From an uncultured Gemmatimonadales bacterium (lineage in GTDB: Bacteria; Gemmatimonadota; Gemmatimonadetes; Gemmatimonadales; Gemmatimonadaceae): a DNA stretch of 64,000 nucleotides. Shown here in pieces: positions 1-64,000 of this stretch (position 1 is the stretch's first letter; every line of letters begins with the position of its first letter). A model generated the notes under the pieces. That model worked only from the letters and a program-made list of their open reading frames with translations, ran no database searches and was not told the origin of the DNA. A program made the position numbers and the translations under genes. The stretch lies in the NCBI GenBank assembly GCA_963851265.1, contig CAWKNZ010000005.1, forward strand, positions 224,001 through 288,000, written 5' to 3'.

Positions 1-670
1 GAGCGAGGTCGAGCGCGAGTTGCAGCGGGTCCACGGGCCGCTGCTCGCCGCAGTCGACGAGGTCGGGCGGGGCCCCCTGGCGGGCCCCGTCGTCGTTTGC
101 GCCCTCGTCATGCCCCCCGACGCGCCCGAGGTGCCGGGCGTCGACGATTCGAAGAAGCTCGCGCCGGCCGCGCGCGAGCGGGTCGCGGAGGCCGTGCGCG
201 CGGCCGCCGTCGCCTGCGCGTTAGGCGCCGCGTCCGCGCGCGAGGTGGACGCCCTCAACGTCTACCACGCCACGGCGCTCGCGATGCGTCGGGCGCTCGC
301 CGGGCTCGCGCGCCGGCTCGACGCGCGCGGGCTCGGGGCCGCGCCCGGGCACGTGCTCGTCGACGGCAAGCCGGTGCGGTCGTTGGGCGTGCCGCACACC
401 GCGGTGGTCGGCGGCGACGCGCGGTGCTACGCGGTCGCGTGCGCGTCGGTGGTCGCGAAGGTGACGCGCGACCGGCTCATGCGCGCACTCGCCGCGCGTC
501 ACGCGGCCTACGCGTGGGAGCGCAACGCCGGGTATCCGACGCCGGCGCACCGCGCCGCCCTCGGCGCGTTCGGACCCACCGCGCATCACCGGCGGAGCTT
601 TCTCCACGGCGCGTCGGGCGCGGCGGGGACGTCGGAGCTGGCGCCGCGCGGCCTGACCCGCGGCCGGTAG
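1..670 (+). CDS. rnhB: Ribonuclease HII (5' partial; frame open to the window edge)
   Basis: Motifs VDEVGRGPLAGPVV, DDSKKL, LVDG, GGDARC..VACASVVAKVTRDRLM, GYPT..H, HRRSF. Confidence 0.95.
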   Translation, partial: SEVERELQRVHGPLLAAVDEVGRGPLAGPVVVCALVMPPDAPEVPGVDDSKKLAPAARERVAEAVRAAAVACALGAASAREVDALNVYHATALAMRRALAGLARRLDARGLGAAPGHVLVDGKPVRSLGVPHTAVVGGDARCYAVACASVVAKVTRDRLMRALAARHAAYAWERNAGYPTPAHRAALGAFGPTAHHRRSFLHGASGAAGTSELAPRGLTRGR

Positions 671-893
671 CGCCGGCGCTACGCCTAACGCGTCGGGCGT
701 TAGTCCTGCTACGTCGCGCGGGCGACCGGGTGACGCGTGCCGCACGGGATGCGGCGGAGTCCGGCGTAGGACCGCCGGCGTGTGATGCGGGTCACCCGCG
801 GGCGGGTGCGCTGGCCGTAGGTTCGCGTTGTCGGTCTACGAAGTCCGGGGCATCAGAGTCCCGCGTGCGACACTCACACCGTCGAGGATTCCT

Positions 894-1520
894 ATGAAGC
901 GTTCCCTGCTCGCCGCCGCGCTCGCGTTCGGCGCCGTCTCCACCAGCGCCTGCGCCACGAAGGGCTACGTCAACCGCCAGGTCGAGGGCGCGGTGAGCGC
1001 CGAGCGACTCGCGCGGGCCAACGGGGACAGCACGAACGCCCGCGACATCGCGGCGGTGCGGGCGGACGTGCAGGGGCTGCGCGGGGACCTGCAGTCGCTG
1101 CGCACCGAGTTCGGCGCGCGTATCACGGCGATGGAGAATTCGGTGAAGTTCGACATGCCCGTACACTTCGCCTATGACAACTCGTCGGTCCGCACCGAAG
1201 ACGAGGCCGCGCTCGCGCGCTTCGCCGGCGTGGCGCAGAAGTATTACGGCGGGTCGGTGATCACGGTCGAGGGCTTCGCCGACAACGCGGGCTCGGAGCG
1301 CTACAACCTCGCGCTCTCGCAGCGCCGCGCCGACGCCGTGCGCGACTACCTCGTCAGCCACGGCCTGCAGCAGGCCCAGCTGAAGACCGTTGGCTACGGC
1401 AAGACCCGTCAGGTGCGTCCGGGCGCCGCGGGCGACGCGCCGGGCGCGGAGCTGAACCGCCGCGTCGTGTTCGTCGTCGAGGCCTCCGGCGCGTCGACCG
1501 TGACCGCGATGGCGCAGTAA
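894..1520 (+). CDS. OmpA/Pal-family peptidoglycan-binding lipoprotein with N-terminal coiled coil
   Basis: GAGGA RBS before ATG 894; lipoprotein-like signal ending STSAC; C-terminal OmpA domain (FAYDNS, VEGFAD..GSERYNLALSQRRA, GYG, NRRV). Confidence 0.9.
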   Translation: MKRSLLAAALAFGAVSTSACATKGYVNRQVEGAVSAERLARANGDSTNARDIAAVRADVQGLRGDLQSLRTEFGARITAMENSVKFDMPVHFAYDNSSVRTEDEAALARFAGVAQKYYGGSVITVEGFADNAGSERYNLALSQRRADAVRDYLVSHGLQQAQLKTVGYGKTRQVRPGAAGDAPGAELNRRVVFVVEASGASTVTAMAQ

Positions 1521-1540
1521 GTAGCAAGCTGTCGCCCATA

Positions 1541-1570
1541 GCGCCGGGACCGCGATCGCGGTCCCGGCGC
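1541..1570. terminator. Perfect 30-bp palindrome downstream of the OmpA gene; probable terminator hairpin
   Basis: GCGCCGGGACCGCGA|TCGCGGTCCCGGCGC; no clear U-tract. Confidence 0.55.
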
Positions 1571-1621
1571 GCGACTTGAAGGGGTGGGGAAGGGTACCCA
1601 GTGGGCGCTACCTTCTCCGCC

Positions 1622-3775
1622 ATGACAGATCTTCCTGCCAGCGCGCCGCCCGCGGGCGCCGTCCCCGACCGCCGCCGCGCGCGACCGGCGGCCGCGGCGA
1701 CCACGTTCCCGCCGATCATCGTCGATGCCGTGACCCCCGCCGTGGACGGCGGCCGGTTCGCGGTCAAGCGCCTCCTCGGCGACACCATCACCGTCGAGGC
1801 CAACGCGTTCAAGGACGGCCACGACAAGCTGCGCGCCCGCGTGCGCTACCGCGGGCCGACCGGCGCGTCGGGCGAACCCGGCGAGTGGCGCACGGCGCCG
1901 ATGCGTTACGACGACGCGACCGACCGGTGGGTCGGGGCGTTCACCGTGGACGCGATCGGGACGTGGACGTACACGGTCGAGGCGTGGACCGACACCTTCG
2001 AGACCTGGCGTTCGGGACTCGGCAAGAAGTACGAGGCGGGGCAGGACGTCTCGGTCGAACTGATCGAAGGCAGCCGGATGATCGACGCGGCCGCGCGCCG
2101 CACCCGCTTCGGCGCGGGCCGCCGCGCGCTCGAAACCGCGGCCCGTGCCCTCGGTGACACCGCGCAGAGTGCCGACGAGCGCGTACGTGCCGCGCTCGCC
2201 CCCGAGCTGCGCGCCGTGATGGCCGAACACGCGCCGCCGTCGGACCTCACCGCGTACGCGCGCGAGCTACCGCTGCTTGTCGAGCGCCGGCGCGCGGGAT
2301 TCGCGGCGTGGTACGAGTTCTTCCCGCGTTCCGCGACCGACGACCCGGCCGTCCACGGCACGTTCCAGCAGGCCGAAGCGATGCTGCCGCGCATCGCCGC
2401 GCTCGGCTTCGACGTGGTCTACCTGCCGCCCGTCCACCCCATCGGCGTCACGTTCCGCAAGGGCAAGAACAACTCGCTCGAGGCCGGGCCCGACGACGTG
2501 GGCAGCCCGTGGGCGATCGGCGGCGAGGCGGGCGGGCACACCGCCGTGCACCCGCAGTTAGGCACCATCGAGGACTTCGACCGCTTCGTCGCGCGCGCCG
2601 CCGAGCTCGGCCTCGAGGTCGCGCTCGACTACGCGCTGCAGTGCTCGCCCGACCACCCCTGGGTGAAGGAGCACCCAGACTGGTTCCGCGCCCGCGCCGA
2701 CGGGTCCATCGCCTACGCCGAGAACCCGCCGAAGAAGTACCAGGACATCTACCCGCTCGACTTCTGGACGGCCGACCGCGAGGCGCTGTGGAACGCGTGC
2801 CGCGACGCCCTGCTGTTCTGGGCGGAGCACGGCGTGCGCACGTTCCGCGTCGACAACCCGCACACGAAACCGTTCGCGTTCTGGGAGTGGGTGATGGCCG
2901 AGGTGCGGCGCACGTACCCGGACGTGGTGTTCCTGGCCGAGGCGTTCACGCGGCCCAACAAGATGCTGCACCTCGCCAAGGCGGGCTTCTCGCAGTCGTA
3001 CACGTATTTCACGTGGAAGACCGAGAAGTGGCAGATCGAGCAGTGGCTGGCGGAGTTCCTGTCACCCGCGGTGACCGAGTACCACCGCGGGAATCTGTTT
3101 CCCAACACCCCGGACATCCTGCACGAGTCGCTCGTCGCGGGCGGCCGGCCGATGTTCCGGCAGCGTCTCGTCCTCGCCGGCACGCTGAGCCCCGTGTGGG
3201 GGATGTACAGCGGTTTCGAGCTGTGCGAGAACGTGCCCGTGCGCCCGGGCAGTGAGGAGTACCTCGACAGCGAGAAGTACCAGATTCGCGTGCGCGACTA
3301 CGCGCAGCCCGGCAACCTCGACGCCGACGTCCTGCGCATCAACCGCATCCGGCACGCCGAGCCCGCACTGCAGCGGCAGGACAACCTCACCTTCCACCCC
3401 ATCAGCGACGACCGGATGCTGTTCTTCCGGAAGGCCGGGCGTGAGGGAATCGAGGCCGACCTCCTCGTCGCGGTGAACCTCGACCCGCACGCGGTGCGCT
3501 ACGCGTGGGTGGAGGTGCCGATCGCCGCGATGAACATCGGGCCCGACGAGTCGTACGAAGTGGAGGACCTGCTCACGGGCGCGCGCTACACGTGGCGCGG
3601 CGCGCACAATTTCGTGCGGCTCAACCCGTGGCACGAGCCGGCGCACGTGCTGCGAGTGGCGCCGCGCGCGCCGCGGTACCGGCCGCCCGCGCCCGGGCTC
3701 GACACGGACGCACACGGGCAGCCCGTCCCGGACCCGTCGCCCACGGCGGCGGTCGGGTCGACGCCGGCCGCTTGA
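1622..3775 (+). CDS. glgE: Alpha-1,4-glucan:maltose-1-phosphate maltosyltransferase GlgE
   Basis: WYEFFPRS, YLPPVHPIG, RKGKNNSL, GSPWAIG, ENPPKKYQDIYP, FRVDNPHTKP, FLAEAFTRP, EEYLDSEKY. Confidence 0.95.
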   Translation: MTDLPASAPPAGAVPDRRRARPAAAATTFPPIIVDAVTPAVDGGRFAVKRLLGDTITVEANAFKDGHDKLRARVRYRGPTGASGEPGEWRTAPMRYDDATDRWVGAFTVDAIGTWTYTVEAWTDTFETWRSGLGKKYEAGQDVSVELIEGSRMIDAAARRTRFGAGRRALETAARALGDTAQSADERVRAALAPELRAVMAEHAPPSDLTAYARELPLLVERRRAGFAAWYEFFPRSATDDPAVHGTFQQAEAMLPRIAALGFDVVYLPPVHPIGVTFRKGKNNSLEAGPDDVGSPWAIGGEAGGHTAVHPQLGTIEDFDRFVARAAELGLEVALDYALQCSPDHPWVKEHPDWFRARADGSIAYAENPPKKYQDIYPLDFWTADREALWNACRDALLFWAEHGVRTFRVDNPHTKPFAFWEWVMAEVRRTYPDVVFLAEAFTRPNKMLHLAKAGFSQSYTYFTWKTEKWQIEQWLAEFLSPAVTEYHRGNLFPNTPDILHESLVAGGRPMFRQRLVLAGTLSPVWGMYSGFELCENVPVRPGSEEYLDSEKYQIRVRDYAQPGNLDADVLRINRIRHAEPALQRQDNLTFHPISDDRMLFFRKAGREGIEADLLVAVNLDPHAVRYAWVEVPIAAMNIGPDESYEVEDLLTGARYTWRGAHNFVRLNPWHEPAHVLRVAPRAPRYRPPAPGLDTDAHGQPVPDPSPTAAVGSTPAA

Positions 3776-3810
3776 CCTCGGGGGGTGACCTCGGGGGTTT
3801 GACCTCGGGG
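3773..3810 (+). repeat. Three direct copies of TGACCTCGGGG (3773, 3786, 3800)
   Basis: Read directly from the sequence; the first copy begins at the glgE stop codon. Confidence 0.85.
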
Positions 3811-3880
3811 TGAGCACCGCGCGGCCCCCGACCGCACCGCGCACGCCTTCGTTGCTCCACGACGTCCCGCACTGCCAGAC

Positions 3881-5607
<1,727 letters not shown>

Positions 5608-5611
<4 letters not shown>

Positions 5612-7254
5612 GCTTCTGGCGCCGAACGCCGGCCAGCGGCGAAGCGGCCGAGGACCCGCGCCCGGACGTGACGCCCTACGGCGCACGGCGCGGTGCGCCG
5701 GGTGCGCGGCCGCCGGGAGCGCCCTGGAGCGCGGGACTGCCTGGGCGCAGTGGCGTGCTGAACGAAGCCGCCGTCGCGGCCTACGTCGCGCGCCAGCGGT
5801 GGGCGGGCGCGAGGGGCGCGCGGTTGGCCGACGTGCGCATCGAAACGTTGATCCCGCTCGACGACGTGCCCGCGTTCGCCGCCGCGCGCCCCGCCGCGGT
5901 GGCTGTGGTCACGGCCACGCTCGGCGACACACCGGTGCGCTACCAGCTTCCGCTCGCGAGTCGCGGCGTGTCGGGAGCCGGCGACGCGGCGGGCGCCGCG
6001 GTCGAGGGTGACGTGATCTGCTACGCCGGGCAGACGCCGCGTGCGGTCGTCGACGGCGCGCACGACGCGGCGTTCCGCGCCGCGCTTCTCGCCGCGTGCG
6101 CGGCCGGCGCCGCGACCGAGGCGACCGACGACCACGGCCACGCGCCGCGATGGGTGGCGACCCGCGTGCGGCCGGGTGGCGCGCTCGCCGGCTCCGACGC
6201 GTGGCTCGACGACGCAACGGAGGTGGCCGCGGCCGGCGCTGCCGGACGCGTCGGATCGGCGGAGCAGAGCAACACCTCGGTCCTTTACGGGGGACGTGCG
6301 ATCCTCAAGCTGTTCCGGCGACTCGAACGCGGTGCGCACCCCGACGTCGAGATCGGCGCGTTCCTGGCCGAACGTGGATTCCCGCACGTGCCGGCGCTGC
6401 TCGGCACGATCGCGCTCCGCGACGCGGACGGGGAGAGCGTCGCGGGGATGTTGCAGGCGCTGGTGCCTGGGGCGGAGGACGCGTGGGCGCACGCCGTACG
6501 CGCGGCCGCGGACGCGCTCGCCGGACGCGGCGCGCTGACGGCGTACGCGGAAGAGGCGGGGCGGTTGGGGGCGGTCACGCGTGCGCTGCACGACGCGCTC
6601 GCGAGCGACCCCGCGCAGCCCGATTTCGCGCCGGAGCCGGCGCAGATGGGCGACGTGCGGCGGTGGGCGCAGGGCGCGCACGCGGCCTACGACGCGATGC
6701 GGGTGGCCGCCGAGTCGGGGGGCACGGCCCTTCCGGACGCGGTGCGAGACCGCGCGGGCACGCTCGAGCGGGTGGACGCGATCGCGGCGGCCGCCGCGGA
6801 CGACGCCGGCGCTGCCATCCGTCACCACGGCGACTACCACCTCGGGCAGGTGCTCCGCGCGGCGGACGGAACGCTGTTCGTCGTGGATTTCGAGGGCGAG
6901 CCGGCGCGGCCGCTCGTGGAACGGCGGCGCAAGCACTCGCCGTTGCGCGACGTCGCCGGGATGCTTCGGTCGTTCGCGTACGCGGCCGCGTTCGCTGCGC
7001 GAGAGGCGGGCGGCACGGCGTCGAGCGAACAGGCGGACGCTTGGGAACGCGCGGCGCGCGCCGCGTACCTCGGCGCATACTTCGCGCCCGGTGCGGCGTC
7101 GTACCTGCCGCGCACGCGCGCGGCTGCGGACGCCCTCGTCGCGCTGTTCGAGACCGAGAAGCTGTTCTACGAGCTGCGCTACGAGCTGAACAACCGCCCC
7201 GATTGGGTGGACATTCCGCTCCGCGGACTCACGCGTGGCGACGGGTGGGGCTGA
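5608..7254 (+). CDS. mak: Maltokinase (Mak/Pep2 family)
   Basis: [64 protein letters not shown] overlap with treS. Confidence 0.88.
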
Positions 7255-7490
7255 GCAGGGGCGCTGGGCGCGGGCGGCGTGCGCAGCGCCGGGGCTGCGG
7301 CCCGGCGCGGACGGTGCAATAGGTTCCGCTCGCGCGGCGGCCGTCTCACGGCCGCCGACGCGTCACGTCCCCGCTCGCTTCGACCTCTCGTGCTCCTGCT
7401 CGTCGCGCGTTCGCTCGTCCTCACCGCCCCGCCGGTCGGCAGGGTCCTGGCCTTCTCTGCCGCGCCGGCTGTATCGGGCGCCCGCTTCTG

Positions 7491-10057
7491 ATGCGCGTCT
7501 GGCCCGGTCAACCGTACCCGCTCGGCGCCTCGTGGGACGGCGGCGGCGTCAACTTCGCGCTCTTCTCGGAGAACGCCACGGGCGTCGACCTCTGCCTGTT
7601 CGACGCGCCCGACGACGCGCGCGAGCGGCTGCGGATCCCGCTGCGCGAGCGCAGCGATCAGGTGTGGCACTGCTACCTCCCCGACGTGCGCCCGGGGCAG
7701 CTCTACGGCTACCGCGTGCACGGGCCGTACGCGCCCAAGCACGGCCACCGCTTCAACCCGGCCAAGCTGCTCATCGACCCGTACACCAAGGCGGTGAGCA
7801 ACAGCATCCGCTGGAGCGACGCGCTGTTCGCGTACCAGGTGGGGAGCCCGCGCGAGGACCTCACGCTGAATCGCGACGAGGAGACGTCTGGGGCGGTGAA
7901 GTGCGTGGTCATCGACGACGCGTTCACCTGGGGGGACGACCGGCCGCCGCGCACGCCGTGGAACCGCACGGTGATCTACGAGGCGCACGTGAAGGGGATG
8001 ACCGTCGCGCACCCGGAGCTCGACCCCAAGGTCCGCGGCACGTACCTCGGGCTCTGTACCGACCCGATCCTCGACCACCTGCAATCGTTAGGCGTGACCG
8101 CGCTGGAGCTGCTCCCCGTGCACCACGCCGTGGTCGACCGGCAGCTGGCCGACAAGGGGCTGACCAACTACTGGGGCTACAACTCGATCGCCTTCCTCGC
8201 CCCCGACATCCGCTACGCCAGCGAGGGCGCGACGCGCGGGCAGCAGGTGTACGAGTTCAAGACGATGGTGAAGAAGCTGCACGCGGCGGGGATCGAGGTG
8301 ATCCTCGACGTCGTGTACAACCACACCGGCGAGGGAAACCACCTCGGGCCGACGCTCTCGCTGCGCGGGGTCGACAACAAGGCGTACTACCGCCTCGTGC
8401 CGGGGGACGAGCGGTACTACATGGACTTCACCGGGACGGGCAACTCGCTCAACATGATGCACCCGCGGACGATCCAGCTGATCATGGATTCGCTCCGCTA
8501 CTGGGTGACCGAGATGCACGTGGACGGTTTCCGGTTCGACCTGGCGCCGGTGCTCGCGCGCGAGCTGTTCGAGGTGAACCGGCTGTCGGCGTTCTTCGAC
8601 ATCATCCACCAGGACCCGATCCTGAGCCGGGTGAAGTTGATCGCCGAGCCGTGGGACGTCGGGCCCGGCGGCTACCAGGCCGGCAACTTCCCCGTCGGGT
8701 GGGCGGAGTGGAACGGGCAGTACCGCGACTGCGTGCGGCGCTTCTGGCGCGGCGACCAGGGCGTGGTGCCCGAACTGGCGAGCCGGCTGTCGGGGTCGAG
8801 CGACGTGTACGCGTGGAGCGACCGCGCCGCGTACGCGAGCGTCAACTTCGTGACTGCGCACGACGGCTACACGCTGCGCGACCTCGTCAGCTACGAGCGC
8901 AAGCACAACGAGGCGAACGGCGAGGGCAACCGCGACGGGCACGACGACAACCTCTCGCGCAACTGGGGGCAGGAGGGCGAGACCGACGACGCCGCGGTGA
9001 ACGCGCGGCGGCGGCGCGCGATGCGGAACTTCATCGCCACGCTCGCCTTCTCGCAGGGCGTGCCGATGTTGTCGCACGGCGACGAAGTCGCGCGCACGCA
9101 GCGCGGCAACAACAACGCGTACGCGCAGGACAACGCCCTGTCGTGGGTCGACTGGGACCTGGCGCCGTGGCAGGACGAGCTGCGCGAGTTCACGCAGCGG
9201 GTGATCGCCATCCGCCACGCGAACCCGGTGCTGCGGCGGCGCAGCTTCTTCCGCGGCCGCCCGATCGGCGCGGCCGGGGCGAAGGACCTCGCGTGGGTGC
9301 GCCCGGACGGGGCCGAGATGACGCAGGGCGACTGGAACGACCGGACGCGCCGCGTGCTCGGGATGCTCATCAACGGCGATGCGGCGGACGAGACCGACGA
9401 CCGCGGTCGCCCGGTTAAGGGGGACACGATGCTGCTCGTGCTCAACGGCGGGTTCGACCCGGTGGAGTTCACCCTTCCCGTGGTGGCCGGCGCGGACGCC
9501 GCACACGGCGATCACCAGAACGGCGACCACCAGAACGGCGCCCACGAGCCCGGGTCGTGGGCGACGCTCATCGACACGGCGCACGACGGGTCGCGCGGCG
9601 AGGCGCAGGGCGCGTCGGTGCACGTGGACGGCTTCTCGCTCGTGCTCCTGCGCTACGGGCTCGAGCGGCGCCTCGCGCTCTCGGACCCGGCCGAGGCGGC
9701 GCTCGTCAACACGCTGGCGGTCAGCGGCCGCGGCGCGTTCACCGGCGGTTCGGGCCCGACGCGCGACGTCGACCCCGCGAGTCCCGAGGCGCACGAGCCG
9801 CGCGATCCGGCGTCGGCGGGCGTGCCGACCCCGATTCCTGCCGTCCCGCTCGCGGCGCAGGCGACCACTACCGGGCCGAAGAAGCCGTCGGAGTACGTTC
9901 CACCCGAGGCGCGCTCCGAAGACCCGGACGATGAGACGACGACGGCGTCCGGGGACGGGGCGGTCGAGGGCGCGGCGACCGCGCCGGACGCCCCCGCACC
10001 CCGGGCGTCCGCAGCAGACGCGGCCGCGCCGGATGCGCGGGACGCCGAGGGCGCGTC

Positions 10058-10061
<4 letters not shown>
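7491..10061 (+). CDS. glgX: Glycogen debranching enzyme GlgX/TreX with long disordered C-tail
   Basis: PGQPYPLGA, NPAKLLIDPY, NYWGYN, DVVYNHTGEG, VDGFRFDLA, AEPWD, NFVTAHDG. Confidence 0.95.
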
Positions 10062-12533
<2,472 letters not shown>

Positions 12534-12541
<8 letters not shown>

Positions 12542-14756
12542 GGCGCTCTCGCTGCGCGCGCTGGCCGCGTACGTCGGCGTGCTGCCGGGGTACACGGCGA
12601 TGGACGGTGAGTACCGCGCGGCGTCGGACGCCGCGCGCGAGCGGATCCTCGCCGCACTGGGGCACGACGCGCACGATGCGCCGGCCGCGCGCGGCACCCT
12701 GCGGATGCTGTTGGCCGACGCGCGCGCGCGTCCGATCGCGGAGTCGCGAGTGGTGGTCGCGGGCGCGGAGGCGCGCGCCGTGCGCGTGCGCCTCGAGGCC
12801 GCGCCGTGCGACCTCGTCGACTGGACGCTCGCGCTCACGCTCGAAGACGGGAGCACGCACGAGGCCGCGGGCCGCGCGCCGGTCGAGGCGCGCGGCCCGC
12901 GCGCGGGCGTGGTCGCGCTCGACCTGCCCGTGGACCCGCCACTCGGCTACCACACGCTGCGCGTCACGGTGGACGGCGCGGGCGAGCGGCGCGAGGCGGC
13001 GCAGCACCTGATCGTCGTCCCGCCGCGCTGCGCGTCGCCGGCGGCGGTGCTCCGCGGCGAGCGCGTGGCCGGGGTCACCGCCAGCCTCTACGCCGTGCGG
13101 AGCGCGCGCAACTGGGGCGCGGGCGACCTCACCGACCTCGGCGCGCTCGTCGGCCTCACCGCGGACCACGGCGGCGCGTTCGTCGGCGTGAACCCGCTCC
13201 ACGCGCTCCGCACGTCCGGCCACGAGCCGAGCCCGTACGGGCCCGTGAGCCGCGTCTTCCGGCACCTCCTCTACCTCGACGTCGACGCCGTGCCCGAACT
13301 GGCGCACGACGCCGACGCGCGCGCGCTCCGCGGCGACCCGGCGCTGGCCGAGACGTTAGGCACGCTCCGCGCGGCCGACCGGGTGGACCACTCGGCGGTC
13401 CTCGCCGCGAAGCGGCCGGTGCTCGAGGCGCTCCACCGCGCGTTCCGCCGGCTGCCGGCGAGCGCCCCCCGCCGGCGCGCCTACGACGCGTACGCGGCGG
13501 AGCAGGGCGACGCGCTCGACCGATACGCGACTTTCCAGGCGCTCGACGAGGACTTCCGCGGGGAAGGCCTCGGGTGGTGGCCGGAGTGGCCGGCCGAGCT
13601 GCAAAACGCGGCGGGTGACGCGGTGCGGGCGCTCGCGGCGGAGCACGCCGAGGCGGTCGACTTCCACCGCTGGGTGCAGTTCGAGCTCGACGCGCAGCTC
13701 GGCGCGGCCGCGGCGCGCGCGCGCGGGCGCGGGCTGCCGGTCGGATTGTACCAGGACCTCGCGGTCGGCGTCTCGCCCGCCGGGGGCGACGTCTGGGGGG
13801 AACGCGCGCTCTTCGTCACCGGCGTGTCGCTCGGCGCGCCCCCCGACGCGTTAGGCCCGGACGGGCAGAACTGGGGCCTGCCGCCGATGAACCCGCGCCG
13901 GCTCGCGAGCGGCGGCTACGCGCCGTGGGTGCGGCTCGTGCGCAGCGCCATGCGCCATGCGGGCGCGCTGCGCATCGACCACGCGATCGGGATCTTCCGC
14001 CAGTTCTGGATCCCGGAGGGGAGTACGGGGCGTGACGGCGCGTACATGCGCATGCCCGCCGACGATCTGTTGGGCATCCTCGCGCTCGAGAGCGTGCGCG
14101 CGAACGGCGGCGCGGGCGCCCTGGTCGTCGGCGAGGACCTCGGCACGGTGCCTCCCGAGGTGGCGCCCGGGCTCGCGCGGTGGGGCGTGCTGTCGAGCAA
14201 GGTGCTGTACTTCGAACGCGGCGAGCACGGCACGTTCACTCCGCCGCGCACCTACGCGCGCACCGCGCTCGCGACCGTCAACACGCACGACCTCGCGACG
14301 CTCGCGGGGTGGTGGGCCGGGCGCGACGTGTCGCTCCGGCGCGAACTCGAGCTGGCGACCGACGAGGAAACCGAAGTCGCGCGCGGGGACCGGGCGCGCG
14401 AGCGGGCGCAGCTCGTGCGGCTTCTCGTCGGCGAGGGTGTCCTGGACCCGGCGGCGGTCGAGGGCGCGGAGCACGGCGAGATCCCGGACGCGCTCGAGGC
14501 GGAGGCGCTCGACGACCTGGTGCTCCGCTCGGCGGTGCACGCGGCGCTGCGGCGCGCGCCGAGCTGGATGGTCGGGCTCGCGCTCGAGGACCTCGTCGGC
14601 GAGACGGAGCCGGTGAACCTGCCCGGGGTGGGACCGGACAAGTTCTCGAGCTGGACGCGGCGGCTGCGGATGCCGTTGGAGGCGGCCGCGACCGATCCGG
14701 GGGTGGCGCGGGCGTTCGGAGTGGAGCGGGTCTGGACCGTCCCTCCCCACGCCTGA
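12534..14756 (+). CDS. malQ: 4-alpha-glucanotransferase (amylomaltase, GH77)
   Basis: LYAVRS..NWGAGD, VNPLH, PSPY.P.SR, LYQDLAVG, GAPPD...GQNWG, ALRIDH, GEDLG, THDL, NLPG; ATG 12534 overlaps the glgB end. Confidence 0.93.
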
Positions 14757-14797
14757 CCGTTCGCCGTCGACGTCCCGAGCACGCGTGCGGTGCTGGA

Positions 14798-16240
14798 TCA
14801 CCCCGCCGGCGCGACCAGGAACTGCTCGAGCAAGCCCTCGGGCGTCTCGAACGTGGTCACGACCAGCTCGCGCGACGGGAAGACGACGCGAAAGTCGCGG
14901 GCCGTCATCCCGCCACGGAGCGACTGGCTCGTCTGGATCACCGACGTCGGCGCGCCGAGCGGGCCGAGGCTGCCGGCGAGATCGCGGAGCGCCTGGGCGC
15001 TGAAGTAGGCGTTCGCGTTCGGCGTGAAGAGTGCGCGGTCGATTCTCCCCATCTGCAGCCCCTCGAACACCTCGCGCGCGCGGCGAAGGCTCGCCTGAGT
15101 GCCGGTGCCGGCGGTGGTGGCGAGGAGGAGGTGGGCGATCTGCCCGCCGATCGCGCCCGCGGCTGCCGAGGCGTCCTCGTTGGTGAGCACGACCACCGCC
15201 GCACTGTCTTCCGGCAGCACGATGTTCTCCGCGACGAAGCCGGCCACCTCGCCGCTGTGCTCCAGCACGCGGTGCCCGCGTTGGGTGCCGACGAACACCC
15301 CGAGCCCGTAATTGCTGCTCGTCCCGTCGGTGAGCAGCACCGTGCGCGTCATTTCACGATACGAGGCGGGCGCGAGCAGCGACTGGCGGATGATCGACGC
15401 GTCCCACGTCGCGAGGTCGCGTGCGCTCATGGCGAGCTCGCCGGCGGCGAAGATCCACCCGGGGCCCGTGGCGGTCGCCGGCCGGAGCGGCCCGAGTCCG
15501 TAGCGCATGTACCCGACGGGTTCGATCGAGGACGGCCCGCCGGTGTCGAAATCGACGGTCGACGTTAGGCCGAGCGGGTCGAGGATGCGCGTGCGGACGA
15601 ACCGTGCGAACGGGACGCCGCTCGCGCGCTCGACGCAGAGGCCCGCGATCACGTAGTTGGTGTTGCTGTACTGCCAGCGCGTCCCCGGGTCGAAGTCGAG
15701 CGGGCGCTTGGCCCACCGCGTCAGGATCGCCGCCGCGCTCGTCGGCCGCTCCATCTCGGGCGGGACGTAGTCCTGCGGCCAGTAATCCTGGAACCCCGAG
15801 GTGTGTGACAGCAGCTGACGGATCGTGACGTCCTTCCCTCGCGTGAGGCCGGGCGCGCACCGCTCGACCTTGTCGTCGAGCGAGAGCTTGCCCTCCTGTT
15901 GGAGGAGCAGAATCGCGGCCGCCGTGAACTGCTTGCTGATCGATCCGACGCCGTACCGCATCGCCGGCGCGGCCGGCATCCGGGGGGCGACGCGCGCGTC
16001 GCCGTACGCGTGCGCGTAGGCGAGCTGTCCGTGGCGCACGACGGCAACCGACGCACTCGGAACGCCGGTGGTGGCGAGGACGCGGGTAGCGATCGAGTCG
16101 ACGTGGGCCGCGAGCGAGTCGGCGCCCGGGGCCGCCTGCGCGCCGGCCCCTCGCGCGGTGCACAGGGCGGCGACGATCACGCCGGCGGAGCACGCCGCCG
16201 CGCGCGCGGCGTGTGGGGTGTTGAGGGGCGGGGGTCGCAT
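14798..16240 (-). CDS. Exported serine hydrolase, beta-lactamase class C / D-Ala-D-Ala peptidase fold
   Basis: SxxK (GSISKQFT), LLSHTSG, YSNTNY, HSG motifs; N-terminal signal peptide. Confidence 0.88.
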   Translation of the reverse strand: MRPPPLNTPHAARAAACSAGVIVAALCTARGAGAQAAPGADSLAAHVDSIATRVLATTGVPSASVAVVRHGQLAYAHAYGDARVAPRMPAAPAMRYGVGSISKQFTAAAILLLQQEGKLSLDDKVERCAPGLTRGKDVTIRQLLSHTSGFQDYWPQDYVPPEMERPTSAAAILTRWAKRPLDFDPGTRWQYSNTNYVIAGLCVERASGVPFARFVRTRILDPLGLTSTVDFDTGGPSSIEPVGYMRYGLGPLRPATATGPGWIFAAGELAMSARDLATWDASIIRQSLLAPASYREMTRTVLLTDGTSSNYGLGVFVGTQRGHRVLEHSGEVAGFVAENIVLPEDSAAVVVLTNEDASAAAGAIGGQIAHLLLATTAGTGTQASLRRAREVFEGLQMGRIDRALFTPNANAYFSAQALRDLAGSLGPLGAPTSVIQTSQSLRGGMTARDFRVVFPSRELVVTTFETPEGLLEQFLVAPAG

Positions 16241-16438
16241 GCGGGATACGATACGCGTTCGTCACGTCGACGGCGATCCGCGCGCCGCGAGCCGATGGGG
16301 CGCGCCCCGTCGACGGCGCGATTCGCTCGCCGGACCGGTCGGCCGCCGGTCGGTCGACCACCGGTGGGCCGCCGCGCTCGCCGGGGTAGCAGGCACGCTC
16401 CGACCCCCGCGGCACATCGTTCGCCCTACGCGCGCGCG

Positions 16439-19141
16439 ATGACTGCCCCTCCGACCCGACCGCTCGCCGGGCCGCCGTTCACGGCGACCTACCGCCTCCA
16501 GCTCGGCCCGCACCTCGACTTCGACGGCGCGCGCGCGCTCGTCCCGTACGTCCAGCGCCTCGGCGCGTCGCACCTCTATCTCTCGCCCGTTCTCCACTCG
16601 CGGGCGGGCAGCACGCACGGGTACGACGTCGTCGACCCGTCGCACGCCAACCCCGCCCTCGGGGGCGACCGCGCGTTCGACCGCCTTGCCAGGGCCGCGA
16701 CGCGCGCCGGGCTGGGCGTCGTGCTCGACGTGGTGCCCAACCACATGGGCGTGGGCCCCGAGAATCCGTACTGGGACGACGTGCTCGCCCGCGGCGAGGC
16801 GTCGCCGTTCGCGCGCTGGTTCGACGTCGACTGGGACGCGCTCGGCCGCGCGCGGCGGCGCCAGATCGCGCTCCCCGTGCTCGGCGACCCGCTCGAGACC
16901 GTACTCGCGCGCGGCGAGCTCGTCGTGAAGCGCGGGCCCACGGGGCCGCGTGTGTCCTACTACGACCATTCGTTCCCGCTCAGCCCCGAGACCGCCGGCG
17001 CGTTTGCCGGGCGCGGCCCCGCCGCCGTCGACGCCGAGCTGCTCGCCCGCCAGCACTGGCGGCTCGCGCACTGGCGCGACGCGTGGCGCGAACTCAACTA
17101 CCGCCGCTTCTTCGACGTCTCTGATTTGGTAGCGTTGCGCGCCGAAGACCCGGCCGTGTTCGAGGCCACGCACGCGTGGGCGCTCGCGCGCGTGGAGGCG
17201 GGGCAGGTGCACGCGCTCCGCATCGACCACGTGGACGGGCTCCGCGACCCGCTCGGTTACCTGCAGCGCCTGCGCGCGGCGCTCGACGCGCGGCGCCCCG
17301 ACGCGCACGTGCCCGTGCTCGTCGAGAAGATCCTGGTCGGCGACGAGCGGCTGCGCCCCGAGTGGCCCGTCGACGGCACCACCGGCTACGAGGCGCTCGA
17401 CGCGCTGGAGCGCGTGTTCGTCGACGCGGACGGCGCGGCCGCGCTGGAGCGGGCGTACCAGCGGGTGTCGGGCCGCGGTGCCGGGGGCGAGTTCTCGGAA
17501 ATCGCGGTACGCGGCAAGGAGGAGGTGCTGCGCCTGAGCTTCCGCCCGGAGGTGCGGCGCGTCGTGCGCGCGCTCCTCACGGCCGCGCCGCGCGGCGCGG
17601 GCGAGGGGCGGCGTCTGGCCGAGGCGGTGCTGCGCCTCGCCGCCGCGCTCCCCGTGTACCGCACGTACATCGCGGCCGAGCGCGGAGACGGCGCGCTGCC
17701 GGGGCCGCTCGTCACCGAGCCGGCCGACCGCGTCTCGCTCGACTGGGCGACCGCGCGGGCCATCGCGCGGGCTCCGCAGCTGGCCGGCGACATCGGGTAC
17801 GTCGCCGCCGTGCTCGCGGGGGACCTGCCAGCGCCGGGCGCCCCGGCGGTGGCGCGCGTACGGCGCGCAGCCGAGGAGGCCGCGCTGCGGTTCCAGCAGA
17901 CCAGCGGTCCCGCGACGGCGAAGGGGGTCGAGGACACGGCGCTCTACCGTTGGGCGCCGGTCGCGTCGCTGTGTGAGGTCGGGGGCGAGCCCGACGCGCC
18001 GCTGCGGCACGCGACGAGTGCGTGGCACGCCGCGAACGTCGAGCGCCGCGCGGCGACGCCGCTCGCCCTCGTCCCCGTCACCACGCACGACACCAAGCGC
18101 GGTGCCGACGTGCGCGCACGCCTCGACGCGCTGAGCGAGATCGCGCCCGAGTGGGTCGCGCTCGTGTCGAGCTGGCGTCGGCGGCACGCGCCCCTCCGGC
18201 GCTACGCCGAGGTGAGCGGGCGCACGCGCGCGGTGGACGGCGCGATGGAGTGGCTCGTCTACCAGACGCTCGTCGGCGTGTGGCCGGCCGACGGCGGCGC
18301 GTCGGCGCAATCCCCGACGCTCGCCGGGCGCGTGCGCGACTACCTGCAGAAGGCCGCGCGCGAGGCCAAGCTGCGGACGAACTGGACCGACCCCGACGCG
18401 GCGTACGAAGGCGCGCTGTTCGCGTTCGCCGACGCGCTCGTCATGGGCGAGGCGGGAGCGGAGTTTCGCCGTGAGCTCGCCGGCGTGGTCCGCCGCGTCG
18501 CGGCCGCGGGCGCGTGGACCGCGCTGGCGCGCACGCTGCTGCAGGCGGCCGCACCGGGCACGCCCGACGTGTACCAGGGCGACGAGTTGTGGAACCTCGT
18601 GCTCGTCGACCCCGACAACCGGCGTGCGGTCGACTGGCGGCTGCGTGCGGCGCTCCTGACCGACGCCGAGCGCGACGACGATCCGACGGCGTGGTGGGGC
18701 GCGGCGCTCGGCACGGCAGCGCGCGGCGTCGGCGCGCCGAAGCTGCGCCTACTCCACCGCCTGCTCGCGGCGCGGCGGGCCAACCCCGCATTGTTCGGCG
18801 CGGGCGAATACGCGGCCGTCGTCGCGGAGGGGCCCAACGCCGAGCAGGTGGTGGCGCTGCTCCGCACGCACGGCGACGCCGTCGCGCTGGCGGTCGCGCC
18901 GCGGCTCGTTCTGACGCTGCGCCCCGACGGGGGCCCGCCGACCGGCGAGGCGGTGTGGACTGCGACGTCGCTCGCGCTCCCCACCCACCTCGCGGGGCGC
19001 GCGCTGCGGGACGTGGTCACCGGGCGCGTGCACGCCATCGACGCGCGGCCCGCGCCGCGGCTGCGTGTGGCGGATCTTCTGCGCGACGCGCCGGTGGCCC
19101 TTCTGGTGGCCGAGCCCGCCGTGGAACCGATCGCGCGCTGA
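16439..19141 (+). CDS. treY: Malto-oligosyltrehalose synthase TreY
   Basis: ATYRLQ, GSTHGYDVVD, DVVPNHMG, NYRRFFDVSDL, LRIDHVDGL.DP, VEKIL, GTTGYE, AKGVEDTA, THDTKRG.DVRAR, YQGDE, LVDPDNRR. Confidence 0.94.
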   Translation: MTAPPTRPLAGPPFTATYRLQLGPHLDFDGARALVPYVQRLGASHLYLSPVLHSRAGSTHGYDVVDPSHANPALGGDRAFDRLARAATRAGLGVVLDVVPNHMGVGPENPYWDDVLARGEASPFARWFDVDWDALGRARRRQIALPVLGDPLETVLARGELVVKRGPTGPRVSYYDHSFPLSPETAGAFAGRGPAAVDAELLARQHWRLAHWRDAWRELNYRRFFDVSDLVALRAEDPAVFEATHAWALARVEAGQVHALRIDHVDGLRDPLGYLQRLRAALDARRPDAHVPVLVEKILVGDERLRPEWPVDGTTGYEALDALERVFVDADGAAALERAYQRVSGRGAGGEFSEIAVRGKEEVLRLSFRPEVRRVVRALLTAAPRGAGEGRRLAEAVLRLAAALPVYRTYIAAERGDGALPGPLVTEPADRVSLDWATARAIARAPQLAGDIGYVAAVLAGDLPAPGAPAVARVRRAAEEAALRFQQTSGPATAKGVEDTALYRWAPVASLCEVGGEPDAPLRHATSAWHAANVERRAATPLALVPVTTHDTKRGADVRARLDALSEIAPEWVALVSSWRRRHAPLRRYAEVSGRTRAVDGAMEWLVYQTLVGVWPADGGASAQSPTLAGRVRDYLQKAAREAKLRTNWTDPDAAYEGALFAFADALVMGEAGAEFRRELAGVVRRVAAAGAWTALARTLLQAAAPGTPDVYQGDELWNLVLVDPDNRRAVDWRLRAALLTDAERDDDPTAWWGAALGTAARGVGAPKLRLLHRLLAARRANPALFGAGEYAAVVAEGPNAEQVVALLRTHGDAVALAVAPRLVLTLRPDGGPPTGEAVWTATSLALPTHLAGRALRDVVTGRVHAIDARPAPRLRVADLLRDAPVALLVAEPAVEPIAR

Positions 19142-19294
19142 GCGGAACGCCGGCGCGGGGTGCCGCCGGACGGGGGTGTGTCGTCCTTCGACGTACCAGG
19201 CTCGCTAACTTGGGCGGGCCTGGACGTGTCGTGCGTCCTCGCCCGTGCGCCAGGCGCGCGCCTTCCTTCCCCGTCTTCCCGCCCAGAGGTCATC

Positions 19295-21052
19295 ATGGCC
19301 ACGGCGCCACTCACCGTCGCCTATTTCTCGATGGAGGTCTGCCTCGAGCAGGCGCTCCCCACCTACAGCGGCGGGCTCGGCGTGCTCGCCGGCGATACGC
19401 TGCGTTCCGCGGCCGACCTGGCCTTGCCCATGGTCGCCGTCACGCTCGCGCACCGGTGTGGCTACTTCACGCAACACCTCGGCCCCGACGGCCGGCAGAG
19501 CGAGACGTCGGCCGAGTGGGACCCGTCGGAGCGGCTGGCGCGGGTACCGCATTCGGTCACCGTCGAGATCGAGGGCCGGCCGGTGGTGGTCAACGCGTGG
19601 CGCTACGACGTGCGCGGCGTGGGCGGCCACGTCGTGCCGGTGTACCTGCTCGACACGCGCGACGATGCGAACGCCGCGTACGACCGCACGCTCACCGACA
19701 CGCTCTACGGCGGCGACCTGCGCTACCGCCTGTGCCAGGAGGTCGTCCTCGGTGAGGGCGGCGCGGCGCTGCTCGACGCGTTAGGCGTGGGCGCCGACGC
19801 GGGCACCCAGTACCACATCAACGAGGGGCACGCGGCGCTCCTCACGCTGCACCTGCTGGAGCGCCAGCTCAACGGGCGCGGCGCGGCGGAGGCCTCGGTG
19901 GCCGACGTCGAGGCGGTCGCGCGGCGCACCATCTTCACGACGCACACGCCGGTGCCCGCGGGCCACGACAAGTTCCCGGGCGACCTCGCGCGCGGCGTGC
20001 TCGGCGCCAAGGCGAAGCTGATGGACGCGCTCTCGCTGTGGGACCACGGGCAGCTGAACATGACGCGCCTGGCGCTGCGCTGCTCGCGCTACGTCAACGG
20101 CGTGGCGATGCGGCACCAGCAGGTCTCGCAGGAGATGTTCCCGGAGTACCGCATCGAGTCGGTGACCAACGGCGTGCACGCGACCACGTGGGCGGCCGAG
20201 CCGTTCCGGCAGCTGTTCGACAAGCACATCCCCGAGTGGCGGCAGGACAACCTGTACCTGCGGTACGCCGTCGCGCTCCCGACCGAGGAGCTGCGCGAGG
20301 CGCACCGCGCCGCGAAGCAGGCCATGCTCGACGAGGTTCAGCGCCGCACGGGGCAGTCGCTCGATCCGAAGGCCTTCACCATCGGGTTCGCGCGCCGCTC
20401 GGCGACGTACAAGCGCGCGGACCTCGTGTTCTCGGACCTCGACCGGCTGCGGCGGATCGCGCGCGAGACCGGGCCGCTGCAGTTCGTGTTCGCCGGCAAG
20501 GCGCACCCGCGCGACGAGTACGGCAAGGCGCTCATCCGCAACGTGTACGAGGCCGCGCGGCAGCTGGGCGACGCGCTGCGCGTGGTCTACGTCGAGAACT
20601 ACGAGATGACGTTAGGCCACCTGCTCACGTCGGGCGTGGACCTGTGGCTCAACAACCCGCTCCGCCCGCTCGAGGCGAGCGGCACGAGCGGGATGAAGGC
20701 CGCGCTCAACGGCGTGCCGTCGCTGTCCGTGCTCGACGGCTGGTGGGTGGAAGGGTGCGTGGAGGGCGCGACGGGCTGGGCCATCGGCCGCGACGACAAG
20801 GCGCTCGCGGACCCGACCACGGACGTCACGACCGCCTACGCGCGCTCCGACGCCGCGTCGCTCTACGACAAGCTCGAGCAGACCATCGTCCCGCTCTACT
20901 ACGGCATGCCCTATAAGTGGGCCGACGTGATGCGGTCGGCGATCGCGGTGAACGGGTCGTATTTCAACACGCAGCGCATGGTGTGGCAGTACCTGCACAA
21001 CGCCTACCTGCCGGGCGCGGAGCTGGCCGCGCTGCAGCCCGCGACCGCGTGA
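19295..21052 (+). CDS. glgP: Alpha-glucan (glycogen/maltodextrin) phosphorylase, short type
   Basis: AYFSME, YSGGLGVLAGD, HINEGH, FTTHTPVPAGHD, TNGVH, GFARR.ATYKR, AGKAHP, PLP-lysine motif EASGTSGMKA. Confidence 0.93.
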   Translation: MATAPLTVAYFSMEVCLEQALPTYSGGLGVLAGDTLRSAADLALPMVAVTLAHRCGYFTQHLGPDGRQSETSAEWDPSERLARVPHSVTVEIEGRPVVVNAWRYDVRGVGGHVVPVYLLDTRDDANAAYDRTLTDTLYGGDLRYRLCQEVVLGEGGAALLDALGVGADAGTQYHINEGHAALLTLHLLERQLNGRGAAEASVADVEAVARRTIFTTHTPVPAGHDKFPGDLARGVLGAKAKLMDALSLWDHGQLNMTRLALRCSRYVNGVAMRHQQVSQEMFPEYRIESVTNGVHATTWAAEPFRQLFDKHIPEWRQDNLYLRYAVALPTEELREAHRAAKQAMLDEVQRRTGQSLDPKAFTIGFARRSATYKRADLVFSDLDRLRRIARETGPLQFVFAGKAHPRDEYGKALIRNVYEAARQLGDALRVVYVENYEMTLGHLLTSGVDLWLNNPLRPLEASGTSGMKAALNGVPSLSVLDGWWVEGCVEGATGWAIGRDDKALADPTTDVTTAYARSDAASLYDKLEQTIVPLYYGMPYKWADVMRSAIAVNGSYFNTQRMVWQYLHNAYLPGAELAALQPATA

Positions 21053-23076
21053 CCGACGCCGGGGATGGCCCGACGGCGGTGGTCCCGCCGTCGGCCGCCC
21101 CGGCGGCCGCCCCGCCGGGTGAGCCGCTCGGCCGCGTCGTCGCGACGGAGCGGAAGCCGAACACCGCGTTCGAGTTCCACTTCTGGACCGCGCTCGACGC
21201 GCCGGTGGGGATCGGGACCATCGTGCGCGTCGACGCGGGGGTGGCCGTGGGCGGCGTACGGCCCACGATCTACGGGGTGGTGACAGAGGGGTTCGCGTAC
21301 ACCGACCTCCAGAGCCCCCTGCACGACGTGATGGGGCACGACGGCTCGCCGGCGGCGGCGGGCTTCGCGACCACGGCGCGCACCGAGGTGCGGCTCTACA
21401 CCGCCGCGGTGCTGCGCCAGGTGCCCGAGGAGCCGCTGCAGCCGGTGCCGATGGGCGAGGTGTACCTCGCCGGCGACGCCGACGTGGCGGCGGCACTGCG
21501 CATGGACGCGTACCTGGCCGAGGGGTCGCGGACGGCCATTCCGGTCGGGCTGTACCGGTCGGGCGGCACCGAGAGCCCGGTCTACCTCGACGCCGACTTT
21601 CTCCTGGGTCCCGAGGCGGCGCACCTCAACATCACGGGCGTCTCGGGGCTCGCGACCAAGACGAGCGCGGTCGAGTGGCTCATGTCGTCCATCTTCGCGC
21701 ACTTCCCGGCGCAGAAGGGCGCGGTCGCGGCCGTGTGCTTCAACGTGAAGGGGCCCGACCTGCTGTTCCTCGACCAGCCCGCGTCGAAGCTCGACGACAA
21801 CGACCGGGCGATGTACGAGAAGCTGGGCGTCCCGGCCGAGCCGTTCGGCAAGGTGCGCTACTACGCGCCGTACACGGCCAAGGGGTACGCGCTCGCCACG
21901 CTCCGCTCGCACGAAGCGCTGCAGCACAACGTGCGGCCGCTGACGTGGGGGCTCAAGGAGGTCTTCCAGTTCGCGCAGGTCCTGCTCAACAAGGACGACA
22001 TCGACGCGAAGGCCGACGCGCTCATCGACTTCGTCGAGGAGCGCGTGATCGAGCGCGAGTTCACCGACCCGCTGCTGCGCAAGCCGTACCGCGTGACCAC
22101 GTTCGCCGGGCTGGAGGAGTGGTTCCGCGACCTCCTCGTCGCGATCGAAGGGAAGGGCGGCGGCGACACGTGGCGCACCCACCACGTGGCGACCATCCGC
22201 AAGGTGCGCAACCGTCTCGTGAACATCGCGCTCCGCTGCCAGGGGCTCGTCACCGACGGCGGCGAGGCGAGCGACCTGCCGTTCGGGAGCTTCGAGGACC
22301 GCGCGGTGTACGTGGTGGACGTTGCGGGGCTCGAGGAAGACGCGCAGGACCTGATCTTCGCCCGCGTGGTCAGCAAGCTGCGCGAGCACCTCGAACGCCG
22401 CGACCTCGGCGTTCAACACGTCGTCGTCTTCGTCGACGAGTTGAACAAGTACGCCCCGGGCGACGGGCCCGACACGTACGTCCGCAAGATGCTCCTCGAC
22501 ATCGCGGAGCGCGGGCGGTACCTGGGGCTCGTGCTCTTCTCGGCGCAGCAGTTCCGCAGTCAGGTGCACCGGCGCGTGGTGGGGAACTCGGCCACCGCAC
22601 TGTACGGGCGCATGGACGGCGACGAGCTGGCGACGCCGGGCTACGCGGTGCTTTCGCCCGCGGTGAAGACCAAGCTCGCCACGCTCGACAAGGGACAGTT
22701 GATGGTCCGTCACCCGCACTTCACGCAGCCCGTGTTCGTCCGCTTCCCGCGGCCCGCCGTCATGACGGGACGCGAGGGCGTGGAGCGGTACCCGCAGATG
22801 GCGGAAGTCGCGCTGGACGCCGCGGTGACGCGCGCGCTGCGCACGCTCGACCCGAGCATCGCGCTGGCGTGGGTGCAGGAGGTGACCGCGCTCGCCGACG
22901 AGCGCGACGTGCTCGCGGCACGCGACCGCACGCTGGTGGCGCGCCCGGACGACGTGCGGGCCTACTTCCGCGCGCAGCTGCGCCCGGTGGTCGTGGCGCG
23001 GCAGGCGAGCATGCCGGCGGCGTCGCCGGTGCCGGCGGTGCGCGCCATCTCGAACGACGACCCGTACGGGTTCTGA
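21049..23076 (+). CDS. HerA/FtsK-superfamily ATPase with N-terminal HAS-barrel-like region (bacterial HerA type)
   Basis: Variant Walker A HLNITGVSGLATKTS, FNVKG, Walker B VVVFVDELNKYAP, IAERGRYLG..LFSAQQ; GTGA overlap with glgP. Confidence 0.82.
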   Translation: MTDAGDGPTAVVPPSAAPAAAPPGEPLGRVVATERKPNTAFEFHFWTALDAPVGIGTIVRVDAGVAVGGVRPTIYGVVTEGFAYTDLQSPLHDVMGHDGSPAAAGFATTARTEVRLYTAAVLRQVPEEPLQPVPMGEVYLAGDADVAAALRMDAYLAEGSRTAIPVGLYRSGGTESPVYLDADFLLGPEAAHLNITGVSGLATKTSAVEWLMSSIFAHFPAQKGAVAAVCFNVKGPDLLFLDQPASKLDDNDRAMYEKLGVPAEPFGKVRYYAPYTAKGYALATLRSHEALQHNVRPLTWGLKEVFQFAQVLLNKDDIDAKADALIDFVEERVIEREFTDPLLRKPYRVTTFAGLEEWFRDLLVAIEGKGGGDTWRTHHVATIRKVRNRLVNIALRCQGLVTDGGEASDLPFGSFEDRAVYVVDVAGLEEDAQDLIFARVVSKLREHLERRDLGVQHVVVFVDELNKYAPGDGPDTYVRKMLLDIAERGRYLGLVLFSAQQFRSQVHRRVVGNSATALYGRMDGDELATPGYAVLSPAVKTKLATLDKGQLMVRHPHFTQPVFVRFPRPAVMTGREGVERYPQMAEVALDAAVTRALRTLDPSIALAWVQEVTALADERDVLAARDRTLVARPDDVRAYFRAQLRPVVVARQASMPAASPVPAVRAISNDDPYGF

Positions 23077-23083
23077 CCGCGCG

Positions 23084-24013
23084 GTGCGGAGGCGTTGGGT
23101 CGGAACGGTCGCGGCGGGCATCGCGTTAGGCACGACGTTCGCCACGTCGTCGCGCGCGGCCCGCGGCCAGCCGGGGGTGGCTGCTCTCGCGGCGCCGCGG
23201 CCGGCCCCGGTGGCCGCTCCGCGTTCGTCGCGGCCGCGCGGGGTCGCGCTCCGGCTGCGCCCCCGCGTGGGCGACACGGTGCGGACGCGATTCGAGCAGA
23301 CGGTCCGCCTGATGCCGCGCGGCACGGCCGGCTCGGCCGACGTGGTCCCGGCGAGCGCCATGCTCGTGATCGCGCGCTCGATCGTCGAGCGCGTCGACGA
23401 CGCCGGCGCATTTCTGCTGGCGGTCACGGACTCGGTCGCGTTTCGCGCCCCCGGCGCGCCGGCGGCCGCGGTCGAGCGCATGCGGCGCGGGATGCAGGGG
23501 CGCCGCGCCGAGATGCACGTCGCGCCGGACGGCGCACTCGCGGCGAGCGACGGCGTGGCGGGCGGACTGCCCGCGGGGCTGGCAGGCGGGGCCGTCGGCG
23601 TGGTCGCCTCGCTCCGCCTGCCCGGCACGCTCCCGGCGACGGTCGTCGCGCCCGGCGCGCGCTGGCGGCGCGCGATGGCCGTGCCGGCCTGGGGCCCCGC
23701 CGCGGCCCCGCCGCACCTCGACGTCGCCTTCCGGTTCGACTCGATGACCGCCGACGAGTCGCGCGCCTACATCTCACTTCGCGGCCGCGTGCACGGCGCC
23801 GCGACGCCCGAGTCGGACGACGACCTGCTTCCGGGCACGATGGGCGCCGCCGAGCCCGGGCGCGTCGAGGGCGCGCTCGTCGTCGACCTCGCGCGCGGCT
23901 GGGTGGTCGAGTCGTGGGCGACGTTCCGGCTCAACGCCGTCCTGGTGAGCGCGCCCGGCGCGGCGCCCGCGCCGGTGTGGGTGGTCGTCACGCAGCGTCT
24001 CAGGGCCTACTGA
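23084..24013 (+). CDS. Hypothetical exported protein, probably beta-rich
   Basis: Signal-peptide-like N-terminus, high GC3 codon pattern, 7 bp after the HerA stop. Confidence 0.65.
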   Translation: MRRRWVGTVAAGIALGTTFATSSRAARGQPGVAALAAPRPAPVAAPRSSRPRGVALRLRPRVGDTVRTRFEQTVRLMPRGTAGSADVVPASAMLVIARSIVERVDDAGAFLLAVTDSVAFRAPGAPAAAVERMRRGMQGRRAEMHVAPDGALAASDGVAGGLPAGLAGGAVGVVASLRLPGTLPATVVAPGARWRRAMAVPAWGPAAAPPHLDVAFRFDSMTADESRAYISLRGRVHGAATPESDDDLLPGTMGAAEPGRVEGALVVDLARGWVVESWATFRLNAVLVSAPGAAPAPVWVVVTQRLRAY

Positions 24014-24035
24014 GGGTCTACCGCTAAGGGCCTAC
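24002..24035 (+). repeat. Three direct copies of AGGG(C/T)CTAC (24002, 24013, 24027)
   Basis: Read directly; spans the stop codon of the hypothetical gene at a convergent junction. Confidence 0.7.
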
Positions 24036-24054
24036 CGCGTGCGCGGGGCTGCGG

Positions 24055-25224
24055 TCACGCCCGCACCTCGCGCGAGTGCGCCAGGTCGTCCTCGAACATC
24101 GCCGCCATGCGCGCGCCGAGGTCGGCGTCGTCGATCACGGCGTCGAGCTCGAAGTTGATCGCCACGCCTAACGGATTGAAGTCGGTCGACCCGATCCGCG
24201 CGTAGCGCGCGTCCGACACGGTGGTCTTGGCGTGCATCATCTCGCCCTGCCACTCCCAGATGCGCACGCCGTCGCGCAGGAGCCGCGGGTAGTAGCGGCG
24301 CGTGATGGGCAGCACCCACCCGTGGTCGCCGCGCCCCGGGGTGAGCAGCCGCACGTCCACCCCGTCGCGCGCGGCGCCCGTGAGCGCCTCGATCAGCGAC
24401 GGCGACGGCGTGAAGTACGCGTCCGCGATCCAGATCGTGTGCTCGGCTTCGACGGCCACCGTCTCGAGTGCGCGCGTGATCCGGTAGCGCCCCGGCTCGC
24501 CCTGGACGATGCCGATCACGCCGACGGTGTCCCGCTCGGCCGGCGCCCCCGGCGCGTCGCCCGGCGCGACGGTCGGCCGCGACGCCTCGGGGTGCTGCCG
24601 CTTGTACCGCGGCGTGAGCGCCCACATCCGATCGAACGCCTCGGCCATCACCGCCGCGGCCGGCCCGTCGATCTGCACGGCCGTATCGCGCCACGGCCCG
24701 CTACCGGGGCGCCCCGGGTGCTCGCCCACCGCCCACTCGTGCCCGAGGCCCACGCCGCCGGTCACGCCCGACCGCCCATCGACCACGAGCAGCTTGCGGT
24801 GGTCACGCGGCACCACCCCGAACCAGGTCGTGCCCAGTCGGGGCGGGTTGAAGTCGTGCACCTCGACGCCCCCCTCGCGCAACTTGCGGACGAACGTCTT
24901 CGAAATCCCGCGCGAACCTGCCCAATCGTAGAGCACCCGCACCCGCACGCCGCGGCCGGCCGCCTCCATCAGCGCGGGGGCGAACCGCGAGCCGACCGCG
25001 TCGCTGCGGACGATGTAGCTCTCGAGCATCACCTGTTCGCGCGCGCCCGCGATCAGGTCGAGCATCGCGTCGAACGTCGCCGGGCCGTTGCGGAGCAGGG
25101 TCGACACGTTGCCGCCCGAGACGTGCGCGGAGGCGATGCGCCACATGCGGTGGGCGAAGGTGTTCGCGCCGCCCGACGCCGGAGAGGTGCCGGGTCCGTC
25201 GGTCATTCCAGGTGCTTCGGTCAT
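24055..25224 (-). CDS. Phospholipase D-family cardiolipin synthase (ClsB-like, no N-terminal TM)
   Basis: Two HKD motifs (DHRKLLVVDG, MHAKTTVSD), ESYI, WRDT, AYF.P, GSTDF; start codon uncertain. Confidence 0.88.
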   Translation of the reverse strand: MTEAPGMTDGPGTSPASGGANTFAHRMWRIASAHVSGGNVSTLLRNGPATFDAMLDLIAGAREQVMLESYIVRSDAVGSRFAPALMEAAGRGVRVRVLYDWAGSRGISKTFVRKLREGGVEVHDFNPPRLGTTWFGVVPRDHRKLLVVDGRSGVTGGVGLGHEWAVGEHPGRPGSGPWRDTAVQIDGPAAAVMAEAFDRMWALTPRYKRQHPEASRPTVAPGDAPGAPAERDTVGVIGIVQGEPGRYRITRALETVAVEAEHTIWIADAYFTPSPSLIEALTGAARDGVDVRLLTPGRGDHGWVLPITRRYYPRLLRDGVRIWEWQGEMMHAKTTVSDARYARIGSTDFNPLGVAINFELDAVIDDADLGARMAAMFEDDLAHSREVRA

Positions 25225-25332
25225 CAATCGCCCTCCGGCGGTGCTGGCCTTGCGTGAGGTCCGGGTCGCGCCGCGTGGCGGCGCGGGCGGCGACATTCGG
25301 CGCCGCCGGCCTCAACCTTTCGCACGTCCTCT

Positions 25333-26325
25333 ATGCACGCCGCGTTCTTCGACCGTCAGGGTCCCGCCCACGACGTACTGCGGGTGGGCGAGCTGCCCAC
25401 CCCCGAGCCGGGACCCGGCGAGGTGCGCGTGCGCGTGCAGGCGTCGGCGGTGAACCCGTCCGACACGAAAACGCGCGGCGGGTGGGGCGGCGCGCCGATG
25501 CCGTTCCCGCGCATCACGCCGCACCAGGACGGGGCCGGAATCCTCGACGCGGTGGGTGCGGGCGTGCCCGCATCGCGCGTGGGCGAGCGCGTGTGGGTGT
25601 ACGAGGCGCAACGCGGGCGTGCCGGCGGCACCGCGGCCGAGTTCACGGTGGTGCCCGCAAGTCAGGCCGTGCCGCTGCCCGACGGCATCGGGTTCGACGT
25701 CGGCGCGTGCCTGGGCGTCCCGGCGCTCACGGCGCACCGGTGCCTCTTTGCCGACGGCCCGGCGACCGGGCGCGCGGTGCTGGTGCAGGGCGGGGCGGGG
25801 GCGGTGGGACTCGCGGCGGTGCTGCTCGCGCGGTGGGCTGGCGCGCGCGTGCTGGCCACGGTGAGCCGCCCCGAGCAGGCGGCCGCCGCGGAGGCCGCGG
25901 GCGCGCACGTCGTCATCAACCGTCGCACCGAGGACGTCGCCGCCCGCGTGCGCAGCGCGACCGACGGGGCGGGCGTCGACCGGGTCGTCGAGGTCGACCT
26001 CGCGGCCAACCTCGAGCAGGACCTCGCGTGCCTCGCGCCGAACGGCGTGATCAGCGCCTACGCCAGCGCGGCGCCCGACGCGGCGGCCGCGCTCGTGGTC
26101 CGCCGCACGATGATGCTGAACGCGGTGGTCCGCACCGTGTTCGTGTACGGCATGGGCCCGCAGGCGCACGCCGACGCCGTGCGCGACGTGACCGCGTGTC
26201 TCGCGGCCGGCGCGTACCGCCCGCTGATCGGGCTCCGGCTCCCGCTCGAACGCGTGGCCGACGCGCACGACGCGCAGGACGCGGGGGCGACGGTCGGGAA
26301 GATCGTCCTCGAGATCGCGCGCTGA
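25333..26325 (+). CDS. NADPH:quinone reductase (zeta-crystallin/MDR family)
   Basis: PEPGPGEVRVRV.ASAVNPSD, HQDGAG, LVQGGAGAVG, GKIVL. Confidence 0.9.
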   Translation: MHAAFFDRQGPAHDVLRVGELPTPEPGPGEVRVRVQASAVNPSDTKTRGGWGGAPMPFPRITPHQDGAGILDAVGAGVPASRVGERVWVYEAQRGRAGGTAAEFTVVPASQAVPLPDGIGFDVGACLGVPALTAHRCLFADGPATGRAVLVQGGAGAVGLAAVLLARWAGARVLATVSRPEQAAAAEAAGAHVVINRRTEDVAARVRSATDGAGVDRVVEVDLAANLEQDLACLAPNGVISAYASAAPDAAAALVVRRTMMLNAVVRTVFVYGMGPQAHADAVRDVTACLAAGAYRPLIGLRLPLERVADAHDAQDAGATVGKIVLEIAR

Positions 26326-26413
26326 GTACGGCCGCGCGCGCCCGACCGGGTGCGGGCCGTCGGACGCCTGCCGGGGCACGCCGTATCTTACGGGTCGACA
26401 CCGTCCCGACTTC

Positions 26414-27700
26414 GTGCGCCTCGTCCACCTCGCCGACCTTCACCTCGGCTTCCGCCAGTACCAGCGCCTCACCCCGACCGGCGTCAACCAGCGGGAGGCG
26501 GACGTCGCGCGCACCTTCGCCCGCGCGATCGACCGCACCATCGAGCTGGCGCCGGACCTCGTGGTGGTCGCCGGCGACGTGTTTCACGTCGTGCGGCCGC
26601 CCAACCCCGCGATCCTGCACGCGTTCCGGCAGTTCATGCGCCTGCAGCTCGCGCTGCCTAACGCGACGGTCGTGATGGTCGCGGGCAACCACGACGCGCC
26701 GCGCACGGCCGAGACGGGCTCCATCCTGAAGCTGTTCACCGAGTGCGGCGTGCGCGTGGTGGATGGCGCGGCCGAGCGGATCGCGCTCCCCGCACTCGAC
26801 GCGAGCGTGCTCGCCGTGCCCGACGTGCCGGGGCACGTGCGCCCGGTGCTCGCGCCCGACCCGTCGGCGCGCCACAACGTGCTGCTGCTCCACGGCGAGG
26901 TCGAGGGCATGCTGCGCGGCGTCGCCTCCGCGGAGCGAGCCGCGACCGAGATCCCGCGCGCCGACCTGCGCGCCCCGGAGTGGGATTACATCGCGCTCGG
27001 CCACTATCACGTCTACCGCGAGGTCGAGCCGAACGCGTACTACTCGGGGTCGATCGACTACACGAGCTTCGACGCGTGGGGCGAGCGGCGCGACGAGCGC
27101 GACCAGGGCATCCCGGGCAAGGGGATCGTCGAGCGCGACCTCGCGACGGGGCGGCACACCTTCCACCCGCTCGAGCCCTCGCGCACGCTCGTCGACCTGC
27201 ACCCGGTCGCGGGTGCGGGGCTCGGCGCGCGCGAACTCGATGCGGCGGTCCGCGCGGCGGTCGACGGGGTGGCGGGCGGCATCGAAGACAAGATCGTGCG
27301 GCTCCGCGCGGTCGACGTGCCGCGCCACATCGCGCGGGAGATGGACCACAAGGCCCTGCGCGAGTACAAGCGGCGCGCGTTGCACTTCCAGTTCGAGACC
27401 GTGCGCCCCGACGTCGCGCGCGTCGCGGCCGGCGGCTCGCCCGGGCGCCGCCCGTCGCTCGCCGACGTGGTGCGCGAGAAGCTCGCCGCGCGGCTGCTGC
27501 CGGGCGAGGTTCCGCGCGACGCCTTCGTCGCGTTAGGCCTCAAGTACCTGGCCGACGCCGACGCGGCGGCCGCCGAGGCCCCCGCGGGCGCGATGGCCGG
27601 CGCGGGCGACGGCGACGGCGCGTTCGCGGCCGCCGCGTCCGTGGGCGGCACCCCCGTGGGCGGCACGCCCGCGGGCGGAACCGCCGGGGGCGTCGCGTGA
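26414..27700 (+). CDS. sbcD: SbcD/Mre11-family DNA repair nuclease
   Basis: Phosphoesterase motifs HLADLHLG, AGDVFH, AGNHD, LLHG, YIALGHYH, YSGS. Confidence 0.92.
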   Translation: MRLVHLADLHLGFRQYQRLTPTGVNQREADVARTFARAIDRTIELAPDLVVVAGDVFHVVRPPNPAILHAFRQFMRLQLALPNATVVMVAGNHDAPRTAETGSILKLFTECGVRVVDGAAERIALPALDASVLAVPDVPGHVRPVLAPDPSARHNVLLLHGEVEGMLRGVASAERAATEIPRADLRAPEWDYIALGHYHVYREVEPNAYYSGSIDYTSFDAWGERRDERDQGIPGKGIVERDLATGRHTFHPLEPSRTLVDLHPVAGAGLGARELDAAVRAAVDGVAGGIEDKIVRLRAVDVPRHIAREMDHKALREYKRRALHFQFETVRPDVARVAAGGSPGRRPSLADVVREKLAARLLPGEVPRDAFVALGLKYLADADAAAAEAPAGAMAGAGDGDGAFAAAASVGGTPVGGTPAGGTAGGVA

Positions 27701-30162
27701 AGCTGCGCGCGCTGCGCCTCGTCAACTTCCGGCAGCACGCGGACTCGTCGCTCACGTTCGGCGACGGGCTCACGGGGATCATCGGGCCCAACGGGTCGGG
27801 CAAGACCACCGTGCTCGAGGCGATCGCGTGGGCGCTCTACGGCCAGCAGGCCGCGCGCGGCACCCGCGACTCGCTGCGCTTCACCCGCGCGCCGGCGCGC
27901 GCGTCCGTGCGGGTCGAGCTGGAGTTCGAGCTCGCCGGGCACCGCTACCGCGTCGTGCGCGGCCTGACCAGCGCGGAGGTCTACCTCGACAACGCCCCGT
28001 CGCCGGTCGCCAACTCGATCACCGGCGTCACCGAGCTCCTGCAACGCCGGCTCGGGATGACGAAGGGTGAGTTCTTCAACACGTACTTCACGGGACAGAA
28101 GGAGCTCTCGGTGATGGCCGCGATGGGGCCCACCGAGCGCGCGCAGTTCCTGTCCCGCGTGTTGGGCTACGAACGGCTGCGCGCCGCGCAGCACCTCGTG
28201 CGCGAGCGCCGGAAACTCGTGGTCGCCGAGCTCCAGGGGCTGCGTTCCGGGCTCCCCGACCCCGACGCGGTGCGCGCGGCGCTCCGCGAGGCCGAGGCGC
28301 GCGTGGCGTCCGCCCGCGCGGGGGCCGAGGCGGCGGAGCGCGACCGCGTGCGGGCACAGGAGCGCCTCGCCACCGTGGTGCCGCGCTGGCAGGCGGTGCA
28401 GGAGGCGCGCGAGCGCGCGCTCGCCCTCGCCGGCGAGCTGCGGGTGGCCGAGGGCGAGGCGGCCACGCTCGGGCGCGAGGTCGAGCGGATCGCGCGCGAA
28501 CTCGACGCCGCCACCGCGGCCGGGGTGGAAGTCGAGCGCCTGGCGTCGATGCTCGCGCCGCTCCCGATCCTGCGGACCGAGCTCGCACGCCTCGACCAGC
28601 TCGCGGCGGCGGAGGGGCGGCGTCAGGCGCTGCTCGACTCCGAGCGCGCGCTCGCCGACGAGGCCGCGAAGCTGGCCGAGCGGCGCGCGAAGCTGGGCGC
28701 CGCGCCCGCGCTGGAGCGCGAGACCGAGGCGCAACTCGCCTCCCGCCGGCAGGAGCTGGACGCGGTGCAGGGCGAGCACGAGGCGCAGCGCACGGCGTAC
28801 GTGCGCGACCGGCAGGAGGCCGACACGAAGCTCGAATCGCTGCGCGCGCAGTTCGCCGACGCCAAGGCGCAGCGCGACCGCGTGCAGCAACTCGGCCCCG
28901 AGAGCCCGTGCCCTACGTGCACGCGTCCGTTGGGCGCGAGCTTCACGACCGTCCTCGACGCGCTCGACGACCAGCTCGACACGCTGAGCGCGAACGGGCA
29001 GTACTTCAAGAACCGCCTCAAGCAGCTCGAGGGCGAGCCCGAGGCGCTGCGCGCGTTAGGCGAGCGCCGCCGCGCGCTCGCGGCCGACGTGACCGCGCTG
29101 GAGCGCCGCTTCGCCAAGTGCCAGGCCGGCGTGCAGGAGCTGCGGCTGGTGGAGCAGGACGCCGCCGCGCGCGAGCGTCGGCTGGCGGGCGTGCGCGCCG
29201 ACCTCGCCGCGCTCCCCGCCGGGTACGACCACGCCGCGCACCGCGCGACGAAGGCCGAGACCGAGCGCCTCGTCCAGCTCGACCGCGAGCGCGTGCGCGC
29301 CGAGGCGACCGTCGCGCGCGCGGCCGAGGCGCGCGCCGCGCTGGAGCGCGCGACCGCCGCGCTCGCACAGACCCGCGAGCGCGTCGACGCGCTGCGCGCG
29401 CGCGCGGCCGCGACGTCGTTCGACGAGGGCGCGTTCGCGCGCGGGCGGAGCGAATACGACGAGGCCACGGCCGCGGCGCGCGGCGCCGAGGTCCGTGCGG
29501 CGCAGTCCGAGGGCGAGCTCGCCGCCGCGCGCGGCGCGCTCGAGAGCGCGGAGCGGCAGCGCGCCGAGTTGGAGCGCGGCCGCGAGCGGCTGCAGGCGCT
29601 GTCGCACGAGCGCCTGCTGCACGAGGAGCTCGACCGCGCGTACACCGACCTGCGCACCGACCTCAATTTCCAGCTGCGCCCCGAACTCTCGGACGCGGCC
29701 AGTCGCTTCCTGGAGGACCTCACCGACGGTCGTTACGACGCACTCGAGCTCGACGACCAGTACAACGTGATCGTGCTCGAGGGGAAGGTGCCCAAGCCCG
29801 TGATCTCGGGTGGCGAGGAGGACCTCGCGAATCTCGTACTGCGCCTCGCGATCTCGCAGATGATCGCGGAGCGCGCGGGACAGAGCTTCTCGCTGCTCGT
29901 GCTCGACGAGGTATTCGGGTCGCTCGACGAGTCGCGCCGGGCCAACGTGATCGAGCTGCTGCGGCGCCTGCACGACCGCTTCGAGCAGGTGATCGTGATC
30001 ACGCACATCGAGGACGTGCGCGAGGGGCTCGACCAGGTGATCCGCGTGCGCTACGACGAGGCGCGCGGTACCTCGGTAGTCGAGCAGGACGGGCGCGGTG
30101 AGGGCGACGACGTCGATTCCGCGCCGCCCGACGCCCGTCCGGCACTCGTCGCCGCGGCCTGA
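27697..30162 (+). CDS. sbcC: SbcC/Rad50 SMC-family ATPase
   Basis: GTG overlapping the sbcD stop; Walker A GPNGSGKTT, coiled coils, zinc hook CPTC, signature ISGGEE, Walker B/D-loop LVLDEVFGSLD, VITH. Confidence 0.93.
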   Translation: MKLRALRLVNFRQHADSSLTFGDGLTGIIGPNGSGKTTVLEAIAWALYGQQAARGTRDSLRFTRAPARASVRVELEFELAGHRYRVVRGLTSAEVYLDNAPSPVANSITGVTELLQRRLGMTKGEFFNTYFTGQKELSVMAAMGPTERAQFLSRVLGYERLRAAQHLVRERRKLVVAELQGLRSGLPDPDAVRAALREAEARVASARAGAEAAERDRVRAQERLATVVPRWQAVQEARERALALAGELRVAEGEAATLGREVERIARELDAATAAGVEVERLASMLAPLPILRTELARLDQLAAAEGRRQALLDSERALADEAAKLAERRAKLGAAPALERETEAQLASRRQELDAVQGEHEAQRTAYVRDRQEADTKLESLRAQFADAKAQRDRVQQLGPESPCPTCTRPLGASFTTVLDALDDQLDTLSANGQYFKNRLKQLEGEPEALRALGERRRALAADVTALERRFAKCQAGVQELRLVEQDAAARERRLAGVRADLAALPAGYDHAAHRATKAETERLVQLDRERVRAEATVARAAEARAALERATAALAQTRERVDALRARAAATSFDEGAFARGRSEYDEATAAARGAEVRAAQSEGELAAARGALESAERQRAELERGRERLQALSHERLLHEELDRAYTDLRTDLNFQLRPELSDAASRFLEDLTDGRYDALELDDQYNVIVLEGKVPKPVISGGEEDLANLVLRLAISQMIAERAGQSFSLLVLDEVFGSLDESRRANVIELLRRLHDRFEQVIVITHIEDVREGLDQVIRVRYDEARGTSVVEQDGRGEGDDVDSAPPDARPALVAAA

Positions 30163-30189
30163 CCGCGTGACACCTCCGGTGCCGAGCCG

Positions 30190-31170
30190 ATGACCGGGCT
30201 GCGCCCGTGGCGCGCGTCGTCGCGCACCGCCGACGGCCCGTACCGCGCCACGGCGGCCGACATTCCGTCGCTGAACACCGCGTTCAGCGAGGCGTTCACG
30301 GACCGTTACCGCAAGGACGGTCTCGTGGGCGTGCGGGTGCCCGCGCTCAACCCGCTCATCTGGCGCTACGCGCTCGCCGACGCGGGCGAGGGCGCGGTCC
30401 TCTGGCGCGGCGACCGCGCCGAGGTGGTCGCGTTCAACGTCGCGCACCACTCGGGCGAGGAGGGGTGGATGGGGCCGCTCGCGGTCGCGCCGACGCACCA
30501 GGGGCGCGGGCTCGGCAAGGCGGTCGTCGGCGCGGGGGTCGAGTGGCTACGGTCGTGCGGCGCGCGCACGATCGGGCTCGAGACGATGCCGCGCACGATG
30601 GACAACATCGGCTTCTACTCGTCGCTGGGCTTCGTTCCCGGCCGCCTCACGCTCACGCTCACGCTCGACGCGGCCGCCGCGGCGCGCGCTCCCACGCTGC
30701 TGGGGCGGCTGCCGCAGGGCGCGCGCGAGGCTGCCGCGGCGGAGTGCGCGGCGCTCACGGCCGCGGTCGGGCCGGGGCGCGACTTCACGCGCGAGATGGC
30801 GCTCACCGAGGAGTTCGCGGTCGGCGACACGGTGCTCGCGTACGGGCCCGGGGGCGCGCTCGCGGGGTTCGCGCTCTGCCATTCTGCGCCCCTCGTCGAG
30901 GGGCGGGTGCGCGAGGAGGTGCGCGTGCTGAAACTCGTCATCGCCTCGCCGGACGCGCTGAGCGCGCTGGCCGAGGCGGTGTGCGACTTCGCGCGGCGGA
31001 GCGGCGCGCGGCGGGCGGCGTTCCGCGTGCAGGGCGAGTACACGTGGCTGTACCAGGCGCTCCTCGCGCGGGGGGCGCGGGTGCGGTGGAGTGATTTGCG
31101 GATGACGTTAGACGGGTATCCGGAGCCGGCGGTGGCGGAAGGGGCGGTGCTGTCGAACTGGGAGATTTAG
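30190..31170 (+). CDS. GNAT-family N-acetyltransferase (tandem GNAT fold)
   Basis: GPLAVAPTHQGRGLGK acetyl-CoA motif, NIGFYSSLGF. Confidence 0.85.
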   Translation: MTGLRPWRASSRTADGPYRATAADIPSLNTAFSEAFTDRYRKDGLVGVRVPALNPLIWRYALADAGEGAVLWRGDRAEVVAFNVAHHSGEEGWMGPLAVAPTHQGRGLGKAVVGAGVEWLRSCGARTIGLETMPRTMDNIGFYSSLGFVPGRLTLTLTLDAAAAARAPTLLGRLPQGAREAAAAECAALTAAVGPGRDFTREMALTEEFAVGDTVLAYGPGGALAGFALCHSAPLVEGRVREEVRVLKLVIASPDALSALAEAVCDFARRSGARRAAFRVQGEYTWLYQALLARGARVRWSDLRMTLDGYPEPAVAEGAVLSNWEI

Positions 31171-31452
31171 GGGCGGTGGAAGGGTGGGGCGCGCGGCTGT
31201 CACGCGTGCCCGTGACGGGTCGGGGATCGGCGCTTCTTGAACGCCAGGCTGGCGATGAACGAGCCGGGAATAATACGGCCGGGGAGACGACGGCTCGGGA
31301 GGTACGACCGGGGGTTACGGACGGCCTGGCCGTCGCCCTTGCGAGCGTCATCGCCTCCGCTGTCGTATCCCCGGGCCGTCCCTCCTCGGCCCTACTCCCA
31401 CGCGCCTGACCGACCGCCGCCGCCGTTAGGCAGCATCCGTCCCCCTCCGACC

Positions 31453-31611
31453 CTACGGCCTCCGCTCCGTCCCCCGCTGCACCACCCGGTAGATCAGCAC
31501 GAACACCCCGGCGGTGAGCAGCGCGTTCACCCACCCCGGCGCCGCGGTGCCCAACGTGAGCCCCGCCCAGACGACGAGGAGGGCGGCGGCGGCGAGGTAC
31601 CAGAGATCCAT
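31453..31611 (-). CDS. Small two-TM membrane protein, 52 aa (resembles lmo0937/DUF5670 family); absent from the ORF track
   Basis: Manual translation: MDLWYLAAAALLVVWAGLTLGTAAPGWVNALLTAGVFVLIYRVVQRGTERRP*; GC3-rich codons. Confidence 0.75.
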   Translation of the reverse strand: MDLWYLAAAALLVVWAGLTLGTAAPGWVNALLTAGVFVLIYRVVQRGTERRP

Positions 31612-31770
31612 GGCGGTCGGGGCAGGGGGAACGCGCGACGCCGTTGGCGGCCCATCGTTGGCGGCGCGCTATGCACCCGCACAACTTAGTGGGGCGTCCT
31701 GAGCGCCGGCCGCGCGGCCCCACCGCGCGCCGGACCGTGCCCACCCGCCACGCCCATCGCCGGAGCCGTA

Positions 31771-32340
31771 ATGCCTCGCCCGTCCCTCTCCCTCCGCGCC
31801 GCGGCGCTCGCGATCGTCGCGACGGGGTGCGCCTCGACCGGCACCGCGCCCATCGAGTCCGCGGCCGCGACCACGCAGCAGACCGTGCGCGTCGACGGGG
31901 GCCCCACGACGTACCAGACGCAGCTCACGCGCAACGACCGGGCGACCGAGACCGACCTCGTCGTTCCGGCGGACCGCGCCTACGCGTTCCTCCCGCTCGT
32001 TTACGAGCAGATCGGGCTCAAGGTCAACACGGCGGTCAGCGACAGTCGCACGATCGGCGTGAACGCGGCTCGCACCAGACGCGTGGGCAAGGAGCCGCTG
32101 TCGCGCTACCTGTCGTGCGGGACGGACGTCACGGGCACGCCGCTCGCCGACTCGTACGGCGTCACGCTCACCGTCATGTCCCGCGTCACGGCGTCCGGGA
32201 CCGCGGCGTCGGTGCTCAGCACGCAGGTGCTCGCGACGGCGGCGCCGATGGCGGTGAGCGGCACGACGGTGACCTGTCAGTCGACCGGCGCGCTCGAGTC
32301 GCTCATCGCGAAGATGCTGACGCTGCGCACGGCCACCTGA
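31771..32340 (+). CDS. Hypothetical lipoprotein
   Basis: GGAG RBS; signal ending IVATGC; two further Cys (YLSCG, VTCQSTG). Confidence 0.75.
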   Translation: MPRPSLSLRAAALAIVATGCASTGTAPIESAAATTQQTVRVDGGPTTYQTQLTRNDRATETDLVVPADRAYAFLPLVYEQIGLKVNTAVSDSRTIGVNAARTRRVGKEPLSRYLSCGTDVTGTPLADSYGVTLTVMSRVTASGTAASVLSTQVLATAAPMAVSGTTVTCQSTGALESLIAKMLTLRTAT

Positions 32341-32419
32341 CGGAACGCGGGGCGACGGGGCTCCGGCTGTCGGGGCTGCGGCCGACGGAACTAACCTCCG
32401 CGCCGGGCGTTCTATTCGG

Positions 32420-32833
32420 ATGCCAGTGGTCACCGTCACCCGCCGCCTCCGCTTCAACGCGGCGCACCGAGTTCACAATCCGGCCCTCTCCGACGAGGAG
32501 AACCGCGACCTGTTCGGCAAGTGCAACAACCCGAACTGGCACGGCCACAACTACGTGCTCGAAGTGTCGGTCGAGGGCGAGGTCGATCCGCGCACCGGGT
32601 ACGTCGTCGACCTCGGCGCGCTCGCGCGGGTCGTCGAGCGCGAGGTGATCGACGAGGTCGACCATCGCAACATGAACCTCGACGTCGGGTTCATGGAGGG
32701 TGTGATCCCCACCTCCGAGAACATCGTGGTGCGATGCTGGCAGGTGCTGACGCCGCACATCGCCCCGGGCCGCCTGGCCCGACTGCGGCTGTGGGAAACC
32801 GAGAACAACTATGTCGAGTACGACGGGCGCTGA
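32420..32833 (+). CDS. 6-pyruvoyl-tetrahydropterin synthase, animal-like PTPS-II type (QueD superfamily)
   Basis: [27 protein letters not shown] (Cx5HGH), DHRNMN.DV, TSEN, LWETENN. Confidence 0.92.
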
Positions 32834-33506
32834 CCGCGCGAGATGGGACGGCCGGAACGGGCACGACGGCCACCCGGCCCCCGAGCCGCACGTCACGCCA
32901 CTCGACCCGGGCGTGCGGGCCGACGGGGAGTTCAACCCGCGCCTGCTCGAGTACACGGAGCTCGTTCGGCGTCAGCTCGATCTGCTCGGCGAGGACTCCG
33001 AGCGCGACGGCCTGCTCAAGACGCCCGAGCGCGTGGCCAAGGCGATGGCCTTCCTCACGCGCGGCTACGCGCTGAACGCGCGCGACGTGATCGGCGACGC
33101 GCTGTTCGAGGTCGACAGCGAGCAGATGGTGCTCGTGCGCGACATCGAGTTCTACTCGCTCTGCGAGCACCACATGCTGCCTTTTTTCGGCAAGGCGCAC
33201 ATCGCCTACATCCCCGACGGGCGCGTGGTAGGGCTGTCGAAGCTGGCGCGCGTGGTCGACGTGTTCGCGCGGAGGCTGCAGGTGCAGGAGCGCCTCACGG
33301 AGGACGTGGCCGGCGCGCTCGACGACGTGCTCCGTCCGCGTGGCGTGGGCGTCGTGATCGAGGCGTCGCACATGTGCATGATGATGCGCGGTGTCGAGAA
33401 GCAGAGCTCGATGACGGTGACGAGCGCGCTCCGCGGTGCGTTCAAGGCGGACGGGCGCACGCGCGACGAGTTCCTCCGGCTCGCGCACTCGCCCACGCGG
33501 GCGTAG
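32811..33506 (+). CDS. folE: GTP cyclohydrolase I
   Basis: [48 protein letters not shown]. Confidence 0.95.
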
Positions 33507-33529
33507 GGCACACGGCCGTCCGCCACGGC

Positions 33530-34264
33530 GTGACCCCGGCCACCGCGCTCGTCACCGGCGCGTCACGCGGCATTGGCCGCGCCGTCGCCGGACGACTCGC
33601 CGCTGCCGGCGTGCACGTCGCCGCGCTGGCGCGCACCGCCGACGCGCTCGCCGCGCTCGCCAGCGAGTACGCGGGCGGCGGTATGGATGGCCGCGCGGCC
33701 GGCCGCGTCCTGCCGCTCGTCGCCGACCTGCGCGACCCGCTCGCGACGGCGCGCGCACTCGACGCGGTGCGCTCGGCGTTCGACGGCGCGCCCGACCTGC
33801 TCGTCAACAACGCGGGCGTGTTCGCCGTCGCGCCCGCGCACGAGACCGACGCCGACGCGTTCGCCGCGGTGCTCGACGCGAACCTCGCCGCGCCGTTCCG
33901 CGTGGTGCGCGCCCTGCTCCCGGCGATGCGCGCGCGCGGCGCCGGCCACGTCGTGACCATCGGCTCCGTCGCCGACCGCGCCGTCTTCCCGGGTAACGCG
34001 GCCTACGCGGCGAGCAAGTACGGCCTGCGGGCCTTGCACGAGGTGCTGCGCGCCGAATGCCGCGGCACCGGCGTGCGCTGCACGCTCGTGTCGCCGGGTC
34101 CGGTCGACACGCCGCTCTGGGACCCGCTCGACCCCGACCACACTGCCGGGTTCACGCCGCGCGCGGCGATGCTCGCGGCCGACGACGTCGCCGACGCGGT
34201 GGTCTACGCGGCGACGCGCCGCCCCGAAGTGAACGTCGACGAGCTGCGGCTGGGCCGCGCCTAA
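33530..34264 (+). CDS. Short-chain dehydrogenase/reductase (candidate sepiapterin-reductase-like)
   Basis: VTGASRGIG, LVNNAG, YAASK, SPGPVDT. Confidence 0.88.
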   Translation: MTPATALVTGASRGIGRAVAGRLAAAGVHVAALARTADALAALASEYAGGGMDGRAAGRVLPLVADLRDPLATARALDAVRSAFDGAPDLLVNNAGVFAVAPAHETDADAFAAVLDANLAAPFRVVRALLPAMRARGAGHVVTIGSVADRAVFPGNAAYAASKYGLRALHEVLRAECRGTGVRCTLVSPGPVDTPLWDPLDPDHTAGFTPRAAMLAADDVADAVVYAATRRPEVNVDELRLGRA

Positions 34265-34275
34265 CGCATCCGGCC

Positions 34276-34941
34276 GTGTTCGTCGAGCTGATCGACGCGC
34301 TGCGCTGCCCCCGCCCGCACCCCGCCGGCACCCCGGATTCGTGGCTCGTCGCCGCGGCGCGCCGCACCGCCGCACGCTGCCTCGTCGACGGTGTCCTCGG
34401 CTGCCCCGTGTGCCGCGCGGAATTCGCGGTCGCGGGCGGGGTGGTCGATTTCGGTGAGCCCCGCGACACCCGCCCGGCGGCCGCGGCCGCCCCGGCCCCC
34501 GACGCGACGGTCGACGCGTTCCGCCTGGCGGCGCTCCTCCACCTCGCGACGCCGGGCGGGATCATCGCGGTCGGCGGCGACTGGGACCTCGCCCTCGACG
34601 GGTTGCTCGACGTCACGGAGGTCCGCGCCCTCGCCGTCGAGCCCGCGCACGCGTACGCACCGCGCGAGCCGTTCGGGGCGCTCGTCGGCGGCGAACTGCC
34701 GGTTGCCGCTGGCGCGCTCCGGGGCGTGGCGCTCGACGTGCGCACGGCGACCCCCGCGCGCCTCGCGGCCGCCGTACGCGCGGTCCGCCCCGGCGGCCGC
34801 CTCGTCGCGCCGGCCGCCACGCCCGTGCCCGACGGCGCGCGCGAGCTGGCCCACGACGAGGCGCACTGGGTGGCGGAACGCCTGCCCGAACGCGACGCGG
34901 CGCCGGACGGGCTCGTGCCCCTCCGGCGCCGCCCGGGGTGA
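34276..34941 (+). CDS. Hypothetical protein: Trm112-like N-terminal Cys knuckle plus degenerate methyltransferase-like C-terminus
   Basis: LIDALRCP...LGCPVCRAEF.V.GGV; C-terminal VRAVRPGGRLV. Confidence 0.6.
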   Translation: MFVELIDALRCPRPHPAGTPDSWLVAAARRTAARCLVDGVLGCPVCRAEFAVAGGVVDFGEPRDTRPAAAAAPAPDATVDAFRLAALLHLATPGGIIAVGGDWDLALDGLLDVTEVRALAVEPAHAYAPREPFGALVGGELPVAAGALRGVALDVRTATPARLAAAVRAVRPGGRLVAPAATPVPDGARELAHDEAHWVAERLPERDAAPDGLVPLRRRPG

Positions 34942-34967
34942 CCCGCCGGACGCGTTAGGCTGCGCGC

Positions 34968-36884
34968 TCAGTCCGCGCCGGCAGTCAGGTTCGGGTTGTC
35001 GGCGTACGCGGCCTCGATCACGTCCGTGTAGGCGCGGTCGATCACGCGGCGCTTGACCTTCAAGGTCGGCGTCAGCTCGCCGCGCTCGATCGAGAACTCC
35101 TGTTCCAGCAGCACGATCTTCTTCGGCGTCTCGAAGCGCGCGAGCCCGGCGAACTTGCCCTGCACCTCGGCCTCCATCTTCTGCCGCGCGTCCGGGTGCG
35201 CGAGCAGGTCGGCCCGGGTCTTCCACGTGACCCCGTGCGTGCCCGCCCACGGCTCGAGCGTCTCCCAGTTGGGCACGACGAGGATGAGCGGGAACTTGCG
35301 GCGGTCGCCGATCACGACGGCCTGCGACACGAACGGTGACGACTTCACCGCGTTCTCGATCGGCTGCGGCGCGATGTTCTTGCCCCCGGCCGTGACGATG
35401 ATGTCCTTCGCGCGGTCGGTGATGCGGAGGAACCCGTCCTCGAGCCGGCCGATGTCGCCGGTGTTGAACCAGCCCTCCGCGTCGATCGCCTCGCGCGTCG
35501 CCTCGGGGTTGTTGTAGTAGCCCCGCATGACGCTCGGGCCGCGCGTGAGGATCAGCCCGTCCCCCGCCTGCGCCTCGGCATAGGGCGCGATTCGTACCTC
35601 CACGCCGTCGATCACGCGCCCCACGGTACCGATGCGGAACGCGGCGGGCGCGTTCACGGCGATCACCGGCGACGTCTCGGTGAGGCCGTAGCCCTCCAGG
35701 ATCGTCAGGCCGGCGGCGTAGAAGAACTTGTTGATCTCGGGCGAGAGAGGCCCGCCGCCCGAGACGAAGTAGCGCATGCGACCGCCCGTGCGCTCCTGCA
35801 GCTTGGAGAACACCAGCTTCTGCGCGAGCGCGTACTGCCACCCGAGCGGGCCCGCCGGCGTGCGGCCCGCGAGCTTCTCGTCCGCCCACCGGTCTGCGAC
35901 CCGCGTCGCCCACTGGAAGATGCGCCACTTCATCGCGCCGCCCGCCCTGGCGTTCTCGAGTACGCGCGCGTGCATCTTCTCGTACAGGCGGGGCACCGAC
36001 ATCGCCATCGTCGGCCTGACCTCCTGCAGCGCGACCGGCACGTCATCGATCGACGGCACGTAGGCGATGGCCGTGCCCGTCGACCAATACATGTAGTCGC
36101 CCATCCGCTCGAAGATGTGCGAGAGCGGCAGGAAGCTGAGCGCCACGTCGTCACCGCCGAACGGCACCGAGCGGCGGCTCGCCATCACGTTCGCGTGGAA
36201 GTTGTCGTGCGTGAGCATCACGCCCTTGGGCGCGCCCGTCGTACCCGACGTGTAGATCAGCGTCGCGAGGTCGTCGGGGCGCACGGCGAGCGCGTCGCGC
36301 TCCCACTCCGCCCCGCGCGCCGCTTCGAGCGCCGCGCCGCGCGCTTCGAGCTGCGCGAGCGTCAGGTCGCAGCCGTCCGCCGCTGTGGCGTCGATCCCGA
36401 TCACGATGCGGAGCGCCGGGCACCGGTCGCGGACCGCGGCCACCTTGGCGGCCTGCGCGGTCGTCGAGACGAACACCGCCACCGCGCCCGAGTCGTTGAG
36501 GATGTGCGGCAGCTGCTCGGCGGGCAGCGTCGGGTAGATCGGCACGTCGGCGAGGCGGCCGGCGAGGCAGCCGTAATCGACGATCGCCCACTCCGGGCGG
36601 TTCTCGCACAGCAGCGCGACGCGTTCGCCGGGCGCGAGCCCGAGCTCGCGCAGGCCTAACGAGACGCGGCGCACGCGCTCCAGCACGGTGCGGTGCGCGA
36701 TCGGCGTCCAGCGGCCGTTCTGCTTGTGCAGCATCGCGTCGGCGCGGTCGTAGCGCCGCACCGCGTCGAAGAACAGCTGCGTGACCGTCCCGGGCGCAGG
36801 GCGGTCGCCACCGCGCGCGGTCTGGCCCGCTGCGGCCGCCGAAGCGGAAGACGCGGATCCCGTCCGCGGGTCCTGTACGAGCAT
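34968..36884 (-). CDS. Long-chain fatty acid-CoA ligase (FadD15/AMP-binding)
   Basis: IYTSGTTGAPKG, LPLSHIFER, EGYGLTETSP, TGDIG, ITDRAKDII, TPTLKVKR. Confidence 0.93.
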   Translation of the reverse strand: MLVQDPRTGSASSASAAAAGQTARGGDRPAPGTVTQLFFDAVRRYDRADAMLHKQNGRWTPIAHRTVLERVRRVSLGLRELGLAPGERVALLCENRPEWAIVDYGCLAGRLADVPIYPTLPAEQLPHILNDSGAVAVFVSTTAQAAKVAAVRDRCPALRIVIGIDATAADGCDLTLAQLEARGAALEAARGAEWERDALAVRPDDLATLIYTSGTTGAPKGVMLTHDNFHANVMASRRSVPFGGDDVALSFLPLSHIFERMGDYMYWSTGTAIAYVPSIDDVPVALQEVRPTMAMSVPRLYEKMHARVLENARAGGAMKWRIFQWATRVADRWADEKLAGRTPAGPLGWQYALAQKLVFSKLQERTGGRMRYFVSGGGPLSPEINKFFYAAGLTILEGYGLTETSPVIAVNAPAAFRIGTVGRVIDGVEVRIAPYAEAQAGDGLILTRGPSVMRGYYNNPEATREAIDAEGWFNTGDIGRLEDGFLRITDRAKDIIVTAGGKNIAPQPIENAVKSSPFVSQAVVIGDRRKFPLILVVPNWETLEPWAGTHGVTWKTRADLLAHPDARQKMEAEVQGKFAGLARFETPKKIVLLEQEFSIERGELTPTLKVKRRVIDRAYTDVIEAAYADNPNLTAGAD

Positions 36885-36997
36885 GGACGCCTTGTGTGAC
36901 GTGGGTACGGCGAGAAGCTACGAGGCGAACCGTCGCTGGGGCAGACGGACCCGCCGGCCGCCGAGCGGCGCGGGGGACCGAATCGCCCCGCCCGCGG

Positions 36998-37975
36998 TCA
37001 CTTCGCGCAAGCTGTGGTCGTATCGCGGTTGAGGCGGATCGCGAACACGCCGCGGATCGGGCTTCCGCGAACGGGCACCCCGGCCCCGGCAATCACGTCG
37101 GCCCGCAACGCCACGCGGAACGTGGTACCGGCGAAGTAACTCGGGCCGAGGGCTGGAGGACGGATGCGCAGCCGAACGCTCGACGCACCGGTCGACGACG
37201 CGGTGGTGTCGTAGCCGATCACCTGGTCGGCGGCGCCCGAGATCACGGCGATCGCCGGCACGCTGACGCTCGGCGTGAGAGGCACCGTGGGGATCGCGGC
37301 CGGCACGCTGTCGACCGACCACCGGACGTACCACCGCCGCACGGGTACGCGGGTCCCCGCGGAATCGCCGGTCACCAGCACCGTGAACGGCCCCGCCGTG
37401 TTGCGGAATCCGCCGATTATGGTATCGATCGTCTGTACCGACCCGGTCCGCGAATCGGCGCAACTGTAACGCAGCACGGTGTCGGTCGGCGCCGTCGCAC
37501 TCACGGAGTCGGCGCGCGGCACGATCTGGATCGTGTCGGCGATCGCGATCGTGCCGAGACGCGCGTACACACGGCCGCTGGACGCGACCCACCGCTTCGT
37601 CGCCCGGACCGCTCCGGTCGCCGTGTCCACGACGAGCGCCGTGTCGGCCACCGCGCCCGCGGTCGTGTCGGGCACCGTGGGCACGTACGAGAACCGGAAG
37701 CTGGCCGTCGGGATCGCGTTGCCCGTCGGGTCGTAGGCGTAGCCGTGCACGCGCACTGGGACCCCGAGCGTGTCGCGCAGCGTGTCCCCGAGCGCCACCG
37801 ACGGGGGGGGCGCATCGAGTCGCACGGACGCGATGCCGCCGGGCGCGGCGTCGACCTTCACGCACGCGGTGGCGCCCGCCGCGACGCCGACGGCCGCGGC
37901 GATCCCGAGGACGGCCAGGGCGCGGCCGCGCCGGCGCGCGGCCGGCGGCGCGGCCGGCCGTGCGCGCCGCGTCAC
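36998..37975 (-). CDS. Hypothetical lipoprotein, Thr/Val-rich and probably Ig-like
   Basis: Signal ending AGATAC; GTGA overlap with the ParA gene. Confidence 0.65.
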   Translation of the reverse strand: MTRRARPAAPPAARRRGRALAVLGIAAAVGVAAGATACVKVDAAPGGIASVRLDAPPPSVALGDTLRDTLGVPVRVHGYAYDPTGNAIPTASFRFSYVPTVPDTTAGAVADTALVVDTATGAVRATKRWVASSGRVYARLGTIAIADTIQIVPRADSVSATAPTDTVLRYSCADSRTGSVQTIDTIIGGFRNTAGPFTVLVTGDSAGTRVPVRRWYVRWSVDSVPAAIPTVPLTPSVSVPAIAVISGAADQVIGYDTTASSTGASSVRLRIRPPALGPSYFAGTTFRVALRADVIAGAGVPVRGSPIRGVFAIRLNRDTTTACAK

Positions 37976-38772
37976 CCGAAGCGCTCCGCGAGCAGCGTCG
38001 CGAGGTTCACGTACGCCTGGCTCGCCGCGTCGGCCGGGTCGCGCAGCACCACGGGCTGCCCCACGGCGAACGCGTCCGCGGCGGCCGGCGACCGCGGAAT
38101 GACGAGGTCGAACACGAGGTGCTGCGGCAGATGGCGCCGCACGTACTGCGCGGTGCGCTCCGCGGCCGGGTTCCCGGCCTCGTACATCGTGAGCAGGATG
38201 CCGTCGAGGGTGAGTTCCTCGTTCACGCGGACGACGTCCTGGATGCCGCGCAGGATCTGCGGCGTCGTCTGCAACGCCAGCGGCTCGGCCTGCAGCGGCA
38301 CCACCACGTGCTGGCTCGATTCGAGGACGCGTCGCGTGACGGGGCCGAGCCCCGGCGGCGTGTCGACGATCACGACGTGGCAGCGCTCGCGGGCCTGGGT
38401 GAGCAGGTCGCGCACGACCGTCGTTTCGGCGACGAGTTGCTGGTAGAACGCGTGCTCCGCCTCGTCACTCACGGTGCCGGCGAGCACCACGCGCAGCCAC
38501 GGGAGTGCGGTGGGGAGGATGATCTCGCGCAGCGTGCGCTGGCCGGTCAGGTAGTCGGCGAATCCCCACGGGTCGTGTCCGCGCCGCAGGCCCACGCCGT
38601 AGCGCACGGAGCCCTGCGGGTCGGTGTCGACGAGCAGCGTCTTGAGCCCGCGGCGCGCGAATGCGGCCGCGAGATTGACTGCGGTGGTGGTCTTGCCGAC
38701 GCCTCCCTTCTGGCTGACCACCGCGAGCACGGTGCCGATGCGGCCCGCCCCGCGGTTCGAAGCAGTGCTCAC
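37972..38772 (-). CDS. ParA/Soj-family ATPase (no adjacent parB)
   Basis: Deviant Walker A SQKGGVGKTT, LLVDTDPQG, IVDTPPGLG, VPLQAE, GILLTMY, IPRS. Confidence 0.92.
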   Translation of the reverse strand: MSTASNRGAGRIGTVLAVVSQKGGVGKTTTAVNLAAAFARRGLKTLLVDTDPQGSVRYGVGLRRGHDPWGFADYLTGQRTLREIILPTALPWLRVVLAGTVSDEAEHAFYQQLVAETTVVRDLLTQARERCHVVIVDTPPGLGPVTRRVLESSQHVVVPLQAEPLALQTTPQILRGIQDVVRVNEELTLDGILLTMYEAGNPAAERTAQYVRRHLPQHLVFDLVIPRSPAAADAFAVGQPVVLRDPADAASQAYVNLATLLAERFG

Positions 38773-39206
38773 CCGTCGCCGGCCCCGCCCCGCAGTTCGG
38801 CCAGCGTCTCGCGCGCGTGTCGCACCCAGCGCTCGCTCTCGGGGTCGGACTTGGTGCGCGCCAGAAACGCTTCGAGGTGCTCGGCCGCCGCCTCGTCCTC
38901 GCCGCGCTTGAGCAGCAGGAACGCGAGGCCGTAGTGCGCGCCGCCGAGGGCGGGGTCGAGTTCCAACGCGCGGCGGTAGCAGCGAATCGCCTCGTCCTGC
39001 TGCCCGGTGCGACTGAACGCGATGGCCATGTTCTGCAGCACGCGCTGGTCGTTCGGCCGGTCGCGCAGGGCCAGTCGGTACGACGTGAGCGCGGCGTCGT
39101 AGTCTCCCTGCTTCTCGAGCAGGAGCGCCTCGGTCAGGTAGTCGACACGCCCGGTGCGGGCGTCAGCGTCAGACTTGCCACCTGTAAGGCGGCTCCACCA
39201 GGACAT
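38769..39206 (-). CDS. Tetratricopeptide-repeat protein
   Basis: TPR helices (GDYDAALTSYRLAL, GQQDEAIRCYRRALELDP..GAHYGLA); GTGA overlap with parA. Confidence 0.85.
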   Translation of the reverse strand: MSWWSRLTGGKSDADARTGRVDYLTEALLLEKQGDYDAALTSYRLALRDRPNDQRVLQNMAIAFSRTGQQDEAIRCYRRALELDPALGGAHYGLAFLLLKRGEDEAAAEHLEAFLARTKSDPESERWVRHARETLAELRGGAGDG

Positions 39207-39426
39207 GCGATCGAGTGAGCGGGCAGGGGGCGGTCGCGGGGGCGCGGGCCGCCGCCAGCGGAGCGCGGAAGGTAGTCCGGCGTTCGGACCGCTACAACCG
39301 GCTGACCCGAACCCGCCCGTCTCCGGCCCGCTGTCGACCGCCGGCCGCCAACCTCCCGACGCCAACCGATCGGACCCGACGCGCGCGGGGCGGCGCGGAC
39401 GCGTCGCGACGCGCTATCTTCGCCGC

Positions 39427-39945
39427 ATGCCGCGACCCGACCGGATCGACCCCGCCAAGGGCCTGCTCGTCGTCGAGTGGCCGCTGTTCGGCGAGCTGTC
39501 GCGCGCGCTCGCGCTCAAGGTGGCGCGCGAGTTCGACCCGGAACTCGTCGTCGGGGTGGCGACCGCGGGCGTCGTGCCCGCGGCGACGGTGGCGGCGATC
39601 CTCGACCGCCCGTTCGCGAGCATCACGGTCAGCCGACGCTTCCGGGCCGAACGCGTACGCGACACGCCCGCCGTGATCGGCGCCGCTCCGGCCGACGTGC
39701 GCGGCGCCCGCGTCCTCATCGTCGACGAGACGTGCGATTCGGGCGCGACGCTCCGCCTCGCGGTGAGCGCCGTGGTGAACGCCGGCGCCACCACGGTGCG
39801 CACGGCGGTCGCCTTCAAGACGGGGCCCTACATGCCCGACTTCCACGCGCTCGCCACCCAGGCGACGATCGCGCTGCCGTGGGACGTCGAGGTCCTGGTC
39901 GACGGCGAGATGACGCCCAACCCGGCGTACGAGGGGATGCTCTAG
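39427..39945 (+). CDS. Type I phosphoribosyltransferase (Gpt/Hpt-like)
   Basis: VVGVATAGVVPA, PRPP motif VLIVDETCDSGAT, LPW. Confidence 0.88.
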   Translation: MPRPDRIDPAKGLLVVEWPLFGELSRALALKVAREFDPELVVGVATAGVVPAATVAAILDRPFASITVSRRFRAERVRDTPAVIGAAPADVRGARVLIVDETCDSGATLRLAVSAVVNAGATTVRTAVAFKTGPYMPDFHALATQATIALPWDVEVLVDGEMTPNPAYEGML

Positions 39946-40211
39946 ACGCGCCGTCGAAGCCGTAAATGGCTGCGGTGGTGTGCGTGACGCAGGCGTGCGC
40001 GGACGTCCGCGGCAGCCGACACGGTTATGCGGACACGCGCGCACAGACGGTCACGCGCCGTTTGCGCGATCTCGTGCGGGGCGGTATGCTGGCGCGCCCC
40101 GCATCCGTGCGGCTTCGGATGGGCTGCGACTGCCTCGGCGCTCTGCTGTCGCCAGGGCGTCGCGGCGTTACCTCCCGCGTCGTCCGCCCGCGACGATTTC
40201 CCACGCGGTCC

Positions 40212-40874
40212 ATGGTTCGCCTCGTATCGCTCACCCCCGACGTCGTCGAAGCGCTCGCCGACCCGGCTTCGTTCGAGCGGCTGACCGGCGCGTCGCTCGG
40301 CAACGTCGCCCGCCAGGCGCGGGATGCCGCGGCGCAGGACGCGGCGCACCGCGCGCGCACCGGCTGCGCGCCCGAGTGGGGTGGGTTCCTCGCCGTCTCC
40401 GAGCCGGGTGGGCAGGTGGTGGGCATCGGCGGCTACGTGGCCGCACCCGACGCGGCTGCCGCCGTCGAGATCGCGTACGGCACCTTCGCATCGTACGAGG
40501 GGCGGGGATACGCGACCGCAACGGCCGGTGCTCTCCTCGCGCGCGCGGCCGCCTCCGGGCGGGTGCGGTCAGCGTACGCGCACACGCTGCCCGAGGAGAA
40601 CGCGTCGACACACATCCTGACGCGGCACGGGTTCGCGCGCGTCGGCATCGCGCACGACGCGGACGCGGGGCTCGTGTGGCGGTGGGAGCGGCGGTCGCGC
40701 GAGAGCTTGAGCAGAGCCGCGACGCAGTCGTCGCGCGTTTCCGGGCTGCCCTGGGAGGGTGGCACGCTTAGCGGACGAAGCGCTCGTTGCGCGGCATGGC
40801 GACCCGCGGACGCGGGTAGAACAGCGCGTCATGCTCGGCGCGACGCGGTGTGGCGGCGTATGCTTTCGGCGTGA
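40212..40874 (+). CDS. GNAT (RimJ/RimL-like) acetyltransferase
   Basis: VEIAYGTF..YEGRGYAT, AHTLPEENAS..IL.RHGF, VWRW; the C-terminal ~60 aa look non-conserved. Confidence 0.8.
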   Translation: MVRLVSLTPDVVEALADPASFERLTGASLGNVARQARDAAAQDAAHRARTGCAPEWGGFLAVSEPGGQVVGIGGYVAAPDAAAAVEIAYGTFASYEGRGYATATAGALLARAAASGRVRSAYAHTLPEENASTHILTRHGFARVGIAHDADAGLVWRWERRSRESLSRAATQSSRVSGLPWEGGTLSGRSARCAAWRPADAGRTARHARRDAVWRRMLSA

Positions 40875-41172
40875 CTCCCTAGTTCCTGCAAGAGGACGGG
40901 CGGTGCCGGGCGCGGGATGGCGGGGTGGCGCACCGCGATCTAACATCGCGGCGCTCGGATGGACCCGGCCGGGAGCCCCGGCCGGTTCGCCTCGCGCACA
41001 CGCCGCCATGCCCCCGGCTTCCGATTCGCCTCTGGATCCCCGCCCGATGCACCGCCGAGGCCCCGCAGCGGCTCGTGCTACGCCGCCCCGCTCAGCGCGA
41101 GCCAACGTGGACGGCTCCGATCAGCCCCCCGCCGGTGCACGCCGCCCGGAGTGCTACACCTCGCCGGCCCGT

Positions 41173-42918
41173 GTGGGCGCGCCAACCGTTCGCCGCACAC
41201 TGCGCCTCGTCGTCGCGCTCACCGCGGCCTGCGCTGGTGGCGCGCGTGGCCCGGCAGTCCCGGGGACGGTGCCGAAGCCCCCGGCGGCCGATGTCGTGAT
41301 CCGCGGGGGCACCATCTACGACGGCTCGGGCGGCGCACCATTCCTCGGCGACGTCGTGATTCGCGGTGACCGCGTGATCGCGGTCGACACCGGCGGCCGC
41401 GCGCACCGCCGCGGCGCGCGCGAGGTCGACGCCCGCGGGCTGGCCGTCGCGCCCGGCTTCGTCAACATGATGAGCGGGCACGAGCCGCTGTTCGTCGACG
41501 GCCGCGCGCAGAGCGACGTGCGGCAGGGCGTCACGCTCGAGGTGATGGGCGAGGGGGAGTCGATCGGGCCACTCACCGACAGCATGAAGGTGCTCGCGCG
41601 CGCGCAGCAGGGCGACCTGACGTTCCCCGTCACCTGGACCACGCTCGGCGAGGGGCTCGACGCGCTCGTCGCGCACGGCGTCGCGCCCAACGTCGCCTCC
41701 TTCGTCGGCGCGGCCACCGTGCGCGAACACGAGGTGGGCTGGGACGACCGCGCGCCCAGCGCCGCCGAGCTGGCGCGCATGCAGGCGGTCGTGCGGCGGG
41801 CGATGGACGAGGGCGCGCTCGGGGTCGCGAGCGCCCTGATCTACGCGCCCGGGGTCTACGCGAAGACGCCCGAACTCGTCGCGCTCGCGCGGGCCGCGGC
41901 GCCGTCCGGTGGGATGTACATCTCGCATATGCGGAGCGAGGGCGCGCGGCTCCTGGAGGCCACGGACGAACTGCTCACCATAGCGCGCGAGGCCGGGACG
42001 CGGGCCGAGATCTACCACCTCAAGGCCGCGGGGCAGGCGAACTGGGGGAAGCTCGACGCCGTGGTCGCCAAGGTCGATTCGGCGCGGCGCGCCGGCGCCC
42101 ACGTCACGGCGGACATGTACACGTACACCGCCGGCGCGACGGGGCTCGACGCCGCGATGCCGCCGTGGGTGCAAGAGGGCGGGTACGCCGCGTGGGCGCA
42201 GCGCCTGCGGGACCCGGCGATCCGCGCCCGCGTGAAGCGCGAGATGGACACCCCGACCGCCGAGTGGGAGAATCTCTATCTCGGGGCGGGCTCGCCCGAG
42301 CGCGTCCTGCTCGTCGGATTCAAGGCCGACTCGCTCAAGCAGTACACGGGGAAGACGCTGGCCGAGGTGGCGCGGCTCCGCGGGACGTCGCCGGAGGAGG
42401 CCGCGATGGACCTCGTCGCGAAGGACGGGAGCCGCGTCGGCACGGTGTACTTCCTCATGAAGGAGGAGAACGTTCGGCAGGAGGTCGCGCTGCCCTGGGT
42501 GAGCTTCGGCTCCGACGAGGGCGCGTATACGGCCGCGGGCGTGTTCCTGAAGTCGAACGCGCACCCGCGGGCGTACGGCAACGTCGCCAGGCTGTTAGGC
42601 CGGTACGTGCGCGACGAGCGCCTCGTCCCGCTCGCCGAGGCCGTGCGGCGGCTGAGCGCGCTGCCGGCGGAGAACCTGCGGCTGCGCGACCGCGGCCGGC
42701 TCGCGCCCGGGTACTTCGCCGACGTGGTGGTGTTCGACCCGGCGACGGTCCGCGACCACGCGACCTTCGAGCACCCGCACCAGTACGCGACCGGCGTGCG
42801 CGACGTGTTCGTGAACGGCACGGCCGTGCTCGCGGGGGGCGAGCCGACCGGGGCCCTGCCGGGCCGTGTCGTGCGCGGGCCGGGGTGGACGGGCTGGCGC
42901 CGCGACGCAGGCCCCTGA
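41173..42918 (+). CDS. N-acyl-D-amino-acid deacylase (amidohydrolase), probable lipoprotein
   Basis: VIRGGTIYDGSG, VAPGFVNM, YISHMRSEG, HLKAAG, FGSD, HPRAYG, GYFADVVVFDP; signal ending LTAAC; start uncertain. Confidence 0.88.
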   Translation: MGAPTVRRTLRLVVALTAACAGGARGPAVPGTVPKPPAADVVIRGGTIYDGSGGAPFLGDVVIRGDRVIAVDTGGRAHRRGAREVDARGLAVAPGFVNMMSGHEPLFVDGRAQSDVRQGVTLEVMGEGESIGPLTDSMKVLARAQQGDLTFPVTWTTLGEGLDALVAHGVAPNVASFVGAATVREHEVGWDDRAPSAAELARMQAVVRRAMDEGALGVASALIYAPGVYAKTPELVALARAAAPSGGMYISHMRSEGARLLEATDELLTIAREAGTRAEIYHLKAAGQANWGKLDAVVAKVDSARRAGAHVTADMYTYTAGATGLDAAMPPWVQEGGYAAWAQRLRDPAIRARVKREMDTPTAEWENLYLGAGSPERVLLVGFKADSLKQYTGKTLAEVARLRGTSPEEAAMDLVAKDGSRVGTVYFLMKEENVRQEVALPWVSFGSDEGAYTAAGVFLKSNAHPRAYGNVARLLGRYVRDERLVPLAEAVRRLSALPAENLRLRDRGRLAPGYFADVVVFDPATVRDHATFEHPHQYATGVRDVFVNGTAVLAGGEPTGALPGRVVRGPGWTGWRRDAGP

Positions 42919-43072
42919 GTGCGGCGGGGTGGCGGTGCGGTCCGCCGACCCCGCCGGTGGGGCCGTCCAGCCAACACCGGGTGCGCGCGATCCGTGTTCC
43001 GGACCCGTCGCCCTAGCGACCAACGGCCGGCTGACCGGCGCCGCCGTCGTTCGATCATGCCGCGTAACCGCG

Positions 43073-46655
<3,583 letters not shown>

Positions 46656-46960
46656 CGCGGACCTCAGCGGCGGGCGGGACGCTGCAAGGGGGAGTGACAC
46701 TGCGGCGCGCGAAGCACCGCGGCGGAGGAGATACGGCGGACGCCGGTCGCACCCTGCCGCACCCGCGGCGCGATCCTCCGCCAGCACCGCGCGGGCGTTC
46801 GGGCCGAACCGGGTACGTGCAAGACGACGTTCACGACGACGCTCCGGCTACCGCGCGCAGGCCATCGGCGGCCCACGCCAGGCCGGAACGTGGCGCGGCA
46901 GGTCAGCAAGTTCCTTACCACATACCGGGGTACGTCCCCGCGAACGAGGTCGCTCAGGGA

Positions 46961-47563
46961 ATGGCACAGACGACGGGAAGCATGCACCACGCGAGTGCGC
47001 CACAGGCGGGCAGCAACGGGAAGACGACGCCGGGCGAGCCCGGAAACGAGACGAGCGCCGCCGAGCGCGCGACGAAGGCCACCGCGACCAACGATCCCAC
47101 GTCGACGGCCGAGAACGCGCGGCCGGTTGCCCGCGCGCGGCAGCTCGTGGGGCAGCTCGCGGCGCTGCCGAAGCTGGCCCGCGCCGCGGAGGCCCGCACC
47201 GAATCGGTCGCCGAGCGCATCGCGCACCGACGCCGGATCGCGCGGGCGACGCTCGACGAGGAATCGAGCGCGGCCGAGACCGACTGGGCGCGGGTCGGCG
47301 TCTTCGGCGCCGGGATCGCGATCGGGGCGCTCATCGGCGCCGGCGCGGCGCTGCTGCTCGCCCCGGCGACGGGGTTCGAGACGCGCACCCGGCTCGCGCA
47401 CCGCGCGCGCGACGTGAAGGACCGGGCGGCCGACCGGTGGGACGACGCGAGCGACGACCTGCGCCACCGCGCCCGCCACGAGGCGCGGCGCGTCAAGCGC
47501 GCCGCGATCAACTCGCGCTGGGCCGCCGAAGACGCCTGGGAGCAGCGTCGCCGACGCGGCTGA
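46961..47563 (+). CDS. YtxH-domain membrane protein
   Basis: GIAIGALIGAGAALLLAP.TG.ETR..L motif typical of YtxH. Confidence 0.75.
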   Translation: MAQTTGSMHHASAPQAGSNGKTTPGEPGNETSAAERATKATATNDPTSTAENARPVARARQLVGQLAALPKLARAAEARTESVAERIAHRRRIARATLDEESSAAETDWARVGVFGAGIAIGALIGAGAALLLAPATGFETRTRLAHRARDVKDRAADRWDDASDDLRHRARHEARRVKRAAINSRWAAEDAWEQRRRRG

Positions 47564-47584
47564 GTGCCGCTCGCGGTCGCGCGC

Positions 47585-48370
47585 TCAGCTCGCGCGGCCG
47601 CGCAGCGCTTCGGCGTCGTGCTTGTACTTCGCGTCGTTGAGCTCGCGCGCGGGCGCGGCCGCGATCGCGTCGAGCTGCTCGCGCGCCTTCGCCTTGTCGC
47701 CGCGATCGAGGTACACCTGCGCGAGGTCGAGGCGGTGCGTGATGCGCTGCGGCTCGATCTGCACGGCCTGCTCGAGGTAGCGCTGCGCGTCGTTCCAGTT
47801 GGCCGACGAGAACACCTGCCCGCCCAGGAAGTTCTTCGCCATGAAGCGCGCGATGCCGCTCAGCCGCATCACCTCGGCGTTCCACATTCCCATGACGTGC
47901 AGCGCGCCGGCGTGGCGCGGATCGTACTTGAGCGCTTCGAGCGCCTGCGTCCGCACGTCCGCGGCGTAGCGGATACGGTCTCGCGCACCGAGCGTTTGCG
48001 CGGTGCGGCCGAGCGCGGTCGCGAGCACGAAGTGGCCCTCCGCCGCGTTCGGCCGCACCGCGACCGCGCGGCGCGCCAGGTCCTCCGCCTGCTTGTAATA
48101 GCCGCGCTGCCGATCCTTGTCCGGCGCAGCCTGGCCCACTTCGATGGTCGCGTATGACGCTTTCGTCAGCGCGTCGTAGTCAGCGGGATCGACCTTGAGC
48201 GCCGCCTGGTAGTGCGCCAGCGCGCCCGTCGGATTCATCTCGCGTTCGCGGTCGCCGATCGCCGTCTCTTCGGCCGCCGTCTGCGCCCGCGCGACCGTCG
48301 GCCGTAAGGCGGGCACGGCGACCGGCGCGACGGCGAGGGCCACGGCGAGCAGAACGGAGTGACGCGACAT
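47585..48370 (-). CDS. Exported TPR protein, RMDN1/RMD-like
   Basis: Signal peptide; TPR helices; ALKYDPRHAGALHVMGMW...ARFMAKNFLG pattern. Confidence 0.75.
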   Translation of the reverse strand: MSRHSVLLAVALAVAPVAVPALRPTVARAQTAAEETAIGDREREMNPTGALAHYQAALKVDPADYDALTKASYATIEVGQAAPDKDRQRGYYKQAEDLARRAVAVRPNAAEGHFVLATALGRTAQTLGARDRIRYAADVRTQALEALKYDPRHAGALHVMGMWNAEVMRLSGIARFMAKNFLGGQVFSSANWNDAQRYLEQAVQIEPQRITHRLDLAQVYLDRGDKAKAREQLDAIAAAPARELNDAKYKHDAEALRGRAS

Positions 48371-48434
48371 CAGTAGTACGGGTGCGGGTGCATATGTTGG
48401 GCGGGCAGTGTAGAGCTACCCCACATCCCACGCA

Positions 48435-49853
48435 ATGATCGTCCAGCCCGCCACCGTCGGGAGTGCTGCGACGGCCGCACCGCCGCACGCGCCGCCGTCG
48501 CCCCTCGCGCTGATCGAGCGCAAGCGGGACGGCGGCCGCATAGCGCCCGACGAGTGGCGCGCGCTTGCCAACGCGTACGCGCGCGGCGCGGTGCCCGACT
48601 ACCAGATGGCCGCGCTACTCATGGCGGTCTACTTCCGCGGCCTCGACCGCGCCGAGACGCGCGCGCTCACCGACGCGATGCTCGCCAGCGGCGCGCGGCT
48701 CGCGCTCGGCGGCCTCGCGGCCCACGGCTGGCGCGGCCGCGTGGACAAGCATTCCACCGGCGGCGTCGGCGACAAGGTGTCGCTCGTCCTCGCGCCGCTC
48801 GTCGCCGCGCTGGGTGTCGCGGTGCCGATGATGTCGGGGCGCGGGCTCGGGCATACGGGTGGCACGCTCGACAAGCTCGAATCGATCCCGGGCTTCCGAA
48901 CGGACCTCCCCCTCGACCGCGCCACGCGGCAGCTCGAGCGCCTCGGCTGCGCGCTCATCGGGCAGACGGCCGAGATCGCGCCGGCGGACCGCAAGATGTA
49001 CGCGCTGCGCGACGTGACCGGCACCGTCGAGTCCATCCCGCTGATCGCGGCGAGCATCATGAGCAAGAAGCTCGCGGAAGACCTCACCGGCCTGGTACTC
49101 GACGTAAAGCGGGGCTCGGGCGCGTTCACGCCCGAGGTCGAGCGCGGCCTCGAGCTCGCGCGGGCGATGGTCGCGTTAGGCGCGGACCACGGCTGCCCGG
49201 TGGTCGCCCTGGTCACCGCAATGGACCGCCCGCTCGGCCGCGCGTGCGGCAACGCGCTCGAGGTGGAAGAGGCCGTCCTGGCCCTCCGCGGCGAGGGCCC
49301 GCCCGACCTCATGGCCGTCACCTACGCGCTCGGCGCGGAGATGCTCGTACTGGGTGGCGTCTGCGAGACCCGCGAGGCCGCGCACGCGGCCATGCGCGCG
49401 GCGACCGCCGACGGGCGCGCGGCCGCCAAGTTCCAGGCGATCGTCGACGCGCAGGGCGGCAACCCCGGCGTCGTCGACGACCCGGCCGCGCTGCCGCAGG
49501 CCCCCGTGCGCGCGCCGTACGAGGCCCCGCGGGACGGCGTCATCGCCCGCGTCGAGCCGCGCGCGGTGGGGCGGGGGATCATCGCGCTCGGCGGCGGACG
49601 CACGCGCGTCGACGACCGCATCGACCCGGCCGTGGGCTTCTCGATCAGCGCGCGCCCCGGCGACCGCGTGTCGCGCGGCCAGCCGCTCGCGACCGTCTGC
49701 GCGCGCGACGCGGCGGGGCTCGCGGCCGGCCGCGCCGCGCTCGACGCGGCGATCACGATCGTCGACCCGTCGTCGGCCGAGTCGGCGCCCGCGCCGCTGG
49801 CGCTCGTCTCGCACCGGGTCACCGCGGCCGGGGTCGAGGTGCTCGCCGCGTGA
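48435..49853 (+). CDS. pdp: Thymidine / pyrimidine-nucleoside phosphorylase
   Basis: IERKRDG, DYQMAALLMA, DKHSTGGVGDK, SGRGLGHTGGTLDKLESIPG, ASIMSKK, GNALEV. Confidence 0.93.
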   Translation: MIVQPATVGSAATAAPPHAPPSPLALIERKRDGGRIAPDEWRALANAYARGAVPDYQMAALLMAVYFRGLDRAETRALTDAMLASGARLALGGLAAHGWRGRVDKHSTGGVGDKVSLVLAPLVAALGVAVPMMSGRGLGHTGGTLDKLESIPGFRTDLPLDRATRQLERLGCALIGQTAEIAPADRKMYALRDVTGTVESIPLIAASIMSKKLAEDLTGLVLDVKRGSGAFTPEVERGLELARAMVALGADHGCPVVALVTAMDRPLGRACGNALEVEEAVLALRGEGPPDLMAVTYALGAEMLVLGGVCETREAAHAAMRAATADGRAAAKFQAIVDAQGGNPGVVDDPAALPQAPVRAPYEAPRDGVIARVEPRAVGRGIIALGGGRTRVDDRIDPAVGFSISARPGDRVSRGQPLATVCARDAAGLAAGRAALDAAITIVDPSSAESAPAPLALVSHRVTAAGVEVLAA

Positions 49854-49988
49854 GCGCGCTCGGGCGGACGGCCGCGCTCGCCGGCGGCAACGGCTAGCTT
49901 TTCGCGTTGCCGTAACGCGCGCCGCGGGACGCGTCGCGTCCCGCGGCATCCCATCGCACTCTCTCGCTTCGCGCAAAGGTTCTGTCTG

Positions 49989-50267
49989 GTGCCATCGCCC
50001 CGACTCTCTCCCAAGATCGCCCGCTTCCTCGCCATGCAGACCGCGGGGACGCCGGTCATCCTGTTCCTCGTTTGGGCGTTCTGCTTGTGGGAGACGCGCC
50101 CCAACTTCTCGACCCAGTCGACCGGCGGGATCGACGTCATCAACACCGCGATCACGTGGACCGCGTTCACGCTCGTGTTCGGCGCGCTGGGGGCCGTCAA
50201 CGTGCTCTTCTCGCGACAACTCTTCGGCGAGTCCAAGGGAGATCGCCGCGGCGTGAAGACGTGGTAG
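49989..50267 (+). CDS. Small hypothetical two-TM membrane protein
   Basis: 92 aa with two hydrophobic segments; genome-like codon usage. Confidence 0.65.
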   Translation: MPSPRLSPKIARFLAMQTAGTPVILFLVWAFCLWETRPNFSTQSTGGIDVINTAITWTAFTLVFGALGAVNVLFSRQLFGESKGDRRGVKTW

Positions 50268-51838
50268 CTGGGCGCGCGCGGCGAGCCACCCGGCGGGCGT
50301 GCCAGCTCGCCGCGGCGGTCGTCCTGCCGACGGTGGCCGGTGCCCAGGTGCGGGCCGCCGTGGTCACGCCGATGGCGACCGGGGACGCGGGCCGGCTCGT
50401 CGCCGCGCTCGCGGGCGATACACCACTCGGGAGCGACCTCGAGGAACTCACGGACCGCATCGGCGGCCGGCCGACCGGGAGTGACGCCAATCGCCGAGCG
50501 ATCGCGTGGGGCGTCGAGAAGTTCCGCGCGATGGGCGTGAGCGCGCGGGCCGAGCCGTTCACGATGCCCGGGCTCTGGCTCGAGCGGAGCGCGGCGGCCA
50601 CGGTCGAGGGTCCCGGCGTGCGCTTCGCGGCGCACGTGGCCGCGATGCCGTTCTCGACCGCGACGCCGGCTGCGGGCACCACGGCTCCGCTCGTCGACGC
50701 CGGCCGCGGCACCGACGCCGATTTTGCCCGGCTCGGCGCGCGCGCCCGCAACGCCTTCGTCCTCGTCGAACAGGACGAGCTGAAGGACATCGACGGCCTG
50801 TTCAAGGAATACGCCGACGCCACGGACATCGAGCGGCGCGCGTTCGCCGCGGGCGTCGCCGGCGTGGTCTATACGGGCTCGCGACCGAACGACCTGCTCT
50901 ACCGGCACAACGTCAGCACCGGCCTGGCGAACACGCGCCCCATGCTCGTGATGGACCGCGACGGCGCGCTGCGCGCGCTGCGCCTCCTGCGGAGCGGCCT
51001 GGCCCTCACCCTCACCGAACGCCTGGACCTCGACCGCGGCCCCGCGTACCAGAGCGCCAACGTCGTCGGCGAGATCCGCGGCGCGGTACAGCCCGACGAG
51101 GTGGTCGTCGTCGGCGCCCACCTCGACTCGTGGGACCTCGGCACGGGCGCGCTCGACAACGGGGCGAACGTCGCGCTCGTGCTCGACCTCGCGCGCCAGG
51201 CGCACGCGTTAGGCCTGCGGCCCGCGCGCACCGTGCGCTTCGTCCTCTGGAACGGCGAGGAGCAGGGCGAGTACGGCTCGGCCGGCTACGTGCGCGCCCA
51301 CGCGGCGGAACTCGACCGCCACGCGATGACGCTGACGTTCGACATCGGCTGCGGGCGGATCACGGGCTTCTTCACGGGCGGGCGGCCGGACGTGGTCGCG
51401 GCGACCACGCGCGCCCTCGCGCCCGTCGCCGGCTACGGCCCGTTCGCCGAGGTCGACCAGCCGATCGTCGGCACCGACAACTTCGACTTCATGCTGGCCG
51501 GCGTGCCCAACCTGGTCGCCAACCAGGAGCCGGCGACGTACGGCCCCAACTACCATGCGCGCTCCGACGAGTTCGCGGCGTGCGACCTCCGCCAGCTGCG
51601 CCAGAACGCGCAGATCGCCGGCGCGGTGGTGTGGGACGCCGCGAACGCCCCGGCCCGCCTCGCGCGCCAGTCGCCCGCGCAGGTCGCCGACCTGTTCCGC
51701 CACAGCGACCTCGCGCAGCAGATGGTCGCGATGGGCGGCTGGGACGAGTACGTACGTGGCGAGCGCGGTGTCGCGCCGGTGCAACCCCTGCCGAGCACCG
51801 CGCCGCCGGCGGGGAAGTCCGCGAGCGATAATCGTTAG
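50261..51838 (+). CDS. M28-family metallopeptidase (carboxypeptidase Q-like, PA domain)
   Basis: IGGRPTGS, VGAHLDSWD.G.GA.DNG, GEEQG, GTD, YH...D; start uncertain. Confidence 0.88.
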   Translation: MVAGRARRATRRACQLAAAVVLPTVAGAQVRAAVVTPMATGDAGRLVAALAGDTPLGSDLEELTDRIGGRPTGSDANRRAIAWGVEKFRAMGVSARAEPFTMPGLWLERSAAATVEGPGVRFAAHVAAMPFSTATPAAGTTAPLVDAGRGTDADFARLGARARNAFVLVEQDELKDIDGLFKEYADATDIERRAFAAGVAGVVYTGSRPNDLLYRHNVSTGLANTRPMLVMDRDGALRALRLLRSGLALTLTERLDLDRGPAYQSANVVGEIRGAVQPDEVVVVGAHLDSWDLGTGALDNGANVALVLDLARQAHALGLRPARTVRFVLWNGEEQGEYGSAGYVRAHAAELDRHAMTLTFDIGCGRITGFFTGGRPDVVAATTRALAPVAGYGPFAEVDQPIVGTDNFDFMLAGVPNLVANQEPATYGPNYHARSDEFAACDLRQLRQNAQIAGAVVWDAANAPARLARQSPAQVADLFRHSDLAQQMVAMGGWDEYVRGERGVAPVQPLPSTAPPAGKSASDNR

Positions 51839-51945
51839 ACACCTGTCCGAACGATCGCGCGCCGTCGCCCGCGTGGGGCGACGATCGCGGTCCGCAGCCC
51901 GCCCGCGTCGCCCCGAGAGTTCGGTCGCTCGCCGCGCTCGGGACG

Positions 51946-51980
51946 GCGAACGGGGCGCCCTACATGGGCGCCCCGTTCGC
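51946..51980. terminator. Perfect 15-bp inverted repeat between the convergent M28 peptidase gene and gyrB; probable terminator
   Basis: GCGAACGGGGCGCCC-TACAT-GGGCGCCCCGTTCGC, 1 bp after the gyrB stop. Confidence 0.75.
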
Positions 51981-51981
51981 G

Positions 51982-54057
<2,076 letters not shown>

Positions 54058-54067
54058 CTACAACTGA

Positions 54068-54403
54068 TTACGGCTTTTGTTCCGCTCGCTTGTGCGTCAG
54101 CCGGATGCGCACCACCGGCGGCCGGTCCGGGGCCGCGTTGAGCGTGCGCAGCAGCTCGGGCTCCATCGCCTGCAGCTCGGTCATCCACGCGTGCGTGGCC
54201 ACGGCCACCCACAGCGTGCCGTCGGGGGTCACGCTGAGCGGTTCGGTGACGGCCGCGATCTGCGGACCGACCAGCGCCGCCCACTCCGGCACCACCGCCG
54301 CCTGCGCGACGCGGTCGCCGATTCCCGCGTTTGCGAGCACGCCCGCGAGCAGGTCGCCGATCGCGCTCGGGCGGCGCTTGTCGCGCCCCGGATCGCGGCT
54401 CAT
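54068..54403 (-). CDS. DUF721 / DciA-like protein
   Basis: W..LVG..IA..T.P.....GTL.V......W..EL pattern; sits between recF and gyrB; ATGA overlap with recF. Confidence 0.85.
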   Translation of the reverse strand: MSRDPGRDKRRPSAIGDLLAGVLANAGIGDRVAQAAVVPEWAALVGPQIAAVTEPLSVTPDGTLWVAVATHAWMTELQAMEPELLRTLNAAPDRPPVVRIRLTHKRAEQKP

Positions 54404-55545
54404 GCCCCGACGACCCCGTCGCGCACCGTCGCGCGGTCCAAGCCGGTGAACTCGTCCGGGATGTCGCTCGCGCGCGGCACGGCGAGGATCGCCTGGCCGA
54501 GCCCGGCCTCGCCGAGCAGGTCGAGGATGCGTCGCGCACGACGGGCGTCGAGTTCGGCGAAGGGGTCGTCGAGCAGGAAGAGCGGCGGGCCGCCGATCGC
54601 GTCGCGGAGCGTGGCCGCCTCGAGCATGCGGAGCGCGATGGCGGCCGTGCGCTGCTGCCCGCCCGACCCGTAGGTGCGCAACTCGCGACCGCCGAGCGTG
54701 ATCTCGAGATCGTCGCGGTGCGGCCCCACGTGCGTCGCGACGCGCTTGAGGTCGAACGCGCGCCGGTCGGCCAACCCCTGCTCGATGGCCGCGCGCGCGG
54801 ACGCGATTTCGGCCTCGGGGCCACCGGCCGCGTCGGCGGGGGCGACGAGCGCGGTCGCGTAGCGGATGCGGACGGGCGCGCGCTCGCCGATCGCGGCGCA
54901 CAGGGCCGCGTACGCGTCCGCACGCGCCTCGACCCACCGCCGCCGCTCGGTCCAGAGCACCGCGCCGTGCTCCGCGAGCGCGGGCTCCCAGACGGCCACG
55001 CGCGCCTCCCCGCGCCCGGTGCGCGCGGCGTCGCGCAGGGCGGCATTGCGGCGCACGAGCGCGCCGCGGTACGCCTGCAGCGCCGCGAGGTACGGGCGCG
55101 ACGTGAGCGCGAGCACCACGTCCAGGTAGCGCCGCCGCTCGCTCGGCGCGCCGGACACGAGTGCCACGTCGCCCGGCGAGAGGATCACGCTCGGGACGGC
55201 GCCTAACGCATCGCTCAGCCGCGCCGGCTCGGCGCCGTCCACGCGCACGCGTTTCCGCTTGCCGGCGCGCTCGAAGCCGACGCCCGCGTCTCGCGTGCGG
55301 AGCCCGTCGGCGGTGGGCACGGCGGCGACCGCCTGCACGTGGAACGCGCCCGCGCCGAAGCGCACGAGCTCGGCGTCCCGCGCGCCGCGCACGGAGCGCA
55401 GCAGCTGCAGGTAGTAGATCGCCTCGAGCAGGTTCGTCTTGCCGTGGCCGTTCTCGCCGACGACGGCGAGCCCCGCGGGCGCGAGGTCGAGCGCGACGCG
55501 CTCCAGGTTGCGGAAGTCGCGCACGACGAGCCGCTGGAGGCGCAC
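54400..55545 (-). CDS. recF: DNA replication/repair protein RecF
   Basis: DFRNL, GENGHGKTNLLEAI, P.ERRRYLD, GPHRDDL, GSGGQQR, LLDDPFAELD. Confidence 0.95.
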   Translation of the reverse strand: MRLQRLVVRDFRNLERVALDLAPAGLAVVGENGHGKTNLLEAIYYLQLLRSVRGARDAELVRFGAGAFHVQAVAAVPTADGLRTRDAGVGFERAGKRKRVRVDGAEPARLSDALGAVPSVILSPGDVALVSGAPSERRRYLDVVLALTSRPYLAALQAYRGALVRRNAALRDAARTGRGEARVAVWEPALAEHGAVLWTERRRWVEARADAYAALCAAIGERAPVRIRYATALVAPADAAGGPEAEIASARAAIEQGLADRRAFDLKRVATHVGPHRDDLEITLGGRELRTYGSGGQQRTAAIALRMLEAATLRDAIGGPPLFLLDDPFAELDARRARRILDLLGEAGLGQAILAVPRASDIPDEFTGLDRATVRDGVVGA

Positions 55546-55595
55546 GGCGGCCCCGGTCGCCGGCGCGTCGCCCGCGCGCGCGGTCTCCAGCGCGG

Positions 55596-56375
55596 TCAGC
55601 GCCCCGTGAAGCGCGCGGCGCGCTTCCCGAGGAAGGCCTGCGTACCCTCGCGCATGTCTTCGGTGGCCGCGGCGAGGCCGAAGGCGGTGGCCTCGAAGCG
55701 CAGCGCCTCGTCGAGCGGCAGGTCGTAGCCCGCGTTCACCGCCTCGACCGCGAGCGCGAGCGCGATCGGCGCGTTGGCGAGCATGGCCGTCAGCAGCGCG
55801 CGCGCGCGATCGAGCAGCTCGCCCGCGGGCACCACGGCGTTCGCGAGCCCGATGCGGTAGGCCTCCTGCGCGTCGATCTGCTCCCCCGTGAGCAGCAGCT
55901 GCAGCGCGCGCCCCTTGCCGACGAGCCGCGCGAGCCGCTGCGTCCCGCCGTATCCGGGGACGAGCCCGAGCTTGACCTCGGGCTGGCCGAACTTCGCCGC
56001 CTCGCTCGCGAGGCGCACGTGACAGCACATCGCCAGCTCGCACCCGCCGCCTAACGCAAACCCGTTGACCGCCGCCACCGTGGGCTTGGCCGACGTCTCG
56101 AACTTGCGGAAGCTCTCCTGCCCCTTGCGGGCGAGGCGCTTGGCCTCGTACGGCGACGCCCGCCCGACCTCGCCGATGTCCGCGCCGGCGACGAACGCGC
56201 GCCCCGCGCCGGTGAGGATCACGCCGCCCACGTCGTCGCGCCCGGCGACCTCGTCCATCGCGAGCCCGAGCTCGGTGATGAGCGCGTCGTTGAGCGCGTT
56301 GAGTTTGTCGGGGCGGTTGGCGGTGATCGTCGCGATCCGGTCGACGACGTCGAGCGTGAGCGTGGAGTAGGCCAT
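55596..56375 (-). CDS. Enoyl-CoA hydratase / crotonase
   Basis: NRPDKLNALN, AFVAGADI, AVNGFALGGGCEL, FGQPEVKLG..PGYGGTQRL. Confidence 0.93.
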   Translation of the reverse strand: MAYSTLTLDVVDRIATITANRPDKLNALNDALITELGLAMDEVAGRDDVGGVILTGAGRAFVAGADIGEVGRASPYEAKRLARKGQESFRKFETSAKPTVAAVNGFALGGGCELAMCCHVRLASEAAKFGQPEVKLGLVPGYGGTQRLARLVGKGRALQLLLTGEQIDAQEAYRIGLANAVVPAGELLDRARALLTAMLANAPIALALAVEAVNAGYDLPLDEALRFEATAFGLAAATEDMREGTQAFLGKRAARFTGR

Positions 56376-56464
56376 GGTGGGCCCAATATACCGGCGCCCC
56401 ACCCGGCGCCGGGGCGCCTCGGGCGTCGGCGGTCGGACCAGATCTTGCCCCGCGTTTCTAAGTC

Positions 56465-57613
56465 ATGACGCCGCAATGGATTCTGCGAAAGGGTACGAAG
56501 CGCTCCGGGTTCCGGTACGTCACCACGGGCGGCAAGCCGGCCCCCGAGTCCGCCCGCGAGCGCGCGACCGCGCTCGTCATCCCGCCCGCCTGGACCGACG
56601 TCCACATCGCCGCGTCGCCCACCGCCGCGGTGCAGGCCTGGGGCTTCGACGCGAAGGGGCGCAAGCAGTACCGCTACCACGACCGCGCCGCCGAGCGCGG
56701 GCAGCTGCGCAAGTTCTACCGCGTGCGCCAGATGGCGCGCGACCTCCCGGCGATCCGCGCCGCCGTCGCGACCGACTTCCGCGCGAAGGCCGCGGGCCAA
56801 CCCCTGACCAAGCGCCGCGTCGCGGCCGCGGTCGTCCGCCTCATCGGCGAGTCGTTCTTCCGCGTCGGCAGCGACCGCTACGCGCAGGAGAACAAGACGT
56901 TCGGCGTCGCCACGCTGCGCAAGAAGCACGTGACCGTCCACGACGGCGGCGAGTCCGGCGACCGCGTCGTCTTCGACTACATCGGCAAGGAGTCGATCCG
57001 GCAGCATCAGGTGGTGTTCGCGCCCGATCTCGTCGCGTTCGTCCGCGAGTTGCTCGCGACGCCGGGCCCGCGGCTCTTCCGCTACCAGTCCAAGGGCGAC
57101 GACGGGCGCCTGCACTGGCACGACCTGACGTCGCGCGACGTCAACGAGTACATGCACGACGTGCTGGGCGTGCCGTACTCGGCGAAGGACTTCCGCACGT
57201 GGGGCGGCACGCTCCGCCTCGCGACCATCCTCGCCGACATCGGCCCGGGCAAGACGCCGCGCGAGTCGCAGAAGAATCTCGTGGTCGCGCTGCGGCTCGT
57301 CGCGTCCGAGTTGGGCAACACGCCGACGGTCTGCCGCAAGGCGTACGTGCACCCGCTCGTCATCGCGCGCTACCTCGACGACGGGTCGACCATCGCGCCG
57401 TTCCTCACGCGCGCGTCGGTGACGCGCGCCAACACCCGCGCCGCCGTCGGCGGGCGCGGGCACGAAGGGCACCCGCCGGAGGAGCGGGCGCTGATCGGCT
57501 TCCTCGACAAGTACTTCCCGGAGCGCCGCACGAAACGGCGTGACCGTCGCAAGCGCGACCGGGAGGCCGTCGGCGAGCGGCGCGCAGCCCGCGCGGTGGC
57601 GGACGCGGCCTAA
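56465..57613 (+). CDS. DNA topoisomerase IB (bacterial poxvirus-like)
   Basis: IPPAWTDV.I, G.DAKGRKQYRYH, FRVG..RY, GK, AKDFRTW, LGNTPTVCRKAY (catalytic Tyr), VHP. Confidence 0.93.
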   Translation: MTPQWILRKGTKRSGFRYVTTGGKPAPESARERATALVIPPAWTDVHIAASPTAAVQAWGFDAKGRKQYRYHDRAAERGQLRKFYRVRQMARDLPAIRAAVATDFRAKAAGQPLTKRRVAAAVVRLIGESFFRVGSDRYAQENKTFGVATLRKKHVTVHDGGESGDRVVFDYIGKESIRQHQVVFAPDLVAFVRELLATPGPRLFRYQSKGDDGRLHWHDLTSRDVNEYMHDVLGVPYSAKDFRTWGGTLRLATILADIGPGKTPRESQKNLVVALRLVASELGNTPTVCRKAYVHPLVIARYLDDGSTIAPFLTRASVTRANTRAAVGGRGHEGHPPEERALIGFLDKYFPERRTKRRDRRKRDREAVGERRAARAVADAA

Positions 57614-57629
57614 CGCCCGCGGGCGTTCC

Positions 57630-58154
57630 TCAGCGCGCCGAAGCCAGCAACATCGCGATCTCGCCGTCGAGCTTCTCGGGCGCCGTCTGCGGCGCGTGGC
57701 GCGCCGCCACCCGCCCGCCGCGGTCGACGACGAACTTGGTGAAGTTCCACTTCACCGCCTCGCTGCCGAGCAGGCCGGGGCGCGCGGCCTTGAGCGCGGC
57801 GAACAGCGGGTGCGTGCTCGGCCCGTTCACCTCGACCTTCGCGAACAGCGGGAAGGTGACGTCGTACGTCCGCGCGCAGAACGCGGCGATCTCCGCCTCC
57901 GCGCCGGGCTCCTGGTGCCCGAACTGGTCGCACGGAAAGCCGAGCACCGCGAATCCCTCGTCCCGATGACGCCGGTAGAGCGCTTCCAGGCCAGCGTACT
58001 GCGGCGTGAAGCCGCACTGGCTCGCGACGTTCACCACGAGCAGCACCTGGCCGCGCCACGGCGCGAGCGTGGTCTCGCCGCCGTCGATGGTGTGGACCGG
58101 GAGGTCGTAGAGCGTCGACGAACCGGTCGGCGGCGGGCTCTCGTTTTCGCGCAT
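57630..58154 (-). CDS. Glutathione peroxidase (Cys type)
   Basis: VNVASQCGFTPQY, LGFPCDQFG.QEPG, KWNFTKF. Confidence 0.93.
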   Translation of the reverse strand: MRENESPPPTGSSTLYDLPVHTIDGGETTLAPWRGQVLLVVNVASQCGFTPQYAGLEALYRRHRDEGFAVLGFPCDQFGHQEPGAEAEIAAFCARTYDVTFPLFAKVEVNGPSTHPLFAALKAARPGLLGSEAVKWNFTKFVVDRGGRVAARHAPQTAPEKLDGEIAMLLASAR

Positions 58155-58160
58155 GCGGGC

Positions 58161-58167
58161 TAATCTA
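58161..58167. promoter_or_regulatory. Overlapping divergent -10 boxes (TAATCT on +, TAGATT on -) in the 21-bp gap between the peroxidase and glpK start codons
   Basis: Only AT-rich patch in the gap; 9 nt and 7 nt from the respective ATGs; no room for Shine-Dalgarno sites. Confidence 0.6.
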
Positions 58168-58175
58168 CGCCCACC

Positions 58176-59693
58176 ATGCCTTCCATCCTCGCCATCGACC
58201 AGGGGACGACCGGGACCACCTGCCTCGTCGTCGACGCGGACGGGCGCGTGCGCGGTCGGGCCTATCGCGAGCTCACCCAGCACTACCCGGCCCCAGGTCT
58301 CGTCGAGCACGACCCGATGGAGATCCTGCGCACCGTGCGCGAGGCCGCGACCGAGGCCGTCGCGCGTGCCGGCGCCGCACCCGCGGCCGTCGGCATAACC
58401 AACCAGCGCGAGACCACGGTGTTGTGGGAGCGCGCGACTGGGCGCCCCGTCCACCCGGCCATCGTCTGGCAGGACCGGCGAACGGCCGAGCGGTGCCGCG
58501 CGCTGGCCCCGCGCGCGGCGTGGCTCGCTGAGCGCACCGGCCTCGTTCCCGACCCGTACTTCTCGGCGACCAAACTCGAATGGCTGATCGCGCGCCCCGA
58601 TCCCGCGACCGGCGACGCGCTGCGCATTCGGGCCGACCGTGGCGAGCTCGCCTTCGGCACCGTCGATAGCTGGCTCGTCTGGCACCTCACCGGCGGACGC
58701 GTGCACGCGACCGACCCGACCAACGCGTCGCGCACGCTGCTGTACGACATCGGCGCACGCGCGTGGAGTGACGCGCTGTGCGCCGAGTTCGGCGTCCCCG
58801 CCGCGGTGCTCCCCACCGTGCGCCCATCGATGGGCGAGTTCGGCGTGATGGGCGCCGAATGGTGCGGCGTCGCGCTGCCGATCCTCGGCGTGGCCGGCGA
58901 CCAGCAGGCAGCGCTGTTCGGGCACGGCGGGTGGGAGGCGGGCGCCGTGAAGAACACGTACGGCACGGGCGCCTTTCTATTGCAGAACTGTGGGGCGGTG
59001 CGGCCCCCGGGCGGCGGCGGGCTACTCACCACGCTCGCCTGCGACGCGGCGGGGCGGAGCACCTACGCGCTCGAAGCGAGCGTGTTCGTCGCGGGCGCGG
59101 CCGTGCAGTGGCTTCGCGACGGGCTCGGCGTGTTGGCCACGGCGGCCGAATCGGAAGCGCTGGCGCGGAGCGTCCAGTCCACCGACGGCGTCTACTTCGT
59201 CCCCGCGCTCACCGGGCTCGGCGCGCCCGACTGGGAAAGCGCGGCGCGCGGCACCATCGTCGGCCTCACCCGCGGCACCACGGCCGCGCACATCGTGCGG
59301 GCCGCGCTCGAGGCGATGGCCTACGCGACGGCCGACGTGCTGGGCGCGATGCGCGGCGCGGCCGGCCCGGCGTCCGACTCGACCGGCGCGACTGCGGACT
59401 CCCGGCTGCGGGTCGACGGCGGTGCGACGGCCAACGACTGGCTCATGCAGTTCCAGGCCGACGTGCTCGGCGCCGCGGTCGAGCGGCCCGCCCTGGTCGA
59501 GGCCACCGCGCTCGGTGCGGCGGGGATCGCCGGGCTCGCCGCCGGCGTCTGGCCGTCGCCCGACGCGTTTCTCGGCGCGCGCGAGGCGACCCTGTTCCGG
59601 CCCGGCGAGGGTGCGGCCGCCGCGCAGGCCGGGCGCGCGGGGTGGCGACGCGCGGTGCGGGCGACGCTCGCGTGGGCGCGGGATGCGGGCTGA
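58176..59693 (+). CDS. glpK: Glycerol kinase
   Basis: AIDQGTTGT, GITNQRETT, IVWQDRRT, YFSATK, TDPTNASRT, GDQQAALFG, KNTYGTG, VDGGA..ND. Confidence 0.95.
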   Translation: MPSILAIDQGTTGTTCLVVDADGRVRGRAYRELTQHYPAPGLVEHDPMEILRTVREAATEAVARAGAAPAAVGITNQRETTVLWERATGRPVHPAIVWQDRRTAERCRALAPRAAWLAERTGLVPDPYFSATKLEWLIARPDPATGDALRIRADRGELAFGTVDSWLVWHLTGGRVHATDPTNASRTLLYDIGARAWSDALCAEFGVPAAVLPTVRPSMGEFGVMGAEWCGVALPILGVAGDQQAALFGHGGWEAGAVKNTYGTGAFLLQNCGAVRPPGGGGLLTTLACDAAGRSTYALEASVFVAGAAVQWLRDGLGVLATAAESEALARSVQSTDGVYFVPALTGLGAPDWESAARGTIVGLTRGTTAAHIVRAALEAMAYATADVLGAMRGAAGPASDSTGATADSRLRVDGGATANDWLMQFQADVLGAAVERPALVEATALGAAGIAGLAAGVWPSPDAFLGAREATLFRPGEGAAAAQAGRAGWRRAVRATLAWARDAG

Positions 59694-60336
59694 AGCCCTC
59701 GAGGCACACTGCCGGGCGCTCGCGGCCTGCCGCCGGTGCGCGGCCGAGCTTCCGCCGGGCGCGCTACCGGTGATCCCCGAGTCGCGCGCGCCGCGTGCCA
59801 TGCTCATCGGCCAGGCGCCCGGCCCCACCGAGGCGACCAGCCGCCGGCCGTTCCAGGGGCGGGCGGGGAAGACGCTCTTTCGCTGGCTCGCGCTCGCGGG
59901 GTTGGACGAGGCCCAGGCGCGCGAGTTCTTCTGGATCGCGGCTGTGACCCGGTGCTACCCCGGCCCGCACGCGCCGGCCCGGGGCGGCGGCAGTCGGGGC
60001 GACCGCGTGCCGACGCCGGGCGAGCGGGCGCGCTGCGCGTCGTGGCTGGAGGCCGAATTCGCGCTCGTGCGGCCCGCGTTCGTCGTCACGTTAGGCCGGC
60101 TCGCGGTGGACCGGTTCCTCGCCCCCGCGCCGCTTACGGCGCTCGTCGGTCGGGTGCACGCGGCCGCGGTCGGCGGGCGCGCCGTGCCGGTGTTGCCGCT
60201 GCCGCACCCGTCGGGGGCGAGCGGGTGGCTCAACGTCGCCGAGCACCGCGCCCTGCTCGCCGTCGCACTCGATCGCCTGGCTGCCGAAGTGGCCGCGCTG
60301 CGCAGTGCGGAGGCGACGGCGGCGCCGGCCGGCTGA
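59683..60336 (+). CDS. Uracil-DNA glycosylase superfamily protein (family 4/5-like, Cys ligands)
   Basis: CRRC, LIGQAPG, PFQGRAG..L..W, TRCYP, PLPHPSG. Confidence 0.85.
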   Translation: MRAEALEAHCRALAACRRCAAELPPGALPVIPESRAPRAMLIGQAPGPTEATSRRPFQGRAGKTLFRWLALAGLDEAQAREFFWIAAVTRCYPGPHAPARGGGSRGDRVPTPGERARCASWLEAEFALVRPAFVVTLGRLAVDRFLAPAPLTALVGRVHAAAVGGRAVPVLPLPHPSGASGWLNVAEHRALLAVALDRLAAEVAALRSAEATAAPAG

Positions 60337-60475
60337 CCGGCGGGCCCGGCCACGTCTCCGGTTACGTGCGGAACTTCTATATTCGCCAGGTGTTCGGCAG
60401 ACACCGGCTCGATCGGCGCCCGCATTCCGCGGGTCGACCGGTTGTGCGGGTCGCCGGGCCGTGTGGAGGACCCTC

Positions 60476-60943
60476 ATGAAGCCGCGTTCGAAGTTCCTCG
60501 CCGGCGGCCTGCTGATCCTGGGCGGCGCCGGGGTGCTGATGGCGAGCTCCATCAAGGAGACCGGCCAGTATTACCTGACGCCGGCCGAGCTCGGCGGCAA
60601 GGTCGCCGCGGACGCCTCGTTCCGCGAGAACGGTGTGAAGGTTGGCGCGCGCGTCGTGCCTGGCTCCATCGTGCGCGACCCCGGCGGCCGGTCGCTCACC
60701 TTCCGGATGACGGACGGCGCACAGACCTACGCGGTCGCATACCGCGGCATCGCGCCCGACACGTTCACCGACGGCGTCGACGTGATCGTCGAGGGCCGGC
60801 TCGGTGCGGACAACACCTTCCGCGCGACCACCCTCCTCGCGAAGTGTGCGTCGCGGTACGAGAACGCGCCCGACAAGTACAAGAGCGCGCCCGGCTACCG
60901 GGCGCCCGCAACGACGGCGACGGCCAGCACCGCCAGCCTCTGA
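60476..60943 (+). CDS. ccmE: Cytochrome c maturation heme chaperone CcmE, CxxxY variant
   Basis: N-terminal TM, YYLTP.E, V.PGSI, Y.GI.PDTF..G..VIVEG, LLAKCASRY; GGAGG RBS. Confidence 0.92.
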   Translation: MKPRSKFLAGGLLILGGAGVLMASSIKETGQYYLTPAELGGKVAADASFRENGVKVGARVVPGSIVRDPGGRSLTFRMTDGAQTYAVAYRGIAPDTFTDGVDVIVEGRLGADNTFRATTLLAKCASRYENAPDKYKSAPGYRAPATTATASTASL

Positions 60944-60972
60944 TCGCCGGTCCCTGACCTCACGAGCTCTCC

Positions 60973-63063
60973 ATGGGCAGTAGCATCGCGTCGAGCCTGA
61001 TCCTGCTCGGCGAAGTCGCGCTCTGGGTCGCCATGCTCATGGCCGCCTGGAGCGCGACCGTTTCGTTCGCCGGCGCCGCGCAGGGCCGCGCGGACCTCGT
61101 GCGGAGCGGTGAACGCGCCGTGTACGCCACCGCTGGCTTCGTCGTCCTCGCCAGCGTCGGCCTCTGGACCGCGCTCTTCACCCACGACTTCTCGATCAAG
61201 TTCGTCGCGAGCTACACGAGCGCGAACCTGCCCAAGATTTACACGTTCACCGCGTTCTGGGCGGGACAGGCGGGGTCGCTGCTCTTCTGGTGCCTCATCC
61301 TGTCGCTCTACTCGGCCGCCGCGGTGTTCACCGGCCGCGGCGAGCGCACGCGCGCGTTCATGCCGTACGTGGCCGGCACGCTCGGCGTCGTGACGCTGTT
61401 CTTCCTGCTCACGCTCTGTTTCGGCGCCAACCCGTTCGAGCGCCTCGACTGGATCCCGCCCGACGGCCGCGGAATGAACCCGCAGCTGCAGAACCCGGGT
61501 ATGGCGATCCATCCGCCCATGCTGTACCTGGGCTACGTCGCGACGGCGATCCCCTTCGCCTACGCCGTGGCAGCCCTCGCGACGCGCCGGCTCAACGCGG
61601 ACTGGCTCGCGCCCGTCCGCCGCTGGTCGCTCCTCTCCTGGTTCTTCCTCACCGTCGGCATCACCCTCGGCATGTGGTGGGCGTACGTCGAGCTGGGGTG
61701 GGGCGGGTACTGGGCCTGGGATCCGGTCGAGAACGCGTCGCTGATGCCGTGGCTCACGGGCACCGCGTTCCTGCATTCGATCATGATTCAGGAGAAGCGC
61801 GGGATGCTCCGCAAGTGGAACGTGACGCTCGTCGTCTCGACGTTCCTCCTCGCCATCCTCGGCACGTTCATCACCCGCTCGGGCGTGATTCAGAGCGTGC
61901 ACTCGTTCGCGCAGTCGCCGGTCGGGACGTGGTTCGCCGGCTTCCTCGGCGTGAGCCTCGCCGTGACCGCGTGGCTCGTCGCGACGCGGATCAAGGACCT
62001 CGAGAGCCAGGCCGAACTCGAGAGCATGGTCAGCCGCGAGGCGGCCTTCCTGTACAACAACCTCGTGCTCGTCGGGATCGCGTTTTCCGTGCTCTGGGGC
62101 ACGCTCTTCCCGATCCTGAGCGAGTGGGTGCGGGGCGAGAAGATCACGGTCGGTCCGCCGTTCTTCAACACGGTCAACATCCCGCTCGGGCTGCTCCTGC
62201 TCGCGCTCACCGGCGTCGGGCCGCTGATCGCGTGGCGGCGCGCATCGGTCGCCAACATCCGCCGCCAGTTCGTCATCCCCGGGATTGCGGGCGCGGCGAC
62301 CGGCGTGCTGCTCGTGATGTTCGGCATGCGCGACTTCTACGCGGTGGTCTGCTACACGCTCGCCGGCTTCGTCTTCGGGACCATCGGGCAGGAGTTCTGG
62401 AAGGGCACCGCGGCCCGCATGCGCATGTACGGCGAGAACATCGCCGTCGCGCTCACGCGCCTCGTCGCCAAGAACCGCCGCCGCTACGGCGGCTACGTCG
62501 TGCACTTCGGCATGGTGACGATGTTCGCCGCCTTCGCCGGCCTCGCGTTCAAGAAGGAGAACGACGTCACGCTCCGCACCGGCGAGACCTTCCGCACCCG
62601 CGACCCGTGGGGCCACGCCTGGGCGTTCACGAGCCAGGGCGTGTCGCAGTTCAAGACGCTCAACCGCTACGTCACCGCCGTCGCCCTCGACGCGGTGCGC
62701 GACGGCAAGCGCGTGGGGATCATCACCACCGAGAAACGGCAGCACGTCGACAGCCAGGACCAGCCGACATTCGAGCCGTCCACCGAAGTCGGCATCATGG
62801 AAGGCGCCAAGCAGGACACCTACGTCGTACTCGCGGGCATCACCGGCACCGACCGCGCGGAGCTGCGCATCACCTTCAACCCGCTCGTGATCTGGGTGTG
62901 GTTCGGCGGGATGGTGATGGCCATCGGCGGCCTGATCGTGATGTGGCCGCAGGCCGAGCGTCGGCGCGTGCAGAGCGGGTACGCGGCGCCGATTCCGTCG
63001 GCGACGGTGGGAGCCCCGCGCCCGGTGTTGGAGCCGGCGATGGCGATGGGGACGCAGTCGTGA
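60973..63063 (+). CDS. ccmF: Cytochrome c heme lyase subunit CcmF/NrfE
   Basis: WAGQAGSLL, NPF, G.NPQLQ, HPP.LYLGY, WWD domain WGGYWAWDPVENAS, TRSG..SVHSFA. Confidence 0.95.
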   Translation: MGSSIASSLILLGEVALWVAMLMAAWSATVSFAGAAQGRADLVRSGERAVYATAGFVVLASVGLWTALFTHDFSIKFVASYTSANLPKIYTFTAFWAGQAGSLLFWCLILSLYSAAAVFTGRGERTRAFMPYVAGTLGVVTLFFLLTLCFGANPFERLDWIPPDGRGMNPQLQNPGMAIHPPMLYLGYVATAIPFAYAVAALATRRLNADWLAPVRRWSLLSWFFLTVGITLGMWWAYVELGWGGYWAWDPVENASLMPWLTGTAFLHSIMIQEKRGMLRKWNVTLVVSTFLLAILGTFITRSGVIQSVHSFAQSPVGTWFAGFLGVSLAVTAWLVATRIKDLESQAELESMVSREAAFLYNNLVLVGIAFSVLWGTLFPILSEWVRGEKITVGPPFFNTVNIPLGLLLLALTGVGPLIAWRRASVANIRRQFVIPGIAGAATGVLLVMFGMRDFYAVVCYTLAGFVFGTIGQEFWKGTAARMRMYGENIAVALTRLVAKNRRRYGGYVVHFGMVTMFAAFAGLAFKKENDVTLRTGETFRTRDPWGHAWAFTSQGVSQFKTLNRYVTAVALDAVRDGKRVGIITTEKRQHVDSQDQPTFEPSTEVGIMEGAKQDTYVVLAGITGTDRAELRITFNPLVIWVWFGGMVMAIGGLIVMWPQAERRRVQSGYAAPIPSATVGAPRPVLEPAMAMGTQS

Positions 63064-63833
63064 GGCGCCGCGACTTCCTCGCCGCGGCCGGCGTCGCCGC
63101 GTTGGGCAGCACGCGGATCGCCCGCGCGGCCGGGGCCCAGCAGCGCCAGATCCCGGTCGCCCAGCAGGCGCCGGACGGAGGGGCCACTCCGCGCGATTCC
63201 GCCGGCGCGCCGCCCGCGCCCAACGCCGCCGACGGCGCCGCAGGCACGCCGTCCAGCGCGTCCAACGTGCCGATGGACCCCAGCGCCTACAAGGCGGTGG
63301 GTCGACCGCCCAAGCCCAACGCGACGCCGCTGCTCACGGCCGAGCAGCGCGACGCGCTCGAGCACCGCATCAAGTGCCAGTGCCCGTGTACGCTCGACGT
63401 CTACACGTGCCGCACCACCGACTTCAGCTGCGGCGTCTCGCCCGCGATGCACGGCGACGTGCAGCAGCTCGTGGCCGGGGGTTACTCGGGCGACGAGATC
63501 CTCGCCGCGTTCACGCAGACCTACGGCGACCGCGTGCTGATGTCCCCGCCCAAGGTCGGCTTCAACCTCGCCGGCTACTTCGCACCGATGGCGGTCCTCG
63601 GCACCGGCACGGTGGTCGTGGCGTCGCTCATGCGCCGGTGGAGCACGCGCGCTGCCGCCGTCGCGGCCGCCAACGCCGGCCGCGCGTCGGCCCAGCCCGC
63701 GCCGCTCTCCCACGCGCGCGCGGACCGCGGCGACCCGGTGTCGTACAGCGCGGCCGACGCCGCCGCGCTCGGCGCCACCCCGGAGGAGCTCGCGCGACTC
63801 GAAGCGGCGGTGCGCGGCGAGCCGCGCACCTGA
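63060..63833 (+). CDS. ccmH: CcmH/CycL-like protein with twin-arginine-type N-terminus and atypical Cys cluster
   Basis: GTGA overlap with ccmF; RRRDFL; IKCQCPC...C......C; G.S..EI...F...YGDRVL..PP followed by a TM helix. Confidence 0.75.
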   Translation: MRRRDFLAAAGVAALGSTRIARAAGAQQRQIPVAQQAPDGGATPRDSAGAPPAPNAADGAAGTPSSASNVPMDPSAYKAVGRPPKPNATPLLTAEQRDALEHRIKCQCPCTLDVYTCRTTDFSCGVSPAMHGDVQQLVAGGYSGDEILAAFTQTYGDRVLMSPPKVGFNLAGYFAPMAVLGTGTVVVASLMRRWSTRAAAVAAANAGRASAQPAPLSHARADRGDPVSYSAADAAALGATPEELARLEAAVRGEPRT

Positions 63834-64000
63834 TGGCCGTCCCGACCGGCACCCTGGCGTTAGGCGCGGGGACCGCCCTCGCCCTCGGCGCCGCCCTCGT
63901 CGTGCTCGGCCCGCTCTGGGCCGAGGACGCCGATGCGCCCCTCGCCCCGCTCCCGCCCGACCCCTCGCGCATCGCCCTCGGCCCCGCCGCCGCGTCGATC
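63833..64000 (+). CDS. Membrane-anchored protein, 3' partial (position suggests a CcmI-like ccm accessory)
   Basis: TGATG overlap with ccmH; hydrophobic N-terminus MAVPTGTLALGAGTALALGAALVVLGPLW. Confidence 0.55.
   Translation, partial: MAVPTGTLALGAGTALALGAALVVLGPLWAEDADAPLAPLPPDPSRIALGPAAASI

Follow-up and report, generated by a model that had tools for sequence, protein, structure and literature searches.

The 64,000-nucleotide stretch that was analysed (the window) carries, among others, genes whose names Pfam confirmed, namely those for RNase HII, GlgB, an SbcD-like metallophosphoesterase, topoisomerase IB and GyrB. Dispersed over it are 28 exact copies of the octamer CGTTAGGC, 19 on the forward and nine on the reverse strand, and every coordinate that an earlier note had listed for them proved correct, as did the two occurrences of the core heptamer GTTAGGC alone. 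Genes were called crudely, from ORFs and GC3, giving 2841 ORFs that cover 80% of the genome; the gene positions below derive from these calls, which make all frame counts approximate. The features are copies of CGTTAGGC except where indicated:

219..226, + strand, in the RNase HII gene (2-670, +), sense
683..690, - strand, in the spacer from the RNase HII gene to an OmpA-family gene
2557..2563, + strand, core-only GTTAGGC in a GlgE-like gene (1601-3775, +)
4050..4057, + strand, in an alpha-amylase-family gene (3881-5611, +)
8086..8093, + strand, in a CBM48/alpha-amylase gene (7491-10061, +)
10540..10547, - strand, in glgB (10058-12541, +), antisense
11931..11938, + strand, in glgB (10058-12541, +), sense
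13354..13361, + strand, in a 4-alpha-glucanotransferase gene (12438-14756, +)
13849..13856, + strand, in the same 4-alpha-glucanotransferase gene (12438-14756, +)
15563..15570, + strand, outside ORF calls (14756-15899)
19779..19786, + strand, in a phosphorylase-like gene (19160-21052, +)
20610..20617, + strand, in the same phosphorylase-like gene (19160-21052, +)
23124..23131, + strand, in an ORF without Pfam match (23084-24013, +)
24166..24173, - strand, in a PLD-like gene (24055-25296, -), sense
26656..26663, - strand, in the SbcD-like metallophosphoesterase gene (26414-27700, +), antisense
27531..27538, + strand, in the SbcD-like metallophosphoesterase gene (26414-27700, +), sense
29054..29061, + strand, outside ORF calls (27700-30190), in the putative sbcC of the earlier note
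31424..31431, + strand, outside ORF calls (31170-31771), probably spacer
34259..34266, - strand, outside ORF calls (33506-34968)
34953..34960, + strand, directly outside an AMP-binding enzyme gene (34968-36884, -)
36654..36661, - strand, in the AMP-binding enzyme gene (34968-36884, -), sense
42594..42600, + strand, core-only GTTAGGC in an amidohydrolase gene (40759-42918, +)
43071..43078, + strand, outside ORF calls (42918-45247)
49174..49181, + strand, in a pyrimidine-nucleoside-phosphorylase-type gene (48435-49853, +)
51207..51214, + strand, in a peptidase M28 gene (50072-51838, +)
55201..55208, - strand, outside ORF calls (54673-55596)
56049..56056, - strand, in an enoyl-CoA hydratase gene (55596-56402, -), sense
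57608..57615, - strand, the word read as GCC-TAA-CG on the + strand, where TAA at 57611-57613 is the stop of the topoisomerase IB gene (56465-57613, +)
60089..60096, + strand, outside ORF calls (59693-60305)
63858..63865, + strand, outside ORF calls (63063-64000)

One hundred dinucleotide-preserving shuffles of the window averaged 1.28 copies of CGTTAGGC and never held more than four, against the 28 present, and the heptamer GTTAGGC occurs 30 times where 2.42 are expected. Several of the contexts that the earlier note had read from the letters were recovered: the two Pro-Asn copies, at 10540 (glgB) and 26656 (SbcD-like gene), have CGTTAGGC antisense to the gene, the stop of the topoisomerase IB gene lies inside the word at 57608, and the copy at 683 is intergenic. 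Those at 31424 and 34953, also described as intergenic, both fall outside ORF calls, the former being graded only as probable spacer.

The word is selected on DNA, exact, strand-symmetric and avoids close neighbours. The genome to which the window belongs (G000) contains 1396 copies of CGTTAGGC against about 58 expected under an order-3 Markov model (z = 175), making it the top 8-mer by over-representation, at a density of about one per 3.3 kb and with 708 copies on the forward and 688 on the reverse strand. The signal thus extends beyond the window, and all four other genomes of the genus are enriched. As described earlier, the word is non-palindromic and found on both strands, its reverse complement being GCCTAACG. 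The enriched form is strictly YGTTAGGC (with CGCTCGGC as its synonymous alternative spelling), the 5' base being C (24x) or T (11x); the near-cognates CGTTGGGC and TGTTAGGC stand at 2.3x and 11x, respectively, and the remaining one-mismatch neighbours at 0.4-3.7x. GTTAGGC (13.9x) is the sole enriched member of the 16 GTTRRRY heptamers, and no conservation extending beyond the word was found among the copies in G000. Gaps of 50-200 bp between words number 27 where 96.5 are expected, as though a single word sufficed for every few hundred bp.

Codon usage does not account for these counts: 899 copies lie in ORFs, compared with 39.2 (largest 56) in 30 replicates of a synonymous within-gene codon shuffle that preserves the amino acids. 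All stop-free frames are enriched, 9- to 36-fold (641 vs 17.8, 159 vs 13.6, 58 vs 6.4 and 41 vs 1.4), and the two stop-containing frames serve gene ends, where the word supplies 72 of the 341 TAA and 64 of the 615 TAG stops genome-wide. The TTA codon is tied to its context, as 641 of 1179 TTA codons stand in CG_GGC and 136 more in TG_GGC. The observation withstood the refuting conditions set by the earlier note, on the codon-aware null, on TTA context and on absence from the rest of the genome and from relatives. Word density is 0.24 per kb in ORFs, 0.62 in short spacers and 1.46 in convergent (tail-to-tail) spacers, with four occurrences of a reversed control word across all those spacers; the word is therefore densest where constraint is weakest. 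Since the word occupies every stop-free frame as well as stop codons and spacers, the signal lies on the DNA and not in the protein, in keeping with the earlier reading of the window. A signal at the level of protein or translation (a Leu-Gly motif or a regulatory TTA codon) could appeal to the sense frame xCG-TTA-GGC, which holds 641 of the 899 ORF copies. It is refuted by the stop-codon and spacer counts and by the codon shuffle, in which the enrichment disappears although the amino acids are kept, and it retains practically no probability, the more so as the antisense frame is used equally per compatible peptide (Pro-Asn 159 of 885, sense Leu-Gly 641 of 3970). The same comparison qualifies the remark that copies mostly follow gene direction: the sense excess reflects coding opportunity, and the relative G012 has 22 sense and 32 antisense copies.

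The fit into coding frames, which the earlier note had likened to uptake sequences (DUS/USS), was confirmed, and no replication polarity was detected. Word orientation is uncorrelated with GC skew (rho -0.007 over 92 windows; GC skew is weak in G000) and tracks gene direction locally (rho 0.44), with sense:antisense ratios of 16:5 in minority-direction and 82:16 in majority-direction genes (small numbers). By this lack of association with GC skew and by the even strand split, no strand switch of the KOPS/FtsK type was found at the origin or terminus. The neighbourhoods of dnaA and parS are word-poor in genus g1, with gaps of 45 kb and 15 kb in G000 and of 18.9 kb in G001. Exclusion of a bound protein around parS fits these two genomes; the effect is weak in G004 and missing from G012, where no depletion was found and 46 words lie within 20 kb on either side. 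An origin of the large word-free stretches as foreign islands was rejected; they are housekeeping regions instead, namely the dnaA-dnaN-yidC and gidA-parAB-mnmE regions and the infC-pheST and nusA-infB operons.

Enrichment is patchy, being seen in 10 of 31 near relatives and in one clear case among 100 genomes sampled across the phylum; the word-rich genera are g1, g5, g9, g14, g15, g22 and g32. The signal is thus not simply lineage-specific, as had been proposed, because it is discontinuous inside one family; a trait so distributed among close relatives should therefore have a reader gene that can be found by association. The word persists at orthologous sites while copies continue to be gained and lost: words of G000 are retained in two congeners at 20 of 34 and 20 of 33 sites (33% and 36% for all 8-mers), and of 62 sites compared three ways, 14 are common to all and 32 private to one species.

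Candidate readers were surveyed by presence and absence in the 31 genomes, and none of IntI, ComEC, PDDEXK_1, RecC, PilT, ComP_DUS, VirB4 or the FimT-like pilin separated enriched from non-enriched members. ComEC and PilT are present in 31 of 31 genomes and a FimT/FimU-like pilin almost everywhere, transformation genes being equally present in enriched and non-enriched relatives. Machines for conjugation or for reading Chi were for the most part not found (VirB4 in two and RecC in one of the 31 genomes). The AddAB/AdnAB-type PDDEXK_1 domain occurs in 11 of 31, including three of the 10 enriched genomes, and was not found in the enriched G001, G002, G004, G008, G012, G017 and G018. The ComP_DUS receptor (PF16732) gave no match in G000 and exceeded the cut-off in one of 31 genomes, a non-enriched one. 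A minor pilin is predicted to adopt the FimU/GspH/FimT fold (pLDDT 82.8; best match FimU 4IPU, E = 2e-6), and its C-terminal SRLGRVR, invariant in 12 of 12 aligned genomes, reads in sequence as the GRxR DNA-binding motif described for FimT (PMC8897410). No residue of the pilin alignment clearly follows word enrichment. Among the literature matches listed there was no report of natural transformation in this phylum; searching for the word itself yielded nothing but primers and unrelated matches, and a search for Gemmatimonadetes integrons and attC unrelated papers only.

The earlier note knew of no described function for the word, whereas its spelling is the canonical form of a known recombination site. 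The consensus of the integron attC/attI core is GTTRRRY and that of the inverse core RYYYAAC, as given in PMC12901181, and GTTAGGC is a perfect match to the former and its complement to the latter. The cassette arrays of G000 and of its relatives G019, G021 and G029 have attC sites that are exactly GCCTAAC...YGTTAGGC. The dispersed words differ from attC in that 98% of the copies are lone, in ordinary genes, without partner box or hairpin. Only nine inverse-core/core pairs occur genome-wide in G000, so the pairing of inverse core and core in an imperfect hairpin of 50-150 nt is not a property of the dispersed words. It could be supposed that IntI docks or crosses over at these words as at attG or attI sites, and that cassette traffic created or maintained them, a reading in line with the exact GTTRRRY match, with the attC spelling of the four genomes and with the frequency of IntI in the order (18 of 31 genomes exceed the cut-off). 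We consider it quite improbable. IntI exceeds the cut-off in five of the 10 enriched and in 13 of the 21 non-enriched genomes; intI of G000 is interrupted by about 2 kb of inserted DNA encoding a serine recombinase; in G012, the genome densest in the word, the gene exists only as out-of-frame pieces; and it is missing from G008, so that the word does not depend on the integrase. Moreover, the two array regions of G000 hold just 35 of 1762 GTTAGGC heptamers, GTTRRRY variants tolerated by IntI show no enrichment there, and copies in essential genes would be harmful insertion targets.

The DUS of Neisseriaceae is read by the minor pilin ComP. The word shares with DUS and USS (cf. PMC2397512, PMC3458573) the character of an exact, short, non-palindromic word that occupies both strands in hundreds to thousands of copies, no replication polarity having been detected in G000. 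In both, all reading frames are used against codon habit, spacers behind genes are denser, orthologous sites are conserved with turnover and short-range spacing is more even than chance, and type IV pilus and ComEC genes are encoded in these genomes. The differences are that the phylum is another one, with no report of transformation among the literature matches listed, that G000 has no ComP_DUS homologue, that the word here is an integron core site with which phage contigs are saturated, and that inverted pairs in terminators are rare (26 inverted pairs less than 120 bp apart among 1396 copies). Placement in this class is based on sequence features and gene content, from which preferential uptake is predicted.

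We therefore tentatively favour, at somewhat less than an even chance, the view that YGTTAGGC is an uptake-sequence-like self-tag at the DNA level, spread by molecular drive. A protein of a DNA-exchange route, most plausibly the transformation route of type IV pilus and ComEC, would prefer fragments that bear the word; alleles gaining it by point mutation would be passed on and recombined more often, and the word would build up wherever protein coding and codon selection tolerate it. Uptake or recombination bias would thus be the driver. The spelling may have been borrowed from the integron attC R box, presumably the most frequent repeat in the shared DNA of this integron-rich order, and cassettes would then carry the same tag as the chromosome. 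Nothing in the uptake model predicts that the word should be identical to the integron core, so that this identity requires an extra assumption. A more far-reaching reading, which we regard as doubtful, is that an uptake or other DNA-exchange receptor of some Gemmatimonadaceae adopted the R box, so that one 8-mer would serve both as cassette crossover site and as chromosomal self-tag, and cassettes and phages carrying it would be treated as self. If true, the traffic of integron cassettes and sequence-specific DNA exchange would be mechanistically linked.

Two observations fit the uptake reading less well. Phage contigs have a word density at or above that of the host: L190 has 24 words in 12.2 kb, mostly antisense to phage genes, and L136, which encodes a terminase, a portal and a major head protein, has 13 words in 18.3 kb; L161 is a further contig from a word-dense phage. 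Phage contigs accommodate the word in frames antisense to their genes, in TAA stops and in the gap from ribosome-binding site to start codon, and an uptake bias does not act on virion DNA. Likewise, the word-poor dnaA and parS zones count against uptake, because an extracellular reader gives no reason for them. Both would fit better if an abundant intracellular DNA-binding protein, such as a derivative of a tyrosine recombinase or a factor that blocks nucleases, read YGTTAGGC on any replicon, with chromosomes, plasmids, phages and cassettes selected for the word and marked DNA spared or handled better. The dense and variously accommodated phage words, the identity with a site bound by integron integrases and the genus g1 zones, where bound sites would seem unwelcome, all point in this direction. 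Such a mark is nevertheless unlikely: no candidate protein was found, the known readers of 'missing self', RecBCD and AddAB, were not found in most enriched genomes, G012 lacks the parS depletion, and phage enrichment could stem from a prophage phase under the drive of the host. Uptake bias, for its part, could act on prophages.

Action on every replicon in the cell, phages included, would also follow from a methyltransferase and repair pair that converts near-matches during mismatch correction, as in HIP1-like or very-short-patch repair schemes, and L136 carries two DNA methyltransferase genes. To this process we assign a low probability, as near-cognates are not depleted (CGTTGGGC and TGTTAGGC are themselves above expectation), the word is non-palindromic and short-range repulsion is unexpected from a site-autonomous process. 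HIP1 of cyanobacteria, an 8-bp palindrome tied to methylation sites whose reader or cause is debated, resembles the word in being imposed genome-wide on coding sequence, and differs in that the word is asymmetric (CGTTAGGC vs GCCTAACG) and its near-cognates are undepleted. Chi in E. coli has a density similar to that of the word, and a Chi-like hotspot stopping a helicase-nuclease would likewise explain an over-represented 8-mer at roughly one per few kb, from which phages would benefit too. For the known machines, however, a Chi-like site is largely refuted by the scarcity of RecC and by an AddAB-type domain that seven of the 10 enriched genomes lack in our survey, and co-orientation with replication was not detected (low power); the recombination-nuclease option of the earlier note is accordingly disfavoured and in our estimate very improbable.

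To our knowledge, neither competence nor any uptake sequence has been described in Gemmatimonadota, and sequence-specific self-tags for DNA exchange are not known to be established outside Neisseriaceae and Pasteurellaceae. An independent third example, from a soil phylum that is abundant yet little studied, would demonstrate that the phenomenon is general, and the exact match to the integron core raises the possibility of a link between cassette recombination and the choice of DNA for exchange. The word may also serve as a simple marker to tell native from recently imported DNA and to assign phages to hosts.

Several further observations concern the relatives. CTC to TTA double substitutions, considered as a sign of one-step writing, were uninformative because synonymous sites are near saturation at such divergence, and the comparison of core and accessory density in the syntenic block covered only 7 kb of unaligned sequence. 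A GlgB-based locus search, used as a negative control, gave matches over many phyla, with 66 of 80 loci without the word. In genus g9 (60.6% GC), the preference for a 5' C or T recurs, the 5' base of 125 words being C in 105, T in 18, A in one and G in one, and up to half of the compatible peptides carry the word (20 of 58, 13 of 26 and 19 of 40).

All 28 positions at which the earlier note had placed the octamer CGTTAGGC in the window (19 in + and 9 in - orientation) were borne out, as were two further copies of the core heptamer GTTAGGC alone. Shuffles of the window that preserved dinucleotides gave a mean of 1.28 and a maximum of 4 octamers versus the 28 observed, and the 30 heptamers compare with 2.42 expected. 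Genome-wide, the source genome (G000; 4.60 Mb in 12 contigs, ~73% GC, with the window at C5:224001-288000) contains the octamer 1396 times, with 708 copies on the forward strand and 688 on the reverse strand. The octamer is the top over-represented 8-mer of this genome under an order-3 Markov model (58 expected, z = 175) and is unremarkable under a maximal-order model, because its component 7-mers are equally enriched. The over-representation is thus real and strong. C and T directly 5' of GTTAGGC are enriched 24-fold and 11-fold, respectively, all remaining single-base neighbours of the octamer range from 0.4- to 3.7-fold, and G precedes 1762 of the 1794 TTAGGC hexamers. The flanks in G000 show no extended conservation, save a 3' preference for G or A. 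Literature searches found no paper that describes the word.

The codon-aware null proposed in the earlier note was run on 2841 ORFs of our own crude calling, picked by GC3 pattern and covering 80% of G000. These ORFs hold 899 copies, compared with a mean of 39.2 and a maximum of 56 in 30 synonymous shuffles made within each gene with amino acids and per-gene codon counts preserved. The excess extends to every open frame:

Frames of the word in G000 ORFs (copies observed; synonymous-shuffle mean)
xCG-TTA-GGC, sense: 641; 17.8
xxG-CCT-AAC-Gxx, antisense: 159; 13.6
xGC-CTA-ACG, antisense: 58; 6.4
xxC-GTT-AGG-Cxx, sense: 41; 1.4

The word is used in 641 of 3970 [SPTA]-Leu-Gly peptides in sense and 159 of 885 Pro-Asn-[VADEG] peptides in antisense. 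Since the two orientations are used alike per compatible peptide, the reported tendency to follow gene direction did not hold as a property of the word and reflects coding opportunity. TTA codons equally common outside the CG_GGC context, a refuting condition of the earlier note, were not observed: 641 of 1179 lie in CG_GGC and another 136 in TG_GGC. Stop-containing frames occur at gene ends, where GCC-TAA-CG makes up 72 of 341 TAA stops and GT-TAG-GC 64 of 615 TAG stops; in the window, the TAA stop of the topoisomerase IB gene (57611-57613) is built from the word. Density rises with lessened constraint, from 0.24 per kb in ORFs to 0.62 in short spacers (convergent 1.46, divergent 0.44, tandem 0.51), and the reversed control word occurs four times across all those spacers. 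The signal is carried by DNA, not protein, and a protein-level explanation is excluded.

Relatives were surveyed in the 31 nearest genomes and in 100 more spread evenly over the phylum; the unpublished genomes G011, G077 and G116 count in the tallies as rows only, and no claim depends on any of them singly. The word is enriched in all five genomes of the genus of G000 (727 to 2415 copies). Its occurrence elsewhere is as follows:

Copies of the word outside the genus of G000
Four other genera of the same family, enriched: G008 605, G012 6360, G017 460, G018 516
G030, a different family, enriched: 345
Other 21 of the 31 nearest genomes: at most 194 each, every one below the reversed control word
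G113, the only clear enrichment in the phylum sample: 709 versus 201 for the control
G052 and G070, same family, phylum sample, intermediate: 173 and 191
Remaining 97 of the 100 phylum-sample genomes: at most 91 each
GlgB-gene loci from many phyla (n = 80): 66 of 80 without the word

The flank rule holds equally in G012, the densest genome (60.6% GC), where the 5' base of 125 copies is C in 105, T in 18, A in 1 and G in 1. A 100-kb sample of it contains 54 octamers in 51.5 kb of ORFs versus 3.1 after synonymous shuffling, with a sense/antisense ratio of 22/32, and a third to half of the compatible peptides use the word (20/58, 13/26 and 19/40).

Two congeners, roughly 80-85% identical in nucleotide sequence, are syntenic with G000 over ~80 kb. 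Of the G000 words there, G001 retains 20 of 34 and G004 retains 20 of 33, against 32.9% and 35.8% of all 8-mers. Among 62 three-way alignable sites, the word is common to all three species at 14, shared by two at 16 and private at the others (G000 8, G004 13, G001 11). Opposite an unshared word, the other species have a usual codon version, for example CGCTCGGC, CGCTGGGC or CGTTGGGC. The word thus persists above background even as each species gains and loses copies.

PMC12901181 gives the integron attC consensus as RYYYAAC ... GTTRRRY and places the crossover point behind the G. The word matches the GTTRRRY spelling, and GTTAGGC is the sole enriched heptamer among the 16 that fit it in G000 (1762 versus 126 expected). 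Dense same-strand runs in three non-enriched genomes (G021, G019 and G029) are cassette arrays whose attC sites, 72-136 nt in all, consist of GCCTAAC, a spacer and YGTTAGGC. G000 has an array of its own (C10:185000-215025 and C6:1-3000; attC sites of 97-121 nt), which reaches a contig end and probably continues on C6 beside a broken intI. The two array regions contain 35 of the 1762 heptamers, and GCCTAAC/YGTTAGGC box pairs number only nine in G000. Integrons account for the spelling, but not for the genome-wide spread.

Candidate machinery was searched for in each of the 31 genomes:

Genomes with each family
RecC: 1/31
PDDEXK_1 nuclease domain (AddAB/AdnAB type): 11/31
VirB4 (type IV secretion): 2/31
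ComEC: 31/31
PilT: 31/31

PDDEXK_1 was not found in enriched G001, G002, G004, G008, G012, G017 or G018, and the usual double-strand-end processing enzymes seem to be missing from most of the 31 genomes of the order. From these distributions and the pilin genes, transformation machinery is plausible across the whole order; conjugation is uncommon, and the known readers of Chi are for the most part not found. ComP_DUS was absent from G000 and over the cut-off in one of the 31 genomes, a non-enriched one. G000 has nine prepilin-type genes, one of which (C7:452372-452890; L282:869-1390, - strand; 173 residues) encodes a minor pilin present in 29 of the 31 genomes. Its Pfam assignment is limited to the N-terminal methylation motif; its structural model (pLDDT 82.8) matches FimU, EpsH and GspH and, lower in the list, the DNA-binding FimT. 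The C-terminal SRLGRVR, invariant across 12 aligned genomes of the order, contains a GRxR motif, for which PMC8897410 reports DNA binding in Legionella FimT. This FimU/GspH/FimT-fold protein is a candidate DNA-binding pilin. None of the machinery genes tested accounts for enrichment limited to some genera, and no report of competence in this phylum was found in the literature.

We tentatively favor, as a possibility short of an even chance, a self-tag resembling the uptake sequences of Neisseriaceae (DUS) and Pasteurellaceae (USS), which molecular drive would spread through DNA exchange, probably by pilus-dependent transformation, and whose spelling may have been borrowed from the integron R box. 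DUS would be the closest functional likeness; because ComP was not found and preferential uptake is a prediction, the word is not a strict member of that family. A docking site for the integron integrase (TIGR02249) is less likely, as that family scores above threshold in 5/10 enriched versus 13/21 non-enriched genomes; G012 retains out-of-frame pieces only and G008 none. In G000, intI (C6:3005-6044, L120) is interrupted: an insert that codes for a large serine recombinase (Resolvase, Recombinase and Zn-ribbon domains) separates, by ~2 kb, the parts that match model positions 2-265 and 260-313. A Chi-like function is less likely too, given the scarcity of known readers, as is spread by repair or methylation drive.

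The main rival, an intracellular self-mark, appears unlikely, but less so than these three. Orientation is unrelated to GC skew (rho = -0.007, 92 windows of 50 kb) and follows gene direction (rho = 0.44). Strongly gene-biased regions give sense/antisense counts of 16/5 in minority-direction and 82/16 in majority-direction genes, a comparison of limited power owing to small numbers and weak GC skew. Close neighbours are avoided (gaps of 50-200 bp, 27 versus 96.5 expected; 200-400 bp, 87 versus 120), and gaps of 400-3200 bp outnumber expectation. With words spaced 2.6 kb apart on average, chance would not be expected to produce the longest stretch of G000 without any GTTAGGC, 45,086 bp (C1:182876-227962), which carries gidA, parA, parB and mnmE. 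A 15-kb gap contains dnaA, dnaN and yidC. Foreign islands were rejected as the cause of the large gaps, others of which cover the infC-pheST and nusA-infB operons. The 16-bp perfect palindrome TGTGGCACGTGCCACA, probably a genus-specific parS variant, has just two genomic copies in G000, both inside the 45-kb stretch (C1:192709 and C1:195715) and adjacent to gidA and parA; G001 and G004 each carry two in the corresponding position, and G012 has canonical parS instead.

Words around dnaA and parS in other genomes (parS counts cover 20 kb on each side)
G001: 18.9-kb gap in the dnaA region; 6 words around parS
G004: 15-16 words around parS
G012: 5-kb gap in the dnaA region, the largest within 100 kb; 46 words around parS

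Word-poor zones near dnaA and parS are easier to reconcile with a reader inside the cell than with one outside it, but they are inconsistent across genera: the orthologous gidA-parAB regions are word-poor in G001 and G004, and there is no depletion near the G012 parS. The dnaA-parB distance is 130-180 kb in the genus of G000 (dnaA C1:12048, parB C1:196643) and ~20 kb in representatives of two further family genera (G012 C51, G008 C32), which implies that the origin region was rearranged or received an insertion. A second ParA-type ATPase gene, distant from the C1 parAB locus, lies at window 36998-38772, and its adjoining ORF has no Pfam match.

IMG/VR viral contigs were scanned for two words 150-180 bases apart. 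Most of the at least 120 loci found are chance pairs, and a few are truly dense:

Word-dense viral loci
L190, 1-12181: 24 octamers in 12.2 kb, 62% GC, terminase
L136: 13 octamers in 18.3 kb; terminase, portal, protease, major head protein, two methyltransferases
L161: 9 octamers in 20 kb; RecE- and RecT-like genes

Nearly all L190 genes lie on one strand, with 20 of 27 core words antisense to them, and some words serve as TAA stops or as the stretch that separates ribosome-binding site from start codon.

The window GlgB has its best protein matches in Gemmatimonadaceae MAGs (63-69% identity), on which basis G000 is assigned to this family. Window 1601-21052 is a contiguous alpha-glucan cluster comprising a GlgE-like maltosyltransferase, a TreS-like amylase, a maltokinase-like protein, a CBM48 debranching-type enzyme, GlgB, MalQ, a large amylase-family protein and a phosphorylase-like protein.
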